Positions 1 to 64,000 of a stretch of DNA of 64,000 bases are shown here, piece after piece. The translations under genes and the position numbers were made by a program. This DNA is from an uncultured Verrucomicrobiae bacterium. GTDB lineage: Bacteria > Verrucomicrobiota > Verrucomicrobiia > Chthoniobacterales > JAATET01. Location of the stretch: contig CAVVKW010000004.1 of the NCBI GenBank assembly GCA_963749035.1, positions 594,531 through 658,530 on the forward strand, written 5' to 3'. A model generated the notes under the pieces. That model saw nothing but the letters and a program-made list of their open reading frames with translations. It was not told where the DNA came from and did no database searches. Every line of letters begins with the position of its first letter. Position 1 is the first letter of the stretch.

Positions 1-124
1 TCCCGGTCGGAGCTTTGCTGAACGGTCAGTGTCGCGAGATGTGCTCGGCCGGGGCGCAGCGGGTCGGGCGGTCCCGAGAAAAGCACTAGAATTTCAGCGG
101 CATCGCGGGCATGATTTTCTCCTT

Positions 125-1699
125 ATGGCCGAACAAGACAACTCTCCCGCCCGTTTTCCCATCTGGATCGTTGGAGTCATCATTGGTGTCGTGATTGGTG
201 CCGCTATTATTTTTGGACTGAACCAGTCGGGTGGAGACAACGTGGTCGGCGAGCCGACCGCGAGCGCGTCACCGAGCAATAATTTTTCTTCCGCACAGTC
301 GGATTTAGAGACCGAGACGACATCGACGGCGATCGCCTCGCTACCGGACGGCGGAGCTTCGTACGAGGACTGGGATAAACGAATCGCCGACGCCCCGGTC
401 GACGAGTATGGCGACTTGATGAATGAAGCCGTGACCATCCAGGACCCCGCAACGCGAAAAGCCGTCGTCGAGCGGCTCCTGTTAACCTGGCTCGACACGG
501 ATCAGTCAGGATTTCTGAACTTTCTCGATGATGCGGAGTTTAGCCAGACGGAAGGCAGCGAACTCTGGCCAGCACTCGTCCCAGCGGCGGCCGCGGTGCT
601 GCCGAGCGTAAGCGAATCCGCGGCGGGCAGTGCGGATTTGGATGAGATTATCCAGTGGATGGTCGAGTATTATTCCGAGATGGATCCGGCAGCGGCTGCT
701 GAGTGGACGAACAACTGGTTGCTTGAGGACACTCGCGACTACGCCTTGGCAACGGTGGCTGGGGAGATGGCGCTCAAATCGCGTGAAGAGGCGGAGACTC
801 TCTTGGGCACAATCAATTCCTCCGACGCGAGGATGGAGGCGGTGATGAACATCGGAGCCGCGCTCGCGGAATCCGACAGCGACGCAGCCCTCGCGTGGGC
901 TCGGGCTCTGCCGAATGAGGAAGAGCGGACGCTCGCGGTCGAGGAGGTGCTTTGGACAATGTCGGAAACGGATCCGAGTGCGGCGGCGGCTCGCCTGACG
1001 GAGACCGAATCCCCGGGCGAACTCGACGCGGTCAGCGGCTCGATCGCCGAAGAGTGGGCGATCAAAGATCCGGCCAAGGCGATTGGGTGGGCCGAGGGAT
1101 TGCCTCAGGGTGCCGCTCGGGAAGAAGCGATTCAGGGCGCGCTTGCCGGCTGGGCAGAGAACGATCCGCGAGCTGCTTTCGCGCATTATCAATCCAATTT
1201 CGGGCAGAACCTCGAGACGGCTGAATGGATTTTCGATTCGTGGGCCTTTAACAACCCGAACGAAGCCTCGGCTGAGGTCATGAAGATCGCAAACCCCGAG
1301 ATGCGAGCCCGAGCGGTGTCGGGCGTTGTCAGCGGTTGGTTGGACGAGGGGTCGTCCGTTTCAGCGGTGGAGAATTGGGTGGATTCACTTCCCGCCGGAC
1401 GGGAGCGGGATGAGGCGTCCTACGCCGTGGTCGACATGTTGAGTTTCGACGAGCCGGAGGCGGCGTGGACTCGGGCGGCGACCATCCAAGAGCCGGACGT
1501 TCGGACGGAGGCGATTCAGACCGCGTTCGCGGGACTGGTCGACATCGATCCCGCCAAGGCTGAGACCGCGCTGCGGAACTCGAATCTTTCGCCGGAGGAG
1601 ATCGGGCAATTGCAGGGGATCCTCGACGGCGGCAACGTGATCCCGACGACACCGCAGACGGTTCCGGTGACGGCGCCGAGCGTGCCGGCCGCTCCGTGA
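125..1699 (+). CDS. membrane-anchored alpha-helical repeat protein (hypothetical)
   Basis: Track ORF 29..1699. ATG at 125 lies just before a TM segment (FPIWIVGVIIGVVIGAAIIFGL). Several degenerate repeats of the form DPxxAxxW...LP. No family recognised. Confidence 0.6.
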   Translation: MAEQDNSPARFPIWIVGVIIGVVIGAAIIFGLNQSGGDNVVGEPTASASPSNNFSSAQSDLETETTSTAIASLPDGGASYEDWDKRIADAPVDEYGDLMNEAVTIQDPATRKAVVERLLLTWLDTDQSGFLNFLDDAEFSQTEGSELWPALVPAAAAVLPSVSESAAGSADLDEIIQWMVEYYSEMDPAAAAEWTNNWLLEDTRDYALATVAGEMALKSREEAETLLGTINSSDARMEAVMNIGAALAESDSDAALAWARALPNEEERTLAVEEVLWTMSETDPSAAAARLTETESPGELDAVSGSIAEEWAIKDPAKAIGWAEGLPQGAAREEAIQGALAGWAENDPRAAFAHYQSNFGQNLETAEWIFDSWAFNNPNEASAEVMKIANPEMRARAVSGVVSGWLDEGSSVSAVENWVDSLPAGRERDEASYAVVDMLSFDEPEAAWTRAATIQEPDVRTEAIQTAFAGLVDIDPAKAETALRNSNLSPEEIGQLQGILDGGNVIPTTPQTVPVTAPSVPAAP

Positions 1700-1776
1700 C
1701 GAGCCGGGCTTGCCGGGGCACCTCGTCCCGTTTTCCGATTGCGTCGCGGTGATCCGCGACTAGCTTTCACCGCCTG

Positions 1777-2301
1777 ATGTTTCGCGAGGACGACTTTCAC
1801 TACGCCATGGAGAACACCCGGGTTCTTCGGCATCCGGTCCAGAAAATTCAGACGTTCGGCACGACGAGCTTCCGGTTTCAGCTGGTGAGCGAGCTCATGG
1901 ATCACGTCGATCGGGTGCGCGTGCGCGGCGGGATGATCCAAGCAGAGAAGCCGAGCATCGTTTCACCGCACAGCTTTTCGAAGTTGATGCTGGATGGGTT
2001 CAGCGACGAGGCTCGTGAATACGCCGACTGGCTCGAGGCCAACGGACGTTCGCTGAAATTCCTCCAGTATGGATTTCAGTTTCGAAAGACGAACGTGACC
2101 GAGGAAATCATTCACGGTCCGAAAGCGGAGGTGCTCGATCGGCTCGAATCGGAGGCGAATCGGCGTGACGATCCACTGGACGCTTTGATCGAAGGAGTGG
2201 ACGACGCGTGGGAGGTCTGTTTGCTCAAATTCACCGTTGATCTCATTGGGCAATCGACCGGCGACAACGTGAGCGATTGGAAGCGACGCGGGCTGCTGTA
2301 G
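1777..2301 (+). CDS. hypothetical protein
   Basis: 174-aa ORF with an ATG start in the sense frame of a GC-rich region. No recognisable motif. Confidence 0.5.
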   Translation: MFREDDFHYAMENTRVLRHPVQKIQTFGTTSFRFQLVSELMDHVDRVRVRGGMIQAEKPSIVSPHSFSKLMLDGFSDEAREYADWLEANGRSLKFLQYGFQFRKTNVTEEIIHGPKAEVLDRLESEANRRDDPLDALIEGVDDAWEVCLLKFTVDLIGQSTGDNVSDWKRRGLL

Positions 2302-2365
2302 GTAGGATGCATCGAAGCTGTTTAGAACTTTTCACCGGGCGGTCGGTTCGCCAAGCTGCGCGCCG

Positions 2366-3289
2366 ATGAGACTGGCCAAGGTCATAATTTTGCTTCTCGT
2401 GATCGCCATCGTATTTGGTGGAGGCGCGTATTTCGCGTATCGGATGTTCGTTCAACCCGCTGAGCTCGACTTGGCGGCTGAGATCGCCGAGGCCAACGCT
2501 CCCGAGCCGACCCCGCCGCCGGACTACAGCATCCCGCGGTTCGAAGAGATGATGAAGGTCGTTGCCGAATCCGACGTGCCGAAATCTCAGGAAGCGCTCC
2601 GAAATTTCATCGCTCAGTATCCGAAGTCGACTAAGTTGGCGGAGGCGAAGGCGGAGTTGGGCCGCATCAACATGGGTTTGGTTTACGGGGCGGGGGAGTC
2701 GCCTCGGAAGACAGCTTACGAGGTCGTCAGCGGCGATTCTCTTCTGCGGATCGCCGGAAAGACGGATTCCAACGGCGAGCTGATCATGCGATCAAACAAC
2801 CTGCTTTCGATCGACTTACGGATCGGGCAGGAATTGCTCATCCCCAGCGTGTCCGCGAGCATCTTCGTCGACCGAGCAGCGAAGACTTTGACGCTGCTGG
2901 ACGAGGGGAATCTTCTCAAGGAATATCCGATCGTTTCGCTGAAGATTCAGGGCAGTGCCGACTCGCCGATCGACACCACCGTCGCAGATCGCCTCGCGAT
3001 GAAGGATTCAGATCGAGTTGCCTTTGGAAGCGGCGGTTACGCGGGTGCCGAACGTTGGCTGATGCTGGGCTCGAACGGGATCGTGATTCGTGGTGTTCCG
3101 CCGGCTCCGGAGGGTGAAGGGACCGAAGAGAACGAGGAAGCCGCGGATGCCACGGAATCTCCGGAGGATGAGGGCGCGGAGAACGTCGAGGAAATGCCAA
3201 ATATGCCGCCGGGTATCGTGCTCGACGCTGCCGACATGTCGGAGATTTTCCCTCTCGTTCGTCAGGGAGCAACCGTTACCATTCAATAG
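2366..3289 (+). CDS. LysM domain-containing envelope protein
   Basis: N-terminal TM (VIILLLVIAIVFGGGAYFAY). LysM-like segment YEVVSGDSLLRIAGKT...LRIGQELLIP. Acidic C-terminal tract. Confidence 0.65.
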   Translation: MRLAKVIILLLVIAIVFGGGAYFAYRMFVQPAELDLAAEIAEANAPEPTPPPDYSIPRFEEMMKVVAESDVPKSQEALRNFIAQYPKSTKLAEAKAELGRINMGLVYGAGESPRKTAYEVVSGDSLLRIAGKTDSNGELIMRSNNLLSIDLRIGQELLIPSVSASIFVDRAAKTLTLLDEGNLLKEYPIVSLKIQGSADSPIDTTVADRLAMKDSDRVAFGSGGYAGAERWLMLGSNGIVIRGVPPAPEGEGTEENEEAADATESPEDEGAENVEEMPNMPPGIVLDAADMSEIFPLVRQGATVTIQ

Positions 3290-3291
3290 CC

Positions 3292-4245
3292 ATGAAAGCC
3301 CAACCCCTGGATTTCGAAAAGCCGATCGCAGAGCTGGAGCAGAAGCTCGAGGACATGAAGAAGCATCTGCAGGGACAGGCGATTGACATGGATCCCGAAG
3401 TGCAGCGGATTGCTGCGAGGATCGAGGAGACACGGCGCGAAGTTTACAGCAAGCTAACGGCGTGGCAGCGCGTTCAGATTGCCCGGCACACGCAGCGACC
3501 GTTTTTTTTGGATTACATCGAGCGGGCGTTCACGGACTTTGTCGAGCTCCACGGCGACCGGTTGTTTGGAGACGATGCGTCGATGCCAGCCGGACTCGCG
3601 ACGATCGGTGATCGGCGTTGCGTTGTGATCGGACAACAGAAGGGTCGTGACGTGAAAGAGAACCTTCTGAGGAACTTCGGCAGTCCGCATCCCGAGGGAT
3701 ACCGGAAGGCGCTGCGGCTGATGCGGATGGCAGAAAAATTCCAGCTACCCGTGGTTTGCCTCATCGACACCCCGGGCGCTTATCCGGGCGTGGGTGCCGA
3801 AGAGCGTCACATCGGCGAGGCCATCGCGGTGAACATTCGCGAGATGATGGTTCTACGGACTCCGATCATCGCCGTCGTGCTTGGGGAGGGCGGTTCGGGT
3901 GGAGCGCTGGGGATCGGAGTCGCTGATCGGGTGCTGATGCTCGAAAACGCTTACTATTCGGTAATCAGTCCAGAAGGCTGCGCGGCCATCCTGTGGAAAC
4001 ATCGTAAGCATGCTCCCGAAGCAGCGGAGGCTCTCAGAATCAACGCCGACGCGTTGCTCGAAATGAAGGTGGTCGACGGCATCGTCGAAGAGCCGCTAGG
4101 CGGCGCCCATCAAGATCACGCCCAGGCGGCAGAATTTCTGAAAGCGTCCCTAGAGGCGGGGCTGGCGGAACTGAGCAAGATCCCGATGGACGACCTCCTC
4201 GAGCAGCGTTATCAAAAATATCGCGCGATGGGTGTTACCGCCTGA
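3292..4245 (+). CDS. accA: acetyl-CoA carboxylase carboxyltransferase subunit alpha
   Basis: Full-length AccA-like sequence: LDFEKPIAELE..., RPFFLDYI, GQQKGRD, FGSPHPEGYRKALRLMRMAEKF, IDTPGAYPGVGAEERH, GEGGSGGALG. Confidence 0.93.
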   Translation: MKAQPLDFEKPIAELEQKLEDMKKHLQGQAIDMDPEVQRIAARIEETRREVYSKLTAWQRVQIARHTQRPFFLDYIERAFTDFVELHGDRLFGDDASMPAGLATIGDRRCVVIGQQKGRDVKENLLRNFGSPHPEGYRKALRLMRMAEKFQLPVVCLIDTPGAYPGVGAEERHIGEAIAVNIREMMVLRTPIIAVVLGEGGSGGALGIGVADRVLMLENAYYSVISPEGCAAILWKHRKHAPEAAEALRINADALLEMKVVDGIVEEPLGGAHQDHAQAAEFLKASLEAGLAELSKIPMDDLLEQRYQKYRAMGVTA

Positions 4246-4381
4246 TCTTTAGCGATTCGCTGGTTGGTCCGGAATCATTCCCACGGGCCGGTTGCCGCTT
4301 CTGTGGAACGAATCGCCTCAGGGGCCGTGAGATAAGTGCCAATGCTCAAAACCCAGGGCGCGTCATTCTTTTCCCGGCCTC

Positions 4382-5086
4382 TCAGAACTGGATGTAAAGA
4401 ATTCGGCTGCAATTTGGGCAATGGACGACCTGCTTCGCGGATTTCACCTCGAGCATCGTCTGCGTGGTGACCTTGACGTGGCAGCCGGTGCAGACTTCGC
4501 CTTCGAGCTCGACGATGGCGGTCCCGTTTTTGCTTTTAAAGATCCGCTCGTAACGATCGAGCTCGTCCTCGTCGATGCCTTCGGTGAGCGGCGCGCGGCT
4601 GGCGGTGAGTTCCGCGATCGAGGCTTCGATATTCTCTTTTTTGGAAGCGAGATCGGAGATCTGAGACTCGAGCTTACCGCGCTCTTCGGAATGGGCTCGC
4701 TCGGCTTCGGCGACGGCGGGCGCGAGTGACTCGGCTTCTTCCATGAGCTCGAGTTCCCGGTCTTCGGTTGTCCGGATGACGCGTTCGGCGTTCTCGATCT
4801 CGTGGCCGATGGCAGCGAATTCCTCGTTCTTGCGGGTTTCGAATTGCTGGGTGCGGTAGCGGGCGATCGCCGTGCGCTTGGATTCTGCCTCGAGCTCCAG
4901 GGTCTTCTTCTCGACCTCGATGGCTCGAAGGCGGGTCTTCGCAGCTTCCAGACGCGAGGCGGAAGTCGAAATCTGTTTTTGCTTAAGCGCCGTCTCCTCG
5001 GGGATGGCGGCCAATTCGATTTTGAGAGTGCGGATGCGCTGATCGCGATCCTGAAGAGTGAGAAGTTTTTCGATTTCCGGAAGCAT
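4382..5086 (-). CDS. coiled-coil / C4 zinc-ribbon protein (COG1579-like)
   Basis: Long coiled-coil followed by CTGCHVKV...HCPNCSRILY, a zinc ribbon at the C-terminus. Confidence 0.75.
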   Translation of the reverse strand: MLPEIEKLLTLQDRDQRIRTLKIELAAIPEETALKQKQISTSASRLEAAKTRLRAIEVEKKTLELEAESKRTAIARYRTQQFETRKNEEFAAIGHEIENAERVIRTTEDRELELMEEAESLAPAVAEAERAHSEERGKLESQISDLASKKENIEASIAELTASRAPLTEGIDEDELDRYERIFKSKNGTAIVELEGEVCTGCHVKVTTQTMLEVKSAKQVVHCPNCSRILYIQF

Positions 5087-5178
5087 CGCTGGGCTGAAGG
5101 TGTCGAATTGGAGAGACTCGGGCCAGCGAGAAATTACGGGTTGCGGAAGTTGCTGGTGGCTGGGGAGGTGTTGAATTA

Positions 5179-6357
5179 TTGCTCGCCGCCGTTCGTCCTG
5201 ACCTCACTGCCATGCCCGTTCCCGTTCCACCCAGCGATCCGCGAACCGCGGTGCCGGGGAAGCCGGCGAAATACCTGCCGCAACTCGACGGGCTGAGGGG
5301 GATCGCGATCCTCACGGTTTTGCTCCATCACTTTCACGTTCACCTACCTGCTTGGGTCGATTGGGGGCCGATCGGAGTGCGGCTGTTTTTTCTGCTGAGC
5401 GGCTATCTGATCACGATGTCACTGTGGAAATTGAACGCCCGAGCGGCAGCTGGGGCGGGTTGGTGGCGGGGGCTCTGGGATTTTCACACTCGGCGTTTTA
5501 CGAGATTGGCGCCGGTGCTGTATCTCATGTTGCTGGCGGCGTTTCTGCTGGGTCTGCCATTTTTCGGACGGGAGATTGCGTGGCACGCTGCGTTCCTGAC
5601 GAACTTCTACGCGATGATCCACGACCAGTGGCCGGGACCGGCTTCGCACCTCTGGTCCCTTTCTTTACAGGAGCAGTTTTACGTGCTGTGGCCGTTCGTG
5701 ATCGTCGCGATCCCGCGACGCTTTCTGCCGATTGTTCTGGTTGGGTTGTTTCTGAGTGCCTTCGGTTTTCGCTTTTGGGCGACGGCGACGAACGCGTCGG
5801 ATTTCGTGCGCTGGGTGATGCTGCCAGGCGTAATCGACAGCTTTGCGCTGGGAGCGCTGGTGTCGTGCTGGAAGGCCGCGCCGGGGCGGGCTCCAATCAT
5901 GTCCGGGAGGTTGGGTGCGGTGGTCGCGATCGCCGCCCTGGGTTGTTACGTCACGGCAAGATTCATGCGCTACGCGACGTTCAACTCGCCATTCCTCGCT
6001 CTCACCGAGACGTTCGAAAACGTGTTTCTCGCGTGGGTGATGCTGCGGACAATCGAGGGCTGGCCAGGATTGGCTGGACGGTTTTTCGCGAGCCCGGGGT
6101 TGGTTTACATCGGCAAGATCAGTTACGGGATCTACGTGTTCCACGTGTTGGTTCACGTGGTCGTAGGGCCTTGGCTCGATGCGATGGGGCTTCAGCCTTT
6201 CGTTTTTGCGCGGGCCGTCGTGCTGAGCGCCGTATCGATCGGAGTGGCCACCTTGTCGTGGCTTTACCTCGAGCAACCTCTCACCACTTGGATTCGTCGA
6301 CGGGAAGCTGCCAGGCGGGATCCGGCTGCGGTGACTTCGGAAGTGCCGGCGTCTTGA
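5179..6357 (+). CDS. acyltransferase family 3 (OafA-like) membrane protein
   Basis: YLPQLDGLRGIAILTVLLHH motif plus about 10 hydrophobic segments. True start may be the ATG at 5212. Confidence 0.8.
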   Translation: MLAAVRPDLTAMPVPVPPSDPRTAVPGKPAKYLPQLDGLRGIAILTVLLHHFHVHLPAWVDWGPIGVRLFFLLSGYLITMSLWKLNARAAAGAGWWRGLWDFHTRRFTRLAPVLYLMLLAAFLLGLPFFGREIAWHAAFLTNFYAMIHDQWPGPASHLWSLSLQEQFYVLWPFVIVAIPRRFLPIVLVGLFLSAFGFRFWATATNASDFVRWVMLPGVIDSFALGALVSCWKAAPGRAPIMSGRLGAVVAIAALGCYVTARFMRYATFNSPFLALTETFENVFLAWVMLRTIEGWPGLAGRFFASPGLVYIGKISYGIYVFHVLVHVVVGPWLDAMGLQPFVFARAVVLSAVSIGVATLSWLYLEQPLTTWIRRREAARRDPAAVTSEVPAS

Positions 6358-6378
6358 TTGGAAGCCGGGTCGAACCGG

Positions 6379-6819
6379 TCAGTCTCGCTTGACGGAATCT
6401 GGGAGCTCGTTCTGATCGTCGGGGAGGCGCGGAAAGTGCTCCGCCAACGCGATACCCGTCCGCTGGATCGCGGCGACGACGGCCTCGGTGAAGTGGCCTT
6501 CGGCAAGCTCCCGGTGAAGCTCTGCCGCAATCGCATTCCAAAATTCAGAGCCGCATTTTTCGTCGATCCCGCAATCGCCGAGGATAGCGAAACGTTGATC
6601 CCGCGGTGCGAAGTAGAGCAGCACACCGTTGCGAGCATCGGTCTCGGCCATCTTGAGCTTCTCAAAACACCGGGCCGCTTCGTCGAGCACGTCGCGTTTG
6701 CCAAGAGCGTGGCGAGTCACGAAGACCCGGATCTCTCCGGACGTCTGGGCTTCGGCTTGGTGGATCGCCTCGGCGACCTGAGCGTCATCCAATCGATTGA
6801 AAAATTCTTTCGGTTTCAT
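6379..6819 (-). CDS. TPM domain-containing protein
   Basis: EIRVFV...NGVLLYFAPRDQRFAILGD...F, a TPM/TLP18.3-like pattern. ATG at 6819 (MKPKEFF) chosen over the longer track ORF. Confidence 0.7.
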   Translation of the reverse strand: MKPKEFFNRLDDAQVAEAIHQAEAQTSGEIRVFVTRHALGKRDVLDEAARCFEKLKMAETDARNGVLLYFAPRDQRFAILGDCGIDEKCGSEFWNAIAAELHRELAEGHFTEAVVAAIQRTGIALAEHFPRLPDDQNELPDSVKRD

Positions 6820-6823
6820 TGAT

Positions 6824-7600
6824 TCACCATCCTCCGCTGGCTCCGCCGCCACCAAATCCGCCCCCCCCGCCGCCGAAGCCCCCACCGCCAAAGCCCCCGC
6901 CGCCAAAGCCCCCGCCGCGACGACGACTGCCGCCGCTCCCGATCGGAAAAAAGAACCCGCCTCCTCGGCGCCGACCGCGGGCGTCGTAGGTCCGGCCCCC
7001 GGCGCGGCTCAAGGTCTGGATCACCATGAAAACGATAAAGATTGTGAAGAGGAGGCTGATGAAACTCGCGCCGCCTGGGGCGTCGACGCGATCGGCATTC
7101 GTGCGTCCGGTTCCCTGGTATTCGCCTCGGGCCGCGGCGAACATGGCGTCGACGCCTCGAGTCACGCCAGCGTCGAAATTTCCGCCGCGAAACGCCGGCG
7201 TGATCTCACGGTCGAGGATCGTTTTGGCGGTGGCATCGGGGATGGCACCTTCCAGCCCGTAGCCGACCTCGATGCGGATTTTCCGATCGTCCCGGAAAAT
7301 GAAGAGGACGGCGCCGTTGTCGTCCTCGGACTGTCCGACGCCCCAGCTCTCCGCCGTGCGCTGAGTGAAATCTTCCATCGCGTAGTCGTCGGGGACCTGC
7401 GGAAAGGTCGCGACGAGGATTTGCGACGACGTATCTCGCTCAAAGGCGTCGAGGCGCGAATTGAGATCTGCCTCGGTGGCGGGCGATAGCAGATCGGCCT
7501 GGTCGGAAACGTAGCGTTCCGGCGGCTGCGGCAGCGGTGCGGCCCGAAGACCGACCACCGCCGCCAGCAACGGAAGCAGTAGAGACCCGAGGCGCAGCAC
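6824..7600 (-). CDS. TPM domain-containing protein (YgcG-like) with Gly-rich tail
   Basis: Signal peptide. TPM pattern QILVATFP...NGAVLFIFRDDRKIRIEVGYGLEG. TM segment, then a GGGFGGGG tail. Confidence 0.75.
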   Translation of the reverse strand: MLRLGSLLLPLLAAVVGLRAAPLPQPPERYVSDQADLLSPATEADLNSRLDAFERDTSSQILVATFPQVPDDYAMEDFTQRTAESWGVGQSEDDNGAVLFIFRDDRKIRIEVGYGLEGAIPDATAKTILDREITPAFRGGNFDAGVTRGVDAMFAAARGEYQGTGRTNADRVDAPGGASFISLLFTIFIVFMVIQTLSRAGGRTYDARGRRRGGGFFFPIGSGGSRRRGGGFGGGGFGGGGFGGGGGGFGGGGASGGW

Positions 7601-7612
7601 GGCGACCGGGGT

Positions 7613-8242
7613 CTATTGAGTTGGCGCGGGTGCGGTGCCGCTGAAGTCGAACTCCACCTCGGGGGCTCGCTCGGCTCCCGGGGTCGACTCGAACAGCGGG
7701 CGCGGCTCGAATCCGAGCAGCGCAGCGTAGAGGACCGTCGGGAATCTTTTGACGGCGGTATTGTAAATGGTCGCGGTCTCGTTGAACTTCCGCCGCTCGA
7801 CGGCGATCCGGTTTTCGGTTCCTTCCAGCTGAGCCTGCAGTTGCTGGAAATTTGCGTTGGCCTTGAGTTCAGGGTAGCGCTCGACGGTCACGAGTAGTCG
7901 GGAGAGGGCTCCGCTGAGTGCGTCCTGTGATTGTTGGAATTGCTGGAGCGAGGCCGGATCCGTCGGGGCTCCGCCGTCGGGAAGCTGGACCTCGGTGACC
8001 TGCTGGCGGGCTTTGATCACGTCCGTTAGCGTCGTCTGCTCGAACTCCGCAGCGCCTTTGACCGAGGCCACGAGATTGGGGATGAGGTCAGCCCGACGTT
8101 GGTAAACGTTTTCGACGTCAGCCCAGCTTTGGTTGACCGCCTGCTCCCGCTCGACGAGGGAGTTGTAACTTCCGCAGCCTCCAACGAGGAGGACCACCGC
8201 GAGGAGGATGATGACGCCGAGAATAGTGAGAACGATTTTCAT
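7613..8242 (-). CDS. lemA: LemA family protein
   Basis: N-terminal TM. YNSLV...QSWADVENVYQRRADLIPNLV...ERYPELKAN...RIAVERRKFNE...YN, typical of LemA. Upstream of two TPM genes. Confidence 0.85.
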   Translation of the reverse strand: MKIVLTILGVIILLAVVLLVGGCGSYNSLVEREQAVNQSWADVENVYQRRADLIPNLVASVKGAAEFEQTTLTDVIKARQQVTEVQLPDGGAPTDPASLQQFQQSQDALSGALSRLLVTVERYPELKANANFQQLQAQLEGTENRIAVERRKFNETATIYNTAVKRFPTVLYAALLGFEPRPLFESTPGAERAPEVEFDFSGTAPAPTQ

Positions 8243-8292
8243 GTATTTGGGGTGGAGGTGTAAGGGGTGGGGACGGGATTGGCCAACATTCT

Positions 8293-9807
8293 TCAGGTCG
8301 ATTTCTCTTGGAGGCGGTCCCGGATGGCCGCGACGAGTCCGGGGATGTCGTGCACGGAGGCTTCGACGTCGATGTCGAGTCCCAGCTTCCGCATCGTGGC
8401 GGAAGTGATGGGCCCGATGCTCGCGGTGCGGAGCCTCTCGGGAAGGGGAAGCTCGAGCGCGGCGAAATTTTCAGCCGTCGAGCTGCTCGTGAAGGTGATC
8501 CAGTCGGCACCTTCGGTCCGGAAGCGTTCGACTCCACCGGTGGGATCGCCGGTTTCCGGCACGGTGCGGTAAGCCACTGTCTCGTCGACGATCGCTCCGA
8601 GCGTGGTGAGTTCCGCGGCAAGGACCTCCCGAGCTCCTTCCGCCCGAGCAAGCAGGATCTTGAGGTTGTCGAGGGTGACTTCGGCTTGAAAGGCGCGAAC
8701 GATTTCTTCAGCGACGTATTTCTCCGGTTGAAGATCGACGGCGAACCGATTCTCGTTCACCCGGGCGGCGGTCGCTGGTCCGATGGCGGCGATCCGAACG
8801 CCCCCGAGGGAACGGGCATCTTTATAAAGGGTGTAGAAGGCCTCGAAGAAGGCGTCGACGCCGTTCGGGCTGGTGAAGACGAGCCAGTCGTAGCTGTGGG
8901 CGTGGGCGACGGATTCGTAAAACTCGCGCTTATTCGGTGCGGGTTCGATGCGAATGGTTGGAAGCTCATAGGCGTCGGCGCCGAGGTCTCGAAGCTCGGT
9001 GACGAGTGCGCCGGCCTGCTTGCGTGTGCGGGTGACGGCGATGGTCTGTCCAAAGAGCGGTCGAGTCTCGAACCAGTTTAGATCGTCGCGGCAGCGGACG
9101 ACTTCGCCGATGACGCAGACTGCTGGTGCTTTGAAACCAGTGCGCTCGACTTCGTCGGCGAGGGTGCCAAGCGTCGCGGTGAGGGTGCGTTGGCGACCGG
9201 TCGTTCCCCAGCGGACGAGCGCGGCGGGGGTCTCGGCCGACAGGCCTTCGTCAATCAGAGACGTCGTCAGGGGGCGCATTCGCTCGACGCCCATCAGCAT
9301 CACCTTCGTGCCGGGGGTGCGGGCGATGGCGGTGATGTCGAGGGTGGTCTCGGGCTTGGTCGGATCTTCGTGACCGGTAAAGATCGTCAGCGCCGTATTA
9401 TGGGTCCGGTGCGTGACCGGGATACCGGCGTAGGCGGGTGCAGCGATTGCTGAGGAGATCCCCGGAACGATCTCGAACGGGATGCCGGCGGACGCGAGGG
9501 CCTCGGCTTCCTCGCCGCCGCGACCGAAGACGAATGGGTCGCCGCCCTTTAAACGAACGACGGTCCGCCCGGCTTTCGCTTTCTCGACGAGGAGGGCGTT
9601 GATCCCGTCCTGTTTCAACGTGTGGGCCCCGGCTTTCTTGCCGACGTAGATGGTCTCGGCGGACGGCGGAGCGAACTGAAGAAACTCGGGATTGCTCAGG
9701 TAGTCGTAAACGACGACGTCGGCGCGTTGGAGCAGATCCTTACCGCGGAGCGTGAGGAGGCCGGGGTCGCCGGGGCCGGCGCCGACGAGGTAACAGGTGG
9801 CTTGCAT
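8293..9807 (-). CDS. cobA: uroporphyrinogen-III C-methyltransferase / uroporphyrinogen-III synthase fusion
   Basis: N-terminal VGAGPGDPGLLTLRG...VVYD...GGDPFVFGRGGEE (SUMT). C-terminal ~250 aa is HemD-like. Confidence 0.85.
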   Translation of the reverse strand: MQATCYLVGAGPGDPGLLTLRGKDLLQRADVVVYDYLSNPEFLQFAPPSAETIYVGKKAGAHTLKQDGINALLVEKAKAGRTVVRLKGGDPFVFGRGGEEAEALASAGIPFEIVPGISSAIAAPAYAGIPVTHRTHNTALTIFTGHEDPTKPETTLDITAIARTPGTKVMLMGVERMRPLTTSLIDEGLSAETPAALVRWGTTGRQRTLTATLGTLADEVERTGFKAPAVCVIGEVVRCRDDLNWFETRPLFGQTIAVTRTRKQAGALVTELRDLGADAYELPTIRIEPAPNKREFYESVAHAHSYDWLVFTSPNGVDAFFEAFYTLYKDARSLGGVRIAAIGPATAARVNENRFAVDLQPEKYVAEEIVRAFQAEVTLDNLKILLARAEGAREVLAAELTTLGAIVDETVAYRTVPETGDPTGGVERFRTEGADWITFTSSSTAENFAALELPLPERLRTASIGPITSATMRKLGLDIDVEASVHDIPGLVAAIRDRLQEKST

Positions 9808-9890
9808 GAGGGGGAGGGTAATGGGATTTCCAAAATGAGGGAGGAGTTTTCGGTTTTTCGTTCCCGGTCGAAGCGAGCTAGGATGACGGC

Positions 9891-11090
9891 ATGCGTTGGG
9901 TCGTCGTGTGGATGTTGTTGGGAGGCTCCGCGCTTTGGGCGGAAGAGTTTCGGACTTGGACTGACAACAGCGGCCGAACGGTGGAGGGACGCGTGCTAAG
10001 TGCGTCGACTGAGAATGTCGTTCTCGAGCTCGACGCGGGCGGGGAGGTCACCGTCCCGATACTGAATCTCTCGCAGGCGGACAGAGAGTGGCTGGCCGAG
10101 CGCGATGTCGCGGACACGCAAACGGAGATCGTGGCGCCCGGCGAACGGGACTACGATGGACCGGAGGCAGAGGCGGATTGGCCGCGCACAGTTCAGCTTA
10201 AGGATCGGCCCGAGGTCGAAGTGGTCAAGGAGGACGCGGACGCGAGGGAGTTCGTCTATGAGTCGGACAATTATGAATTCATCTCTGATTCCCTGCTGGG
10301 TGCCACGGCTGTCCGGGAATTTAGCCGGGTGTTCGAGGCGACGCGACTGGTCAACGCGCTGCTTCCGCTCGATCTGCGACCAATGCCTGAGGGGGACCGT
10401 GAAAAATTCCGGGCGAGAATTTTCACCGACGAAGGCGACTACCTCGGGGCAGGTGGCATGCCGGGATCAGCTGGGGTTTACGGCCGTCGGTTTGAAGCGC
10501 TGATGCTACCCCTCAAGAGCCTCGGCGTCAAAATGGCGGGGACGCGCGTGACGATCGACTACGTCGCGGAAGACTACGGGACGCTCATTCATGAGATCAC
10601 GCACCAGATGATGAACCACTGGCTGGGCCGGCTGCCGGTCTGGTACGTGGAGGGATCGGCCGAATACGTCGAGCTTGCGGAATACGATAATGCTCGGTTT
10701 TCGTTCATCGGTCAGGATCGTCGACTGTCGCGCCACCTTTCGCTGCTCGCGCATTTGGGAAAATTCGAGGTGTTGCCATTGAAGGATCTCATGACCATGG
10801 ACGGCGATACGTGGAGTGCCGCTTTGGTAACGCCGAACGGTGCGATGCAAAATTACGCTTCAGCTCTCGTTCTCACCTACTTCTTTTACCACCTGGACGG
10901 GGAGGGGAAGGGCGATGGAATGAAGGCGTTTCTGAGGGCGGTGGCGAAACTTGATCCAGGCGACGCGATCAGTGGCGCGATCGAGGAGCATCTCATCCGG
11001 GGCCGTTCATACGAGGAACTTCAGGACGAAGTTGTGAAAGGGCTGCGTCGATCGGGTATCAACGTTGTCTTCGGCGAAGCGTCCTCCTGA
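9891..11090 (+). CDS. secreted SHD1-domain protein with HExxH metallopeptidase motif
   Basis: Signal peptide. FRTWTDNSGRTVEGRV...LSQADREWL (SHD1-like). LIHEITHQMM zinc motif. Confidence 0.6.
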   Translation: MRWVVVWMLLGGSALWAEEFRTWTDNSGRTVEGRVLSASTENVVLELDAGGEVTVPILNLSQADREWLAERDVADTQTEIVAPGERDYDGPEAEADWPRTVQLKDRPEVEVVKEDADAREFVYESDNYEFISDSLLGATAVREFSRVFEATRLVNALLPLDLRPMPEGDREKFRARIFTDEGDYLGAGGMPGSAGVYGRRFEALMLPLKSLGVKMAGTRVTIDYVAEDYGTLIHEITHQMMNHWLGRLPVWYVEGSAEYVELAEYDNARFSFIGQDRRLSRHLSLLAHLGKFEVLPLKDLMTMDGDTWSAALVTPNGAMQNYASALVLTYFFYHLDGEGKGDGMKAFLRAVAKLDPGDAISGAIEEHLIRGRSYEELQDEVVKGLRRSGINVVFGEASS

Positions 11091-11116
11091 GAGGATTCGG
11101 TCCGCAGGGAACGACG

Positions 11117-12127
11117 TTGCAGTTTGACAGCGGCGGACGCTCGAATCTAGTTTTTGCTTCCCCTGTGATTCCGACCGTTCCCAAACCTGCTCCCGAGCGC
11201 ACCTTCGTGGTGGCTGCTTCAATCCTCGGGATCTTCGCGTTAATTCAGCTCATTGGCGTTGTCGTCGTGCTCGCGCCACAGGTTCGATTCTCGAGCAATG
11301 TCTCGCCGAGTGCGGCGCAGGCAAATTCGGGGAACGCGACGGTTACTCCAGAGGGTCGAGCCTCGGAAGATGCGATCGCTGCCGCTAACAGGTTTCTTGA
11401 TGAGGCGGATCAAGCCCGAGCTCGCGGGGACATCCAGGCCGGGCTCGAAGCCCTCGCGGAGGCCGACCACGCTTATCCGAATGACCCGGGAATTCTGTTT
11501 CAAATGGGCGTTACGCTGGAACAGGCTGGAAAGCGGGTGGAGGCGACGAGCGTTTACAATGCAATCCTCGCGCTCCCTGCAAATCCTTCGAATCCAGCGA
11601 GGGAGCGATTCGGACGTCAGGCTCAGAACCGGCTTAGTGTCATTGGGGGCGGCGGTGCCGGTGGCCCGGCTGCGCCGAGTCGGACTCTGATGCGCGACTC
11701 CGTCGGGATCCCGATTGGGTCGATGATGGGGATCGTGGATAGCCGTGTCGTCGATTCCGAGCCTGGATTCAAGCACCTGCGGGTCGCCACGAAGGCAGAC
11801 CCAGCGGAGGAGATCGATCCGGGTGAGCTCCAGGTCGCCGTTTTCTTCTACGAGCAAAACGACACGGGCGAAGTCCTGCGGGCGGACTCGGCGGTGCAGT
11901 CGGAGTGGCTGAGCCCACCGACAGATTGGTCAAATGATGAACCCGAACTCGTCGATATTCGCTACCCCTTGCCGGCCGACGACCGGGGCGATCTCCCGCC
12001 GTTGGAATACCACGGCTACGTTCTCGGAATTTATTACCGGGGAGAACTGCAGGATTCACGGGCTGAGCCGGTCTCGTTGCTCGAGGAGTTCCCGCTGGCC
12101 CTGACCCTGAACACCGAAGGGCTATGA
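11117..12127 (+). CDS. membrane-anchored TPR-like hypothetical protein
   Basis: TTG start and a TM segment (VVAASILGIFALIQLIGVVVVL). One TPR-like stretch. The stop overlaps the next gene. Confidence 0.5.
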   Translation: MQFDSGGRSNLVFASPVIPTVPKPAPERTFVVAASILGIFALIQLIGVVVVLAPQVRFSSNVSPSAAQANSGNATVTPEGRASEDAIAAANRFLDEADQARARGDIQAGLEALAEADHAYPNDPGILFQMGVTLEQAGKRVEATSVYNAILALPANPSNPARERFGRQAQNRLSVIGGGGAGGPAAPSRTLMRDSVGIPIGSMMGIVDSRVVDSEPGFKHLRVATKADPAEEIDPGELQVAVFFYEQNDTGEVLRADSAVQSEWLSPPTDWSNDEPELVDIRYPLPADDRGDLPPLEYHGYVLGIYYRGELQDSRAEPVSLLEEFPLALTLNTEGL

Positions 12128-14487
12128 AAATTCTATTGGTGGACGACGAACCAGGTGCCGCAGAAGCCTTGGCGACGGAGCTCCGTGGCGCGGGTTTTAC
12201 CGAAGTGACTGCCGTCGAGAGCGGTGAAGCGGCCCTGGAATTGAACGAGGCTTTTGACGTTCTGATCACCGACGTCATCATGGAAGGGCTCGACGGTTTC
12301 AGCCTTTGTGAGTCTCTTGAGCAGAATACGCCGGGTCTGAGCACAATCTTCTTTACCGAATACGATCTCTCCGATTACGAGGATCGGATCGGGGCCCGTC
12401 CCGTTCTGACGAAACCAGTCACGAGTGATGATCTGGTCTCATTGCTCCGCGGAATGGCACCAAATGATTCGCCGGTGACCTCGCCGACGGAACCAAGCAC
12501 CCCGATTTCCGTTAAGGCAGCGACCCCCGCGCCCACCGCAGAACCTGAGCCCACCGCCGCTCCAAAGGCCGCTCCCTCAGCTTCTCCGAAGGCTTTCCCG
12601 ATAGTCGCTAAGCCAGCCGTGGCCGTGAAGGCATCACCATCGGCGGAGCCCAAGGCTGCCACACCGATCGCCGCCCGCCCGACTGTCGCCAAAGCGGCTG
12701 CGGCTCCAAGCCACCAGAATGTCCCAACAGCCAAGAATGCCGGAGTGACCCCGACCGCCAAGGCCGCCCAGCCGAAAGCGGGTTCTCCGGTCAAGGCTCG
12801 GGCGATGGCTGGTCCGGTCGCGACTAGTCCGGCACAGGACTTCACCCCCACAGAAACGACTCTTCCGCCTGACGATCTCGTCGGACAGACCCTGGGTGAT
12901 TACGACATCGAGGCAAAGATCGACGAACAGGCGCATGGTGGGATGTATCGCGCTCGGCAGAAAAGCATCGGTCGCATGGTGCGGCTCTACGTATTGAAAT
13001 CAGAGCTAAACAGTGACGCTGAAGCGGTAAAGCGTTTCATCTCGAACGCGAGCGTCAAAGCCAATGTCCGCCACCCGGCGGTGCTGGCGGTGTTTGAGGC
13101 CGGAGAGAAACGCGGGCGGTATTATTACGCGTGCGAATACGTTCCCAACACGTCGCTGGAGGAAATTCAGAACGCAGGCCGGCAGCTGGATCCGTCGACG
13201 GTTCTTCGGCTCACCCAAACTGCCGCGGACGTGATGGCCTACTTTGGAAGGGAGCGGATTCAACACGATCCACTGCGGCCTTCCCAGCTCCTTCTCGACG
13301 TCAAGGGGCAACCGCGGATCGCAAATATCGCCGCTCATGAAGGCACCTCGAGTCCCGAGGGAGGCGAAGAAATTCAAGGCCTTGCTGGAATCCTGCTGCC
13401 CCTCATGGCCACCACACCGGTGTCCGAGAGTGCTTCGAGCTTACTCTCTACGGCCGGCCAGCCTGATAGCGAAATTCGGTCATGGGCGGCCTTGTCGCAG
13501 GAGGCGAAAAACCGGATGCCGCAGGTCAAACCGGCCGACGCGTACAAGCTCGACGCCAGAAGCCGCGCCGCGGTGAAGGCCGTCGAGGATGCTCGGAAAA
13601 AGCAGCAGCGAACCGTGCTCTTCAGTACGCTCGGCTCGCTGCTTCTACTTGCGACCGCTTTGACGGTATTTTACTTCGCTATCTTCCGCGAAACTCCGGT
13701 GAAGGATTTCGATACGATGATCGAGATTCCCGCCGGCGAGTTCGTCTATCAGGACGGCGAAAAGGTGACTTTGCCCTCATTCTGGATCGACGAATACGAG
13801 GTGACGATTGGTCAATACGCGGAATTTCTGGATTGGGTTGACTTTAATCCTGAAGCTGCCGCCAAACTCGCTCATCCGGACATGCCGGGAGGAAAATCTC
13901 ACGTCCCCGAAGGCTGGGCGGACGAAGAACTCGCGACGGGGCCGATGATGGGCTATTACACGCGGGCTAAACGGTGGGGCAAATATAAATCGGTGCCCCT
14001 CGATGTGAACTCACCGGTCTTTCACGTTGACTGGTTCGATGCCTACGCCTACGCGGCGTGGAAAGGTCGACGGTTGCCAACGGAGCAAGAGTGGGAAAAG
14101 GCTGCACGTGGAACGGACGGTCGGCAGTATCCGTGGGGAACCGACTTGGATCCGGAAAAGGTGAATAGTGGGGCGGACATCAAGCCAGATCCGACGAAGG
14201 GGGGTGAAATCGACGGTTACATCCGATGGTCGCCAGTCGACGAAGTCGATGGCGATAAGAGTCCATATGGCGTTATGGGGCTCGCCGGGAACGTTTCGGA
14301 ATGGACCGCGGATTTTGGCCTTAGCCCGAAGTGGGGCGATCAAGTTCCCGTCATCCGGGGCGGTAACTGGAACAATCCAGACGTCGCGGTCACGCGGAGA
14401 CTTTTGGTTTATGACGCCCTGCAAAGCGAAACTGCACTGGGATTCCGAACCGCGTCGGATAGAGCTCCCGACGAGGAGGGAGAATGA
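12124..14487 (+). CDS. response-regulator receiver / Ser-Thr kinase-like / FGE-sulfatase (SUMF1) fusion protein
   Basis: REC N-terminus (KILLVDDEP...DVLITDVIMEGLDG). Pro/Ala linker. Kinase-like domain with degenerate catalytic motifs. TM segment. C-terminal FGE-type domain (RLPTEQEWEKAARG...GNVSEW...RGGNW). Confidence 0.8.
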   Translation: MKILLVDDEPGAAEALATELRGAGFTEVTAVESGEAALELNEAFDVLITDVIMEGLDGFSLCESLEQNTPGLSTIFFTEYDLSDYEDRIGARPVLTKPVTSDDLVSLLRGMAPNDSPVTSPTEPSTPISVKAATPAPTAEPEPTAAPKAAPSASPKAFPIVAKPAVAVKASPSAEPKAATPIAARPTVAKAAAAPSHQNVPTAKNAGVTPTAKAAQPKAGSPVKARAMAGPVATSPAQDFTPTETTLPPDDLVGQTLGDYDIEAKIDEQAHGGMYRARQKSIGRMVRLYVLKSELNSDAEAVKRFISNASVKANVRHPAVLAVFEAGEKRGRYYYACEYVPNTSLEEIQNAGRQLDPSTVLRLTQTAADVMAYFGRERIQHDPLRPSQLLLDVKGQPRIANIAAHEGTSSPEGGEEIQGLAGILLPLMATTPVSESASSLLSTAGQPDSEIRSWAALSQEAKNRMPQVKPADAYKLDARSRAAVKAVEDARKKQQRTVLFSTLGSLLLLATALTVFYFAIFRETPVKDFDTMIEIPAGEFVYQDGEKVTLPSFWIDEYEVTIGQYAEFLDWVDFNPEAAAKLAHPDMPGGKSHVPEGWADEELATGPMMGYYTRAKRWGKYKSVPLDVNSPVFHVDWFDAYAYAAWKGRRLPTEQEWEKAARGTDGRQYPWGTDLDPEKVNSGADIKPDPTKGGEIDGYIRWSPVDEVDGDKSPYGVMGLAGNVSEWTADFGLSPKWGDQVPVIRGGNWNNPDVAVTRRLLVYDALQSETALGFRTASDRAPDEEGE

Positions 14488-15401
14488 ATTTCTGTGCCTC
14501 TAAGTTTGTCAGGATGAGCGCAACACTGATGCTGATCGGCATTGCGTTTCTGGGAGCAATTGCGAGCGTTGGTGCTCAAGTCAGAGTCGATCTCGCGGTC
14601 CCACGGACTCTCTTCATCCGCTACGAACCGTTGCTCGCGCAGGTCACGATCACAAACCAGAGCGGACAGGAACTAGAGTTTGCCGACGAGGGTAATTACA
14701 AATGGTTCAGTTTTAAGATTCAAACGACGTCCGGGCGCCTGGTTCCTCCGTATAATCCTGATTACCAGCTTAGTCCGATCCAGATCGGTCCGGGACAAAG
14801 CGCCAAGCGATTGGTGAATTTGACGCCGCTGTATCCGATGACCGAGTATGGCGTTTACCGACTCACGGCGACGATTTACTCCCGGCAATTGCAGCAATTT
14901 TTCAGTTCTGAACCCGCGTTGAACGTCGAGATTACGGAAGGTCGGGAAATTTGGCAGGAAGACGTCGGAGGTCCAAATGGTGCGGGGGTTCGCACCATCA
15001 GCTTGCTCTCGCATCGCCTTCCCGAATACACCCAACTCTACATTCGAATCATGGATGAGAACGGCAACGTGTTCTGCAACCATCAGCTCGGTCGGCTGGT
15101 CTTGACCTACGGAATCCCGGATATCGAACTCGACGCGGACAACAACACCCACATTCTTCAGAACGTCGCGCCAAAACGCTTCCTCTACTCAGTAATCGGG
15201 AGTTCCGGTGAAGTGCGTCGTCGCGATTTCTACGAATCGGTTAAGACCAAGCCGCAACTTCGGCGGGTCGGGCGGGGAGGAGTCGAGGTCGTTGGCGGGA
15301 TCTACGTTGACCCAAACCGTGAGGCTGTCGAAGGCGAAGCGCCGGTGAAGGCTCCAAGCGTCTCGGACCGTCCGGTTCCAATTCCGGGTGCCGCAGAATA
15401 A
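14484..15401 (+). CDS. secreted hypothetical protein
   Basis: ATG overlaps the upstream stop (ATGA). Signal peptide MLIGIAFLGAIASVGAQ. Confidence 0.6.
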   Translation: MNFCASKFVRMSATLMLIGIAFLGAIASVGAQVRVDLAVPRTLFIRYEPLLAQVTITNQSGQELEFADEGNYKWFSFKIQTTSGRLVPPYNPDYQLSPIQIGPGQSAKRLVNLTPLYPMTEYGVYRLTATIYSRQLQQFFSSEPALNVEITEGREIWQEDVGGPNGAGVRTISLLSHRLPEYTQLYIRIMDENGNVFCNHQLGRLVLTYGIPDIELDADNNTHILQNVAPKRFLYSVIGSSGEVRRRDFYESVKTKPQLRRVGRGGVEVVGGIYVDPNREAVEGEAPVKAPSVSDRPVPIPGAAE

Positions 15402-15444
15402 TGGAGTCGCCTCGAAGGTCGGGGTGATGAAAGCAGTGTTTTGG

Positions 15445-16797
15445 TTAGATAGGCGGAAACATTGCAAAGGCGCCAGCCGCCATTCCTAGAAACAGGAAAA
15501 ACCCTACGACGTCAGTGACCGTCGTGAGCATGATGGAAGATGCGAGTGCAGGATCGATATTCAGCGCTTTCAGACCGACGGGGATCAAAACTCCTGCCAT
15601 CGCCGCTGCGATCATGTTGAGCAACATGGCTGAGCACGCGACGACGCCGAGGACGAGACTTCCTTTCCAAAGGTATCCGATAACGCCAATTGCCAAACCG
15701 GTCGATAGACCCGTTAGCAGCGCAACGAGCATCTCCTTAAACAGGATTCTGCGCTTCAGGCGGCCCTCCATCTCGCCAAGTGCCATCGAGCGGACAACGA
15801 TCGTCAGCGTCTGCATTCCGACGTTTCCACCCTGACCCGCGATGATCGGAAGAAAGACAGCGAGAACAGCATATTTTGAAATTGTCGGCTCGAAGAGCGA
15901 GACGACCCAACCGGCGAGGATGGCTGTCCCAAGATTCACAAAAAGCCACGGCAGTCGTCGTTGAAATGATATTTTCCACGGCGTATCCAGCATCTCCTCC
16001 CCGGAAAGACCAATCATGCGTTGCATGTCCTCAGTTGCCTCTTCGTCCATGACGTCCATGACGTCATCGGAAGTGACGATCCCGCACAGTCGCTGGAAAT
16101 CATCGACGACCGGGAGGGCTACAAAGTGATGCTCTCGAAAGAGATTGGCGATGGCTTCCTGGTCTGCGTGCACCGAGACGGCTCGCACTTCGCGGATCAT
16201 CAGATTTCGCAAAAGTGTTTCGGGGCGTGAAAAAAGAAGATCCCGCGTCCGGAGTACGCCGCGCAGACGACCATCATCGTCCGTGACGTAAACGTAAAAC
16301 ATTCCCTCGTGAGCACCCGATTCCTCGGATCGCAAGACATTGATCGCTCCCTCTACCGACATCCCTTCGCGGAGCGCGACGAATTCCGGGTCCATGATCC
16401 CGCCCGCGGAATCGGAGGCGTAACCGAGGATTCTGGTGATTTTCTCCGCCGATTCCGGCGGAAGGTTTTTAAGAATCTCGGCCAGCCGAGGGGATGAGAG
16501 ATTGGCCAGGATGTCCGCCGCATCGTCAAGGAACATCTCATCGACGATTCCCGAGACCCGATGCAGCCGCATCTTCTCAAAAAGCCGGACTTGTAGGTCA
16601 GGCCCAAATTCGCCGATGACGTCGGCAGCTTGATCGTCCTTGAGTTTGCGTAGAACTGATCGCAGCTCTGACAGATCGAGATCAGCGAGTTGATTCGCAG
16701 CGTCTCGCGAGTCAGCTTCACGAAGGGCAGAAATCCAGACGGTATTCTCAGCGCGCCGATCCGCCAAAGGCGGAATCTCGGATTCAGTTGTAGGCAT
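15445..16797 (-). CDS. mgtE: magnesium transporter MgtE
   Basis: MgtE N-domain, two CBS repeats and a C-terminal 5-TM MgtE domain (GNVGMQ..., TDVVGFF). Confidence 0.92.
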   Translation of the reverse strand: MPTTESEIPPLADRRAENTVWISALREADSRDAANQLADLDLSELRSVLRKLKDDQAADVIGEFGPDLQVRLFEKMRLHRVSGIVDEMFLDDAADILANLSSPRLAEILKNLPPESAEKITRILGYASDSAGGIMDPEFVALREGMSVEGAINVLRSEESGAHEGMFYVYVTDDDGRLRGVLRTRDLLFSRPETLLRNLMIREVRAVSVHADQEAIANLFREHHFVALPVVDDFQRLCGIVTSDDVMDVMDEEATEDMQRMIGLSGEEMLDTPWKISFQRRLPWLFVNLGTAILAGWVVSLFEPTISKYAVLAVFLPIIAGQGGNVGMQTLTIVVRSMALGEMEGRLKRRILFKEMLVALLTGLSTGLAIGVIGYLWKGSLVLGVVACSAMLLNMIAAAMAGVLIPVGLKALNIDPALASSIMLTTVTDVVGFFLFLGMAAGAFAMFPPI

Positions 16798-16901
16798 GAG
16801 TGGACACTAAGCCGATGGCGTTTAAGGACCAGAGCGAAGCCCGGCGGGAACAAAATTGTCGGAAGAGGCAACGTCAGTCTGATTCCCCGTATCCCGCAAA
16901 A

Positions 16902-17420
16902 CTACTTGGGAGGAGTGTCGGACGACAGGAAGTCGCATTCCCTGCTGGTCGAAGCCCCGTCTGAAATTTCTTCAGCTTTCGCACGAGCCTCTTGTTCGAG
17001 CGGGGAATCTCGATAGCCATACCGCGCGCATTCGCGGAGGTATAGATCTAGAAATGAGCGAACGCCGCCGAGGCGCTCATATTGTGATACGTGGGCAAAT
17101 TCGTGCACCAAAAGCCTCCGACTCGACGCACAATCTTTCCGCACGTAGATTCCATAATTCAGCGTCATTGCCGCGGGAAATGCACCTGATAGGCCAAAGC
17201 CGCGACCGAGTCGTTGCAGAGTGGGGCCGACCGGCAAGGGAACGTCATCAACATAAAGGAGTCGAATTCGCTCGGGATGATTGACGCCGGCTGCGACCGA
17301 ATCGGAGAGACGCGGTTCCGCAAGTGGGACGCCTAGTGACAATATCTGACGTTCATGGCGGGAGACCCACCACGTGACTATTGGCAGGATAGAAGGGACT
17401 AACCAGAGAAGGGCTTTCAT
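16902..17420 (-). CDS. HExxH motif protein (putative zinc metallopeptidase-like)
   Basis: ATG at 17420 (MKALLWLV...) with an N-terminal TM. LLVHEFAHVSQYE motif. The longer track ORF extends into the IS flank. Confidence 0.6.
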   Translation of the reverse strand: MKALLWLVPSILPIVTWWVSRHERQILSLGVPLAEPRLSDSVAAGVNHPERIRLLYVDDVPLPVGPTLQRLGRGFGLSGAFPAAMTLNYGIYVRKDCASSRRLLVHEFAHVSQYERLGGVRSFLDLYLRECARYGYRDSPLEQEARAKAEEISDGASTSRECDFLSSDTPPK

Positions 17421-17587
17421 TTGACGCACAAAGACTCCTCCAAACCCAACGATCTCGCTGGCTCTTTTTACCCATACCACCTCACCCCTCCCGAAAAAGC
17501 CATTGGAGCATGCTGCGGTGGCCTGCCCCCGGAGAATTGGACGGTTAAAAAGTAGAGTTCTGTGGGATAGAAAAATAGTAGAACAAA

Positions 17588-17853
17588 ATGAAAAAGGTCG
17601 ATTCAGTGAAGCGCAGATTATCGGGATATTACGGGAGGGGCAGGCCGGGAAGTCGGTCAAGGCGGTGTGCGGCGAGCACAACGTCAGTGAAGCGACCTTC
17701 TATAACTGGAAGAAGAAGTATGGAGGGATGGACGTGAGCGAAGCGCGTCGGCTGCGGGCACTGGAGGAAGAGAACGGGCGGCTCAAGCGGATCATCGCCG
17801 ATTTGAGCGTCCAGAACCACGTTCTCAAGGAAGTGAACGCAAAAAAATGGTAA
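17588..17853 (+). CDS. IS3-family transposase OrfA (HTH)
   Basis: MKKGRFSEAQIIGILREGQAGKSV...ATFYNWKKKYGGM...RLRALEEENGRLKRIIADL. Confidence 0.8.
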
Positions 17854-18749
17854 GCCCGTCGACCAGGCGACGGGCGGTAAAGATGAGTGTGGAAGAAGGC
17901 TGGAGCGAAGGAAAGACGGCGTCGGCGTGCCGGGCGTTGGGCTTGGCGCGATCGAGCTATTACCGAGTGGCGAAGGTCAGCGTGGAGAGCCGACGCGTGC
18001 GCAAGGAGATCATCGATCTGAGCAGCAAGCATCCGAGATATGGCTACCGCAGGATCACGGCGCTTTTGCGGCGGGATGGCTTCGAGATCAACCCGAAACG
18101 GGTGGCCCGTATCCGGCGTGAAGAAGGCTTCAAGGTCAGCAAGCGGCGACGACGCATGCGTCGTCTGGGAGTCTCGACGGCCGAGCGCAAGCGAGCCGAG
18201 CGCCCGCGGGAAGTGTGGAGCTGGGACTTCGTCGAAGACCAAACCGAAGCTGGGAGCCGGTTCCGGATCCTGACGCTGATCGACGAGCATACCCGGGAGT
18301 GTCTGGCCACGCATGCCGCTTGGTCGATCCGGGCCGTGGATGTCATCGGAGTCGTGGAGGCCGCCATCGCCCGCTACCGAGCCCCGGAGCATATCCGCAG
18401 CGACAATGGTCCGGATTTTATCGCTTACGCGATCCAAGACTGGCTGGCGGCCCAAGCGATCAAGACAATCTACATCAAACCAGGAAGTCCGTGGTAGAAC
18501 GGCCACATCGAGAGCTCCCACGACAAACTGCGAGACGAATACCTCAACCGAGGACTCTTCGACAGTCTGGCCGAAGCCCGTGTCATCCTGGAAAGCTGGC
18601 GCGTCGAATACAACACTCTGCGACCGCACAGCTCGCTCGGCTTCCAGACGCCGGTGGAGTTCGCGGTCGCGGCCGACAAGTCCCGTCTCCAGTCGCCCTC
18701 CGGGCTCCTTCCGACGGGACTTGCTTCCAAAACGAAAACTCTAATTTAG
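17847..18749 (+). pseudogene. IS3-family transposase OrfB (DDE) with in-frame TAG
   Basis: rve-type sequence (WSWDFV, LIDEHTRE, IRSDNGPDF). PGSPW-TAG-NGHIESSHDKLRDE, with the stop at 18495-18497 where family members have Q. The frame continues to 18749. Confidence 0.75.
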
Positions 18750-18770
18750 ATCTGTCTCACTTCCGGGGCA

Positions 18771-18894
18771 GGCCAGTCAAGCTCAGCCACCCCGATCGGG
18801 TGTTCGAATTGCTGGTTGTCACCATCTGCAATCTGATCGTCCGCCAACCCCGAGAGCGAAGCGGCTAGGGGTTGGCTGCAGCGCCTTGTTCGCT
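18771..18894 (-). repeat. attC site 1 (distal-most; one R box replaced by the IS3 end)
   Basis: Starts ggccag|GTCAAGCTCAGCC directly after the IS end. The other box is gttcgct. Confidence 0.7.
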
Positions 18895-19392
18895 GTGTAT
18901 TGTGTCGATAAATTCCGCTTTCTGAGTCTCGGACTCAAAAACTCGAAGGGGAATGGTGCAAATGCCCCTAGGTCCGAACCAGATCTCCAATCTGCCTTCA
19001 TTCTCGCAAACATCTACGAGGTGTTCGAGCGGGAATTGCGTCACTATGTCCATGCAGGAATACGTAAGAGTGCCGCTTGCGATTGTAAACTCGGCCCTTA
19101 CAGGAAGTCTTCCTTCTGTCTGTTTTCTTATAAACTTAGTTACGCGATGCTTGATTGAAGGAATGAACGTGAAGAAATTCAAGGCCGCGCCAATAGCAGC
19201 TCCTAATAGGCCACCAAGTATGATCACGTTTACTGGATGCTCGCATAATAGGAACGCGACGACTAAACCTAGCGGGACTGCCCCGCGAATAGTCGAAATC
19301 ACGCGCTTTTTCGCAATCGGACTCGTCCGAAAATATTGGCGTAGAGCCGGTGCGGACATGTCATTCAGGTCGGCGAGGTATGAAATCGTCAT
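18865..19392 (-). CDS. cassette ORF, membrane protein (hypothetical)
   Basis: ATG at 19392 (MTISYLADL...). The track ORF start at 19482 lies inside attC 2. Two TM segments. Ends in the attC-encoded tail SEQGAAANP. Confidence 0.65.
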   Translation of the reverse strand: MTISYLADLNDMSAPALRQYFRTSPIAKKRVISTIRGAVPLGLVVAFLLCEHPVNVIILGGLLGAAIGAALNFFTFIPSIKHRVTKFIRKQTEGRLPVRAEFTIASGTLTYSCMDIVTQFPLEHLVDVCENEGRLEIWFGPRGICTIPLRVFESETQKAEFIDTIHSEQGAAANP

Positions 19393-19404
19393 TTGTAATT
19401 TATC

Positions 19405-19528
19405 AGCGAACGTCAAGCTCAGCCATTCTAAACGGGTGAATGCAAACGACTGGTGATCAACTGCCGGTAGCGGGTCGCGCAACCCAGCCGCGCAGCGGCT
19501 AAGGGTTGGCTACAGCGCCTTGTTCGGC
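19405..19528 (-). repeat. attC site 2
   Basis: Boxes agcgaac/gttcggc (read on + strand), 124 bp. Confidence 0.88.
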
Positions 19529-19885
19529 TGTATTTCTCATATTAGGGCGAGATGCCTTGAATTGAAAAAGTGCAGTGGAACCGCGGTGCTCTGCCAACGC
19601 AACTAGGGCGACAATCGCGATGATGCTGATTGGTGAGAGTGTAGTAAGAAGGGCGCCAAGCAAGCCGACAAGCGATCCCTGATAAAAGTAATTCAGATCG
19701 GAGCGAAACAATAGACCATAAATAATCACCGGAATGCCGACCAGCAAAGCAGCTTTTCCGAGGGCCATACGAATGGCTCCGAATATATCATCAAGATCAA
19801 TGTAGACATGAAAGTATTTTCCAATCTCGAGAATCAAGGGGGTTGCGATTGCAATAATTATGCACAGGATCAGAAGTCTTTTCAT
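19499..19885 (-). CDS. cassette ORF, small integral membrane protein
   Basis: 128 aa with 4 hydrophobic segments. Tail AEQGAVANP. Confidence 0.7.
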   Translation of the reverse strand: MKRLLILCIIIAIATPLILEIGKYFHVYIDLDDIFGAIRMALGKAALLVGIPVIIYGLLFRSDLNYFYQGSLVGLLGALLTTLSPISIIAIVALVALAEHRGSTALFQFKASRPNMRNTAEQGAVANP

Positions 19886-19943
19886 AAATATTGAGATTGC
19901 GCTGACGGATTTCCGGAGTGCGAGGATAAACCTATTTCAATGA

Positions 19944-20069
19944 GCCGAACGTCAAGCTCAGCCACCCCGAACGGGCGTGCGAGCTATGGATTGTGATCTG
20001 CTGAATTTGACGCTTTCGATCAACTGAACCGGAGCGCGGGTAGTGGTTTGCTGCAGCACCTTGTTAGAC
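19944..20069 (-). repeat. attC site 3
   Basis: Boxes gccgaac/gttagac, 126 bp. Confidence 0.9.
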
Positions 20070-20381
20070 GAGCTATTGAAGTTGGGACCTGCCGGAATCG
20101 TGATCGAGATTTGGTAGAGCTCGCTCATCGTGTGCCACGAAAATCCACGAGCAATGGACGGTGATCATATGCGACGAACGGGCGCGAAAAGGTGGACTTC
20201 GTGGCACTCGATGAGCTTCTACGGCTATCAGTGGCGTGTTTGGCAGATTGATGTGGAGCCGAAGGCGCGGAGTAAATCTACCTCGACCGATCATATCATA
20301 TTCTCGAGGCGTAGATTCTCGATTCAACGCGACCCCACGATTCGTCGTGCACTGTGATAGGTCGCGGCCTGTATCTCTGTA
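20070..20381 (-). repeat. cassette family C, divergent copy C1
   Basis: Carries the same hairpin arms, GCTCATCGTGTGCCACGAA (20123-20141) and TTCGTGGCACTCGATGAGC (20198-20216), with two compensatory pair changes relative to C2-C5. A 106-codon frame is open here only. Confidence 0.6.
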
Positions 20382-20508
20382 GTCTAACGTCAAGCTCAGC
20401 CACCCTGAGCAGGTGACCGAGCCGCCAGTGGCAGATTCCTACAGGTTGCACGGCCGCTAACCCCAGCCAGCGAAGCGGCTAGGGGTTGGCTGCAGCGCCT
20501 TGTTCGGC
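20382..20508 (-). repeat. attC site 4
   Basis: Boxes gtctaac/gttcggc, 127 bp. Confidence 0.9.
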
Positions 20509-21534
20509 TCAGATCTCAACCTCAATGTATGTTCCAATGCCGGAATTTGCGATGGCTTCGTTGATCTCAGCAATTCGTTTTTGTATTCGTGGCCAGCTTG
20601 TAGAAAGAAGGACAACAATAGCAATCCGTCTTCTTTTGGCTCTTCGCTATTCCGAGTGGGTTTACAGAGTGGGCCTGAAAGCTGGGATTTGAAGGTCGAG
20701 TTGACTGGCTTTGAGGTAGGCCATGGTTTGGAAGTTGCGGAGGGATCGGTATCCGCGAGCCAATCGTTTGGCGAGTTGAAGTAACCCGTTGATGGCCTCG
20801 ATGGCGCCGTTGGTGACGCGGGTTTTGAGGAAGGCGACGATTCCCTTCCAGTGCCGCTGGATGGAGCAAGCCAGCTTGCGGAAGGGTTCGAGCCGACTGA
20901 GTTTGGCACTCTTGCACCACCATCGCAGGCTTTCTTCATCTTCTCCGGCGAGGATGTCCTGAAGGGTCTCGCGCAGACCCAACGCGCGACCGAGTTTGGG
21001 ATGGAGGCGGATCAGATTGCGGCGTTCGGCTTGCTGAGCTTCTGTTCGGCTCCATGAGTTGCCCCGCAAGGCCCAGAGTACTCCGCTCAGATCGGCTCCC
21101 TGCCGGGCGATCATCTTGCGCACCCGATCGCAAGCCTGCCCGGCCATCATCATGAGATGGAAGCGATCGAAGACAACCTCTGCCCACGGGAAGCTTTCCC
21201 TGGCCCCTTTCTGGTAAGCCTCGCTCATGTCCATACTGATGAGGCGGATCTGTTCGGGGCAGGCTTGGTGGGCGGGCAACTCTTTGGCGAAATCAGCCAA
21301 GGCTTGAGCGCTGCGACCTTCGACCATGAGCAAGAGTTGTGGGTGTCGGCGTCGATGATGTTGATCACGTAACGGTAACCCCGGCGTGAACTCGTCTCAT
21401 CAACGCAAATCCGCGTGACTTCCGACCAACTTTCCCGGGCATGAGCACTTTCCACGTAATGTTGGGCCACGCGCCAGAGTCGGGTATTGAGGTGGTGCTG
21501 AAAATGCGGACACGGGATAGACCAAGAAAAAGCC

Positions 21535-21885
21535 GTGAACGAAAAACCAAGAGAAACGAACAAGGGGCGACGATTTGACGAAGAGTTCAAACGAAGCGCC
21601 GTGGAAATGCTGGAAAGCGGAACGCGAAGCGCGACACAACTAGCGCTTGAGCTGGGGATCTCGACGTGGAGCCTGGGCAGGTGGAAGAAGCTTTACGGGA
21701 GAACCGCCGCCGGGACGGGTCCGGAGGGGGGAGGAGGACCCGTCCCGGCGGCGGGGCGGCCCCAGGACCTCGCCAGCGAGAACGCTCGCCTGAGAAGGGA
21801 ACTGGAGTTCACCACCCGCCAACGAGACATTTTAAAAAAAGCCTGCGCCATTTTGGGTCAGGAACCGTGGAACGCTTTGCGCTGA
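21535..21885 (+). CDS. IS3-family transposase OrfA
   Basis: RRFDEEFKRSAVEMLESG...ELGISTWSLGRWKK...LRRELEFTTRQRDILKKA. A6G slippery site at ~21835. Confidence 0.85.
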   Translation: MNEKPRETNKGRRFDEEFKRSAVEMLESGTRSATQLALELGISTWSLGRWKKLYGRTAAGTGPEGGGGPVPAAGRPQDLASENARLRRELEFTTRQRDILKKACAILGQEPWNALR

Positions 21886-22760
21886 TCGAGACGATGGAAA
21901 AGAACAGCTTTACCCTCAAGGAGCTTTGCCTGGCTCTGGAAGTCAGTCGCAGCGGCTACTACGCCCACGGGAAAAAGACCGAAGGTCTGCGCCAGCGCGA
22001 AGACGCCGATCTGAGTGATCGGATCGAAGCGGCTTTCCACGAGAACCGCCGAACCTACGGGACCCGTCGGCTGCGCGTCGTCCTTGATCGAGAAGGGCAA
22101 GTCTGCGGGCGACGACGTATCTCGCGCTTGATGTCCCAGAAAGGACTATGTGCCTTGCGCAAGGGTCGTTATCGGCCCCGCACGACCGACAGCTGCCACC
22201 CTCATCCCATCGCCCCGAATCGGCTCTTGTCCGATACGACCAACACGACCTCGTCTACCCCTGGGCAGACATGGGTGGCTGACATCACCTACCTACCCAC
22301 CGATGAAGGCTGGCATTATCTGGCTGCCGAAATGAACCTCGCTTCCCGTCGGATCGTTGGCTGGAAAACGGGATCAACCATGGAGAGCACCCTCGTCGAA
22401 AGTGCCTTCAGCCGCGCCGTCTTGCTCTCAGGAACTCGTCCACAACTCCACCATTCCGACCGCGGCAGCCAGTACGCCGCTGGGGCTTTCCGCTCCCTGC
22501 TCGACTCCCACGGCGTGACGCCGAGCATGAGCCGACGCGCCAACTGCTATGATAACGCCGCCATGGAGTCGTTCTGGTCCACTCTCAAAACCGAATGCTT
22601 CCACGCCGGCCCTCCGGCCACCCAAGCCCAAGCCGACGCGATGCTCTTCGACTACATCGAAACCTTCTACAATCCACGCCGACTCCATAGCTCCCTCGAC
22701 TACCAATCACCCCTCGAATACGAAAACTCACTCAATAACCTAACAACCAAAACAGACTAA
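21838..22760 (+). CDS. IS3-family transposase OrfB (DDE, via -1 frameshift)
   Basis: rve motifs WVADITYLPT, HHSDRGSQY, YDNAAMESFWSTLKTE. The start coordinate is approximate (frameshift product). Confidence 0.8.
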
Positions 22761-23172
22761 CTTCCCCTGTCCACTTTTTCGGCTCCACTTCATACTGGAA
22801 GAAATCCAGATGCCTCCACTCTTTGCTCACGCTGTCGTGGGTCCCACAACGCTGCCCACGCTGCGGACACGCAAACCGTTCTCCACGAGCAAAATCGAGT
22901 TCCAAGAGCAGCCGTTTGGGGTCACCCGCAAATTCGCATCGCTCCACTTTCCAGCCTTCATCCAACGCCAATGCCGCGGTAAACAGTGATTCGGGTGTCA
23001 TCCCTGGACTCTGATCCCCGACTATGGGCCGCTTCAAGTCGCTTCCGACCCCACCGCCCGATTCAACATCGCGCCGTTTGCTGCCTGCCTACCCACTCAT
23101 TTCAGCGAAGACCCATAAAGTAAAGAACCAGTATGCCTCTGAGAATGTCGATTGGGATGTTTTCATATTATA

Positions 23173-23298
23173 GCCGAACGTCAAGCTCAGCCACCTCGAA
23201 CAGATGGTCGAACTACTGATTGTGATCTGGAGAAGGTGACGCTTCCGAGCGTCTGAAAAGGAGAGCGGCTAGGGGTTGGCTGCAGCGCCTTGTTCGAC
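23173..23298 (-). repeat. attC site 5
   Basis: Boxes gccgaac/gttcgac, 126 bp. Confidence 0.9.
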
Positions 23299-23663
23299 TG
23301 GATCGGCTGGTGGTCCGGGAAAGGCATCGAGCTACTGGGAGCGTCGTATACTTTGGTTCAAATCGCGAAGCCACTTCAATGATTGGACGAATCCAGAGAG
23401 AAGGGTTCGACTTGGCAGGGATATATTTACGACCGCGGAAGTGATGAGGGCTGGATGTGGCTGGAATGAACAGGGACCAAGCTACGAATTTTTTTTCATC
23501 CGCCGGAGGCTGCTCACGGACATCGGTCGAAATCCGGTGGAGCTGATCTTGTCTTCGGGGTGGCCTCTCAAGTCGTCGCAGTCTGAACCAATGGTAGTTT
23601 GCCGGGTTTGTCGTCAGCTTCAGAATACCGAATTTACTCATCCGCCGGAGGCTGCATCATGAA
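23299..23663 (-). repeat. cassette family B, copy B1 (apparently non-coding)
   Basis: ~365-bp unit shared by 10 cassettes. Contains two CATCCGCCGGAGGCTGC motifs (23497, 23639). Confidence 0.8.
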
Positions 23664-23789
23664 GTCGAACGTCAAGCTCAGCCACCCCGATCGGGTGTTC
23701 GAACTACTGATCGTGATCATCTGCAATCTGGTCGTTCGCCAACCCCGAGAGCGAAGCGGCTAGGGGTTGACTGCAGCGCCTTGTTCGAC
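23664..23789 (-). repeat. attC site 6
   Basis: Boxes gtcgaac/gttcgac, 126 bp. Confidence 0.9.
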
Positions 23790-24463
23790 AAATCTTTGAT
23801 CGGGATCATAGCCGACAAGAAACAAACGTGCTTGGTCATCAAATCTATATATTAAGTCTCCACCGTAGCTTTCCCAAACGAGAATCTTTTGTCTCTCAAT
23901 CCAGTCGCTGAAATGGCGGAATCCGGGCCCGGGCGTATTTGGTGGAGAATGCTTTTTGTCCCATGAAGCCCCCGCCGCTAGCGTTTTCGAGTGTAACTTC
24001 TGGAAATAATCAGATTCTTCAAATGGTGACTTCTCAATGGTGGCGAGCTTCCACTCGCCAGAAGAGGTTCGAAGATAAAGTCGAGTCTCGCTCATTATTC
24101 TTCCCATGTCGAGGCGAAGCCGGAAACCCTTATGTTCTGGATGCCAACTGCAAGTGACCATTGATGTGAGAGGCCCCCAAGAGAAGTCTCCGTTGACTGG
24201 AGTCTCCCAAAGAATTCTCGTGGTGTCTGTCTCGATTAGATATGCGCTGAATGGACTTGGGCCATCTCCCTTGGGAACAGGCAATCCCACGTTCTGATTC
24301 GTGTGACAACAATAGCTAAGTCGCCATCTTGGGAAAGTCCATCACCTTCAATTCGGTTTCCGGTATCGTATCCGACAACGAAATAATCATCGATCTTACG
24401 TGGAGTGTCGTCGGCCAAAAGAATGCTCCCTGTGAAGAGAGATATGATCATTGGAAGTTTCAT
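23760..24463 (-). pseudogene. cassette gene for a secreted protein, apparent frameshift
   Basis: ORF 24236..24463 (MKLPMIISLFTGSILLA signal peptide) and ORF 23760..24290 overlap in different frames around 24270-24290. Tail VEQGAAVNP. Could also be a sequencing error. Confidence 0.45.
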
Positions 24464-24469
24464 ATTTAT

Positions 24470-24598
24470 GTCGAACGTCAAGCTCAGCCACCCCGAACAC
24501 GGGACCGAACTTGCATGGTGGACGTTGGATGGAATGGCGGAAGTCAGAACAACTGCGCCCTGTCGCGGCTAGGGGTTGGCTGCAGCGCCTTGTTCGGC
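24470..24598 (-). repeat. attC site 7
   Basis: Boxes gtcgaac/gttcggc, 129-bp subtype. Confidence 0.9.
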
Positions 24599-24883
24599 AT
24601 CATTTATATCATGCCAAATTTTGAATGCATTTGTGCGGCGCAGATATTCAGCGTGGCGATCAGCAGATTGTTCGCACGAGGATCGATTACTCGGGTAACG
24701 TATTTTGCGGCGAAAGCGATTCTGATGATGATGACCAAGTTCATGTAAAAACACCTCGGCAAACATGAAGAATGCGATGTCGATCCGCTGCTTCCAGTGA
24801 ACTTCTACAATGTCGGGTAGTCGAGTCGTCTCAGCTGAATGGCCGTAATACCAATCTTCGATGTGCGGAAGGAGCGTCTTATA
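24569..24883 (-). pseudogene. cassette ORF with HExxH motif, 5' end truncated by IS630
   Basis: The frame is open from the IS junction (KWYKTLLPHIEDWYYGH...FLHELGHHH...) to the tail AEQGAAANP. No start codon remains upstream. Confidence 0.55.
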
Positions 24884-26017
24884 CCATTTCTATCTAAGAA
24901 TAGGACGTAAAAGTTTGTAGGAACTGTTTGTTTGAGAGAGCAGCCAGCCTTGACCAATCAAGGTGTTTACATTGGCGGGAGATTCCCAAAATTGTTTCAG
25001 CAGGCGGACGATGGCGGCTTCGATGTCGTCCAGAGTATCAAACAAGGCGTTGCCGATCTCGTCTTTGAGCTGGTCGAAGAGCTTTTCAACGGGATTGAGT
25101 TCTGGGCCATAGGCCGGAAATTGGAGGACGTGGATGCGCTCGGGAAGCGGATGAGAGCCCGCCTTTTGATGGAAGCCGGCACCATCCCAAATGATGACGT
25201 GATGGGCGCTCTCGTCGCTCTCGGCCAATTGACGCAGGAAGAAGTCGCTGACTTCCAGACTGAGCGTTGGGCTGAAAAAGAACTCGCTGGCGTTGTCTCC
25301 GTCAATCTCAAGCGCCGCGTAGAGGTGGCCCCACTGATATTTAGTTTGGTAGGGCGCGGTGGGTTTGACACCCCGCAACGTCCAAACCTTGCGGATCTCG
25401 CTGATCAGCCCATAGCGATGCTCATCAACCATCCAAACACGAACCTTTGCCTCACTCGGCAAGTCGAGGGCTTGAAGACGCTGGGCCAGTTCTTCTTTGA
25501 ATGCCAAGGCCGCGACCTCGTCTTTGCGAGCGTGAGTCTTGCGCGGCACTTTCAAGACTCCGCCGACTTTTCCCAACCAGTAATAAACCCCTTTGAGGCT
25601 GAGTTGCACGCCGTGATCTTCGCTCAGCCATGCCCGAACCTCCTTGGCCCGCTTCCAGCGACCTTGGCGCAGACCTTCCTTAAAGACTTCAATAAGCTCT
25701 GGACTCAGCGACGGCTCGTTGCCGGGCGGCTTCTTGCGTTCCAGCAAACCAGCTATTCCAGCCTCTCGATACCAACTCGCCCAGCGACCGACCGCTGAAC
25801 GGGCTCGAACGACCGCTTCAGCGACCTCTTCCATCGTGTAGTTGCCACTCATTCCCATTCGAACCGCTTGTAGCTTCTCAATATCTCGACGTTCGGTTGC
25901 CGCCTTTTCCGCTGCCTTGACCTCAACGAGATCTCCATCAATTCGAAACTTTTTTCCCATCGCCTAAACTACCAGATTCTTGGAATCTTGAATAGTCCTC
26001 AAGTTACATAGAAATGG
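24884..26017 (-). mobile_element. IS630-family insertion sequence
   Basis: IRs CCATTTCTAT(C/G)TAA at both ends. TA dinucleotide on each flank (24882-83, 26018-19). Confidence 0.85.
24890..25960 (-). CDS. IS630-family transposase
   Basis: 356 aa. HTH N-terminus, then WMVDEHRYGL, IIWDGAGFH, PAYGPELNPVEKLF (DDE). Confidence 0.88.
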   Translation of the reverse strand: MGKKFRIDGDLVEVKAAEKAATERRDIEKLQAVRMGMSGNYTMEEVAEAVVRARSAVGRWASWYREAGIAGLLERKKPPGNEPSLSPELIEVFKEGLRQGRWKRAKEVRAWLSEDHGVQLSLKGVYYWLGKVGGVLKVPRKTHARKDEVAALAFKEELAQRLQALDLPSEAKVRVWMVDEHRYGLISEIRKVWTLRGVKPTAPYQTKYQWGHLYAALEIDGDNASEFFFSPTLSLEVSDFFLRQLAESDESAHHVIIWDGAGFHQKAGSHPLPERIHVLQFPAYGPELNPVEKLFDQLKDEIGNALFDTLDDIEAAIVRLLKQFWESPANVNTLIGQGWLLSQTNSSYKLLRPILR

Positions 26018-26019
26018 TA

Positions 26020-26265
26020 TGACACGACAACACACGCGAACGGATTGATGGTCTTTTGCAGGTTTGCCCGTGGCATACAGGTTGCCGTCGTGGCGGTCGA
26101 TGAGCTCTCCAGCAACGGAAGTGTGAATATCTCGGTGGAGGTGAAGGTGAAGGGACGCTGATCTAAAGGAGGTGAATATCAATATGACTGCTGAACGCCT
26201 TGCAGACGATTAGGCACCCATTTTGCTTTCTGGCGTTCGCATACGAAGACTCCGCATTTCATTCT
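26020..26265 (-). repeat. cassette family A, copy A1 (truncated by IS630)
   Basis: Begins mid-element at TGACACGACAACACACGCG, directly after the IS630 TA. Confidence 0.8.
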
Positions 26266-26391
26266 GTCCATCGTCAAGCTCTGCCACCCTGATCGGGCGT
26301 GCGAGCTACTGATTCTGATCTACTGGAAGAAGTGGTTCCGAGCTTCTGAGACGGAACGCGGCTAGGGGTTGGCTACAGCGTCTTGTTCGGC
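26266..26391 (-). repeat. attC site 8 (ATC-type box on family A side)
   Basis: Boxes gtccatc/gttcggc, 126 bp. Confidence 0.85.
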
Positions 26392-26637
26392 ATCTTTTCC
26401 TTGCCTTGTGCGGCTATTATCTGCGCTTCGCAAATGTTTGTTTGGGTGAGCGAATCGGTAAAGATCTATGCTAGATGTCAATGTAACAAACAATAAAAGG
26501 GCTGGGGCAAACGAGCGTGTAAAGGCTAAGATATTTCCCTGCGAGAATATGATAAACAAGCACGTTGCACCAATTACTAGGATAGAGCGGACAACTATTC
26601 CCAATTCATGGTCGGTGAAGGTCTTCATGGAGTCCAT
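26362..26637 (-). CDS. cassette ORF, small membrane protein
   Basis: 91 aa with 2 TM segments. Tail AEQDAVANP. Confidence 0.6.
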   Translation of the reverse strand: MDSMKTFTDHELGIVVRSILVIGATCLFIIFSQGNILAFTRSFAPALLLFVTLTSSIDLYRFAHPNKHLRSADNSRTRQGKDAEQDAVANP

Positions 26638-26710
26638 TTCGTCTAGGGTTTGTTTAGCTGGTCAATAATATAAAGTGTGTTATCGAAATCATTTCTACGG
26701 TTGCCCAGAT

Positions 26711-26836
26711 GCCGAACGTCAAGCTCAGTCACCCCGATCGGGCGTCCGAGCTACTGGTTGTGATCAACTGCAATCTGGTCGTCCGCCAACCCCGAGAGCG
26801 AAGCGGCTAGGGGTTGACTGCAGCGCCTTGTTCGGC
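26711..26836 (-). repeat. attC site 9
   Basis: Boxes gccgaac/gttcggc, 126 bp. Confidence 0.9.
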
Positions 26837-26998
26837 CCGCATTTCAGTATCTTGAAGTTCGAAGTTCAGACCCCCGAAGAATCTCGCCCACAGATTGTAT
26901 GTCCAAGCAAGAACGAAGCCGGAGACGAGCCCGAAGATCGTATTAATGACCGGATGCAAAAATACTAACTTATAATCTATTGTATTTGAAAATGTCAT
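26807..26998 (-). CDS. cassette ORF, small membrane protein
   Basis: 63 aa. Tail AEQGAAVNP. Overlaps the end of the upstream 59-aa ORF. Confidence 0.5.
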   Translation of the reverse strand: MTFSNTIDYKLVFLHPVINTIFGLVSGFVLAWTYNLWARFFGGLNFELQDTEMRAEQGAAVNP

Positions 26999-27149
26999 TG
27001 AACTGAATCCGGAAAGAGTAACTGTTACCGCCCTCTTTCATCGGTGTAGTGAGGAGAAAGACGATTCCGAGGAGTGATCCAAATAAACCAAAACAAGCGA
27101 GGAGAAGGGCAAGTTTGGATGGCGAAATGCGTGTTAGTTGCGTTTTCAT
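26970..27149 (-). CDS. cassette ORF, 59-aa membrane peptide
   Basis: Read by hand: ATG at 27149, MKTQLTRISPSKLALLLACFGLFGSLLGIVFLL... Below the track's 60-aa cutoff. Confidence 0.4.
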   Translation of the reverse strand: MKTQLTRISPSKLALLLACFGLFGSLLGIVFLLTTPMKEGGNSYSFRIQFNDIFKYNRL

Positions 27150-27162
27150 AATTTTGATAATA

Positions 27163-27289
27163 GCCGAACGTCAAGCTCAGCCACCCTGAGCGGATGACCG
27201 AGCCCACCCCTAGGTGAGCTGCGAGTAGCGGGACCGAGCAACCCCAGCCAGCGAAGCGGCTAGGGGTTGGCTGCAGCGCCTTGTTGGGC
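27163..27289 (-). repeat. attC site 10
   Basis: Boxes gccgaac/gttgggc, 127 bp. Confidence 0.9.
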
Positions 27290-27739
27290 CTCATTACTTT
27301 GTAGATAGCGTGGATTCTTCAATGCTTCAAGATAATCGGATTTACGATAGAATGGCCAATACCGAACAGGTCCATCTTCAAGTAAAACGGGCGGCGTCCT
27401 GCAAAATGGGTGGATTCGGAAAGTCGAGTTGATGAATCCGCGAATTCCTCTTTTGATCTGCCACTCGTATTCGAGATCTGTCTTCGGAAATAGGATTGCT
27501 CTTGCAAAGTCCTTTCGGATCCCGTCAGTTAATGCGTGCTCGCCGCTGAGCGTATGCCGATGGAAATCGTCATATTGAGGCCAAACTAAGCGATGTTCAA
27601 TTTCTGAGATGGCGGGATCGCCGCTGCTGCCGATGACACTCTGCTCACACGATTCTTCAAACTCGCGATTCGTAATTTAACCGGTCGCCAAATGGCGCAG
27701 GTTCTCAGCAAGGCGGTTTCGGTCGGTTCGTGATATCAT
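27260..27739 (-). pseudogene. cassette gene with in-frame TAA at codon 21
   Basis: Hand translation: MISRTDRNRLAENLRHLATG-TAA-ITNREFEES...RYLQSNEAQQGAAANP. A single frame is open across the whole cassette apart from that stop. Confidence 0.45.
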
Positions 27740-27748
27740 AATTTCTTG

Positions 27749-27874
27749 GCCCAACGTCAAGCTCAGCCACCCCGAACGGGCGTGCGAGCTACTGATTGTG
27801 ATCTGCTGAAGGTGACGCTTTCGAACGTCTGAAACGGAACGCGGCTAGGGGTTGGCTGCAGCGTCTTGATGGAC
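27749..27874 (-). repeat. attC site 11 (GAT-type box)
   Basis: Boxes gcccaac/gatggac, 126 bp. Confidence 0.85.
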
Positions 27875-28185
27875 AGAATTTTATGGAACCGCCGCCTGGC
27901 AATTGAGTTATCAAACCTTCGAAGGATGCGCTCATCGAGTGACACGACAACACACGCGAACGGATTGATGGTTTTTTGCAGGTTTGCCCGTGGCATACAG
28001 GTTGCCGTCGTGGCGGTCGATGAGCTCTCCAGCAACGGAAGTGTGAATATCTCGGTGTAGGTGGCGGTGAAGGGAAGCTGATCCAAAGGAGGTGAATATC
28101 AATATGACTGCTGAACGCCGTGCAGACGATTACGCACCCATTTTGCTTTCTGGCGTTCGCATACGAAGACTCCGCATTTCATTCT
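27875..28185 (-). repeat. cassette family A, copy A2
   Basis: Shared ~310-370-bp unit. Hairpin arms at 27930-27951 and 28001-28025. Confidence 0.85.
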
Positions 28186-28310
28186 GTCCATCGTCAAGCT
28201 CAGCCACCCTGAACGGGCGACCGAGAATCTGGAAAAGGTGAACTGCCGGAAAGAGTCACCTCAACCCGGGCGCGAAGCGGCTAAGGGTTGGCTGCAGCGC
28301 CTTGTTCGGC
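28186..28310 (-). repeat. attC site 12
   Basis: Boxes gtccatc/gttcggc, 125 bp. Same attC body as sites 30 and 45. Confidence 0.85.
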
Positions 28311-28595
28311 TGCATTCTTAGTATTTTTCAAGGTCCGTTCAATCCGTGGATTGATTACAAATCCCCAATAAAGAAATACTGACATAATTATTAACGGAAG
28401 CTCCAAAAGCCAAAAATAGTTCAAAGACAGCAGATCAAGAATCGATGGTATTCCAAATGCAAAAATTAAAAGTGGCAATCGAAGCCACATAATGAATGGC
28501 TCTCTTATCTCAAGATTTCTCATAATGGAGCGGATCTCTGACGGCGATTTGTCAGATAATTCTTTTATCTGGCTATGACGCAAAATGAATTTCAT
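28281..28595 (-). CDS. cassette ORF, 104-aa membrane protein (copy 1 of 3)
   Basis: MKFILRHSQIKEL... with 2 TM segments. Tail AEQGAAANP. Near-identical copies at 38099 and 46820. Confidence 0.7.
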   Translation of the reverse strand: MKFILRHSQIKELSDKSPSEIRSIMRNLEIREPFIMWLRLPLLIFAFGIPSILDLLSLNYFWLLELPLIIMSVFLYWGFVINPRIERTLKNTKNAAEQGAAANP

Positions 28596-28602
28596 TGTAA
28601 TA

Positions 28603-28728
28603 GCCGAACGTCAAGCTCAGCCACCCCGAACGGGCTTCCGAGCTACGGGTTGTGATCTACTGGAAGAAGTGCTTCCGAGCATCTGAGACGGAACGCGGCT
28701 AGGGGTTGGCTGCAGCGTCTTGATGGAC
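28603..28728 (-). repeat. attC site 13
   Basis: Boxes gccgaac/gatggac, 126 bp. Confidence 0.85.
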
Positions 28729-29045
28729 AGAATTTGATTGAACCGCCGCCTGGCAATCGAGCTATCAAACCTTCGAACGATGCGCTCATCGAGTGACACG
28801 ACAACACACGCGAACGGATTGATGGTCTTTTGCAGGTTTGCCCGTGGCATACAGGTTGCCGTCGTGGCGGTCGATGAGCTCTCCAACAACGGAAGTGTGA
28901 ATGTCTCGGTGGAGGTAAAGATGAAAATGAAGGTAAGCTGATCCAAAAGAGGTAAATATCAATATGACTGCTGAACGCTTTGCAGACGATTACGCACCCA
29001 TTTTGCTTTCTGGCGTTTGCATACGAAGACTCCGCACTTCCTTCT
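28729..29045 (-). repeat. cassette family A, copy A3
   Basis: Appears identical to copy A6 (45918-46234), including the preceding attC. Confidence 0.85.
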
Positions 29046-29171
29046 GTCCATCGTCAAGCTCAGCCACCCTGAACGGGCGTGCGAAATGCGGAACGCAGTT
29101 CCGCCAGGAAGCGGCTACGAGTTGGGTGTGTCAGCACGCGGCTAGGGGTTGGCTGCAGCGCCTTGTTAGGG
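29046..29171 (-). repeat. attC site 14
   Basis: Boxes gtccatc/gttaggg, 126 bp. Confidence 0.85.
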
Positions 29172-29483
29172 CCGTATCTGTATGTAGCTTCCGGCTGTTG
29201 AATCACGGATGGCAGATCTGATTTCTTCGATGCGGACTTCGAGAAGTTCAATGAGTGTAAAAGGGAGTTCCACGATTGAGACGGTTCGATTTGATAGATT
29301 CTGCTGATATCGAAGATTCTTGTCACCCGTGACAAGAACATCGAATTGACCATCAATGAGCTCCACCAATGAGCCATTTTTTACTCCAGTCCAACCTTTA
29401 AATCGAACGGTCACGACGTCGAATTCTTGCAACAAAAGTCGAAGGTCGATGGGCAAATTTTCGTCAAGAATGACTGTCTTCAC
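29166..29483 (-). CDS. DUF5615-like (PIN-like) putative toxin
   Basis: GTG start at 29483 (VKTVILDENLPIDLR...), aligned to the paralog at 61194..61511. The stop TAA lies in the R box CCCTAAC. Confidence 0.65.
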   Translation of the reverse strand: MKTVILDENLPIDLRLLLQEFDVVTVRFKGWTGVKNGSLVELIDGQFDVLVTGDKNLRYQQNLSNRTVSIVELPFTLIELLEVRIEEIRSAIRDSTAGSYIQIRP

Positions 29484-29676
29484 GAACCAACTTAAGGAAC
29501 TCGAGGGCGTCGTCCCGATCAACGGAAGGAAACTGTGCAAGAAATGAGTCAACCGAGTGACCTGCATCGATGTATTCAAGCAACGATTGAGCGATCACCC
29601 GCGTATCGCGAAATACGACTGTTCCACCCAGAATCTCTGGATCGGAATGAACTGGACTGTGATCAAGAGTTACCAT
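29464..29676 (-). CDS. DUF433-like putative antitoxin
   Basis: 70 aa. SDPEILGGTVVFRDTRV...LLEYIDAGHSVDSFLAQFPSV pattern. Overlaps the downstream gene by 20 nt. Confidence 0.65.
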   Translation of the reverse strand: MVTLDHSPVHSDPEILGGTVVFRDTRVIAQSLLEYIDAGHSVDSFLAQFPSVDRDDALEFLKLVREDSHS

Positions 29677-29720
29677 TGCGTGATATTACCGATTGCGAGT
29701 CTTTCTGCAACTGTATTGGG

Positions 29721-29846
29721 CCCTAACGTCAAGCTCAGCCACCCCGAACGGATGATCGAGCAATGGGTTGTGATCTGCTGGAGGGAAGACGTGGATGAAA
29801 GCTGACTGCGTAGCGGCTAGGGGTTGGCTACAGCGCCTTGTTCGGT
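29721..29846 (-). repeat. attC site 15
   Basis: Boxes ccctaac/gttcggt, 126 bp. Confidence 0.9.
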
Positions 29847-29852
29847 CTGTAT

Positions 29853-30242
29853 TTATTCTTTTCCGTAGAATTCGGAGATCTCTATTTGATTGAGCGACCT
29901 GATGAAGAACCAATCTCGCAGAAACGCATAAAGCAATATGAGCGCAGTCCCTCCGATGGCCGTGTAAGAGAATCGATTCTGCCAGAGCAAAGACAAAAAT
30001 TCGTAAGCTCCATTGTCAAAACTCCAAGTTAGGAGAAGATAAAGTCCTAGGAATTGGATGGACCACATTGGGGTTTGAGCTACTTGAGGTTTTTGGCGAT
30101 GAGGGGCCATCATCCTGACGAACGCGGCCCCGACGAAAAACACTACAGCAATCCAAAGGTTGAGAATAAATGCAATGGCTGTGCCGATGAACAGCAGGAA
30201 ATGCGATGAGAGAACTAATTGTTTCACGCTGATGTAGACCAT
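29853..30242 (-). CDS. cassette ORF, 129-aa integral membrane protein (copy 1 of 2)
   Basis: 4 TM segments with its own TAA stop. Near-identical copy at 36437..36826. Confidence 0.7.
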   Translation of the reverse strand: MVYISVKQLVLSSHFLLFIGTAIAFILNLWIAVVFFVGAAFVRMMAPHRQKPQVAQTPMWSIQFLGLYLLLTWSFDNGAYEFLSLLWQNRFSYTAIGGTALILLYAFLRDWFFIRSLNQIEISEFYGKE

Positions 30243-30287
30243 GAGTGAGATTTTTGGCTAGTTAGGGTTTCGCTAAAGTATTTCTGG

Positions 30288-30413
30288 ACCGAACGTCAAG
30301 CTCAGCCACCCCGAACGAGCTTCCGAGGTATGGATTGATGTTTGTTGGAGGAAGAGCTTTCGAACGTCGGAAACGGAGGGCGGCTAGGGGTTGGCTGCAG
30401 CGCCTTGTTAGAC
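30288..30413 (-). repeat. attC site 16
   Basis: Boxes accgaac/gttagac, 126 bp. Confidence 0.9.
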
Positions 30414-30731
30414 TGGTCAGGATAAAATAGTGAGCTGCGGAGAAGATAATCGAAAACTGCGGACTAGCTCATCGTGTGCCACAACAATGTACGCAGTCGA
30501 GAAACTGATCTCTTTCAGGATCTCATGGTCGTATACAAGTGACAGTTGTGGCACTCGATGAGCCTCCCACAGCAGGGGGAACGTTGAATGCGTGATAGGC
30601 TCCCGTGCCGAAGGATTTCACGGATGCTACGATCTGGACAACTATTCTTTATGCTCGTTCTTTAATCGCCCGATTAATTGTTCGCAATCGAATGCCTGTT
30701 GGAAACGGAAGTCGCAATGCAGTATCAGGAA
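30414..30731 (-). repeat. cassette family C, copy C2
   Basis: Hairpin arms at 30467-30485 and 30545-30563. No frame is conserved with C3-C5. Confidence 0.8.
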
Positions 30732-30857
30732 GTCGAACGTCAAGCTCAGCCACCCCGTACGGGCGTTCGAGCTACGGGTTGTGAACTGCTGGAAGAATCG
30801 CTTTCGAGCATCTGAGACGGAACGCGGCTAGGGGTTGGCTGCAGCGTCTTAATGGAC
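30732..30857 (-). repeat. attC site 17
   Basis: Boxes gtcgaac/aatggac, 126 bp. Confidence 0.85.
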
Positions 30858-31228
30858 AGAATTTCATCGAGTCGCCGCCTGGCAATCGAGCTATCAAACC
30901 TTCGAATGATGCGCTTATCGAGTGACACGACAACAAACGCAAACGGATTGATGGTCTTTCGGAGGTTTGCCCGTGGCATACAGGTTGCCGTCGTGGCGGT
31001 CGATGAGCTCTCCAGCAACGGAAGTGTGAATGTCTCGGTGGAGGTGAATGTGAAGGTGAAGGTGAAGGTGAAGGTGAAGGTGAAGGTGAAGGTGAAGGTG
31101 AAGGTGAAGGTGAAGAAACGCTGATCCAAAGGAAGTGAATATCAATATGACTGCTGAACGCCTTGCAGACGGTTACGCACCCATTTTCCTTTCTGGCGTT
31201 CGCATACGAAGAATCCGCATTTCATTCT
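30858..31228 (-). repeat. cassette family A, copy A4 (expanded hexamer tract)
   Basis: Same unit as A2, with 12 GGTGAA-type units. Confidence 0.85.
31043..31114. repeat. (GGTGAA)n microsatellite, 12 units (10 perfect)
   Basis: Counted directly: perfect units from 31055 to 31114. Confidence 0.95.
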
Positions 31229-31354
31229 GTCCATCGTCAAGCTCAGCCACCCCGATCGGGTGTGCGAGCTACTGTTTGTGATCTACTGAAAGAATCGCTT
31301 TCGAGCATCTGAGACGGAACGCGGCTAGGGGTTGGCTGCAGCGCCTTGTTCGAC
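31229..31354 (-). repeat. attC site 18
   Basis: Boxes gtccatc/gttcgac, 126 bp. Confidence 0.85.
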
Positions 31355-31721
31355 TGGATTGGGTTGTCGTCCGGGAAAGTCATCGAGCTACTGGGGGCGT
31401 CGTATACTTTAGTTCAAATCGCGAAGCCACTTCAATGAATGGACGAATCCGGAGAGAAGGGTTCGACTCGGAAGGCATATATTTCACGAGCGTGGAACGG
31501 ATGAGGGCTGGATGTGACCGGAACGAGTAGGGATCAAGCTACAAATCTTTTTTTCATCCGCCGGAGGCTGCTCACGGACATCGGTCGAAATCCGGTAGAG
31601 CCGACCTTGCCTCCGGCGTGGCCTCTCAAGTCGTCGCAGTCTGAACCAATGGTAGTTTGCCGGGTTTGCCGTCAGCTACAGAAGCCCGGATTTAATCATT
31701 CGCCGGAGGCTGCATCATGAA
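31355..31721 (-). repeat. cassette family B, copy B2
   Basis: Family B unit. Confidence 0.8.
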
Positions 31722-31847
31722 GTCGAACATCAAGCTCAGCCACCCCGAACGGGCGTGCGAGCTACGGGTTGTGATCTACTGGAGGAAAACTGAGGAAGAA
31801 AGCTGATAGTGGAGCGGCTAGGGGTTGGCTGCAGTGCCTTGTTAGCT
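31722..31847 (-). repeat. attC site 19
   Basis: Boxes gtcgaac/gttagct, 126 bp. Confidence 0.9.
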
Positions 31848-32235
31848 GCCTTCGTGGTGCGATCGTCATCCATGTTGGGTTGGGATGTCGCCTGAGCTGC
31901 TTTTTATTGGATTGATTCTGTGCTAGCGAGTGAGACTCGAACGTAAATATCAGCTATTACAATTTACTTCCTTTGCACGACTGCAATGATGAAGTTCGAA
32001 TCTGAAGATGGGTTCTATACCGAAGTCACAATATCATTATGAAAGCGCAATTCATTCGAAGGAGGTGAGAATAAAGAAGAGGACCTTCGTGTGAATCATA
32101 TATGTATTCAATTTGTGTCAATTGTTTTATAGAATAGTGAAGATCAAACTATGATATGGATTGGGACTCAGATGCACATCAACGATCTACAGAACGACGT
32201 CGCATTGCGGGTTGTTGCATGAATATTGTATAAGC

Positions 32236-32361
32236 AGCTAACGTCAAGCTCAGCCACCCCGAACGGGCGTTCGAGCTACGGGTTGTGATCTACTGGAGGA
32301 AAACGGTGGAAGAAGCTCGGCAGGTGAGCGGCTAGGGGTTGGCTGCAGCGCCTTGTTCGGC
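32236..32361 (-). repeat. attC site 20
   Basis: Boxes agctaac/gttcggc, 126 bp. Confidence 0.9.
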
Positions 32362-32366
32362 TGTAT

Positions 32367-32894
32367 TCACTGTGCAAACGATCGGATTCTTTCCTCGAGT
32401 CCGATTGCAACCGTCATCCTAGATTCGATCTCAAGCTCGTCGGGATAAAATTGGCGACCGCCGTCTGAAACTAGGAACCTTAAAAAGTGCAGCACAGCGT
32501 TGTTCGCTCGAACGATCATGTCGTATAGCAACCAGCTTTTTGGAAAGTGTTCCGCTCGTTCAAGCGTCAGATGTGAAAAATGCTTATTGATGTCGGATCT
32601 TTCAGAGTCAGTCAGAAACGGACCGGGGGAAGTGAACTCCGGATACATGTCAGCGCACAAATCCGTGGGAAACTTTGGTGCGCAAAAGAAAGAGTTAATT
32701 AGGCGCATGCTGGAAAGTGAAGTCTCAATCGTCCCATTTTCGAGGGCATCGATCGCAGCTGAGGGAATGTTGGTCTCTCTGATGGCTCTTCCAAAGTGGG
32801 TCTGCCAGTAGAACGGTAGAGAAATCATATCTGCTGAAAGGCAGAACTCTCGAGCACCGCCCTTTAGTTGGGATAGTGTAGGGTCTGATTTCAT
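32367..32894 (-). CDS. cassette ORF, 175-aa hypothetical protein
   Basis: ATG start and own TGA stop, immediately 5' of the conserved ATACAG+R box. A CATCCGCCGGAGGCTG motif lies upstream (32927-32942). Confidence 0.7.
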   Translation of the reverse strand: MKSDPTLSQLKGGAREFCLSADMISLPFYWQTHFGRAIRETNIPSAAIDALENGTIETSLSSMRLINSFFCAPKFPTDLCADMYPEFTSPGPFLTDSERSDINKHFSHLTLERAEHFPKSWLLYDMIVRANNAVLHFLRFLVSDGGRQFYPDELEIESRMTVAIGLEERIRSFAQ

Positions 32895-32943
32895 TATGAG
32901 CTGGGAAAGGTGTGCGTCATTTATATCATCCGCCGGAGGCTGA

Positions 32944-33069
32944 GCCGAACGTCAAGCTCAGCCACCCCGAACGGGCTTGCGAGCTACTGGTTGTAATCTG
33001 CTGAAAGAATCGCTTTCGAGCATCTGAGACGGAATGCGGCTAGGGGTTGGCTGCAGCGCCTTGTTCGAC
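32944..33069 (-). repeat. attC site 21
   Basis: Boxes gccgaac/gttcgac, 126 bp. Confidence 0.9.
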
Positions 33070-33435
33070 TGTATCGGCTGGTGGTCCGGGAAAGTCATCG
33101 ATCTACTGGGAGCGTCGTATACTTTGGTTCAAATCGCGAAGCCACTTCATTGTTTCGAGGAATCCAAAGAGAAGTGCTTGACTCGGAAGGCATATATTTC
33201 ACGAACGCGGAAGGGATGAGGGCTGGATGTGGCTGGAATGAACAGGGACCAAGCTACGAATTTTTTTTCATCCGCCGGAGGCTGCTCACGGACGTCGGTC
33301 GAAATCCGGTGGAGCCGATCTTGTCTTCGGGGTGGCCTCTCAAGTCGTCGCAGTCTGAACCAATGGTAGTTTGCCGGGTTTGCCGTCAGCTAGAGAACAC
33401 CGAATTTACTCATCCGCCGGAGGCTGCATCATGAA
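33070..33435 (-). repeat. cassette family B, copy B3
   Basis: Family B unit. Confidence 0.8.
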
Positions 33436-33564
33436 GTCGAACGTCAAGCTCAGTCACCCCGAACACGGGACCGAACTTGCATGGTGGACGTTGGATGGAA
33501 TGGCGGAAGTCAGAACAACTGCGCCGTGTCGCGGCTAGGGGTTGGCTGCAGCGCCTTGTTCGGT
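33436..33564 (-). repeat. attC site 22
   Basis: Boxes gtcgaac/gttcggt, 129-bp subtype. Confidence 0.9.
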
Positions 33565-33948
33565 CGTATCTTTTACAATTTCTATATGGTCGTCGCTATT
33601 GGGAGCTGAATCAACGATCTTATTTTTGCCGAATGACCATATGATCATCCTATCTGAGCGATGAGCGAACACATACGGAGTCCCCCATGGATCAACAAAC
33701 CGGCCTTCCGAATCGATACTCCTTCTAGGAAACTTGATATACTGAATATTCCCGTCTTTGCCATCTAGCTTCCGTGAGATCTCAATATTTGATCCTTGTG
33801 GAAAGGTGCCTTCGCGCGACTGATATCGTTGGATCGCTACCGCGAGGGTGCTCAGCTCTAAATCGATCCAAGATACATTTTCCGACTGGACGCACGCAGA
33901 TGTCGAAATGCATATAGAAAGAAGAAGATTGGCGGAGAAGCGAATCAC
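33535..33948 (-). CDS. GspG-like (type II secretion pseudopilin C-terminal domain) lipoprotein-like cassette protein
   Basis: GTG at 33948 gives MIRFSANLLLSICISTSAC. LAVAIQRYQSREGTFPQ and DPWGTPYVF resemble the pseudopilin G globular domain. Tail TEQGAAANP. The track ORF extends through attC 23. Confidence 0.5.
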   Translation of the reverse strand: MIRFSANLLLSICISTSACVQSENVSWIDLELSTLAVAIQRYQSREGTFPQGSNIEISRKLDGKDGNIQYIKFPRRSIDSEGRFVDPWGTPYVFAHRSDRMIIWSFGKNKIVDSAPNSDDHIEIVKDTTEQGAAANP

Positions 33949-33962
33949 GGCGAAGTTTTTGG

Positions 33963-34088
33963 ACCGAACGTCAAGCTCAGCCACCCCGAACAGATGGTCG
34001 AAATACTGATTGTGTTCTGATGAAGGTGACGCTTCCGAGCGTCTGAAAAGGAGAGCGGCTAGGGGTTGGCTGCAGCGCCTTGTTGGGC
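33963..34088 (-). repeat. attC site 23
   Basis: Boxes accgaac/gttgggc, 126 bp. Confidence 0.9.
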
Positions 34089-34514
34089 TTTCATCTTCCA
34101 TAGGACAACTGATCCAATGACTGCAATCATCAGAATGCAGGCGGTCATGACGATGCAAATATGTTGAAATGCAGGTGATAGTTCACGAGTGAGAACGGGA
34201 AAGCTCCAAGGTCGAGAGCATAGAATCAGAATTGAATAGGCTGATGTAGCGATCCAAAAATACCTACTGAATGAAACGAAATTCCGCACTAAAATCGAAA
34301 TCGCGCCGAAGATAAACGCGAAGTAACCGTAAATCCATGCCGTTTGGATTGCGGCAATCCAAACTCCATTTGCAGAGCGTAGGCGGGAAACCTCGTTCCA
34401 CAACTCAACAGGCGTCACGAGTGCTGCGAAAATGGTGTAGGGAATGGCAAGGCTAGTCGGGAAAAGTATGGTGAGTCCGACGAAAGCAAAAACGCGGTGT
34501 AGATGCTTTTTCAT
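34059..34514 (-). CDS. cassette ORF, 151-aa integral membrane protein
   Basis: ATG at 34514 (MKKHLHRVF...) with 4-5 TM segments. Tail AQQGAAANP. Confidence 0.7.
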   Translation of the reverse strand: MKKHLHRVFAFVGLTILFPTSLAIPYTIFAALVTPVELWNEVSRLRSANGVWIAAIQTAWIYGYFAFIFGAISILVRNFVSFSRYFWIATSAYSILILCSRPWSFPVLTRELSPAFQHICIVMTACILMIAVIGSVVLWKMKAQQGAAANP

Positions 34515-34517
34515 ATA

Positions 34518-34643
34518 GCCCAACGTCAAGCTCAGCCACCCCGAACGGGCATGCGAGCTACGGGTTGTGAACTGCTGAAGGTAACGCTTCCGAGAGTCTG
34601 AAACGGAGCGCGGCTAGGGGTTGGCTGCAGCGCCTTGTTAGCC
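34518..34643 (-). repeat. attC site 24
   Basis: Boxes gcccaac/gttagcc, 126 bp. Confidence 0.9.
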
Positions 34644-34644
34644 C

Positions 34645-35109
34645 TCATTTAGGATACTGATCGGACCAGACTACCGATTTTGGTTCGGTCGTAGCGGACA
34701 GTGGATTCTCTGGATCTACAAGATTCAATCCAGTTCGAGCCGTAGATTTAAGGTGATCGAGGTTTGCTGAAAAGACGACTGATCGATAAGGTGGTAGGCT
34801 GCAAATTCGCAGACCAGTTCCGCAGAACCATCCTACTTCGACGTCGCTCCATTCATCGTCGACCATATTCTGAACCCGATACCATGGAGATGATGCGGAA
34901 TATCCGATATATCTGACTGTCTCTGATGAATTGTTTATTAGTCTAAAAGCGCGATGACCGAGCATCTTAGATGGCGAATCGTCAATGACTATAAAAATGC
35001 CATCATTTTGTTTGTATATTTCAGGAATATCTTCAGATATCGCAGCATCAATTTTTGTGCTCTCGATTTCTGCGATACGAGCCGCTTCCTCCAAGCTGTC
35101 TTGAGCCAT
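34645..35109 (-). CDS. cassette ORF, hypothetical protein
   Basis: First ATG outside the attC is at 35109 (MAQDSLEE...). The track start at 35178 is a TTG inside attC 25. Own TGA stop. Confidence 0.6.
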   Translation of the reverse strand: MAQDSLEEAARIAEIESTKIDAAISEDIPEIYKQNDGIFIVIDDSPSKMLGHRAFRLINNSSETVRYIGYSASSPWYRVQNMVDDEWSDVEVGWFCGTGLRICSLPPYRSVVFSANLDHLKSTARTGLNLVDPENPLSATTEPKSVVWSDQYPK

Positions 35110-35166
35110 GGATGAGAAAACCGACGCGCAGAAAAAAGACTGTATAGAACGATTTTGTATCTCATA

Positions 35167-35292
35167 GGCTAACGTCAAGCTCAGCCACCCTGAACGGGTA
35201 ACCGAATTTGTCTGGTGATCTTCTGGAAGTTGAGGGTCCGCGCAACCCCAAGAGCGAAGCGGCTAGGGGTTGGCTGCAGCGCCTTGTTGGGC
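35167..35292 (-). repeat. attC site 25
   Basis: Boxes ggctaac/gttgggc, 126 bp. Confidence 0.9.
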
Positions 35293-35802
35293 TGTATTGT
35301 TCACCCAGGTAGGAATATTCTTGAGGGGTTGCTTTATGACTGACTTTGATGAAGTGGCGCTTGGAAAGTCGATTTCTTTCGGGCGCTTCATCGAAATGGA
35401 TAGCAGCTTCTTTCGGCTATCGAATGGAACTTCAAATCGTTCATGACCATCGGAACTATCAAATACAAATCGATCCGAGGATATGGAGATCACATTCGTA
35501 GCTTTCCATTGCCCTGAGAATCTATTTAAGAAGTCGGAATTACTTCCTTCAGTGATATGCCAGTATTTATTGTCTTTCAGATTCCAGCGTCCCCAAGAAA
35601 CAACGATTTCTGATGCCTTGTTCAAGTCGTAGCTCAAATACCATTTCTGAGCGAATCGGCCATCGCCATATCTATCAATAATCCAGTAACCGGTTGGAAC
35701 CGTTTCTGCCATCCAGCGGCCAATCAAAAGTTTGCTTTGATCGGCGGCGAATGAAAATTGAAGGCTTGCGATGGAGAAAAGTGCGAAAATTAGAGTGCGC
35801 AT
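35263..35802 (-). CDS. cassette ORF, secreted protein (lipocalin-like?)
   Basis: Signal peptide MRTLIFALFSIASLQFSFA. LLIGRWMAE motif, also seen in the 55068 cassette. Tail AQQGAAANP. Confidence 0.7.
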   Translation of the reverse strand: MRTLIFALFSIASLQFSFAADQSKLLIGRWMAETVPTGYWIIDRYGDGRFAQKWYLSYDLNKASEIVVSWGRWNLKDNKYWHITEGSNSDFLNRFSGQWKATNVISISSDRFVFDSSDGHERFEVPFDSRKKLLSISMKRPKEIDFPSATSSKSVIKQPLKNIPTWVNNTAQQGAAANP

Positions 35803-35812
35803 TTGTAAAAAG

Positions 35813-35938
35813 CCCTAACGTCAAGCTCAGCCACCCCGAACGGGCGTGCGAGCTACTGGTTGTGATCTGCTGAACGTGACGCTTTCGAACATCTGAAACA
35901 GAACGCGGCTAGGGGTTGGCTGCAGCGCCTTGTTCGAC
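35813..35938 (-). repeat. attC site 26
   Basis: Boxes ccctaac/gttcgac, 126 bp. Confidence 0.9.
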
Positions 35939-36304
35939 TGTATCGGATGGCGGTCCGGAAAGGTGTTCGAGCTACACTGGGAATTGTATTCGTCTTACCA
36001 AATCGCGAAGACACTTTCATGTTTCAGCGAACCCTAAGAAAAGGGTTCGACTCGGAAGGCATATATCTCGCGAACGCGGAAGGGATGAGGGCTGGATGTG
36101 GCCGGAACGACCGGGGATCAAGCTACAATTCTTTTTTCATCCGCCGGAGGCTGCTCACGGACATCGGTCGAAATCCGGTTGAGCCGATCTTGTCTTCGGG
36201 GTGGCCTCTCAAGTCGTCGTAGTCTGAACCAATGGTAGCTTGCCGGGTTTGCCGTCAGCTACAGAATACCGAATTCCCTGATCCGCCGGAGGCTGCATCA
36301 TGAA
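35939..36304 (-). repeat. cassette family B, copy B4
   Basis: Family B unit, close to B9. Confidence 0.8.
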
Positions 36305-36430
36305 GTCGAACGTCAAGCTCAGCCACCCCGAACAAGCTTCCGAGGTATGGATTGATGTTTGTTGGAGGAAGAGCTTTCGAACGTCGAAAACGGAGTGCGG
36401 CTAGGGGTTGGCTGCAGCGCCTTGTTCGGT
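36305..36430 (-). repeat. attC site 27
   Basis: Boxes gtcgaac/gttcggt, 126 bp. Confidence 0.9.
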
Positions 36431-36436
36431 CTGTAT

Positions 36437-36826
36437 TTATTCTTTTCCGTGGAATTCGGAGATCTCTATTTGATCGAGCGACCTGATTAAGAACCAATCT
36501 CGCAGAGACGCATAAAGCAATATGAGCGCAGTCCCTCCGATGGCCGTGTAAGAGAATCGATTCTGCCAGAGCAAAGACAAAAATTCGTAAGCTCCATTGT
36601 CAAAACTCCAAGTTAGGAGAAGATAAAGTCCTAGGAATTGGATGGACCACATCGGGGTTTGAGCTACTTGAGGTTTTTGGCGATGAGGGGCCATCATCCT
36701 GACGAACGCGGCCCCGACGAAAAACACTATAGCAATCCAAAGATTGAGAATAAATGCAATGGCTGTGCCGATGAACAGCAGGAAATGCGATGAGAGAACT
36801 AATTGTTTCACGCTGATGTAGACCAT
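36437..36826 (-). CDS. cassette ORF, 129-aa integral membrane protein (copy 2 of 2)
   Basis: Differs from 29853..30242 at a few residues. Confidence 0.7.
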   Translation of the reverse strand: MVYISVKQLVLSSHFLLFIGTAIAFILNLWIAIVFFVGAAFVRMMAPHRQKPQVAQTPMWSIQFLGLYLLLTWSFDNGAYEFLSLLWQNRFSYTAIGGTALILLYASLRDWFLIRSLDQIEISEFHGKE

Positions 36827-36871
36827 GAGTGAGAATTTTTGCTAGTTAGGGTTTCGCTAAAGTATTTTTGG

Positions 36872-36997
36872 ACCGAACGTCAAGCTCAGTCACCCCGATC
36901 GGATGTTCGAACTACTGGTTGTGATCAACTGCAAACTGATCGTCCGCCAACCCCGAGAGCGAAGCGGCTAGGGGTTGACTGCAGCGCCTTGTTCGGT
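36872..36997 (-). repeat. attC site 28
   Basis: Boxes accgaac/gttcggt, 126 bp. Confidence 0.9.
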
Positions 36998-36998
36998 C

Positions 36999-37304
36999 TC
37001 ATTTTCTTGATCGCAATGATTGGCGAATGCGTGAAGGCCGTCGAACTGCGCCGATGACGAGCGCGATGATCAGGATATCGTCGTGATATCGATAGAACAG
37101 GAAATAGGGAAACGGCTCCAATAGGATCTTCCGAAAATCGGAGTAAAAAATTCTGTGTGCCGTGCCCGAGCCACAAATCTCTGGGATGTAAGAGTAAAAT
37201 GTATCAATGAATTTGTTTCCTAGACCGTGGTATCCGTTCTCGTCGTACCAATTTGCAATTTCAGCAATATCATCTGCGACTTCTGGTAGGATTCGGAAAT
37301 CCAT
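36999..37304 (-). CDS. RelE/ParE-family toxin
   Basis: ATG at 37304 (MDFRILPEVADDIAEI...FPYFLFYRYHDDILIIALV...RRP). Start overlaps the antitoxin stop (TAATG). Confidence 0.7.
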   Translation of the reverse strand: MDFRILPEVADDIAEIANWYDENGYHGLGNKFIDTFYSYIPEICGSGTAHRIFYSDFRKILLEPFPYFLFYRYHDDILIIALVIGAVRRPSRIRQSLRSRK

Positions 37305-37528
37305 TAAGAGCGAAGTTCGCCAAGTCGCACTTTGAAAGCATCCAACGACAGTGCTGAGTCGGGGTCGGTGATGAACCGATCCCATCGCTCATCGAGCAAC
37401 GTTTTCTCCGCAGGAGAAACATCTACCGAATCCAAATTGTGAATGACATCAATCCACAGTTCATCAACTAGCTCGAGTTTATCGCGTGGCGAAAGTGCCT
37501 GTATTTCAGGTAATTGTGCAAGAGTCAT
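37304..37528 (-). CDS. putative addiction-module antitoxin component
   Basis: 74 aa. LSPRDKLELVDELW...LLDERW pattern. Immediately upstream of the toxin. Confidence 0.6.
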   Translation of the reverse strand: MTLAQLPEIQALSPRDKLELVDELWIDVIHNLDSVDVSPAEKTLLDERWDRFITDPDSALSLDAFKVRLGELRS

Positions 37529-37574
37529 GACTGGATTATAGCTGAAAACGGCTCCCGGGGAACCTCATTTATTG

Positions 37575-37700
37575 ACCGAACGTCAAGCTCAGTCACCCCG
37601 AGCGGGCGTCCAAACTTCTGGTTGTGATCAACTTGAATCTGGTCGTTCGCCAACTCCGAGAACGAAGCGGCTAGGGGTTGACTGCTGCGCCTTGTTAGGT
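37575..37700 (-). repeat. attC site 29
   Basis: Boxes accgaac/gttaggt, 126 bp. Confidence 0.9.
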
Positions 37701-37815
37701 CTTTGCGTAATTTTTGTCAATCTCGAGTGGGGCCGAATCTTCGCTCTGCTTCTTCAATGGTCATTAACGGAGTCTCTTTATCGGATGGCTTACTTCCCAT
37801 GAGAACGGACATAAT

Positions 37816-37995
37816 CTAATATAGAATGATTCCGGGAAGAATCCCGGTGAGAGCTGATGCCAGTATCCAAGCTCCGCGCAGCATGTCCGAATTCCAACTA
37901 AAATGTGCCGCTATGCCGCCGCATACACCTGAGATCTTTCGATCGTTGTCTGAGAGATGCAATGGTTCCGTCTTTTCTTGAGATGCTATATTCAT
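37816..37995 (-). CDS. PspC domain-containing small membrane protein
   Basis: ATG at 37995. RKISGVCGGIAAHFSWNSDMLRGAWILASALTG matches the PspC pattern. 59 aa. Confidence 0.6.
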   Translation of the reverse strand: MNIASQEKTEPLHLSDNDRKISGVCGGIAAHFSWNSDMLRGAWILASALTGILPGIILY

Positions 37996-38003
37996 TTTTG
38001 ATG

Positions 38004-38128
38004 ACCTAACGTCAAGCTCAGCCACCCTGAACGGGCGACCGAGAATCTGAAAAAGGTGAACTGCCGGAAAGAGTCACCTCAACCCGGGCGCGAAGCGGCT
38101 AAGGGTTGGCTGCAACGCCTTGTTCGGC
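38004..38128 (-). repeat. attC site 30
   Basis: Boxes acctaac/gttcggc, 125 bp. Confidence 0.9.
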
Positions 38129-38413
38129 TGCATTCTTAGTATTTTTCAAGGTCCGTTCAATCCGTGGATTGATTACAAATCCCCAATAAAGAAATACTGA
38201 CATAATTATTAACGGAAGCTCCAAAAGCCAAAAATAGTTCAAAGACAGCAGATCAAGAATCGATGGTATTCCAAATGCAAAAATTAAAAGTGGCAATCGA
38301 AGCCACATAATGAGCGGCTCTCTTATCTCAAGATTTCTCATAATGGAGCGGATCTCTGACGGCGATTTGTCAGATAATTCTTTTATCTGGCTATGACGCA
38401 AAATGAATTTCAT
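38099..38413 (-). CDS. cassette ORF, 104-aa membrane protein (copy 2 of 3)
   Basis: MKFILRHSQ... paralog. Tail AEQGVAANP. Confidence 0.7.
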   Translation of the reverse strand: MKFILRHSQIKELSDKSPSEIRSIMRNLEIREPLIMWLRLPLLIFAFGIPSILDLLSLNYFWLLELPLIIMSVFLYWGFVINPRIERTLKNTKNAAEQGVAANP

Positions 38414-38420
38414 TGTAATA

Positions 38421-38546
38421 GCCGAACGTCAAGCTCAGCCACCCCGAACGGGCGAACGAGCTAATGATTGTGATCTACGGGAGGAAAACTGTGGAAGTAA
38501 CCTGGTGGTGGAGCGGCTAGGGGTTGGCTGCAGCACCTTGTTCGAC
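38421..38546 (-). repeat. attC site 31
   Basis: Boxes gccgaac/gttcgac, 126 bp. Confidence 0.9.
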
Positions 38547-38913
38547 TGTACGGGATAGTGGTCCGAAAATGTCATCGAACTAAAGTAGGCGATATTTACT
38601 TTGGTCCAAATTGCGAAGCCACTTTTCAAGAGTTAGCAAATCTAACGAGGAGGGTTCGACTCGGGAGGCATATATTTCACGAACGCGGAAGGGATGAGGG
38701 CTGGATGTGGCCGGAACGACCGGGGATCAAGCTACAAATCATTTTTCATCCGCCGGAGGCTGCTGACGAACATCAGTCGAAATCCGGTGGAGCCGATCTT
38801 GTCTTCGGCGTGGCCTCTCAAGTCGTCGCAGTTTGAACCAATGGTAGTTTGTCGGGTCTACCGTCACCTACAGAATCCCGGATTTACTCATCCGCCGGAG
38901 GCTGCATCATGAA
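38547..38913 (-). repeat. cassette family B, copy B5
   Basis: Family B unit with a divergent 5' half. Confidence 0.8.
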
Positions 38914-39039
38914 GTCGAACGTCAAGCTCAGCCACCCTGAACGGGCGGGCGAACTGAGGGTTGTGATCTGCTGGAGGCGGATCGTGGAGTAAAGCTGGGC
39001 ATGGAGCGGCTAAGGGTTGGCTGCAGCGCCTTGTTAGGC
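38914..39039 (-). repeat. attC site 32
   Basis: Boxes gtcgaac/gttaggc, 126 bp. Confidence 0.9.
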
Positions 39040-39590
39040 CCTTTTCGCTAATCCCATCGCGATCAACGCTTCTACTGATAAAATCGTTGGATGATAGATG
39101 AAATCGTCGGATACCTCGTCCTGAAACCACAAAATCTCCCCGGCATCTGACGGACGACCATCTGAATAAGAAATTACCGACTGGATCGTCGCGTCGACCA
39201 TCTCGCCGCTGCAGAAAGTGATCCAGCAATGCATTTCTACGTGGTCTGGGTCCGGATATCTTGATGAAATCCACCTGATAATATCCTCTCTTGAATGTTT
39301 GAAATACTCGTGGCCTTGATGCTCTACCCATCCGAGTGTGAGATAACACGGGGTGTCATGGAAGCAGTCAAAGAATACATTGTATAAAAATTCGTGGACC
39401 GAGAAACACTTTAGGAGAAACTGGTTTAAATCTTGCCCATGATACTTGGTTCGCAGTGATGAAGTGCCGCATCACAAAAGCTCGAAGACAGATATTTGCG
39501 TTTGCTATAGGAATCTGGTGGGAGTGGGGGGATGTTGATACCGAGTTTCGTGGTAAACTCATGGGCGGCGATCCATTCGCGAGATAACAT
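39034..39590 (-). pseudogene. cassette gene, apparent frameshift
   Basis: ATG at 39590 opens a 54-codon frame (MLSREWIAAHEF...). A second frame is open from ~39440 to the TAA at 39034 (...YHGQDLNQFLLKCFSVHEFLYNVFFDCFHD...MGLAKRA) but has no start of its own. Confidence 0.4.
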
Positions 39591-39599
39591 GGTGATTTG

Positions 39600-39725
39600 G
39601 CCTAACGTCAAGCTCAGCCACCCCGAACGGGCGTGCGAGTTATAGGCTGTGATCTACTGTAGGGAAATCGTGGATGAAAGTTGGTAGTGTCGCGGCTAGG
39701 GGTTGGCTGCAGCGCCTTGTTCGCT
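39600..39725 (-). repeat. attC site 33
   Basis: Boxes gcctaac/gttcgct, 126 bp. Confidence 0.9.
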
Positions 39726-40283
39726 GTCACTTTCGTCCGGGTGTTGCTTCGAAACTTTCTCCTCGTAGACATCTGAAGCGGATCGTGAAGCGACTTCAAT
39801 GTTGCTTAGGCGAATAACCCAGACGGAGTTGGGCCAGCTATCGAAAGACGAAAGTCCCTTTTCGGTTGGTTGTAAAACTGTGGGAAAGAATTCATCACTT
39901 CCTAGTCCGCGATGGGCGCAATCCACGGCGATAGTCTTTTGAATCTCAGTCGTCCTCGAGAGCATGGTCATCGATTCATCTTGTGTCATGTTGAATGTAA
40001 TCGTTCTCTTCGGATCTGTTACTTTAGCGACGACTTTCGGTTGGACAAGCTCTCCATCGACATCTTGAAACTCTAAGTGAATGGTATCGCCTGGGAATAT
40101 CTCTAAGATTCCGGCATCATTCAGTCGTTCGATCTCTGGAATCTCGATCGTCCGTTGAAATTTGAGAGTAGTCTCACCTGAAGGGCGAATATTCGCATTG
40201 GTCGTTGATGCATTCTGCTTTCCCTGAGCAAAGATTTGCGGAGCCAGAAGTCCAATAAGGACGAGCGATGTGTGTATCTTCAT
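39696..40283 (-). CDS. cassette ORF, secreted 195-aa protein
   Basis: Signal peptide MKIHTSLVLIGLLAPQIFAQG. Tail SEQGAAANP. Confidence 0.72.
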   Translation of the reverse strand: MKIHTSLVLIGLLAPQIFAQGKQNASTTNANIRPSGETTLKFQRTIEIPEIERLNDAGILEIFPGDTIHLEFQDVDGELVQPKVVAKVTDPKRTITFNMTQDESMTMLSRTTEIQKTIAVDCAHRGLGSDEFFPTVLQPTEKGLSSFDSWPNSVWVIRLSNIEVASRSASDVYEEKVSKQHPDESDSEQGAAANP

Positions 40284-40293
40284 GAGTGAAGTC

Positions 40294-40419
40294 AGCGAAC
40301 GTCAAGCTCAGCCACCCCGAACGGGCGTGCGAGCATCTGTTTGTGATCTACTGAAAGAATCGCTTTCGAGCATCTAAGACGGAACGCGGCTAGGGGTTGG
40401 CTGCAGCGTCTTGATGGAC
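40294..40419 (-). repeat. attC site 34
   Basis: Boxes agcgaac/gatggac, 126 bp. Confidence 0.85.
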
Positions 40420-40736
40420 AGAATTTTATTGAACCGCAGCCTGGCAATTGAGCTATCAAACCTTCGAACGATGCGCTCATCGAGTGACACGACAACACAC
40501 GCGAACGGATTGATGGTCTTTTGCAGGTTTGCCCGTGGCATACAGGTTGCCGTCGTGGCGGTCGATGAGCTCTCTAGCAACGGAAGTGTGAATATCTCGG
40601 TGTAGGTAAAGGTGAAGGTGGAGGGACGTTGATCCAAAGGAAGTGAATATCAATATGGCTGCTGAACGCCTTGCAGACAATTACGCACCCATTTTGCTTT
40701 CTGGCGTTCGCATACGAAGAATCCGCATTTCATTCT
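40420..40736 (-). repeat. cassette family A, copy A5
   Basis: Family A unit. Confidence 0.85.
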
Positions 40737-40862
40737 GTCCATCGTCAAGCTCAGCCACCCCGAACGGGCGATCGAGCTACTGGTCGTGATTTACTGGAGG
40801 TAAGGCGTGGATAAAAGCAATCTGTGGAGCGGCTAGGGGCTGGCTGCAGCGCCTTGTTCGGT
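40737..40862 (-). repeat. attC site 35
   Basis: Boxes gtccatc/gttcggt, 126 bp. Confidence 0.85.
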
Positions 40863-41501
40863 CTGTATAAATGGCTTCTCAAGCGAGTTGTTGTCGATAA
40901 CGAGAGATGCGTGATCGCGCGGTTGACACTCTGAGAAATAGATCTGTTGGCCTTCGATATAACGATTGTTCGAAGGAGCGAATATTGAGGGAGAGCCTTC
41001 GCCACGCGTTGCACCTCTCGGAATGGAATTCTCGAAGGCAACGTTCAGGAAAATAGAGAAATCCCAGAAATCGCGTAGTTCAGGTCTGTGCAGGAATATA
41101 CCATCGAACAGCAAGATAGAATCATTCGCAGCAGTCTGCCATGGCGGACTGACTGGCATATCCAATCGATGATCAAAAGCAGCTGTACGAAATCGTAAAT
41201 CTCCTCCCGGACTCAAAGGTCTCAAAAGAACCGAAATCAAGAGTGAATAGTTATACGAATCTCGAAAAAAACCTTCAGGTGACGATTGGCCGCGTGTGTA
41301 TCGAATAGATCTGGAATTGTGAAATCCGTCAACTGAGGCCTGAATAATAGATTTTCCGGTCTTCCGTAGTTGTATTGCCAGTTCGTTTGCAAGATAAGTC
41401 TTGCCCGACCCATCGACGCCGTCGATGGCGACACGCATGACGCCGCTTTTGCGTTCGCGAAGGATCTTGCTTGCGATCTCGGCGAGAAGTCTTGCGCGCA
41501 T
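40833..41501 (-). CDS. P-loop nucleoside/nucleotide kinase-like protein (uridine kinase family-like)
   Basis: Walker A in VAIDGVDGSGKTYLANEL. LLFDGIFLHRPEL. Tail TEQGAAASP. Confidence 0.7.
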   Translation of the reverse strand: MRARLLAEIASKILRERKSGVMRVAIDGVDGSGKTYLANELAIQLRKTGKSIIQASVDGFHNSRSIRYTRGQSSPEGFFRDSYNYSLLISVLLRPLSPGGDLRFRTAAFDHRLDMPVSPPWQTAANDSILLFDGIFLHRPELRDFWDFSIFLNVAFENSIPRGATRGEGSPSIFAPSNNRYIEGQQIYFSECQPRDHASLVIDNNSLEKPFIQTEQGAAASP

Positions 41502-41511
41502 TATTTCATGG

Positions 41512-41637
41512 ACCGAACGTCAAGCTCAGCCACCCCGAACAGGCATGCGAGTTATGGGCTGTGATCTACTGTAGGGAAATCGTGGATGAAAGTTGGTAGT
41601 GTCGCGGCTAGGGGTTGGCTGCAGCGCCTTGTTAGAC
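41512..41637 (-). repeat. attC site 36
   Basis: Boxes accgaac/gttagac, 126 bp. Confidence 0.9.
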
Positions 41638-41957
41638 TGGTCAGGATAAAATGGTGAGCTGCGGAGAAGATGATCGAATAACTGCGGACTAGCTCATCGT
41701 GTGCCACAACAATGTACGCAGTCAAGAAACTGATCTCTTTCAGGATAACCCGGTCGTATACAAGTGACAGTTGTGGCACTCGATGAGCCTCCTATAGCAG
41801 GCGGAACGTTGAATGCGTGATAGGCTCCCGTGCCGAAGGCTTCCACGGGTGCTACATGATGGAAAGTTATTCTCTTATGCTCGTTCTTTGATCGCCCGAT
41901 CAATTCTTCGCAATCGAATGTCTGTTGGAAACGGAAGTTGCAACGCAGTATCAGGAA
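41638..41957 (-). repeat. cassette family C, copy C3
   Basis: Family C unit. Confidence 0.8.
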
Positions 41958-42083
41958 GTCTAACGTCAAGCTCAGTCACCCCAATCGGGTGTCCGAACGG
42001 CTAGTAGTGATCATCTGCAATCTGGTCGTGCGCCAACCCCGAGAGCGAAGCGGCTAGGGGTTGACTGCAGCGCCTTGTTCGGT
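41958..42083 (-). repeat. attC site 37
   Basis: Boxes gtctaac/gttcggt, 126 bp. Confidence 0.9.
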
Positions 42084-42404
42084 CTGCAAGTGAAGATGTT
42101 GAACGATAGCGAAACAAGAAAGAAAAACGCCAATAAGTAAGAAAACAATCGATGCGAATTTGAAAAACCTCGCGTGGATGAGTTTAGGTCTTGAATCACA
42201 TTGTCCCCATATTGCATTTCCAAAGTGCAGAGCAATAGCCGCGAAACTAATGGCGGTTCCTAGCAGGAACTGAAAAATTAATGGTTCTGATATCCAGATT
42301 CCCGTTCCACGGCGAACTATGACAATTAATCCGACGATAATTCCGCAAATACCGCCGCTGATAAAATGTAGAACTCTATGGCTCCACCAAGTCTGATGCC
42401 TCAT
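42054..42404 (-). CDS. cassette ORF, 116-aa integral membrane protein
   Basis: 4 TM segments. Tail TEQGAAVNP. Confidence 0.7.
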   Translation of the reverse strand: MRHQTWWSHRVLHFISGGICGIIVGLIVIVRRGTGIWISEPLIFQFLLGTAISFAAIALHFGNAIWGQCDSRPKLIHARFFKFASIVFLLIGVFLSCFAIVQHLHLQTEQGAAVNP

Positions 42405-42414
42405 GTAATATATG

Positions 42415-42540
42415 ACCGAACGTCAAGCTCAGCCACCCTGAACGGGCGAACGAAGAGCGGAACGCAGTTCCGCCAAGTAGCGTTTGCGAGTTGGATGTGT
42501 CAGCACGCGGCTAGGGGTTGGCTGCAGCGCCTTGTTCGGC
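42415..42540 (-). repeat. attC site 38
   Basis: Boxes accgaac/gttcggc, 126 bp. Confidence 0.9.
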
Positions 42541-43029
42541 CGGATCTCTGACTGGTTGTAGGTAGATGTAACGATAAGTTCCGTCGGAATCGAGTCCTAC
42601 GGCGTCGATTGATTGCGCGCTCTGATCAGAGTCAATTGTTGTTCGGGTTATCACGGTGGCACCTATGGGCTTCAATCGGGGCAAGTATGGCTGTCCGTCG
42701 ATAATGGTGGGCGCATCGTACATGTCCTTAAGGAGTTGGGGATAATGTTGGTTGATCTGTTCTATTTCTGAAATCGGATGAAATGAAACATCAGTGACCT
42801 GCCATCCCGCATTCAAGGAATCAAAAAACATCGCCCAAGAGGAAAATGTATCCTTGAACCCGCGCGACCGTCGGGCCTCGTCGCCATAGAGGCCGATGAT
42901 CGAATCAATGCTCCGTGTGCTGATGGCGTTTTGCAATCTGTCCATGAATTGCTTTTCTGAATCGATAGGCGTGCACGAATTCAAGCCCACAGTGGAGGCT
43001 ATAAACAGAATTACTCTGATAGAAGCCAT
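42511..43029 (-). CDS. cassette ORF, putative lipoprotein
   Basis: ATG at 43029 gives MASIRVILFIASTVGLNSC (lipobox). Tail AEQGAAANP. CATCCGCCGGAGGCTG lies upstream (43062-43077). Confidence 0.68.
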   Translation of the reverse strand: MASIRVILFIASTVGLNSCTPIDSEKQFMDRLQNAISTRSIDSIIGLYGDEARRSRGFKDTFSSWAMFFDSLNAGWQVTDVSFHPISEIEQINQHYPQLLKDMYDAPTIIDGQPYLPRLKPIGATVITRTTIDSDQSAQSIDAVGLDSDGTYRYIYLQPVRDPAEQGAAANP

Positions 43030-43078
43030 AAACTCAATGTTGGGTGTGGGCAATCTGGATTCATCCGCCGGAGGCTGG

Positions 43079-43204
43079 GCCGAACGTCAAGCTCAGTCAC
43101 CCCGAACGGATGTTCGAACTACTGGTTGTGATCACCTGCAATCTGGTAGTCCGCCAACCCCGAGAGCGAAGCGGCTAGGGGTTGACTGCAGTGCCTTGTT
43201 AGCT
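43079..43204 (-). repeat. attC site 39
   Basis: Boxes gccgaac/gttagct, 126 bp. Confidence 0.9.
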
Positions 43205-43209
43205 CTGTA

Positions 43210-43533
43210 TTATGTTTTCAAATCTAGGGCGAATCGCAGTGCAGATTTCACTGCATCCATTCTATCGGAAGGTAGAGTTCCGAGTCGCCTGCCGAGTTCA
43301 TGGTGCTGCACCGCTTGCAAGCCTTGGACGTTCACGAAGCTGAATTTATCTAGGAAGCGCTGTTTGCCAATCTCGACCTCGTAGTCGCTTGAGCGGCTGG
43401 TCGTCGTGATTGGTGCGCAGATAGATAAGGCGCGGGGGGCGTCGGGATCCTTTCGGGAAACGATCAACATCGGACGTGCCTTTGACGTGATACCAAGATC
43501 AACAAGGTAGATTTCCCTTGGGCTAGTCGTCAT
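43210..43533 (-). CDS. mazF: MazF/PemK-family toxin
   Basis: REIYLVDLG...ARPMLIVSR...ICAPITTT...VNVQGLQAV...LG pattern, 107 aa. Confidence 0.7.
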   Translation of the reverse strand: MTTSPREIYLVDLGITSKARPMLIVSRKDPDAPRALSICAPITTTSRSSDYEVEIGKQRFLDKFSFVNVQGLQAVQHHELGRRLGTLPSDRMDAVKSALRFALDLKT

Positions 43534-43759
43534 AAACGGAATCCAAGGCAGATTTACGGACAGCGACCGGTAGAAGAATATCTGAATTGTCCTCTTTTAC
43601 GCGCAGATCAAACGGTAGTCCTCTGTGTATCTTAATCTGATGGAGAAAAATCCGAATTGCTTCTGTTGTGGTGATCCCCAATTCGTTCAGAATCGCTTCT
43701 GAATCTTGCTTGAGGCGATCGTCCACGCGAGCGCGAACGTATGATTCCTTAAGTGCCAT
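43523..43759 (-). CDS. RelB/DinJ-family antitoxin
   Basis: ATG at 43759 (MALKESYVRARVDDRLKQDSEAILNELGITTTEAIRIFLHQI...). Overlaps the toxin start. Confidence 0.68.
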   Translation of the reverse strand: MALKESYVRARVDDRLKQDSEAILNELGITTTEAIRIFLHQIKIHRGLPFDLRVKEDNSDILLPVAVRKSALDSVYDD

Positions 43760-43806
43760 GTCCGAACGTAGTCTGGATGTGCCACGCGAGTCAAGCTGAT
43801 TGAAAT

Positions 43807-43932
43807 GAGCTAACGTCAAGCTCAGCCACCCCGATCGAGTGTCCGAACTACTGGTTGTAATCCGCTGGAGGTGACGCTTTCGAACATCTGAAACAGAAAG
43901 CGGCTAGGGGTTGGCTGCAGCGCCTTGTTCGG
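43807..43932 (-). repeat. attC site 40
   Basis: Boxes agctaac/gttcggt, 126 bp. Confidence 0.9.
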
Positions 43933-44170
43933 TCTGCATCTGCTTTTTCGCAAGATATAGTCGCTCTGCAATCCAAACCTTGATTAATGATTGGCGAGGA
44001 ACACCAATACGATTGGCCTCAAAATCAAGTTTGTTGATCATCCATGCGGGAAAATCGACATTGACTCGCTTGCCTTCGTGACCAGGACGGACAGCTTTCG
44101 ACAAATCCAAGTATGGAAGGATGTCTTCGTCGCCGTCGTCAAAAATTTTATCTAATTCTTCCGCTGTCAT
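43904..44170 (-). CDS. brnA: BrnA-family antitoxin
   Basis: KRVNVDFPAWMINKLDFEANRIGVPRQSLIKVWIAERL. Tail TEQGAAANP. Confidence 0.68.
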   Translation of the reverse strand: MTAEELDKIFDDGDEDILPYLDLSKAVRPGHEGKRVNVDFPAWMINKLDFEANRIGVPRQSLIKVWIAERLYLAKKQMQTEQGAAANP

Positions 44171-44420
44171 ATGCTTGTTCTTCTTTAGGTCTTGCTCTTC
44201 TGACTGAAATCAATCGGGTTGCCTGTTGGCGCATTGTGAAGAATGCGATCCAGATCTTGTTCTCATGGCGGGCCAATAATCCGAATCGTGGTTCTGTGTC
44301 ACTCGTTGCAGGAATCTGAACACGATTTTCATCGTTCCAGAGCAGCTGTGCCTGCTCAAAGTCGATCCCATGCTTCTGGTGATTCAAGATACTTTTTGCT
44401 GGATCATACTCAAATTCCAT
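44148..44420 (-). CDS. brnT: BrnT-family (DUF497) toxin
   Basis: MEFEYDPAKSILNHQKHGIDFEQAQ...EPRFGLLA...LISVRRARPKEEQAY. Confidence 0.72.
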   Translation of the reverse strand: MEFEYDPAKSILNHQKHGIDFEQAQLLWNDENRVQIPATSDTEPRFGLLARHENKIWIAFFTMRQQATRLISVRRARPKEEQAYDSGRIR

Positions 44421-44474
44421 CCGGCATGAAAAATATACCGGAAAGCTTGTTGATCAAGAGCATTTTTTCACGAG

Positions 44475-44600
44475 GCCGAACGTCAAGCTCAGTCACCCCG
44501 AACGGGGGTTCGAACTACTGGTTGTGATCTGCTGGAGGTGACGCTTTCGAGCGTCTGAAACGGAGTGCGGCTAGGGGTTGGCTGCAGCGCCTTGTTAGGC
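44475..44600 (-). repeat. attC site 41
   Basis: Boxes gccgaac/gttaggc, 126 bp. Confidence 0.9.
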
Positions 44601-45059
44601 TGCATTTGATATGATTTCAATATCGACTTTCGCATACCGAGCGAATGGGTCTTCGCCATCCCAATCATCTGGCATTCGGAATCGCAACTCACCTGTGTTT
44701 AATCTTGCATGTTCCGCTTTCGTGACGACAACCACTCTGAATAGGCGATCAAGCAGATCAATTACACGTCCGCGCTCAATTGGTCGTTGCATATCCATAA
44801 GCCGATTCACAATTTCCATGTTGGGGACGGCATGCTCAACGATCCATTGAGATCTATCTGAATTGTGAGCGTCCTTGGAATGTGGGATACGGTCTCTATG
44901 AATTTGTCTGTGCTGCTTGAGTATCTTGTTTTGCCAATACTGATGCAAGGCGATCTTCAAATTTCTACAGCATTCATTCCGGGTGAAGCCAAAATCTTGC
45001 GCTCCGCGGGCCTGAATGGTCGCGAAAATTATAAAGTCGGCCGCTGTCTCTCTTGTCAT
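44595..45059 (-). CDS. cassette ORF, 154-aa hypothetical protein
   Basis: ATG at 45059 (MTRETAADF...). The stop TAA is formed by the R box GCCTAAC. Confidence 0.62.
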   Translation of the reverse strand: MTRETAADFIIFATIQARGAQDFGFTRNECCRNLKIALHQYWQNKILKQHRQIHRDRIPHSKDAHNSDRSQWIVEHAVPNMEIVNRLMDMQRPIERGRVIDLLDRLFRVVVVTKAEHARLNTGELRFRMPDDWDGEDPFARYAKVDIEIISNAA

Positions 45060-45068
45060 AATGGAATA

Positions 45069-45194
45069 GCCTAACGTCAAGCTCAGCCACCCCGAACGGG
45101 TGACCGAGCAATGGGTTGTGATCTCCTGAAGGGAAATCGTGGAGGAAAGCTGACAGCGGAGCGGCTAGGGGTTGGCTGCAGCGCCTTGTTAGGT
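45069..45194 (-). repeat. attC site 42
   Basis: Boxes gcctaac/gttaggt, 126 bp. Confidence 0.9.
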
Positions 45195-45782
45195 CTTCAC
45201 CCCGATAAAGACTACGTGTCCTTCTGGAAATTGATCATGCTCGACGTGGAAACATGACACTCCTTCAGAATCCATTGCTTTCACGAATCCATTTACACCC
45301 AGAGTGCTGTAACCAAATTCCAGGCCGTGAAATGTTCCGGTGATTTCGACCGCAGGTCCAGAACCGCCAGTGAATAGCAGAACACCGTGCGAATTCAGCA
45401 TTCTACAGATGCTGCTCAATACGGGAACCTGCGAATCGAGAGGTAGATGAAACGTGCTGTCCCATGCAGTAATCAAATCGTAAGTCCGGACGGACTTCCA
45501 AGTGCATATGTCTTCGTTATAAAACACTGTTTCGGGACTCCGCTGACGGGCAAGATCGATCATCGTCGATGAAATATCTATGCCTTCGGTTTGGAATCCG
45601 TGGGCTCTCATTGTCTCAATGTAACGACCATGACTACCGCAACCTACGTCAAGAGCTAAAATCTTGGACTTGCAGAATCCGATCGCTCGTTCAAGTGCAG
45701 CGATGCCGTAACTGTCGTGAGTATCAGTCTGCCATCTTTGTGCGATTACATCGTAATTATCGCGGATCTGAGCGGGATTCAT
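45189..45782 (-). CDS. class I SAM-dependent methyltransferase
   Basis: ATG at 45782 (MNPAQIRDNY...). Motif I ILALDVGCGSHG. LLFTGG. Confidence 0.75.
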   Translation of the reverse strand: MNPAQIRDNYDVIAQRWQTDTHDSYGIAALERAIGFCKSKILALDVGCGSHGRYIETMRAHGFQTEGIDISSTMIDLARQRSPETVFYNEDICTWKSVRTYDLITAWDSTFHLPLDSQVPVLSSICRMLNSHGVLLFTGGSGPAVEITGTFHGLEFGYSTLGVNGFVKAMDSEGVSCFHVEHDQFPEGHVVFIGVKT

Positions 45783-45791
45783 TGTATAAAG

Positions 45792-45917
45792 ACCGAACGT
45801 CAAGCTCAGCCACCCCGAACGGGCTTCCGAGCTACGGGTTGTGATCTACTGGAAGAAGTGCTTCCGAGCATCTGAGACGGAACGCGGCTAGGGGTTGGCT
45901 GCAGCGTCTTGATGGAC
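45792..45917 (-). repeat. attC site 43
   Basis: Boxes accgaac/gatggac, 126 bp. Confidence 0.85.
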
Positions 45918-46234
45918 AGAATTTGATTGAACCGCCGCCTGGCAATCGAGCTATCAAACCTTCGAACGATGCGCTCATCGAGTGACACGACAACACACGC
46001 GAACGGATTGATGGTCTTTTGCAGGTTTGCCCGTGGCATACAGGTTGCCGTCGTGGCGGTCGATGAGCTCTCCAACAACGGAAGTGTGAATGTCTCGGTG
46101 GAGGTAAAGATGAAAATGAAGGTAAGCTGATCCAAAAGAGGTAAATATCAATATGACTGCTGAACGCTTTGCAGACGATTACGCACCCATTTTGCTTTCT
46201 GGCGTTTGCATACGAAGACTCCGCACTTCCTTCT
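45918..46234 (-). repeat. cassette family A, copy A6
   Basis: Duplicate of A3. Confidence 0.85.
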
Positions 46235-46360
46235 GTCCATCGTCAAGCTCAGCCACCCCGAACGGGCGTGCGAGCTATGGATTGTGATCTGATGAAGGTG
46301 ACGCTTCCGGACGTCTGAGACGGAGCGCGGCTAGGGGTTGGCTGCAGCGCCTTGTTCGAC
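46235..46360 (-). repeat. attC site 44
   Basis: Boxes gtccatc/gttcgac, 126 bp. Confidence 0.85.
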
Positions 46361-46724
46361 TGTATGGGATGGTCGCCCGGGAAAGTCATCGAGCTATTGG
46401 GGGCGTCGTATACCTTGGTTCTAATCGCGAAGGCACTTTAATGATTGGACGAATTCAAAGAGAAGGGTTCGACTTGGCAGGCATATATTTACGACCGCGG
46501 AAGTGATGAAGGCTGCATGTGGCCGGAACGAGCGGGGATCAAGCTACGAATTTTTTTCATCCGCCGGAGGCTGCTGACGGACATCGGTCGAAATCCGGTG
46601 GAGCCGATCTTGTCTTCGGCGCGGCCTCTCAAGTCGTCGCAGTCTGAACCAATGGTGGTTTGCCGGGTTTGCCGTCACCTACAGGAGCCCGGATTTAATC
46701 ATCCGCCGGAGGCTGCATCATGAA
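46361..46724 (-). repeat. cassette family B, copy B6
   Basis: Family B unit, close to B8. Confidence 0.8.
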
Positions 46725-46849
46725 GTCGAACGTCAAGCTCAGCCACCCTGCACGGGCGACCGAGAATCTGGAAAAGGTGAACTGCCGGAAAGAGTCACCT
46801 CAACCCGGGCGCGAAGCGGCTAAGGGTTGGCTGCAGCGCCTTGTTCGGC
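46725..46849 (-). repeat. attC site 45
   Basis: Boxes gtcgaac/gttcggc, 125 bp. Confidence 0.9.
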
Positions 46850-47134
46850 TGCATTCTTAGTATTTTTCAAGGTCCGTTCAATCCGTGGATTGATTACAAA
46901 TCCCCAATAAAGAAATACTGACATAATTATTAACGGAAGCTCCAAAAGCCAAAAATAGTTCAAAGACAGCAGATCAAGAATCGATGGTATTCCAAATGCA
47001 AAGATTAAAAGTGGCAATCGAAGCCACATAATGAATGGCTCTCTTATCTCAAGATTTCTCATAATGGAGCGGATCTCTGACGGCGATTTGTCAGATAATT
47101 CTTTTATCTGGCTATGACGCAAAATGAATTTCAT
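46820..47134 (-). CDS. cassette ORF, 104-aa membrane protein (copy 3 of 3)
   Basis: Protein identical to the 28281..28595 copy. Confidence 0.7.
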   Translation of the reverse strand: MKFILRHSQIKELSDKSPSEIRSIMRNLEIREPFIMWLRLPLLIFAFGIPSILDLLSLNYFWLLELPLIIMSVFLYWGFVINPRIERTLKNTKNAAEQGAAANP

Positions 47135-47141
47135 TGTAATA

Positions 47142-47267
47142 GCCGAACGTCAAGCTCAGCCACCCTGAACGGGCGTGCGAAATGCGGAACGCAGTTCCGC
47201 CAGGTAGCGGCTACGAGTTGGGTGTGTCAGCACGCGGCTAAGGGTTGGCTGCAGCGCCTTGTTCGGT
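47142..47267 (-). repeat. attC site 46
   Basis: Boxes gccgaac/gttcggt, 126 bp. Confidence 0.9.
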
Positions 47268-47273
47268 GGTATT

Positions 47274-47654
47274 TTATCTGCACATCCAAATACGGTCTAT
47301 TTTCCATGCATTCTTGTCCCGAATGAAATCAATATGAATGTGCCCAAGTTCCTGTCCATGTCCGCCAAGTTTGAATTGGCTCTTCTCTATAGGGAAATCA
47401 CGATTCGCATACCGCTCGGCAAGTCTGATTGCTCCATGAGAAGTATCGAGTGCCTCAATGTAGTTGATACGAATTGTCGTTGCATCAAGTGGTGAAGCAA
47501 AAGAGTCGGCGATTGCTGTGAAATCTTTCAATTCAAGTTTCTGGTCAAGCCAACGAAGCGCTTCTGGTAGAGATGTGAACTCAGGAGTATCTTGTGCGCT
47601 CGCGGAACAAGAGACGTGGATAGCGCAGAGAATAGTGAAGAGAAGAGATCTCAT
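47274..47654 (-). CDS. cassette ORF, secreted protein
   Basis: ATG at 47654 gives MRSLLFTILCAIHVSCSASAQD (signal peptide). Own stop. Confidence 0.68.
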   Translation of the reverse strand: MRSLLFTILCAIHVSCSASAQDTPEFTSLPEALRWLDQKLELKDFTAIADSFASPLDATTIRINYIEALDTSHGAIRLAERYANRDFPIEKSQFKLGGHGQELGHIHIDFIRDKNAWKIDRIWMCR

Positions 47655-47664
47655 AAATTTATTC

Positions 47665-47790
47665 ACCGAACGTCAAGCTCAGCCACCCCGATCGGGCGTT
47701 CGAGCTACGGGTTGTGAACTGCTGAAAGAATCGCTTTCGAGCATCTGAGACGGAACGCGGCTAGGGGTTGGCTGCAGCGTCTTGATGGAC
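47665..47790 (-). repeat. attC site 47
   Basis: Boxes accgaac/gatggac, 126 bp. Confidence 0.85.
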
Positions 47791-48101
47791 AGAATTTCAT
47801 CGAGTCGCCGCCTGGCAATCGAGGTATCAAACCTTCGAACGATGCGCTCATCGAGTGACACGACAACACACGCGAACGGATTGATGGTCTTTTGCAGGGT
47901 TGCCCGTGGCATACAGGTTGCCGTCGTGGCGGTCGATGAGCTCTCCAGCAACGGAAGTGTGAATATCTCGGTGTAGGTAAACGTGAAGGGAAGCTGATCC
48001 AAAGGAGGTGAATATCAATATGACTGCTGAACGCCTTGCAGACGATTACGCACCCATTTTGCTTTCTGGCGTTCGCATACGAAGACTCCGCATTTCATTC
48101 T
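47791..48101 (-). repeat. cassette family A, copy A7
   Basis: Family A unit. Confidence 0.85.
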
Positions 48102-48226
48102 GTCCATCGTCAAGCTCAGTCACCCCGATCAGGTGCAGAGGAAAGTGGAGTGATCAACCGCAATCTGGTCGTCCGCCAACCCCGAGAGCGAAGCGGCTAG
48201 GGGTTGACTGCAGCGCCTTGTTCGAC
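48102..48226 (-). repeat. attC site 48
   Basis: Boxes gtccatc/gttcgac, 125 bp. Confidence 0.85.
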
Positions 48227-48928
48227 TGTATTTGTATGTCCTAAGAAATGAGTGTCGAGAGGACACTCGACAACAGAATCTCCTTCAGTGCTGATGTAAA
48301 AGGCCTGCGCAGTGGGACGTGAACTCACCACATAGGCAAGGGCATCATCGATAAAATGAAGAGCGACGCCGTCATCAATAGCATAACCGGGAGATAGCCT
48401 ATGCTGTTGGATCAAAGTGTGAAATGAAAGGCGGCGTTCAGGCTCTCCATCGTAATGAGGTGTGCAACTGCCGGAAAGGAAACCGAGGCAATCCATCACA
48501 GATAAATCACCGTCTGAATCTGTGTGTCCCTGATCAAACCAACAAATGGCGCCGGCACTTAAGCCGCACAGAACAACGCCGTTCTTCCAAGCTTCGTGAA
48601 GCATGGAATCTAGGTTGAAAGAGCGCCAAGTGGTAAGCATGTTTCGTGTATTCCCTCCACCGACGTAAATCACGTCGCACTCTTTCACAAATTCCGTCAA
48701 GTCCGGGGGACTATCGGAGAGCGAAAGATGGCATGGCCGGCAAGGCAATGTTGAAAATGCGGTGTAAAAGCGATCAATGTATCCTTCAGAATCTCCGCTG
48801 GCTGTCGGTAGAAAACAAACTTTCGGCTCAGGCTTACCGGTGGAATCTAAGGCGTAGCGATCGAGAAGGAGATTTGCGGGTTCCATCGAAAACCCGCCAC
48901 CGCCCATCGCTATAATGTGCCTTTTCAT
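48197..48928 (-). CDS. peptidase S51 (dipeptidase E-like) family protein
   Basis: IIAMGGGGF...VCFLPTASGDS...IYVGGGNTRNML...LCGLSAGAICWF. Tail VEQGAAVNP. Confidence 0.78.
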   Translation of the reverse strand: MKRHIIAMGGGGFSMEPANLLLDRYALDSTGKPEPKVCFLPTASGDSEGYIDRFYTAFSTLPCRPCHLSLSDSPPDLTEFVKECDVIYVGGGNTRNMLTTWRSFNLDSMLHEAWKNGVVLCGLSAGAICWFDQGHTDSDGDLSVMDCLGFLSGSCTPHYDGEPERRLSFHTLIQQHRLSPGYAIDDGVALHFIDDALAYVVSSRPTAQAFYISTEGDSVVECPLDTHFLGHTNTVEQGAAVNP

Positions 48929-48936
48929 GATTTATA

Positions 48937-49062
48937 GTCGAACGTCAAGCTCAGCCACCCCGAACGAGAGTTCAAACGACTGACTGTGATCTGCTGAAGG
49001 TGACGCTTTCGAACGTCTGAAACGGAACGCGGCTAGGGGTTGGCTGCAGCGTCTTGATGGAC
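48937..49062 (-). repeat. attC site 49
   Basis: Boxes gtcgaac/gatggac, 126 bp. Confidence 0.85.
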
Positions 49063-49378
49063 AGAATTTGATTGAACCGCCGCCTGGCAATTGAGCTATC
49101 AGACCTTCGAACGATGCGCTCATCGAGTGACACGACAACACACGCGAACGGATTGATGGTCTTTTGCAGGTTTGCCCATGGCATACAGGTTGCCGTCGTG
49201 GCGGTCGATGAGTTCTCCAGCAACGGAAGTGTGAATATCTCGGTGTAGGTAAAGGTGAAGGTGAAGGGACGCTGATCTAAAGGAAGGGAATATCAATATG
49301 ACTGCTGAACGCCTTGCAGACGATTGGGCACCCATTTTGCTTTCTGCGTTCGCATACGAAGAATCCGCATTTCATTCT
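49063..49378 (-). repeat. cassette family A, copy A8
   Basis: Family A unit, with a 1-nt deletion in the 3' part relative to the other copies. Confidence 0.85.
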
Positions 49379-49504
49379 GTCCATCGTCAAGCTCAGCCAC
49401 CCCGAACGGGCGTGCGAGCTATGGATTGTGATCTACTGGAGGTGGTGCTTTCGAACATCTGAAACAGAAAGCGGCTAGGGGTTGGCTGCAGCGCCTTGTT
49501 CGAC
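49379..49504 (-). repeat. attC site 50
   Basis: Boxes gtccatc/gttcgac, 126 bp. Confidence 0.85.
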
Positions 49505-49868
49505 TGTATGGGATGGTCGCCCGTGAAAGTCATCGAGCTACTGGGGGCGTCGTATACTTTGGTTCAAATTGCGAAGCCACTTCAATGATTGGACGAATCC
49601 AGAGAGAAGGGTTCGACTCGGAAGGCATATATTTCACGAGCGTGGAAGGGATGAGGGCTGGATGTGGCCGGAACGAGTAGGGATCAAGTTACGAATTTTT
49701 TCATCCGCCGGAGGCTGCTCACGGACATCGGTCGAAATCCGGCGGAGCCGATCTTGTCTTCGGCGCGGCCTCTCAAGTCGTCGCAGTCTGAACCAATGGT
49801 AGTTTGCCGGGTTTGCCGTCAGCTACAGAATACAGAATTTACTCATCCGCCGGAGGCTGCATCATGAA
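49505..49868 (-). repeat. cassette family B, copy B7
   Basis: Family B unit. Confidence 0.8.
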
Positions 49869-49994
49869 GTCGAACGTCAAGCTCAGCCACCCCGAACGGG
49901 CTTCCGAGCTATGGATTGATGTTTGCTGGAGGAACAGCTTTCGAACGTCGAAAACGGAACGCGGCTAGGGGTTGGCTGCAGCACCTTGTTAGAC
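49869..49994 (-). repeat. attC site 51
   Basis: Boxes gtcgaac/gttagac, 126 bp. Confidence 0.9.
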
Positions 49995-50314
49995 TGGTCA
50001 GGATAAAATGGTGAGCTGCGGAGAAGATGATCGAAAAACTGCGGAGTAGCTCATCGTGTGCCACAACAATGTACGCAGTCGAGAAACTGATCTCTTTCAG
50101 GATATCCCGGTCGTATACAATTGACAGTTGTGGCACTCGATGAGCCTCCCATAGCAGACGGAACGTTGATTGCGTGATAGGCACCCGCGCCGAAGGCTTC
50201 TACGGGTGCTACATTATGGAAAGTTATTCTCTTATGCTCGTTCTTTGATCGCCTGATTAATTCTTCGCAATCGAATGCCTGTTGGAAACGGAAGTTGCAA
50301 CGCTGCATCATGAA
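49995..50314 (-). repeat. cassette family C, copy C4
   Basis: Family C unit. Confidence 0.8.
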
Positions 50315-50443
50315 GTCGAACGTCAAGCTCAGCCACCCCGAACATGGGACCGAACTTGCATGGTGGACGTTGAATGGAATGGCGGAAGTCAGAACAACTG
50401 CGCCGTGCGGCGGCTAGGGGTTGGCTGCAGCGCCTTGTTCGAC
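50315..50443 (-). repeat. attC site 52
   Basis: Boxes gtcgaac/gttcgac, 129-bp subtype. Confidence 0.9.
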
Positions 50444-50807
50444 TGTATGGGATGGTCGCCCGGGAAAGTCATCGAGCTATTGGGGGCGTCATCTACTTTG
50501 GTTCAAATCGCGAAGGCACTTTAATGATTGGACGAATTCAAAGAGAAGGGTTCGACTTGGCAGGCATATATTTACGACCGCGGAAGTGATGAAGGCTGCA
50601 TGTGGCCGGAACGAGCGGGGATCAAGCTACGAATTTTTTTCATCCGCCGGAGGCTGCTGACGGACATCGGTCGAAATCCGGTGGAGCCGATCTTGTCTTC
50701 GGCGCGGCCTCTCAAGTCGTCGCAGTCTGAACCAATGGTAGTTTGCCGGGTTTGCCGTCACCTACAGGAGCCCGGATTTAATCATCCGCCGGAGGCTGCA
50801 TCATGAA
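50444..50807 (-). repeat. cassette family B, copy B8
   Basis: Family B unit. Confidence 0.8.
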
Positions 50808-50933
50808 GTCGAACGTCAAGCTCAGCCACCCCGAACGGGCTTGCGAGCTACTGGTTGTGAACTGCTGAACGTGACGCTTTCGAACATCTGAAACAGAACG
50901 CGGCTAGGGGTTGGCTGCAGCGCCTTGTTCGAC
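50808..50933 (-). repeat. attC site 53
   Basis: Boxes gtcgaac/gttcgac, 126 bp. Confidence 0.9.
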
Positions 50934-51299
50934 TGTATCGGATGGCGGTCCGGAAAGGTGTTCGAGCTACACTGGGAATTGTATTCGTCTTACCAAATCG
51001 CGAAGACACTTTCATGTTTCAGCGAACCCTAAGAAAAGGGTTCGACTCGGAAGGCATATATCTCGCGAACGCGGAAGGGATGAGGGCTGGATGTGGCCGG
51101 AACGACCGGGGATCAAGCTACAATTCTTTTTTCATCCGCCGGAGGCTGCTGACGAACATCGGTCGGAATCCGGTGGAGCCGATCTTGTCTTCGGGGTGGC
51201 CTCTCAAGTCGTCGCAGTCTGAACCAATGGTAGTTTGCCGGGTTTGCCGTCAGCTACAGAATACCGAATTCCCTGATCCGCCGGAGGCTGCATCATGAA
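50934..51299 (-). repeat. cassette family B, copy B9
   Basis: Family B unit, directly adjacent to B8. Confidence 0.8.
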
Positions 51300-51424
51300 G
51301 TCGAACGTCAAGCTCAGCCACCCCGAACGGGCTTGCGAGCACTGTTTGTGATCTACCTGAAAAATCGCTTTCGAGCGTCTGAGACGGAACGCGGCTAGGG
51401 GTTGGCTGCAGCGCCTTGTTCGGT
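51300..51424 (-). repeat. attC site 54
   Basis: Boxes gtcgaac/gttcggt, 125 bp. Confidence 0.9.
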
Positions 51425-51440
51425 CTGTATTGGTTTCGTG

Positions 51441-51809
51441 CTATTGCATTGATCTTGGATAATATGATTGCAATTGATTTGTGCGATACCGTTCGACGCG
51501 TTCTGATTGGCGTCTAACGGTATCAGTATTATCGTCGATTAGTTCCAGATAAGTTGGAGCTTGAAGTTGCTTCTCCGAAGTCCTTTTGATTTGTATTTTG
51601 TTCTTCTGTGCGAACAAAATTGGATTTGTTGAATCCAAAATGAGTGCTTCCTCTATCACTTTTTCAGATCGATCGTATTCACCTTTCTCGAAAAGCGTCA
51701 TGGAGGTTCGCAAGAGATCAAACGTCTTGGCTTGCGTTGCCTTATCATCGGCAGCTGCTGTAGTCATTCCGATGACCAAGGATGAGACTATAAGTGCGAG
51801 CGTCTTCAT
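51441..51809 (-). CDS. cassette ORF, secreted 122-aa protein
   Basis: Signal peptide MKTLALIVSSLVIGMTTAAA. Own stop. Confidence 0.68.
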   Translation of the reverse strand: MKTLALIVSSLVIGMTTAAADDKATQAKTFDLLRTSMTLFEKGEYDRSEKVIEEALILDSTNPILFAQKNKIQIKRTSEKQLQAPTYLELIDDNTDTVRRQSERVERYRTNQLQSYYPRSMQ

Positions 51810-51819
51810 GATTATTATG

Positions 51820-51945
51820 ACCGAACGTCAAGCTCAGCCACCCCGAACGGGTGTCCGAACTACTGGTTGAAATCTGCTGGAGGTGACGCTTTCGAACATC
51901 TGAAACAGAAAGCGGCTAGGGGTTGGCTGCAGCGTCTTGATGGAC
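51820..51945 (-). repeat. attC site 55
   Basis: Boxes accgaac/gatggac, 126 bp. Confidence 0.85.
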
Positions 51946-52256
51946 AGAATTTTATGGAACCGCCGCCTGGCAATTGAGCTATCAAACCTTCGAACGATGC
52001 GCTCATCGAGTGACACGACAACACACGCGAACGGATTGATGGTCTTTTGCAGGTTTGCCCGTGGTATACAGGTTGCCGTCGTGGCGGTCGATGAGCTCTC
52101 CAGCAACGGAAGTATGTATGTCTCGGTGTAGGTAAAGGTGAAGAGACACTGATCCAAAGGAGGTGAATATCAATATGACTGCTGAACGCCTTGTAGACTA
52201 TTACGGCCGGATTTCATTCCTTCGCCCTCGCATATGGAGAATCCGCATTTCATTCT
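51946..52256 (-). repeat. cassette family A, copy A9 (one end diverged)
   Basis: Family A unit. Region 52190-52240 differs from the other copies. Confidence 0.8.
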
Positions 52257-52382
52257 GTCCATCGTCAAGCTCAGCCACCCCGAACGGGTGTCCAAACTAC
52301 TGGTTTAAATCTGCTGGAGGTGACTCTTTCGAACATCTGAGACGGAACGCGGCTAGGGGTTGGCTGCAGCGCCTTGTTCGAC
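52257..52382 (-). repeat. attC site 56
   Basis: Boxes gtccatc/gttcgac, 126 bp. Confidence 0.85.
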
Positions 52383-52745
52383 TGTATCGGCTGCTGGTCC
52401 GGGAAAGTCATCGAGCTACTGGGAGCGTCGTATACTTTGGTTCAAATCGCGAAGCCACTTCTATGATTGGACCAATCCAGAGAGAAGGGTTCGACTTGTA
52501 AGGCATATATGTTACGAACGCGGAAGAGATGAGGGCTGGATGTGGCCGTAACGAGTGGGGATCAAGCTACGATTTTTTCATCCGCCGGAGGCTGCTGACG
52601 GACATCGGTCGAAATCCGGTGGAGCCGATCTTGTCTTCGGGGTGGCCTCTCAAGTCGTCGCAGTCTGAACCAATGGTAGTTTGCCGGGTTTGCCGTCAGC
52701 TACAGAATACCGAATTCACTCATCCGCCGGAGGCTGCATCATGAA
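52383..52745 (-). repeat. cassette family B, copy B10
   Basis: Family B unit. Confidence 0.8.
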
Positions 52746-52871
52746 GTCGAACGTCAAGCTCAGCCAACCTGAACGGGCGGGCGAAGAGCGGAACGTAGTT
52801 CCACCAAGTAGCGGTTACGAGTTGGATGTGTCAGCACGCGGCTAGGCGTTGGCTGCAGCGTCTTGTTCGGC
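52746..52871 (-). repeat. attC site 57
   Basis: Boxes gtcgaac/gttcggc, 126 bp. Confidence 0.9.
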
Positions 52872-53125
52872 TGTATCTGAATTCGGTATAGAAAGAGGAG
52901 GCTTGAATCCGAGAATCTCTTTCTTCGTCGAGGAGTTGAAATAGAGAAGGATGTAAAATGGTAGAACCGCAAATGCCAATCCGACAATCGCAGCAAATGA
53001 TTTGATGAATCGCGAATTCGCGATCTCTTGCAACGTTGGGAATAAAGTAGAGCTAACTTCTAGCAATTTGAGCCAGCCCAAAGCAGGAAGAACTGAAGTG
53101 GAGCCGAAAAAGTGGACAGGGGAAG

Positions 53126-54048
53126 TTAGTCTGTTTTGGTTGTTAGGTTATTGAGTGAGTTTTCGTATTCGAGGGGTGATTGGTAGTCGAGGGAGCTATG
53201 GAGTCGGCGTGGATTGTAGAAGGTTTCGATGTAGTCGAAGAGCATCGCGTCGGCTTGGGCTCGGGTGGCCGGAGGGCCAGCGTGGAAGCATTCGGTTTTG
53301 AGAGTGGACCAGAACGACTCCATGGCGGCGTTATCATAGCAGTTGGCGCGTCGGCTCATGCTCGGCGTCACGCCGTGGGAGTTGAGCAGGGAGCGGAAAG
53401 CCCCAGCAGCATACTGGCTGCCGCGGTCGGAATGGTGGAGTTGTGGACGAGTTCCTGAGAGCAAGACGGCGCGGCTGAAGGCGCTTTCGACGAGGGTGCT
53501 CTCCATGGTTGATCCCGTTTTCCAGCCAACGATCCGACGGGAAGCGAGGTTCATTTCGGCAGCCAGATAATGCCAGCCTTCATCGGTGGGTAGGTAGGTG
53601 ATGTCAGCCACCCATGTCTGCCCAGGGGTAGACGAGGTCGTGTTGGTCGTATCGGACAAGAGCCGATTCGGGGCGATGGGATGAGGGTGGCAGCTGTCGG
53701 TCGTGCGGGGCCGATAACGACCCTTGCGCAAGGCACATAGTCCTTTCTGGGACATCAAGCGCGAGATACGTCGTCGCCCGCAGACTTGCCCTTCTCGATC
53801 AAGGACGACGCGCAGCCGACGGGTCCCGTAGGTTCGGCGGTTCTCGTGGAAAGCCGCTTCGATCCGATCACTCAGATCGGCGTCTTCGCGCTGGCGCAGA
53901 CCTTCGGTCTTTTTCCCGTGGGCGTAGTAGCCGCTGCGACTGACTTCCAGAGCCAGGCAAAGCTCCTTGAGGGTAAAGCTGTTCTTTTCCATCGTCTCGA
54001 TCAGCGCAAAGCGTTCCACGGTTCCTGACCCAAAATGGCGCAGGCTTT
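53126..54048 (-). CDS. IS3-family transposase OrfB
   Basis: Same protein as copy 1 with 2 substitutions in the track ORFs (D/N, Q/R). The 5' coordinate is approximate (frameshift product). Confidence 0.8.
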
Positions 54049-54351
54049 TTTTAAAATGTCTCGTTGGCGGGTGGTGAACTCCAGTTCCCTTCTCAGGCGA
54101 GCGTTCTCGCTGGCGAGGTCCTGGGGCCGCCCCGCCGCCGGGACGGGTCCTCCTCCCCCCTCCGGACCCGTCCCGGCGGCGGTTCTCCCGTAAAGCTTCT
54201 TCCACCTGCCCAGGCTCCACGTCGAGATCCCCAGCTCAAGCGCTAGTTGTGTCGCGCTTCGCGTTCCGCTTTCCAGCATTTCCACGGCGCTTCGTTTGAA
54301 CTCTTCGTCAAATCGTCGCCCCTTGTTCGTTTCTCTTGGTTTTTCGTTCAC
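54001..54351 (-). CDS. IS3-family transposase OrfA
   Basis: Identical to the protein encoded at 21535..21885. Confidence 0.85.
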   Translation of the reverse strand: MNEKPRETNKGRRFDEEFKRSAVEMLESGTRSATQLALELGISTWSLGRWKKLYGRTAAGTGPEGGGGPVPAAGRPQDLASENARLRRELEFTTRQRDILKKACAILGQEPWNALR

Positions 54352-54465
54352 GGCTTTTTCTTGGTCTATCCCGTGTCCGCATTTTCAGCACCACCTCAGA
54401 ACGAAAAGGGTGGCCTCAAATGCGACTAGCAAAAGTAGGCGTGAGAACTGATGCATCTTATAATA

Positions 54466-54591
54466 GCCGAACGTCAAGCTCAGCCACCCCGAACGGGTGT
54501 TCGAACGACTGACTTTGATCTCCTGGAAGTGACGCTTTCGATCACCTGAAACGGAGCGCGGCTAGGGGTTGGCTGCAGCGTCTTGATGGAC
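54466..54591 (-). repeat. attC site 58
   Basis: Boxes gccgaac/gatggac, 126 bp. Confidence 0.85.
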
Positions 54592-54932
54592 AGAATTTCA
54601 TCAAGTCGCCGCCTGGCAATTGAGCTATCAAACCTTCGAACGATGCGCTCATCGAGTGACACGACAACACACGCGAACGAATTGATGGTCTTTTGCAGGT
54701 TTGCCCGTGGCATACAGGTTGCCGTCGTGGCGGTCGATGAGCTCTCCAGCAACGGAAGTGTGAATGTCTCGGTGTAGGTAAAGGTGAAGGTGAAGGTGAA
54801 GGTGAAGGTGAAGGTGAAGGGAAGCTGATCCAAAGGAGGTGAATATCAATATGACTGCTGAACGCCCTGCAGACGATTACGCACCCATTTTGCTTTCCGG
54901 CGTTCGCATACGAAGACTCCGCATTTCATTCT
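54592..54932 (-). repeat. cassette family A, copy A10
   Basis: Family A unit with an expanded hexamer tract. Confidence 0.85.
54771..54818. repeat. (GGTGAA)n microsatellite, 8 units (6 perfect)
   Basis: Counted directly: perfect units from 54783 to 54818. Confidence 0.95.
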
Positions 54933-55056
54933 GTCCATCGTCAAGCTCAGCCACCCCGAACGGGCGACCGCAAACTACTGGTGATCAACTGCCGGTAGCG
55001 GATCCGCAACCCCGAGAGCGAAGCGGCTAGGGGTTGGCTGCAGCGCCTTGTTCGGC
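54933..55056 (-). repeat. attC site 59
   Basis: Boxes gtccatc/gttcggc, 124 bp. Confidence 0.85.
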
Positions 55057-55067
55057 TCGTATTGGTA

Positions 55068-55466
55068 TTATTGTGCCCGCACGAAAGTTGTGGTCTGAGG
55101 CTTTATGGTTTCGGCACCTTGGGTAGAAATCACCAAAAGGTGATCCGTGAGAGTAATGATATCCGACCGAATCTCATCGGGCTCGCCCTGTGATACAGTG
55201 TCAGAAGATACCGTGAGAGAGTCTCCTTCAATCTTCCATGATCCTTTTCGGGTTTTTGAAAACGCGTGCGGAGGTAATCGGTCGTATGTCTCTGATACAA
55301 AGGTGTGATCAGGGTTGAATGTGGTGGAGACATCGAATTCGTGTCTTCCGATTCGAACTTCATCTCTAGCGGTCCATTTTCCGATGAGTGTGGATTCCTG
55401 TGAAGGCTTGCATGCGCAGACTAAGGTGGAAAGTATAACTAGTAAGAAAATTGAGGTTTTGTTCAT
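55068..55466 (-). CDS. cassette ORF, lipoprotein (lipocalin-like?)
   Basis: MNKTSIFLLVILSTLVCAC lipobox. TLIGKWTA motif. Own stop. Confidence 0.7.
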   Translation of the reverse strand: MNKTSIFLLVILSTLVCACKPSQESTLIGKWTARDEVRIGRHEFDVSTTFNPDHTFVSETYDRLPPHAFSKTRKGSWKIEGDSLTVSSDTVSQGEPDEIRSDIITLTDHLLVISTQGAETIKPQTTTFVRAQ

Positions 55467-55488
55467 GGTCTTGGTTTTATTTAAATTG

Positions 55489-55614
55489 GCAGAACGTTAA
55501 GCTCAGCCACCCTGAACGGGCAACCGAATTTGTCTGGTGATCTTCTGGAAGTTGTGGGTCCGCGCAACACCAAGAGCGAAGCGGCTAGGGGTTGGCTAAA
55601 GCGCCTTGTTCGAC
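55489..55614 (-). repeat. attC site 60
   Basis: Boxes gcagaac/gttcgac, 126 bp. Slightly degenerate (gttaagctc, ggctaaagcg). Confidence 0.85.
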
Positions 55615-55617
55615 GAA

Positions 55618-55968
55618 TTATTCGCTCGATTTCAGTGTAGCTACATACTCCGAATTTCTTCTCAAGAGAGTTTTTTCCATTTGTCGTGTGATTGAATACC
55701 GAATGTTTAGCGGGTTGAGTAGGTCGGCGTTGGTGCCCGGTAAATCTTTCGCGCTTTCGAATGACTTTGCTAAATAAAGTGTCGATTTAGCAACCTCAGC
55801 GCGGGGCTTGTCAGACTCGATCATGCTATGGACAATGTATAATTGATTGGCTGTGAGGGCGCTTTCTACGCGCCAAGTGCCGAATGCGCCAAGGGAATGA
55901 CCGAGCCAGAATGAAACCGCAATGGCGAGAATGAACGAGATAGGAAGAAGGTATTTTTTAGTTTTCAT
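55618..55968 (-). CDS. cassette ORF, membrane-anchored 116-aa protein
   Basis: N-terminal TM LLPISFILAIAVSFWLG. Own stop next to the attC. Confidence 0.68.
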   Translation of the reverse strand: MKTKKYLLPISFILAIAVSFWLGHSLGAFGTWRVESALTANQLYIVHSMIESDKPRAEVAKSTLYLAKSFESAKDLPGTNADLLNPLNIRYSITRQMEKTLLRRNSEYVATLKSSE

Positions 55969-56016
55969 GGTTTTATAGCTAAGTTTAAGAGACTGTCGAG
56001 GGAATGGAGATTATGA

Positions 56017-56142
56017 GCCGAACGTCAAGCTCAGCCACCCTGAACGTGCGACCGGATGCAACTGGTGTTCAACTGCCGGTAGCGGGACCGCGCAACCCCA
56101 GGAGCGAAGCGGATAGGGGTTGGCTGCAGCGCCTTGTTAGGC
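56017..56142 (-). repeat. attC site 61
   Basis: Boxes gccgaac/gttaggc, 126 bp. Has GGATAGGGG instead of GGCTAGGGG. Confidence 0.9.
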
Positions 56143-56832
56143 ATCCTCTCGTTCTGCAACAAAGCGATTCTTCAGTGCATCGAGATTCGGAGCAGTAGCG
56201 CCTACGGTTGTCATTGCTTCGATCGTTACCATGGCGCAGAGCGACATTGTATAGTTGTCATGTTGTTCAAATTCGGCGAGATCACCAGCACTGGCTCGAA
56301 ATGCAGCGTGGGTGAACCGACAGTATAATCTATAATGACTGTCATAATATGCACCTATCTCTGCGATATGGGCAGTATCGCGTAGATTCAGAGTTTTCTC
56401 TGTGCATTCGTGGTCTGGATTGCGACTCTTATAGGATTCACGAAAATCCTCCCATTCCGTTTTGAGTTTAGCGATCAAAATGTCTGATTGAGGTAGGTCT
56501 AGCGCCTTCGTCCACTTGATATCTTCCTGATATTCTGTGTATGCAACCTGAAAAACGAACTCAGCATGCTTGCGAATAGCATGAATTCGAATAACCGATT
56601 CAATGGCGGTTCGAACAAGCATCTTCGAAGCTTCGAGCAGACCGTTCTCTCGTAGGAGAATGTATGATTCGATTGCCGTCTTGACGTAGATGGAAGTATA
56701 GAAAATGTAGTTCTCCGCTAGGCTCTCGCTGACTCTTCCACCAACGGAGTCGAGCGCATGACGCAATTCAGAGAGAAATGCACGAGTTAGCGAAAGCGAA
56801 CGTTGTTCGTATGATTGTGTGTTCGTATTCAT
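56137..56832 (-). CDS. cassette ORF, 231-aa helical hypothetical protein
   Basis: ATG start. The stop TAA lies in the R box GCCTAAC. No motif recognised. Confidence 0.7.
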   Translation of the reverse strand: MNTNTQSYEQRSLSLTRAFLSELRHALDSVGGRVSESLAENYIFYTSIYVKTAIESYILLRENGLLEASKMLVRTAIESVIRIHAIRKHAEFVFQVAYTEYQEDIKWTKALDLPQSDILIAKLKTEWEDFRESYKSRNPDHECTEKTLNLRDTAHIAEIGAYYDSHYRLYCRFTHAAFRASAGDLAEFEQHDNYTMSLCAMVTIEAMTTVGATAPNLDALKNRFVAEREDA

Positions 56833-56839
56833 GTATATT

Positions 56840-56966
56840 GCCTAACGTCAAGCTCAGCCACCCTGAGCGGGCAATCAAGCCAACCCTGAGGTGAGCTGCC
56901 AGTAGCGGGTCCGAGCAACCCCAGCCAGCGAAGCGGCTAGGGGTTGGCTGCAGCGCCTTGTTCGGC
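56840..56966 (-). repeat. attC site 62
   Basis: Boxes gcctaac/gttcggc, 127 bp. Confidence 0.9.
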
Positions 56967-57335
56967 TGTATTTGCCCGGATAAAGTAGGATTGTGTTGTT
57001 TGAACATCGCCGAACGATCTTCCGTCGAACTGAACCTTGACTTGAATTCCCGGCCTAGGCGAGAAGATTGGCAGAATACCGAAATATAAATGCTTACCCA
57101 GCATGCCGATCTCCTCTTCATCAGCAATAGTTAGCGTCTGTCCTCCAACTAGTTTCTTGGACTCCCCAGATTTGTGAATGACAATATAGCTAGGTCCTTC
57201 TGAAACTTTTATTACGAGCTTGCCGTTGTCCAAAGCTACGGACTCGAATGGGCTAGTTCCCCGGACATCTGCAGCAGCAGAAATATGTGAATAGACCAAG
57301 ATGGCAGACGCTATAGTAAGTAGTGGAATATTCAT
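56937..57335 (-). CDS. cassette ORF, secreted 132-aa protein
   Basis: Signal peptide MNIPLLTIASAILVYSHISAAA. Tail NTAEQGAAANP. Confidence 0.7.
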   Translation of the reverse strand: MNIPLLTIASAILVYSHISAAADVRGTSPFESVALDNGKLVIKVSEGPSYIVIHKSGESKKLVGGQTLTIADEEEIGMLGKHLYFGILPIFSPRPGIQVKVQFDGRSFGDVQTTQSYFIRANTAEQGAAANP

Positions 57336-57411
57336 GATTATTTAGGTAAGCAGTCGATTGGCACGTTTCAAGGTCGGTTTATCACAAACTATATCATCCA
57401 CCGGAGGTTGA

Positions 57412-57538
57412 GCCGAACGTCAAGCTCAGCCACCCTGAGCGGGTGAACGAGCCAACCCTGAGGTGAGCTGCCAATAGCGGGACCGATCAACCCCAGCCAG
57501 CGAAGCGGCTAGGGGTTGGCTGCAGCGCCTTGTTCGGC
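57412..57538 (-). repeat. attC site 63
   Basis: Boxes gccgaac/gttcggc, 127 bp. Confidence 0.9.
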
Positions 57539-57808
57539 TGTATTCTTTCCGCGAATCAAACTGAAAATTATTCCCGTGATAGCGGCAACAACAAACGAGC
57601 ACAATGCTATAGTTAGGATCGCCGCCGGATTGGATGGGTTGTCCATTCTCAAAAGATAGTATCCGGCAATTGGCGATATTACAGTGGTAATCGCTGTGGC
57701 TGCAACGCTGCTCCAGATAAGCTTCTGCATCCAGAAATGCGTAATTACAGACGATGCAATTGAAATGCCAAGTAGGGCAGCGATGAAGTAGATTTCTTCG
57801 ATGATCAT
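57509..57808 (-). CDS. cassette ORF, 99-aa integral membrane protein
   Basis: 3 TM segments. Tail NTAEQGAAANP. Confidence 0.7.
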   Translation of the reverse strand: MIIEEIYFIAALLGISIASSVITHFWMQKLIWSSVAATAITTVISPIAGYYLLRMDNPSNPAAILTIALCSFVVAAITGIIFSLIRGKNTAEQGAAANP

Positions 57809-57937
57809 AGTTGTAAGGTTTAGTTAGTCGTATGTGGTGTGAATTCTCTAACTGAGGTATCCTAGCGACAAAGTTAATCTACTGTGGTTGGTATGCACGT
57901 CTTTTATTATCAAATTCCGCCGGAGGATGCTTATTGA

Positions 57938-58063
57938 GCCGAACGTCAAGCTCAGCCACTCCGAACGGGTGATCGAGCTATAGGTCGTGATCTACTGGAG
58001 GAAGATCGTGGATGAACGCTGGCAGCAGCGCGGCTAGGGGTTGGCTGCAGCGCCTTGTTCGCT
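57938..58063 (-). repeat. attC site 64
   Basis: Boxes gccgaac/gttcgct, 126 bp. Confidence 0.9.
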
Positions 58064-58867
58064 CCGACGGCGCACAAACGTCCACAGCATCCAGACGACA
58101 AGGACGGACGCGAGAAAACTGAAAGCGGTAGGCTCGGCAATAGTTTGCATCACCGCGGATGAGTCGAGTGCCTCGTTATAGATCCTCAGATCATCAAGAG
58201 TTCCTGCGAAAAATTCAAATGCACCAGCAGTTGAGCCTAAGGTAGATGCCGAGCTGTCTGTTGTTGAGGTCGTTGTCTGGGGGAACGAGATCGATCCGGG
58301 AAGTAGAAGCTGAAGTTCTCCATTGAAGTAAATATCAATCCTATCGTTCGCATAATCGATGACGCCAGCGATATGAATCCACTCGTCCAGTGCTACCTGG
58401 CTGCTCGTCACCCTGGACTGGAAAGATGATGAATCTGATGCACGCCCGGCGACCTCGACGAAGCCATCTCCGGAGATGAACATGCCTCCGCGACTCTCGA
58501 ATGAATTGTTTGTGGTGCTTATAAATGCAAGGGATCCAATGTCAGATGGATATGCATCGATCTTGATCCATGTAGTAAATGACGCGCCCGAGGCGTTGTT
58601 CAAGAGGTCGTTATTCTGCCCGTTTGGTTCTAGCGAAACATATGAGCTGCTGCCAGATAGACGTAACGCGAAAGAACCCACTTTCCCGGGGACATATTGG
58701 GCATTGATGATAGTTCCGTCGTCGACCGGTGACGATGTTCCGTCAGCTACTGCGGAATCAAAGGCAATGGATCCAGATCCCTCCTCAAATCCATATTGGG
58801 CGACGAGACCGGCATATCCAGACGATGTGAATAGAACGAACAGCAAAAAGGGTAGTTGAGATTTCAT
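58034..58867 (-). CDS. LamG/concanavalin-like domain protein with PEP-CTERM-like anchor
   Basis: Signal peptide. AQYGFEEGSG...GKVGSFALRLSGSSSYVSL (LamG-type). C-terminal AEP + TM + RRR, then the attC tail SEQGAAANP. Confidence 0.72.
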   Translation of the reverse strand: MKSQLPFLLFVLFTSSGYAGLVAQYGFEEGSGSIAFDSAVADGTSSPVDDGTIINAQYVPGKVGSFALRLSGSSSYVSLEPNGQNNDLLNNASGASFTTWIKIDAYPSDIGSLAFISTTNNSFESRGGMFISGDGFVEVAGRASDSSSFQSRVTSSQVALDEWIHIAGVIDYANDRIDIYFNGELQLLLPGSISFPQTTTSTTDSSASTLGSTAGAFEFFAGTLDDLRIYNEALDSSAVMQTIAEPTAFSFLASVLVVWMLWTFVRRRSEQGAAANP

Positions 58868-58889
58868 GGGTTCAGAATTGTATTATATG

Positions 58890-59015
58890 AGCGAACGTCA
58901 AGCTCAGCCAACCCGAACGGGCTTCCGAGGTATGGATTGATGTTTGTTGGAGGAAGAGCTTTTGAATGTCGAAAACGGAGTGCGGCTAGGGGTTGGCTGC
59001 AGCGCCTTGTTAGAC
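58890..59015 (-). repeat. attC site 65
   Basis: Boxes agcgaac/gttagac, 126 bp. Confidence 0.9.
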
Positions 59016-59334
59016 TGGTCAGGATAAAATGGTGAGCTGCGGAGAAGATGATCGAATAACTGCGGACTAGCTCATCGTGTGCCACAACAATGTACGCAGT
59101 CGAGAAACTGATCTCTTTCAGGATCTCCCGGTCGTATACAAGTGACAGTTGTGGCACTCGATGAGCCTCCCACAGCAGGGGGAACGTTGAATGCATGATA
59201 GGCTCCCGTGCCGAAGGCTTCCACGGGTGCTACGATCTGGACAACTATTCTTTATGCTCGTTCTTTAATCGCCCGATCAATTCTTCGCAATCGAATGCCT
59301 GTTGGAAACGGAAGTTGCAATGCAGTATCAGGAA
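59016..59334 (-). repeat. cassette family C, copy C5
   Basis: Family C unit. Confidence 0.8.
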
Positions 59335-59460
59335 GTCTAACGTCAAGCTCAGTCACCCCGATGTGGTGTTTGAGCAACCAGTGAAAATCAACAGCAAGAA
59401 GAGGGTCCGCCAACCCCGAGAGCGAAGCGGCTAGGGGTTGACTGCAGCGCCTTGTTCGGC
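59335..59460 (-). repeat. attC site 66
   Basis: Boxes gtctaac/gttcggc, 126 bp. Confidence 0.9.
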
Positions 59461-59475
59461 TGCATCTTCTCACCG

Positions 59476-59739
59476 TCAGAATAAGTCTGAATGTGTTCCT
59501 GTTCGTTCTAGACGGAGTTCGTCTGGTGAAACCTGATAGATTAAGATCCAGTCTGGTTCTACGTGGCAGTCTCGTCTGCCTTTCCAAGGACCAGTCAATG
59601 AGTGATCTCGGTAGCGAGGAGGCAGTGCTTGACCAGATATAAGGATCTCGATGACTGTCTTGATCTTCTCAAGGTCCTTGCCTCTCTTTGTTTGTTTCTT
59701 GATGTCTTTCTTGAATTGTGAGGTCTGACTTACGGTCAC
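59476..59739 (-). CDS. yafQ: YafQ/RelE-family toxin
   Basis: FKKDIKKQTKRGKDLEKI...RDHSLTGPWKGRRDCHVEPDWILIY...TGTHSDLF. Confidence 0.75.
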   Translation of the reverse strand: MTVSQTSQFKKDIKKQTKRGKDLEKIKTVIEILISGQALPPRYRDHSLTGPWKGRRDCHVEPDWILIYQVSPDELRLERTGTHSDLF

Positions 59740-59996
59740 TTTTTCCAGGACGCGTAGAGGTCATCGGTGTTTCCGAAGGTCTCAATATCTTCACCCTTAT
59801 CGCTTTTTGCCAGGACCTCGGAAGTCAGGGCATTTGGAACGTGAAGTTCGAGAGGAAACTCTTGGCGAAGTGCAATCTGTTTGTAGAAAAGCCGGATCGC
59901 TTCCGTGGGCGTCATGCCCAAAGTATCCAGGATCGCCTCGGTTGCCTTCTTGGTAGCGGAATCGATCCGAGCGTGAATTATTGCTGATTGCGACAT
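59736..59996 (-). CDS. dinJ: DinJ/RelB-family antitoxin
   Basis: IHARIDSATKKATEAILDTLGMTPTEAIRLFYKQIA...FPLEL. 4-nt overlap with the toxin. Confidence 0.72.
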   Translation of the reverse strand: MSQSAIIHARIDSATKKATEAILDTLGMTPTEAIRLFYKQIALRQEFPLELHVPNALTSEVLAKSDKGEDIETFGNTDDLYASWKK

Positions 59997-60042
59997 GCTA
60001 GAACTGTATCACGGGTGATACACGATGCAATGAATTCTTATA

Positions 60043-60168
60043 GCCGAACGTCAAGCTCAGCCACCCCGAACGGGTGTTCGAACGACTGAATGTGATCTGC
60101 TGAAGGTGACGCTTCCGAGCGTCTGAGACGGAACGCGGCTAGGGGTTGGCTGCAGCGCCTTGTTAGGC
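60043..60168 (-). repeat. attC site 67
   Basis: Boxes gccgaac/gttaggc, 126 bp. Confidence 0.9.
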
Positions 60169-60173
60169 TCGTA

Positions 60174-60566
60174 TTATTTTCTCGGATCCGGCGACAAAAA
60201 GACAGATTGGATATTGTCAGACACATCAACGATCTTCCAATCTAGTGGTCGCTGACTGTCAGATCCTCGAGAAACAAAATATCTCGTCTGATACGAAGTC
60301 CCATTTATGAATTGTATGAGATATGGTTGCCCTCCGTGTTTCGATGTGATCTTGAAACTACTCTGGTCTATTTCGAATGGTTGCAGTTCTCCAAATGATA
60401 TAAGTCTGGAAATCTCTCGTTTCAGAAAAGCTCTTTCAGATGATTCATTTGTGGCTCTTCGGTAAAACACGAAGTAGTCGCCGAAAATAAGCGCCAAGAT
60501 TAAGAAGACAACGATGATGAACCCAAATATGAGGCCGGAACGAACTTCTGATAAATCCTTTTTCAT
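60174..60566 (-). CDS. cassette ORF, membrane-anchored 130-aa protein
   Basis: N-terminal TM GLIFGFIIVVFLILALIF. Own stop. Confidence 0.68.
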   Translation of the reverse strand: MKKDLSEVRSGLIFGFIIVVFLILALIFGDYFVFYRRATNESSERAFLKREISRLISFGELQPFEIDQSSFKITSKHGGQPYLIQFINGTSYQTRYFVSRGSDSQRPLDWKIVDVSDNIQSVFLSPDPRK

Positions 60567-60636
60567 TCGTCAGGCTGTGCGCAACTCGTTGCAAGATCTA
60601 CTAGGAAATTCCGATTGATTCTCCGCCGGAGGTTGA

Positions 60637-60762
60637 GCCTAACGTCAAGCTCAGCCACCCCGAACGGGCGTGCGAGCTACTGGTTGTAATCTACTGAAAG
60701 AATCGCTTTCGAGCATCTGAGACGGAACGCGGCTAGGGGTTGGCTGCAGCGTCTTGATGGAC
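60637..60762 (-). repeat. attC site 68
   Basis: Boxes gcctaac/gatggac, 126 bp. Confidence 0.85.
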
Positions 60763-61073
60763 AGAATTTGATTGAACCGCCGCCTGGCAATTGAGCTATC
60801 AAACCTTCGAACGATGCGCTCATCGAGTGACACGACAACACACGCGAACGAATTGATGGTCTTTTGCAGGTTTGCCCGTGGCATACAGGTTGCCGTCGTG
60901 GCGGTCGATGAGCTCTCCAGCAACGGAAGTGTGAATATCTCGGTGAAGGTGAAGGTGAAGGGACGCTGATCCAAAGGAGGTGAATATCAATATGACTGCT
61001 GAACGCCTTGCAGACGATTACGCACCCATTTTGCTTTCTGGCGTCCGCATACGAAGAATCCGCATTTCATTCT
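60763..61073 (-). repeat. cassette family A, copy A11
   Basis: Family A unit. Confidence 0.85.
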
Positions 61074-61199
61074 GTCCATCGTCAAGCTCAGTCACCCCGA
61101 TCGGGTGTCCGATCTACTGGTTGTGATCAACTGCAAACTGATCGTCCGCCAACCCCGAGAGCGAAGCGGCTAGGGGTTGACTGCAGCGCCTTGTTAGGG
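61074..61199 (-). repeat. attC site 69
   Basis: Boxes gtccatc/gttaggg, 126 bp. Confidence 0.85.
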
Positions 61200-61511
61200 C
61201 TGTATTTGTATGTAGCTGCCAGGTTCAGATACACTGATGGCAGATGTAATGCGATCAATGTATCTTGAGATGTCCTCTTTTTGGATCAGAGGAATCTCGA
61301 CAATCGAGATCCTTCGACCCGATAGGTTCTGCTGGTATCGCAACTTCGAGTCAGCGGTGACGAATACATCAAATTGTGAATCAATCAGTTGAATCAATTC
61401 GCCGTTTTGAATGCCGGCCCATCCTTTAAAGTAGACGGTGACTACATCGAATTCCTTGAGAGAGTGGCGAAGTGCAACAGGCAGGTTCTCGTCAAGAATT
61501 ACGGTCTTCAC
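61194..61511 (-). CDS. DUF5615-like (PIN-like) putative toxin, paralog 2
   Basis: MKTVILDENLPVALR... Clearly related to 29166..29483 by eye. Confidence 0.68.
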   Translation of the reverse strand: MKTVILDENLPVALRHSLKEFDVVTVYFKGWAGIQNGELIQLIDSQFDVFVTADSKLRYQQNLSGRRISIVEIPLIQKEDISRYIDRITSAISVSEPGSYIQIQP

Positions 61512-61704
61512 GAGTCATTTCTAAAAACTGAATTGCTTGATCTCTATCCACCGACGGGAAATCCTCCAAAAAATCTTCTACCGAGTTCCCTGCATTGATG
61601 TAGTCCAGAAGACTTTGGGCAAAGACTCTAGTGTTGCGGAACACCAATGCTCCGCTGACAATTTTCGGGTCAGAGTGAACTGGGCTGTGGCCGATCGTGA
61701 TCAT
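61492..61704 (-). CDS. DUF433-like putative antitoxin, paralog 2
   Basis: SDPKIVSGALVFRNTRV...LLDYINAGNSVEDFLEDFPSV. Confidence 0.68.
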   Translation of the reverse strand: MITIGHSPVHSDPKIVSGALVFRNTRVFAQSLLDYINAGNSVEDFLEDFPSVDRDQAIQFLEMTREDRNS

Positions 61705-61747
61705 ATATTGAGGTTAGCCGCGGAAGGTCGGATTGCAACCTTATTGG

Positions 61748-61873
61748 CCCTAACGTCAAGCTCAGCCACCCCGAACGGGTGATGAGGAATGAGTGATGGT
61801 CAACTGCCAATGGCGGGTGGCGCAACCCCAGCCAGCGAAGCGGCTAGGGGTTGGCTGCAGCGCCTTGTTCGGT
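61748..61873 (-). repeat. attC site 70
   Basis: Boxes ccctaac/gttcggt, 126 bp. Confidence 0.9.
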
Positions 61874-62143
61874 CCGTAACCGGTGCGTTTCGTAGACGTC
61901 GAGAAGCTCGGAAACCCTTACGCCAAAGATTGTCATTCCTTCTATATTGGCATTGGAGATTGAGACCTGAGATAGGTTCACATCGTCGAAAGTAGCAGCG
62001 GAGAAGTCGATGTCGGAGAATCGTGCGTTGCGGAAGGCAGCATCGCAAAAGACGGAACTGTTGAGGGAGACATTATTGAACCTCGCAGCATCCAGATTGG
62101 AGTTTTCGAAACTCGGAGAATCGGTTGAAGAATCGGTTTTCAT
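61844..62143 (-). CDS. pentapeptide repeat protein
   Basis: FENSNLDAARFNNVSLNSSVFCDAAFRNARFSDIDFSAATFDDVNLSQVSISNANI. Tail TEQGAAANP. Confidence 0.72.
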   Translation of the reverse strand: MKTDSSTDSPSFENSNLDAARFNNVSLNSSVFCDAAFRNARFSDIDFSAATFDDVNLSQVSISNANIEGMTIFGVRVSELLDVYETHRLRTEQGAAANP

Positions 62144-62492
62144 ATTTCGATGGTTCCAGCTTGTGGCGGGTTCGAGCTACAGACCCACGAGCTGATCTAG
62201 CGGTGTGGGGCTCTGACCACTGCGCCAGATGAGCGACTGCTGCAATGTTGTGATGCCAAGCAGCTTGGCGAGGTCTTCGTGGTCGCTGCTCTGAGCGAGC
62301 CACGATGAACGGTCGAACTATGAACTAGGGGAGACGTTGCTGGCCTGTAAATCGAGATCACACGCAGGATCATGGGAGGAATCGAGGGGTCGCGGGCGAT
62401 CCTCTCCATGATCCCTGCAAGTGTGATCGGTGGAACGTAATATTCACCGTTCGTTGACCAATGTATAAATATCTCATCCGCCGGAGGCTGAG

Positions 62493-62618
62493 ACCGAACG
62501 TCAAGCTCAGCCACCCTGAACGGGCGGTTTGAGGCTACTGGTGATCAACTGCCGGTAAGAGGTCCGCGCAACCCCAGGAGCGAAGCGGATAGGGGTTGGC
62601 TGCAGCGCCTTGTTCGGC
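62493..62618 (-). repeat. attC site 71
   Basis: Boxes accgaac/gttcggc, 126 bp. Confidence 0.9.
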
Positions 62619-62623
62619 TGTAT

Positions 62624-62905
62624 TTATTCAGCCTGCTCTGTCGGTGTCTGCTTCAACTTTGGGCGTCTCAGTTGAAGAAACCAAAAGAGTGCCCCAACGA
62701 CCCACCCGATTCCTCCAACGGCTCGAAGTGATGTCCATATTGGTTCGAACGGAGTGTCCCGCACTTCGGAATAATTCCGGGAGCAAACCTCGATCCATGC
62801 TACTAAGCCATCCCAGTAGCTTAAAATCTGGATAATCCCAACAATCATAAAGAGAGTCGCTACAAAGATCGGGACTCGAGAGTCTTTTATGTTTGTTATC
62901 TTCAT
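62624..62905 (-). CDS. cassette ORF, 93-aa membrane protein
   Basis: ATG at 62905 (MKITNIKDSRVPIFVATLFMIVGIIQIL...). The track ORF start lies in attC 72. Confidence 0.65.
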   Translation of the reverse strand: MKITNIKDSRVPIFVATLFMIVGIIQILSYWDGLVAWIEVCSRNYSEVRDTPFEPIWTSLRAVGGIGWVVGALFWFLQLRRPKLKQTPTEQAE

Positions 62906-63000
62906 GCAATCGAGGAAGAATGAAAAACGAGTATATCGTGCTGGCTGGCGAACCAAAATATTTGCCGAGTTTCGTTTGGTGTTATTTCGTGGATATTCGA

Positions 63001-63127
63001 GCCGAACGTCAAGCTCAGCCACCCTGAACGGGCGTCCAAGCTACAAGATAATGATCAACTGCCATTTGTGGGTGGAACAACCCTGGCCGCGCAGCGGCTA
63101 AGGGTTGGCTGCAGCGCCTTGTTGGGC
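63001..63127 (-). repeat. attC site 72 (last one visible)
   Basis: Boxes gccgaac/gttgggc, 127 bp. Confidence 0.9.
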
Positions 63128-63826
63128 TAGTATCTTTCTATTCATAAAACTTGAAATTAGGGATTGGGTTTGCTTGGAGTAGCATCCGAAGCTTGGCATT
63201 CCTGGGTGGTAAACCTTGAGAATTTCTACCTGTCGACCAGTTGTTGTCTTAAATGTTCCAAAGCCAAATCCAGCTCGCGGCAGTGGTGAAAACTTGACGT
63301 CTGTCGTCCCCTCCGTAGAGAGGATATAATCTGTGACGTGGGCACCCCAGCAAATGCAATGCGTTACATCCAATACTTCAAATAAGTCAACCGCGATCCG
63401 TTTACTTATTTCTATTTGCTCGGGGGTTGCGAGAGCGTTTTGAACTTCGCTGACTACTATGTCTTGAATGAAGTTCACATACGAAATCGTCTCCAAAAAA
63501 TTAGAAACGCGCTTGAGAGTGGATGGATTCGAACTCTCATCGAAATTGCATGTTAACGCCGATCCGGCTTTTACGAATGAGCGAAATGCCCGCTTGTAAT
63601 TGCGTTTAGAGTAAGTATATTCATTTATGGCGTTTGCCCAAGTAGCCTTGGAACTCCATTGAGATTTCCGATTTTCTATATCGGACTTTCGAACCGGAAT
63701 ATTGTGAGCAAAGACCAGAGCACGGTTACCTGAGTCTCTGAACCTTTGCCCTACAAAAGGATACCATCGCAAACACTCAATCGTGTCGAACTCTGGTTCA
63801 TACGTTGAATCTTTTGGAATTTCCAT
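63098..63826 (-). CDS. cassette ORF, 242-aa hypothetical protein
   Basis: ATG start. Tail AQQGAAANP. A weak resemblance to a UDG-superfamily layout (VFAHNIP, HCICWG, VYHPG) is unverified. Confidence 0.68.
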   Translation of the reverse strand: MEIPKDSTYEPEFDTIECLRWYPFVGQRFRDSGNRALVFAHNIPVRKSDIENRKSQWSSKATWANAINEYTYSKRNYKRAFRSFVKAGSALTCNFDESSNPSTLKRVSNFLETISYVNFIQDIVVSEVQNALATPEQIEISKRIAVDLFEVLDVTHCICWGAHVTDYILSTEGTTDVKFSPLPRAGFGFGTFKTTTGRQVEILKVYHPGMPSFGCYSKQTQSLISSFMNRKILAQQGAAANP

Positions 63827-63874
63827 AATGTAGCGAAATATGTGGGACTGCTGATTTTCCAGAGTTGACGGGTC

Positions 63875-64000
63875 TCCTAAATTTTGATCATTCCCGTAAA
63901 GTCAGAATATCGGCCATTCGCGCCCATCAGGATGAATGCTCGCTTGCCGCGTCGACCGAGCGGGAAAAGAGTAATCCGGTCTGTCGAAACGCTTTCAATC
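63875..64000 (-). CDS. 3' end of an ORF entering from beyond the window (partial)
   Basis: Hand translation of the minus strand is open from 64000 to a TAG at 63875-63877 (...RITLFPLGRRGKRAFILMGANGRYSDFTGMIKI). GC is higher than in the cassettes. Identity unknown. Confidence 0.3.

Follow-up and report, generated by a model that had tools for sequence, protein, structure and literature searches.

The AAC/GTT triplet is still depicted in the literature as the sole conserved sequence of integron attC sites. We confirm that eleven copies of a non-coding cassette, hereafter family A, carry a matched ATC/GAT in place of this textbook triplet in an uncultured Verrucomicrobiae bacterium, within a stretch of 64,000 nucleotides (the window), raising the question of whether these units are true integron cassettes and, if so, what moves them.

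ATC/GAT boundary boxes in a minus-strand array

The window holds 72 attC sites, in the distal part of the cassette array of a chromosomal integron (Table 1). Neither intI nor attI is present in the 64,000 nt, and the resident integrase is thus not seen; the low-coordinate end of the array is cut off by an IS3-type element, and the array runs on beyond the window end. The array is read on the minus strand: its coding cassettes with Pfam matches are on that strand, the extrahelical bases of the attC sites, placed by DNA folding and direct reading, lie on the plus-strand 3' arm, and in a related genome intI sits on the high-coordinate side of the array, with its transcription pointing away from it. 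The attC that co-varies with family A is the low-coordinate one, with a centre identity of 0.84 versus 0.70-0.71 both for the attC on the high-coordinate side and for random pairs. The plus strand is the recombining bottom strand. The array resembles sedentary chromosomal integrons, of which the VCR-bearing Vibrio cholerae superintegron is an example, in its long homogeneous attC (about 126 nt here) with R and L boxes, unpaired spacer and extrahelical bases, and in its large size, repeated cassette families and reading direction away from intI, but differs in its host phylum, in the non-coding nature of the A cassette and in the ATC/GAT, rather than AAC/GTT, of that cassette. Transposases of the IS630 and IS3 types both occur in the window, and looking up the MgtE gene returned only short contigs, each ending at the IS3 element. 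An S51 peptidase cassette sits between A7 and A8; a protein look-up for it gave no record.

Table 1. Array, cassettes and boxes, in window coordinates
Feature	Coordinates	Strand	Remarks
Cassette array, distal part	18769..63127	-	72 attC sites, each about 126 bp long
Divergent relative (listed with family C)	19950-20387
IS630-family insertion sequence	about 24882..26022	-	DDE_3 transposase 24890-25960
A1 remnant (cassette 5' part)	26023..26271	-	rest removed by IS630-type insertion
A2 cassette	27755..28191	-	content 27875-28185 + own attC 27749-27874; R'' box GATGGAC on plus strand, 27868-27874
Conserved internal hairpin of A2	27930..28026	.	GCTCATCGA / 4x4 internal loop / CACGAC ... GTCGTG / TCGATGAGC
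Crossover box with non-canonical core (example), 5'-GTCCAT|C-3' on bottom strand	28186..28192	+	R' of upstream neighbour's attC; first six bases part of A2
Same crossover box	26266, 29046, 31229, 40737, 46235, 48102, 49379, 52257, 54933, 61074	+
A3 cassette	28609..29051	-	identical to A6
Family C cassette	30294..30737	-	A-homologous content, same hairpin, canonical GTTMGAC/GTCTAAC boxes
Family C, other copies	41518-41963, 49875-50320, 58896-59340
A4 cassette	30738..31234	-	R'' mutated to AATGGAC (30851-30857); 13 copies of GGTGAA repeat, 31037-31115
A5 cassette	40300..40742	-
A6 cassette	45798..46240	-	identical to A3, context differs
A7 cassette	47671..48107	-
A8 cassette	48943..49384	-	1-nt deletion, 5' part
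A9 cassette	51826..52262	-	divergent patch, 5' part
A10 cassette	54472..54938	-	about 10 GGTGAA repeats, 54771-54828
A11 cassette	60643..61079	-

The left and right boxes of all 72 attC sites were parsed. Eleven cassettes, those of family A, have GTCCATC/GATGGAC boxes, and the other 61 have ..AAC/GTT... boxes: outside family A, left boxes end in AAC in 60/61 sites, the remaining one being the IS-truncated first site, and right boxes start with GTT in 62/62. At the high-coordinate boundary of family A there are 11 instances of ATTCTGTCCATCGTCAAGCTCAGCC, none with more than one mismatch (0 expected by chance), and its TTCTGTCCATC portion is invariant. At the low-coordinate boundary, GCAGCGTCTTGATGGACAGAAT occurs 10 times (chance expectation 0), nine times exactly and once as AATGGAC at 30851. 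Where an integron attC is expected to carry the AAC/GTT triplet in its R box, family A therefore has ATC/GAT in 11/11 and 9/10 boxes (one AAT). This boundary alignment upholds the pattern described in a first-pass annotation, namely the high-coordinate box in every A copy, the low-coordinate box in every copy except the one cut by an IS630 element, AAC/GTT everywhere else, and a mutually complementary ATC/GAT pair in place of the conserved triplet; the IS630-type element that cuts A1 was located as well. Its claim of complementarity reaching 12 bp is also correct, as the cassette start and its own R'' box are complementary over 12/12 bases, with pairing that co-varies between subfamilies, and the junctions are consistent with the exchange at G|AT that it had proposed. 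By contrast, its assignment of the low-coordinate box to a neighbouring attC that keeps its G and then switches to ATGGAC needs correcting: the orientation was reversed, and because the array runs on the minus strand, GCAGCGTCTT-GATGGAC is A's own R'' box and not a neighbour's crossover. The crossover is GTCCAT|C, at the high-coordinate end of A on the plus (bottom) strand.

Apart from its triplet, the attC of family A folds as the usual R''-L''...L'-R' bottom-strand hairpin, with unpaired GTCAA/CGTCTT spacers and an extrahelical C and T on the plus-strand 3' arm. In its circle form, this attC has a perfect 13-bp basal stem and a DNA folding energy of -28.1 kcal/mol, versus -19.4 kcal/mol for the in-array form. 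In the array, the R boxes flanking A form 3.8-4.2 of 7 Watson-Crick pairs and always have a mismatch at the central triplet position; the other R boxes form 5.3. The extended terminal stem co-varies between subfamilies.

A non-coding cassette in changing contexts

Each family A cassette comprises about 310-370 nt of non-coding content and its own 126-nt attC. All 11 copies share a single orientation and, in the window, are found only inside the array. The family has the boundaries expected of cassettes: identity between A3 and A6 is 100% across precisely one cassette unit (28605-29069 and 45794-46258) while their neighbours differ, so that the same unit, content plus own attC, occupies different array contexts, although their identity could alternatively come from gene conversion between paralogous copies. 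Downstream of the 11 copies lie 10 different neighbour cassettes (D12 recurring), and upstream lie four copies of family B, one D and six unique cassettes. Because 4/11 A copies have the same upstream family, part of the amplification likely occurred by block duplication.

Family A encodes no protein. Across three subfamilies and all six frames, pN/pS ranged from 0.13 to 2.9 with no consistent frame, and stops and indels were present. ORF1, which begins at the box's ATG, is interrupted in 4/10 copies, and ORF2, despite a strong Shine-Dalgarno sequence, is not conserved in other subfamilies. What is conserved is an internal hairpin of about 100 nt, with arms invariant across subfamilies, a variable apical part, and compensatory changes between families. 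Rfam 15 gave no match at gathering score in the whole window and chance-level matches only (E of about 5) for one A copy, and no sigma-70 promoter or intrinsic terminator consensus was found within A. A hammerhead-like reading of CUCGAUGAG was rejected on inspection, since its core and stems neither fit nor are conserved. That the internal hairpin is a second attC is an unproven idea: its outer arm reads GCTCATC/GATGAGC and its two stems surround a 4x4 loop, but extrahelical bases are absent, and the family C counterpart has this loop fully paired.

One GAT lineage and the integrase that could move it

We surveyed 850 distinct cassettes from the window and from related Verrucomicrobiae metagenome-assembled genomes (MAGs) with the same attC family. 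Their triplets were GTT/AAC in 790 cases, GAT/ATC in 34 + 1 and GGT/ACC in 6, while GCT occurred only as uncompensated singletons. The GGT/ACC variant was found in another genome. The GAT cassettes of three genomes are homologous and together form one clade, and subfamilies are common to two MAGs. The sister of this clade is the canonical family C of the same array, which shares with A its homologous content, equal length, conserved hairpin, attC type and multi-copy state, but has GTTAGAC/GTCTAAC boxes where A has GATGGAC/GTCCATC, so that two compensated substitutions separate them, one at position 2 and one at position 4. A single clade with a canonical-boxed homologous sister indicates that the GAT change arose once and that its carriers stayed mobile; the lineage has since diversified, and its copies have multiplied in arrays of three or more genomes. 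A third family with GTTCGGC/GCCGAAC boxes (22 sequences) proved to be a false match from a loose hairpin search (GCTTATCG...CGAAGAGC), and the true canonical homologues therefore number 11. An invariant 24-mer inside family A had no exact match in public genome contigs or metagenome contigs, nor had a 22-mer of the conserved hairpin arm in public metagenome contigs.

Can an integron integrase act on such a site? Frumerie, Ducos-Galand, Gopaul and Mazel (NAR 2010, PMC2811028) constructed the exact compensated GAT/ATC attC. With IntI1 and attCaadA7 and VCR substrates, another system than this array, recombination reached 1.9x wild type for attC-GAT x attI1 and 3.2x wild type for GAT x GAT, and the GAT site was cleaved in vitro; an uncompensated GTT/ATC site lowered the frequency from 2.2e-3 to 6e-6 (PMC2811028). 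In their Table 4B, wild-type activity is retained by two changes at position 2, GAT and GGT, and GCT falls to 0.15x (PMC2811028); these two are also the compensated variants found here in nature. As in family A, the engineered attCaadA7-GAT and attCVCRd-GAT pair G1-A2-T3 with A1'-T2'-C3' in the folded attC R box and leave the G/C docking pair and every structural feature intact. They are laboratory constructs used with IntI1, whereas family A is natural, multi-copy and evolutionarily persistent in a Verrucomicrobiae chromosomal integron, with a stem extended to 12 bp and canonical sites around it in the array. The first-pass statement that the compensated change had no precedent thus stands for natural sites, within the literature searched, but not for engineered ones (PMC2811028).

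Related genomes with the same attC type carry intI and attI, the latter with a canonical G|TT. Their IntI proteins score 417-440 bits on TIGR02249, are identical to IntI1 at Y37, R112, K171 and H281, the cleavage-site contacts of Frumerie et al., keep the catalytic Y312, and have A at position 30, as in VchIntIA. All triplet-contact residues are thus kept in the relatives' enzymes. Of the three options that the first-pass annotation had raised, relaxed triplet specificity of the resident IntI is the one supported, but such tolerance belongs to integron integrases in general and is no peculiarity of the resident enzyme.

We consider it quite probable that family A consists of true integron cassettes, moved by an ordinary integrase and bearing a compensated change of the triplet's central base pair. 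Read on the top strand, R' has G|AT in place of G|TT and R'' has ATC in place of AAC; because both lie inside the cassette (its first two bases and its own R'' box), the changed bases travel with A. In the excised circle they would pair perfectly and extend the stem to 12 bp, and an ordinary integron integrase, presumably the resident one, would move A by the ordinary route, cleaving the folded bottom strand after the second of the three triplet bases, here AT|C, with only the G/C pair needing to match the partner site and replication resolving the junction. As the enzyme ignores the middle base, the variant would be neutral, or even an advantage, when A inserts at a canonical attI. In both attC sites beside an integrated copy, the middle of the triplet is mismatched (T.T or A.A), and excision of A and its neighbours should then be much rarer than insertion, which may help A copies accumulate. 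This mismatch probably slows excision, but a drop of about 370-fold per site, if real, would be hard to square with A being the most abundant family.

Alternatively, the A copies could be immobile relics, the GAT change having killed integrase activity and the array having grown by homologous recombination, unequal crossing-over and gene conversion among its highly similar attC sites. The attC sites share identical ends of about 25 nt that permit homology-driven events, the pair with B upstream of A is seen 4 times, two B copies form a tandem duplication (period 492, 50410-51430), and the attC sites next to A in the array have a mismatch in the middle of the triplet. However, drift in dead sites would not preserve compensation at both ends, which is found in 10/10 intact copies as well as 34 cassettes from other genomes, making this reading improbable. 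The co-variation of the extended stem, the spread and multiplication of the clade in at least three genomes after the change, the ten different downstream cassettes for eleven copies and the full activity of the compensated site with IntI1 (PMC2811028) also argue against it.

It is far less credible that A is a miniature inverted-repeat transposable element (MITE) carried into or between attC sites by a transposase. Its 12-bp terminal inverted repeats are perfect, its body is short and non-coding and its copy number is high, all of which would suit such an element, as would the IS630 and IS3 transposases in the window, but a target-site duplication is absent (the flanks read ..TCTT and GTCA..), removal of A would fuse two attC halves with no site restored, and A is always accompanied by one particular attC. 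Moreover, its ends are the R boxes of homologous canonical cassettes and are unrelated to the IS630 terminal repeats (TACCATTTCTAT...), and 11/11 copies have the same orientation and are confined to the array. Just as implausible is a second, GAT-specific recombinase moving A independently of IntI, the argument for which is a negative one, the usual description of AAC/GTT as conserved: tblastn with IntI1 detects no tyrosine recombinase in the window, the A/canonical junctions have the same G crossover and L boxes, so that the two kinds of cassette recombine with each other, GGT/ACC in another genome is easier to explain by a single tolerant enzyme than by several specialised enzymes, and IntI1 already handles GAT (PMC2811028). 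For neither this second recombinase nor amplification by a non-integron route, both raised in the first-pass annotation, did we find evidence, and the ordinary integrase route needs neither.

Possible consequences of a GAT core

In Loot et al. (bioRxiv 10.1101/2022.09.11.507474), the genomic insertion sites (attG) of IntI1, IntI2 and IntI3 have the consensus G|WT at the cleavage point; positions +6 to +9 hold a validated right-hand motif, CRGM (consensus CAGA). Compared at the cleavage point and this right-hand motif, the A start, G|ATGGACAGA, has both. CAGA at +6 to +9 is kept in all GAT subfamilies, while CRGM is found in only 5/614 canonical cassette ends. An attG is nevertheless a double-stranded chromosomal target with a central cleavage point and also a left-hand motif, whereas in A this sequence forms the R' half of an attC folded from a single strand. 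A tentative and rather doubtful reading is that the GAT core, this CAGA, the 12-bp stem and the compact hairpin-forming body make up an adaptation and not a neutral variant, that of selfish, non-coding 'sticky' cassettes. Were this so, insertion would be efficient owing to the perfect, attG-hotspot-like R box of the circle, and excision poor because each integrated copy makes two triplet-mismatched attC sites; copy number would ratchet up, and the array would be partitioned into hard-to-excise blocks. Possibly, the G|AT..CAGA junction upstream of each A also offers incoming cassettes an internal double-stranded attI/attG-like landing site.

Family A is a natural instance of a base change that an integron integrase was already known from laboratory work to tolerate. 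The middle base pair of the triplet can flip in nature to A.T, and in another genome to G.C, without loss of evolutionary success; these flips match the tolerance profile of IntI1, and the laboratory result gains a natural counterpart. Since two compensated changes separate A from C, complementarity between the R' and R'' of a cassette is under long-term selection. AAC/GTT weighs heavily in models for finding cassettes, and attC finders or manual annotation keyed on it may misplace boundaries around GAT-type cassettes. The array also provides a natural system for studying how cleavage-triplet mismatches in hybrid array sites affect excision and array stability.

Boundaries of family A and orientation of the array

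The first-pass annotation had described conserved ATC/GAT boundary strings on family A, the 11-copy non-coding cassette family (A1-A11), and both were recovered: ATTCTGTCCATCGTCAAGCTCAGCC had 11 matches in the window at no more than one mismatch and GCAGCGTCTTGATGGACAGAAT had 10, with none in shuffled sequence. Parsing the whole region by two conserved attC anchors yielded 72 attC sites of ~126 bp each. The seven plus-strand bases to the left of the attC ended in AAC at 60 of the 72 sites and in ATC at 11, the remaining one being the IS-truncated first site, and the seven bases to the right began with GTT (62/72), GAT (9/72) or AAT (1/72). The inter-attC segments clustered into A (n = 11), B (n = 10), C (n = 4) and D (n = 3), plus two pairs. 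The eleventh A copy is interrupted by an IS630-type element, the array is cut off on its low-coordinate side by an IS3-type element at ~18750, and annotation and homology search of the 64-kb window detected no intI.

The AAT box belongs to A4 (30851-30857, AATGGAC and not GATGGAC); the partner of the docking C is lost, leaving the attC doubly mismatched. A4 is also the copy with the longest GGTGAA repeat (plus strand), a hexamer present within family A in ~3 to 13 copies depending on the cassette, which looks like a slippage-type length polymorphism. The GCAGCGTCTT (T) spacer variant beside R'', otherwise typical of A attC sites, also occurs at 26381-26391 and 52861-52871; both sites precede canonical GTT boxes and may record past recombination events in which A-type sites took part.

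The plus strand had been taken as the cassette strand, but four lines of evidence place the reading of the array on the minus strand. Every cassette ORF that carries a Pfam domain (S51 peptidase, methyltransferase, Laminin_G_3, DUF5677) is encoded by the minus strand. Folding and direct pairing of the plus strand left extrahelical bases on the 3' arm, where the bottom strand that recombines should have them. A related genome whose array has this attC type carries intI on the array's high-coordinate side, with transcription directed away from the array and a canonical G|TT attI between the two. The attC on the low-coordinate side of A bears the GCAGCGTCTT signature and co-varies with A (centre identity 0.84; high side 0.71, random pairs 0.70). 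Given a minus-strand array and this co-varying low-side attC, the A cassette starts with ATGGACAGAAT and ends in its own attC, reading on the top (minus) strand 5'-ATGGACAGAAT ... content ... ATTCTGTCCATC(R'')-AAGACGCTGCAGCC ... GGCTGAGCTTGACG-3'. The crossover upstream of A is G|ATGGAC (bottom, plus strand: GTCCAT|C), and an excised A circle would carry the junction ...GAGCTTGACG|ATGGACAGAAT directly after its own attC.

Coordinates of array features in the window and in related sequences (L-numbers, sequence stretches of related Verrucomicrobiae MAGs)
Feature	Location	Remark
attC sites	18769-63127	72 sites
Conserved hairpin	27930-28026	also 20122-20227
GGTGAA repeat tracts	31037-31115, 54771-54828, 26134-26153, 40599-40624, 49242-49267, 60942-60961	
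Family B	23299-23663, 31355-31721, 33070-33435 and seven more	tandem pair at 50410-51430
IS3-family (rve) elements	18215-18750, 21666-22760, 53126-54220	first truncates the array
intI, related MAG	L027 4473-6167	
Second intI	L088 5681-7015	another contig
GGT/ACC family	L023 4737-5005; L041 5745-6013; L056 928-1308 and 5484-5752; L032 3217-3596; L078 (CAVRCI010000002.1)	
attC-dense stretches	CAWHTR010000007.1, about 1,120,000-1,248,000 and 1,312,000-1,440,000	

Content of family A and other elements of the window

Comparing frames across copies and subfamilies revealed no conserved reading frame in family A, which also had no Rfam match and no internal promoter or terminator consensus. Its strong conservation lies in a ~100-nt hairpin, found at the same position in every A and C copy and ordered as GCTCATCGA, a small internal loop, CACGAC, ~55 variable nt, GTCGTG and TCGATGAGC. 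The arms are invariant, and across families three base pairs show compensatory changes (CACGAC/GTCGTG, CACAAC/GTTGTG, CACGAA/TTCGTG). Two G.T pairs favour the top strand, and the hairpin itself gave neither an Rfam match nor a coding signal. A/C-type cassettes account for 16 of the 71 cassettes of the window, and their hairpin may be a so far undescribed element of integron cassettes, acting as a structured RNA or as single-stranded DNA. On the plus strand of A2 (28086-28230) and at equivalent positions, a small ORF of ~44 codons (MTAERLADDYAPILLSG...) is preceded by a strong ribosome-binding site (AAAGGAGGTGA, 7 nt, ATG); the ORF leaves the cassette across the ATC box, continues into the adjacent attC, and is intact in nine of the 11 A copies and unconserved in the other GAT subfamilies.

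Family B, with ~365 nt of content and GTCGAAC boxes, is found next to an A cassette four times and includes one direct tandem pair; its longest ORFs had no Pfam match. Two IS3-family copies of identical length lie inside two cassettes in opposite orientations, so that inversion or deletion of ~30 kb of array would be possible. The G+C content falls from ~0.60 in the flanking chromosome (1-18700) to ~0.50 in the array (18769-64000). An identical copy of the flanking MgtE gene lies on a 10.5-kb contig of GCA_049793755.1 (JBARCF010000184.1), which ends in the same IS3 element as the array flank, indicating that short-read assemblies of the organism lose the array.

Integrase and triplet tolerance

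The alignments validate the IntI1 sequence that served as query. The IntI of related arrays is 49% identical to IntI1, scores 417-440 bits against the integron-integrase model TIGR02249, and retains the catalytic Y312. Y37, R112, K171 and H281 are the same as in IntI1, and position 30 is A, like in VchIntIA; all five positions are among the cleavage-site contacts listed by Frumerie et al. (PMC2811028). Long N-terminal extensions seem to be present in both IntI ORFs of the related MAG.

Frumerie et al. (2010, PMC2811028) mutated each triplet base together with its complement, and found that only the first pair (G/C) must match between partner sites. Relative to wild type, attCaadA7-GAT x attI1 reached 1.9 times, wild-type attC x attI1-GAT 4.6 times and GAT x GAT 3.2 times; among the other second-position variants, GGT gave 1.0, 0.96 and 0.71, and GCT 0.15 and 0.04. 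In vitro, cleavage of the GAT site was observed, and an uncompensated GTT/ATC site dropped from 2.2e-3 to 6e-6 (PMC2811028). GTT was present in all natural integrons known by then (PMC2811028), AAC is still drawn as the conserved triplet in later papers, and our limited literature search, which is not proof of absence, returned no report of a natural GAT-cored attC. IntI1, IntI2 and IntI3 also insert cassettes into genomic attG sites of consensus G|WT, whose hotspots require CRGM (consensus CAGA) at +6 to +9 (Loot et al., bioRxiv 10.1101/2022.09.11.507474). The 5' end of family A, G|ATGGACAGA, fits this hotspot rule, with G|WT and CAGA at +6 to +9, as do only 5 of 614 canonical cassette ends. 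The altered triplet had been taken to suggest relaxed specificity of the resident IntI, a second recombinase or amplification by another route; this interpretation is supported in part, as a natural position-2 attC variant and not a new recombination system. Nothing suggests either altered specificity or a second enzyme.

In every A copy, the upstream neighbour's attC places ATC opposite GTT (a T.T mismatch) and A's own attC places AAC opposite GAT (an A.A mismatch), because the two variant bases of A flank the neighbouring sites on either side. Mismatched sites amount to 21 of 72, and their R boxes form 3.8-4.2 of 7 Watson-Crick pairs, versus 5.3 elsewhere. ATC opposite GTT is the configuration that lost ~370-fold with IntI1 (PMC2811028). 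From this loss and the mismatched triplets at both flanking attC sites, we infer that insertion of an A circle should be efficient and its excision inefficient. The mismatch may contribute to the copy number of A, although family B, with canonical boxes, also reaches 10 copies.

Natural variants, mobility and origin of the GAT core

The attC pattern ANCGTCAAGCTCAGCCACCC, used to find related arrays, matched 104 stretches; nearly all of them are tiles from very large arrays, which belong to five 'uncultured Verrucomicrobiae' MAGs of a single Danish sample (MFD03250). The 850 distinct cassettes of the window and related loci comprise 790 GTT/AAC, 34 GAT/ATC plus the AAT copy, and six GGT/ACC, a few uncompensated singletons completing the set; the natural variants GAT and GGT thus coincide exactly with the pair of position-2 substitutions on which IntI1 acts at wild-type level. 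The GAT cassettes of other genomes are family A homologues of equal length (~71-75% centre identity). Subfamily boxes are GATGTGC/GCCCATC, GATGGAC/GTCCATC and GATGGGC/GCCAATC, a further subfamily having its R'' drifted to GTCCACC, and the 11-12-bp terminal pairing co-varies from AU to GC in two columns. The GGT/ACC cassettes form a second compensated non-canonical family (start G|GTCGCC, R'' GACGACC), multi-copy in a different Verrucomicrobiae MAG, with two content size classes of 268 and about 380 nt, and not obviously related to family A. In a related MAG, attC-dense tiles of contig CAWHTR010000007.1 (L003-L097) cover two stretches of ~120-130 kb each, which would place them with the largest integron arrays known.

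The A copies are 90-100% identical and scattered through the array, with 10 different cassettes as downstream neighbours of the 11 copies, and B (four times), D (once) or unique cassettes (six times) upstream. Across 28605-29069, exactly one cassette with its attC, A3 matches A6 at every base, and their neighbours differ on both sides. Such identity is the trace that cassette-level movement leaves, but gene conversion between copies could produce the same pattern. A MITE model fails, as the ends of A lack target duplication and do not resemble IS630 ends.

The length, downstream motifs and central hairpin of A recur in family C, in a single relative at 19950-20387 and in cassettes of two other MAGs, all of which have canonical boxes (GTTAGAC/GTCTAAC). 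A neighbour-joining tree placed all GAT cassettes in one clade next to this canonical C group; a third group in the tree was a false match and not a relative. The boxes of A and C differ by two compensated changes, T.A to A.T at position 2 and A.T to G.C at position 4. Together with the single clade, these changes show that the GAT variant had a single origin within a mobile lineage, and the pairing of its boxes was maintained by selection on the folded site. Since then, copies of the GAT lineage have multiplied in at least three genomes, which is hard to reconcile with a dead recombination site. In conclusion, family A probably reflects the action of an ordinary integrase on a naturally occurring position-2 attC variant, and not a new recombination system.

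Follow-up and report, generated by a model that had tools for sequence, protein, structure and literature searches.

A base-paired stem as the constrained core of a non-coding cassette superfamily in a verrucomicrobial chromosomal integron

The integron array and its hairpin-bearing cassettes

The window analysed here, a stretch of 64,000 nucleotides from an uncultured Verrucomicrobiae bacterium, begins with a chromosomal flank of 60% G+C (1–18.7 kb) and then enters a very large sedentary integron array with a G+C content of about 50%. The integron occupies positions 18775–64000 on the minus strand, with 72 attC sites of 112–117 nt each lying between 18775 and 63121. No integron integrase is found within the 64-kb window, as the array continues past its right end. 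Three lines of evidence indicate that the cassettes are read on the minus strand: in the window the attC lies on the left side of the repeated cassette families; the cassette genes supported by Pfam, encoding Peptidase_S51 (48197–48928) and Laminin_G_3 (58034–58867), are on the minus strand; and the related locus L007 has, to the right of an array of the same orientation, an attI and an integron integrase that scores 416.7 bits with TIGR02249 (cut-off 265). The attC sites of the array carry their extra bases on the 3′ arm of the plus strand which, following the definition in PMC2727003, makes the plus strand the bottom (recombining) strand of attC. The window genome is related to five 'uncultured Verrucomicrobiae' MAGs of sample MFD03250 (MgtE identity 85–86%), the next relatives being Opitutaceae (MgtE identity 55%); the carrier is a soil Verrucomicrobium from an Opitutaceae-like clade of the phylum Verrucomicrobiota.

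At 27930–28025, on the plus strand, lies a 96-nt hairpin formed by GCTCATCGAGTGACACGAC (27930–27948), a loop of 58 nt (27949–28006) with a weakly conserved centre, TGRTC-WTWT-GCAG, and GTCGTGGCGGTCGATGAGC (28007–28025). The whole hairpin scores 104.9 bits with the R2 model. Its 5′ arm divides into an R-like box of 7 nt (GCTCATC), a spacer of 5 nt (GAGTG) and an L-like box of 7 nt (ACACGAC), and its 3′ arm into GTCGTGG, CGGTC and GATGAGC. The hairpin belongs to a family A cassette (27755–28191, minus strand) made up of an attC (27755–27868) and a non-coding body of 323 nt, which extends from G↓ATGGACAGAAT to ATTCTGTCCAT↓C, the arrows marking the junctions. Counting both strands of the window, GCTCATCG occurs 31 times, compared with 4.1 occurrences expected from shuffled sequences, and none of 100 shuffles reached 31.

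With a covariance model of the hairpin, 16 copies are recovered in the window, 15 of them full and one truncated. They all lie on the plus strand and in inter-attC regions, and the window contains nothing comparable outside these 16 cassette-borne copies. Ten of the full copies belong to family A (96 nt): besides the focal one, these are 28784–28879, 30913–31008 (whose 5′ arm has a C>T change that gives G.T on the plus strand), 40475–40570, 45973–46068, 47846–47941, 49118–49213 (with a C>T change at the final base of the 3′ arm, also giving G.T on the plus strand), 52001–52096, 54647–54742 and 60818–60913. Four are of family C (97 nt; 30467–30563, 41692–41788, 50049–50145 and 59070–59166), and one represents the divergent family C1 (94 nt; 20123–20216, in cassette 19950–20387). 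The truncated copy (26020–26105, family A) is missing 10 nt at the start of its 5′ arm and adjoins the end of an IS630-like element (24884–26019), and the cassette of hairpin 30913–31008 contains the longest (GGTGAA)13 repeat. A preliminary description of this DNA had reported the hairpin in families A and C, with the sequence given above at 27930–28025, and had placed it inside cassettes; both observations hold, the second for all 16 copies in the window.

When the window is taken together with the MAG loci, hairpin-bearing cassettes number 59 out of 361 (16 out of 72 in the window alone), that is, 16–22% of the cassettes. The 40-odd further hairpin copies are found in four of the related MFD03250 Verrucomicrobiae MAGs, always in arrays with the same type of attC, and the hairpin was not found in the fifth relative (CAVRCI). 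Two pattern scans over 185,579 species-representative genomes returned no copy outside the four MFD03250 MAGs, nor did one scan each of metagenomes and of viral contigs or a BLAST search against plasmids. Pattern matches in Planctomycetota, Actinomycetota and Olsenella, as well as 106-nt matches in metagenomes, were judged unrelated; the matches L003, L009 and L021 were set aside for having no attC array nearby, and L031 and L033–L036 on their different length alone. No match to Rfam 15 is obtained at the gathering score over the whole window, nor does the hairpin have a match at E≤10 within 27740–30900. The hairpin motif matches nothing in Rfam and is found in one clade only.

The hairpin-bearing cassettes fall into families A (found only in the window), A′, B, C, C1, D and E. 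Their bodies of about 325 nt (the cassette having about 440 bp with its attC) can be aligned between all families, and since families A–E align along the whole body they constitute one superfamily. The position of the hairpin is constant, 59–65 nt from the attC of its own cassette and about 160 nt from the other boundary, and always in one orientation. On its attC side there are short conserved blocks at a fixed distance (GAGCTGC, N8, GATGATCRAA), and motifs of the TGATC type recur both there and in the loop. A MITE or other independent mobile element is ruled out, as all copies occupy the same site of a single cassette superfamily, and so is an invertible segment, the orientation of the loop being identical in all copies. 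The hairpin is the constrained core of a non-coding, highly paralogous and lineage-restricted cassette superfamily.

Base pairing, constraint and absence of coding

In an alignment of 36 distinct sequences, the 19 pairs of the stem (columns 7–25 with 85–103) are 93% paired, which compares with 22–48% when the 3′ partner is slid. With the homologues from the related MAGs included, four of these pairs are seen to have changed on both sides, in some 5–6 independent events: pair 15/95 occurs as A-U, U-A and C-G, and pairs 21/89, 23/87 and 25/85 have changed from A-U to G-C, from G-C to A-U and from C-G to A-U, respectively. The compensatory changes between C and C1 that had been described previously (CCACAAC/GTTGTGG against CCACGAA/TTCGTGG) are correct, and the proposal built on them, that compensation preserves the structure, is reinforced by the larger set of homologues. 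Clearly, the 19-bp stem is maintained by base pairing. RNAalifold returns this main helix alone, for the hairpin as for the whole cassette and on either strand, and no conserved pairing was found inside the loop; an outer helix of 4–5 bp spotted by eye (CTGCC/GGCAG) has no support from RNAalifold on the whole cassette. The internal loop and the bulge in the 3′ arm, which had been presented as part of the fold, are features of families A, A′ and D, whereas the stem is almost fully paired in B and has a single T.T mismatch in C and C1.

Besides being kept paired, the stem is almost invariant in sequence. Within families, 5 substitutions fall in 152 stem positions, 64 in 231 loop positions and 356 in 934 positions of the remaining cassette, so that the stem evolves more slowly than the loop by a factor of about 8 (Fisher test on substitution density, 7.6e-11) and more slowly than the rest by a factor of about 11. 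Save for three single-copy transitions, all families have identical outer 8 bp, with the families being about half diverged elsewhere. The loop has a fixed length of 56–59 nt and a sequence that varies between families, its central motif being weak. An invariant stem combined with a free loop is the pattern expected when the stem is read by a protein, and the opposite of that of a typical trans-acting small RNA.

These figures bear on the view that the hairpin is a relic or by-product without present function, either the decayed attC of an ancient fused cassette or a quasi-palindrome whose symmetry is maintained by template switching and gene conversion between paralogues. Fused cassettes are indeed known (PMC8876359), and paralogous non-coding cassettes have been proposed to undergo gene conversion (PMC1382264). 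Also, the loops are mosaic across families, the 5′ side of D being B-like and its 3′ side A′-like, with blocks common to A and C variants, which shows exchange among paralogues. However, no part of the cassette evolves more slowly than the stem, which stays the same between families that have diverged to such an extent elsewhere, and conversion alone would have homogenised the loop as well, which makes a relic an unlikely explanation.

The invariance of the arm sequences could also be taken to mean that the element works as double-stranded DNA, the arms serving a dimeric regulator as inverted binding sites, or contributing to a promoter, within a regulatory or promoter cassette. Promoter-active cassettes without an ORF have been described (PMC6557892), and the TGATC-type motifs repeated in the loop and on the attC side would be in line with such a role. 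We nevertheless consider it very unlikely, as the compensated arm variants ACACGAC/GTCGTG, CCACAAC/GTTGTGG and CCACGAA/TTCGTGG coexist in one genome, which fits base pairing and not one protein reading two half-sites. Furthermore, the spacing of about 77 bp between the centres of the arms is unusual for an operator, and no promoter-like hexamers were found in a scan of 27700–31300, a region that spans three family A cassettes, one of them only in part, and one cassette of family C.

The hairpin cassettes encode no protein. The variable columns within families have no 3-periodicity (p = 0.12–0.62), and in no frame of the hairpin, on either strand, is there an excess of synonymous changes (synonymous 8/29, 8/30, 5/15 and 6/18). 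One-nucleotide indel events are frequent within families (22 in B, 18 in C and 9 in A′), many of them just outside the hairpin, and reading frames and stop codons are not kept between families, the plus strand of family B having stops in all three frames. A Shine-Dalgarno sequence and ATG on the plus strand of family A (28104–28241) were considered and discarded, as the other families do not keep them. The earlier statement that the arms fall in different frames in A and C is borne out by the hairpin lengths of 96 and 97 nt, and its corollary, a nucleic-acid structure and no shared peptide, by the periodicity, indel, synonymous and protein-search analyses.

A further coding possibility is a small protein gene on the minus strand, spanning the hairpin and with the motifs EAHRxP ... 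VVxxDE. Indeed, one minus-strand frame is open through the hairpin in every family, and the hairpin lengths of B, C, C1 and D differ by multiples of 3. This frame relation is broken, though, by the 96 nt of A, A′ and E (the lengths across families being 93, 94, 96 and 97 nt), and the '..VVxxDE' peptide motif appears in the translations of both strands, which is the result of the arms being palindromic and is obtained from this property alone. Considering also the indels near the hairpin and the missing coding signals, that no start codon or Shine-Dalgarno sequence exists at a conserved place for this ORF, and that it has no word-sharing relative among 5.8 billion proteins, we regard such a gene as extremely improbable.

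In respect to the strand on which the stem would fold, all 5 within-family stem changes are transitions producing a G.T pair on the plus strand, where the minus strand would have A.C, and five families (A, A′, B, D and E) have a fixed T.G wobble at 17/93. An incomplete copy at L030 7893, with an A.C pair on the plus strand, is a counter-example. The plus-strand fold is the more stable one for 8 of 8 representatives with RNA parameters and for 7 of 8 with DNA parameters. Although the events are few, this evidence points to the plus strand, the bottom strand of attC, as the folding strand; the asymmetry could also arise from C>T deamination of an exposed strand, which without selection gives the same picture.

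Comparison of the hairpin with attC sites

In geometry, the resemblance of the hairpin to the attC sites of its own array is genuine. As in an attC (59-base element), an imperfect hairpin is formed, probably on the bottom strand, by arms of 7 + 5 + 7 nt, with the same succession of R box, spacer and L box as in the attC sites of the array, the stem is conserved and the centre variable, and the length of 94–97 nt is within the attC range. The outer box GCTCATC/GATGAGC fits RYYYATC/GATRRRY, a variant of the RYYY-AxC box of attC, carries the ATC/GAT triplet in essentially every copy, and is followed by G, as is usual after the attC triplet (PMC2727003). The canonical triplet of the 7-bp R boxes at the foot of an attC stem, AAC (bottom strand)/GTT, is, however, replaced in the hairpin by ATC/GAT. 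The preliminary description had related this triplet to the boundaries of family A, and in fact GAT junctions are confined to hairpin cassettes: G↓AT junctions occur in 48 cassettes, all 48 of which bear the hairpin, and in 2 truncated ones, as opposed to 0 of 297 ordinary cassettes, whose junctions are GTT/AAC. Families C and C1 have GTT/AAC boundaries and yet an ATC/GAT box in the hairpin, for which reason the link between the triplets of hairpin and boundary may reflect a single ancestral event. Cassettes with G↓AT junctions lie between unrelated neighbours which, taken with the reported ability of integrases to cleave 5′-GWT-3′ (bioRxiv 10.1101/2022.09.11.507474), indicates that the GAT/ATC junctions are evidently recombination-competent. 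Considering this cleavage and the use of the triplet at 48 junctions, the variant triplet alone does not exclude function.

A distinct scenario results from the features that define folded attC substrates used by integrases, namely extrahelical bases on the R″-L″ arm (the 3′ arm on the bottom strand) and an unpaired central spacer (PMC2727003). In the true attC sites of the array the spacer, GTCAA/GCCTT, is fully unpaired, whereas in the hairpin the 5-nt spacer has at least one mismatch in every family (G.G, T.G and A.G in A; T.T in C) and is mostly paired in B, C and D. Position 19/91, for instance, is an A.G mismatch in A, A′, B and D and a C-G pair in C, C1 and E. Extrahelical bases are not conserved either, a GCC bulge being present only in A, A′ and D, beyond the 19-bp stem, and none in B, C, C1 and E. 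The attC-like layout put forward in the preliminary description therefore stands as regards the 7-5-7 arms and the RYYYATC-G box, and is not supported by the extrahelical bases nor clearly by the spacer. Its suggestion to score the hairpins with an attC model also had a negative outcome: a covariance model (R1) trained on the window's 72 attC sites recognises all 72 of them at 93–140 bits and none of the 16 hairpins at E≤10 with the filters switched off, a silence that says little about generic attC likeness, given that R1 is strongly specific to the attC sequence of this array.

The main idea advanced previously was that the hairpin is a true second attC-like site, at which the integron integrase or another recombinase would cross over at GAT/ATC. 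The box and arm geometry, the conserved stem with a variable centre, the folding on the attC bottom strand and the presence of GAT at real junctions of the same superfamily, within the GWT specificity (bioRxiv 10.1101/2022.09.11.507474), all agree with this idea. Nevertheless, across the window and the related loci not one of 361 cassettes begins or ends at the hairpin, and these cassettes contain no G↓ATGAGC junctions, no GCTCATC↓GTCAAGC or CTTG↓ATGAGC hybrids and no half-cassettes. Both truncated copies are otherwise explained, one by the end of the IS element and the other, a fused cassette at L017 ~4033 that is missing one hairpin arm, by a microhomology deletion inside the 5′ arm and not by a G↓AT crossover. 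Adding to this the poor conservation of extrahelical bases and unpaired spacer and the silence of R1, a second crossover site appears quite unlikely, and in the reading favoured below the hairpin itself is no crossover site.

Possible roles of the hairpin

The reading that we tentatively favour, as one possibility among several, is that the hairpin is a folded strand read by a protein, probably bottom-strand single-stranded DNA, and acts in cis for a selfish cassette without an ORF. Folding of the neighbouring attC would expose the bottom strand in single-stranded form, and the hairpin would fold there. The obvious candidate for the protein that would read its stem is the integron integrase, owing to the resemblance of the 7-5-7 R/spacer/L geometry and of the RYYYATC-G box to the attC of the same cassettes. 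The hairpin may then serve in cis as an accessory or pseudo site aiding the recombination or persistence of its own cassette, and the cassettes would be selfish passengers of the array, which would fit their share of 16–22%.

A more specific and rather unlikely version holds that the hairpin is a pseudo-attC recognised by the integrase, which would turn gene-less cassettes into self-amplifying parasites of the integron. In this version the cassette would gain an advantage in synapsis, or in excision and re-insertion, from three features combined: the private G↓AT triplet, an extended R stem of 12 bp, and a second hairpin bound by IntI, which lies 60 nt from the true attC and on its strand. If true, it would explain how one non-coding superfamily fills about one fifth of several very large arrays.

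Nearly as likely as the protein-read DNA strand is a structured RNA borne by the cassette, small or cis-acting, made antisense from the plus strand or contained in the sense transcript of the array, the stem of which would be read by an RNA-binding protein or RNase; single-stranded DNA and RNA cannot be separated on sequence. The covariation, the wobbles of G.U type, the better plus-strand folds, the absence of an ORF from the cassettes and the blocks at a fixed distance on the attC side (GAGCTGC, N8, GATGATCRAA) are all in keeping with an RNA, and there is precedent in sRNA-Xcc1 and in ORF-less cassettes with promoters on either strand (PMC8876359, PMC6557892). On the other hand, neither a sigma-70-like promoter nor an intrinsic terminator is found at equivalent positions within 27700–31300, and a U-tract after the stem is absent on both strands. 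As the plus strand is antisense to the cassettes, an unrecognised promoter would be required in every one of them. The combination of a variable single-stranded loop and an invariant stem is, moreover, the reverse of what trans-acting small RNAs typically present, and Rfam has no match even at E≤10.

Comparison with known systems places the superfamily close to the highly paralogous, lineage-restricted non-coding cassettes of Vibrio, which have been proposed to be selfish or to be regulatory or otherwise useful to the integron (Boucher et al. 2006, PMC1382264). Like these, the present cassettes are bounded by normal attC sites within an array, have no ORF and no coding signal, and are paralogous, with close homologues confined to closely related genomes; they are conserved over their full length with a substitution pattern that is not codon-like, and they reach many copies per array, 16 of 72 here and up to 45 in Vibrio vulnificus (PMC1382264). 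Unlike the Vibrio cassettes, with which they share no sequence similarity, they occur in another phylum (Verrucomicrobiota), have as constrained core a defined 19-bp stem with compensatory changes, and for the most part use the non-canonical G↓AT triplet. The promoter-bearing ORF-less cassettes of oral Treponema integrons (Tansirichaiya et al. 2019, PMC6557892) are comparable in that such cassettes may act on their neighbours or on the integrase; the present ones differ in having no sigma-70-like promoter within 27700–31300 and a base-paired stem as their defining feature. An integron-cassette-encoded small RNA of Xanthomonas, sRNA-Xcc1 (Chen et al. 2011, as cited in PMC8876359), offers the likeness of a non-coding functional element on an integron cassette. 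The hairpin departs from it in that its conserved part is a long stem and not a single-stranded region, in being known here from sequence alone, and in its lack of an Rfam match. The sRNA-Xcc1 family itself is expected to be in Rfam. REP elements, like other protein-read ssDNA hairpins, are short, repeated and sequence-conserved hairpins whose stems are read by a single-strand-acting enzyme, RAYT in the case of REP; in contrast, the hairpin is confined to one cassette superfamily, has no HUH transposase and does not move independently. With respect to attC itself, the hairpin differs in its ATC/GAT triplet (AAC/GTT in attC), in having a largely paired spacer and no conserved extrahelical bases, in never lying at a cassette boundary and in escaping the array's attC covariance model.

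Gene-less cassettes are abundant in large chromosomal integrons, and whether they are selfish, regulatory or junk has been debated since at least 2006. The superfamily described here provides a precise handle on this question, as it combines a 19-bp stem under strong purifying selection with natural compensatory variants, a fixed position on the attC side and a private triplet. Should it prove to be RNA, a phylum that has received little study would contribute a new structured motif. If the integrase reads the stem, no accessory folded site would have been described within a cassette before this one, and selfishness at the level of the cassette would have a mechanism; with integrase binding, the hairpin would count as a new variety of integron recombination biology.

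Boundaries of the hairpin cassettes and layout of the attC sites

In families A, A′, B, D and E, the boundaries of the hairpin cassettes depart from the canonical crossover triplet and read G|AT ... AT|C instead of G|TT ... AA|C; within the array, each of the two flanking attC sites is thus mismatched at the middle position of the triplet. Such a boundary is found in family A at positions 27868-27874 and 28186-28192 of the window, and likewise in all family A cassettes and in the scan-hit loci L001-L032. The hairpin cassettes of these same families also have the 12-bp extended inverted repeat (ATGGACAGAAT/ATTCTGTCCAT), and the canonical triplet is present in all 297 other cassettes. A further particularity concerns the attC sites of the window, as in all 72 of them the bottom strand has C, versus the usual G, as the extrahelical base of the L box, arranged as GGCTG-C-AGC opposite GCTCAGCC (for example at 27755-27868); the second extra base is a T, as is usual.

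Variation and coding potential to the right of the hairpin

Within families, comparing the copies of the window and those of the MAG loci, the fastest-evolving part of the cassette is the segment to the right of the hairpin, with 0.44 substitution events per site and many 1-nt indels. The length of this segment nevertheless stays within 158-168 nt from one family to another, suggesting that length is constrained and sequence is not. Family A carries a variable-copy hexamer, (GGTGAA)n, with about 1 to 13 units (31037-31115, 54771-54828 and 60942-60961), at a distance of about 30 nt on the right-hand side of the hairpin; this repeat is absent from the other families of hairpin cassettes. Also in family A, a plus-strand ORF of 45 codons (28104-28241, and the equivalent place in the other copies) is opened by a strong Shine-Dalgarno sequence (AAAGGAGGTG) and an ATG, and runs past the cassette into the next attC. 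Because its start is not kept in families A′, B, C, D or E, this reading frame is probably not a gene.

Other recurrent cassettes and possible rearrangements of the array

The window contains a second paralogous cassette family, which lacks the hairpin and has about 10 members, each about 490 bp long (23174-23669, 31230-31727, 32945-33441, 35814-36310, 38422-38919, 46236-46730, 49380-49874, 50321-50813, 50814-51305 and 52258-52751). No Pfam match was obtained for this family, whose longest ORFs are found on the plus strand and thus run against the direction of the cassettes. It may represent a further non-coding family, or alternatively a small-gene cassette in inverted orientation. Another recurrent cassette, containing GGTCTTCGTGGTCGCTGCTCTGAGCGRGCCACGATGA and having in common a box like CACGATGA(G/A)C, is observed at 62200-62330 and in the scan-hit loci L001 (~3090-3200), L006, L007 (3930-4040), L015, L016 and L030. 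In L007, where a related MAG has its integron platform (4283-4330 and 5100-6164, with an intI matching TIGR02249), this cassette occupies the first position beside attI. The crossover of the L007 attI is the canonical G|TT (...CCAATATACTG|TTAGGCC on the top strand). This attI also contains AACCTTCC twice as a direct repeat, and its comparison with the hairpin arms evidenced no similarity.

An IS630-like element with inverted ends TACCATTTCTAT is located at 24884-26019 and encodes a DDE_3 transposase on the minus strand (24890-25960). Its flanks are unrelated, the left one being another cassette and the right one a family A hairpin devoid of its first 10 nt, which suggests an IS-mediated deletion. 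An IS3-family element (rve, HTH_21) is represented by three copies or fragments (17847-18497, 21666-22760 and 53126-54220), with one fragment of this family situated at the left end of the array, which is the distal one. This end may be rearranged, since in the related MAGs no attC array adjoins mgtE. A fused cassette is observed at 3991-4131 of L017, a locus from a related MAG, where a deletion has removed the 5′ arm of an A′ hairpin together with the 61-nt spacer, the attC and part of the adjacent cassette. Its two sides meet in a CG microhomology, where the hairpin arm ends on the inner side, and the fusion could have arisen by hairpin-stimulated slippage.

GC skew and possible replication strand

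The GC skew is positive nearly throughout positions 1-64000, and the cumulative skew rises. If this skew reflects replication, the plus strand, which comprises the attC bottom strands and the hairpin, would be the lagging-strand template. Most sedentary integrons have been reported with the opposite arrangement. Placement of the attC bottom strands and of the hairpin on the lagging-strand template, if true, would favour folding and cassette turnover.
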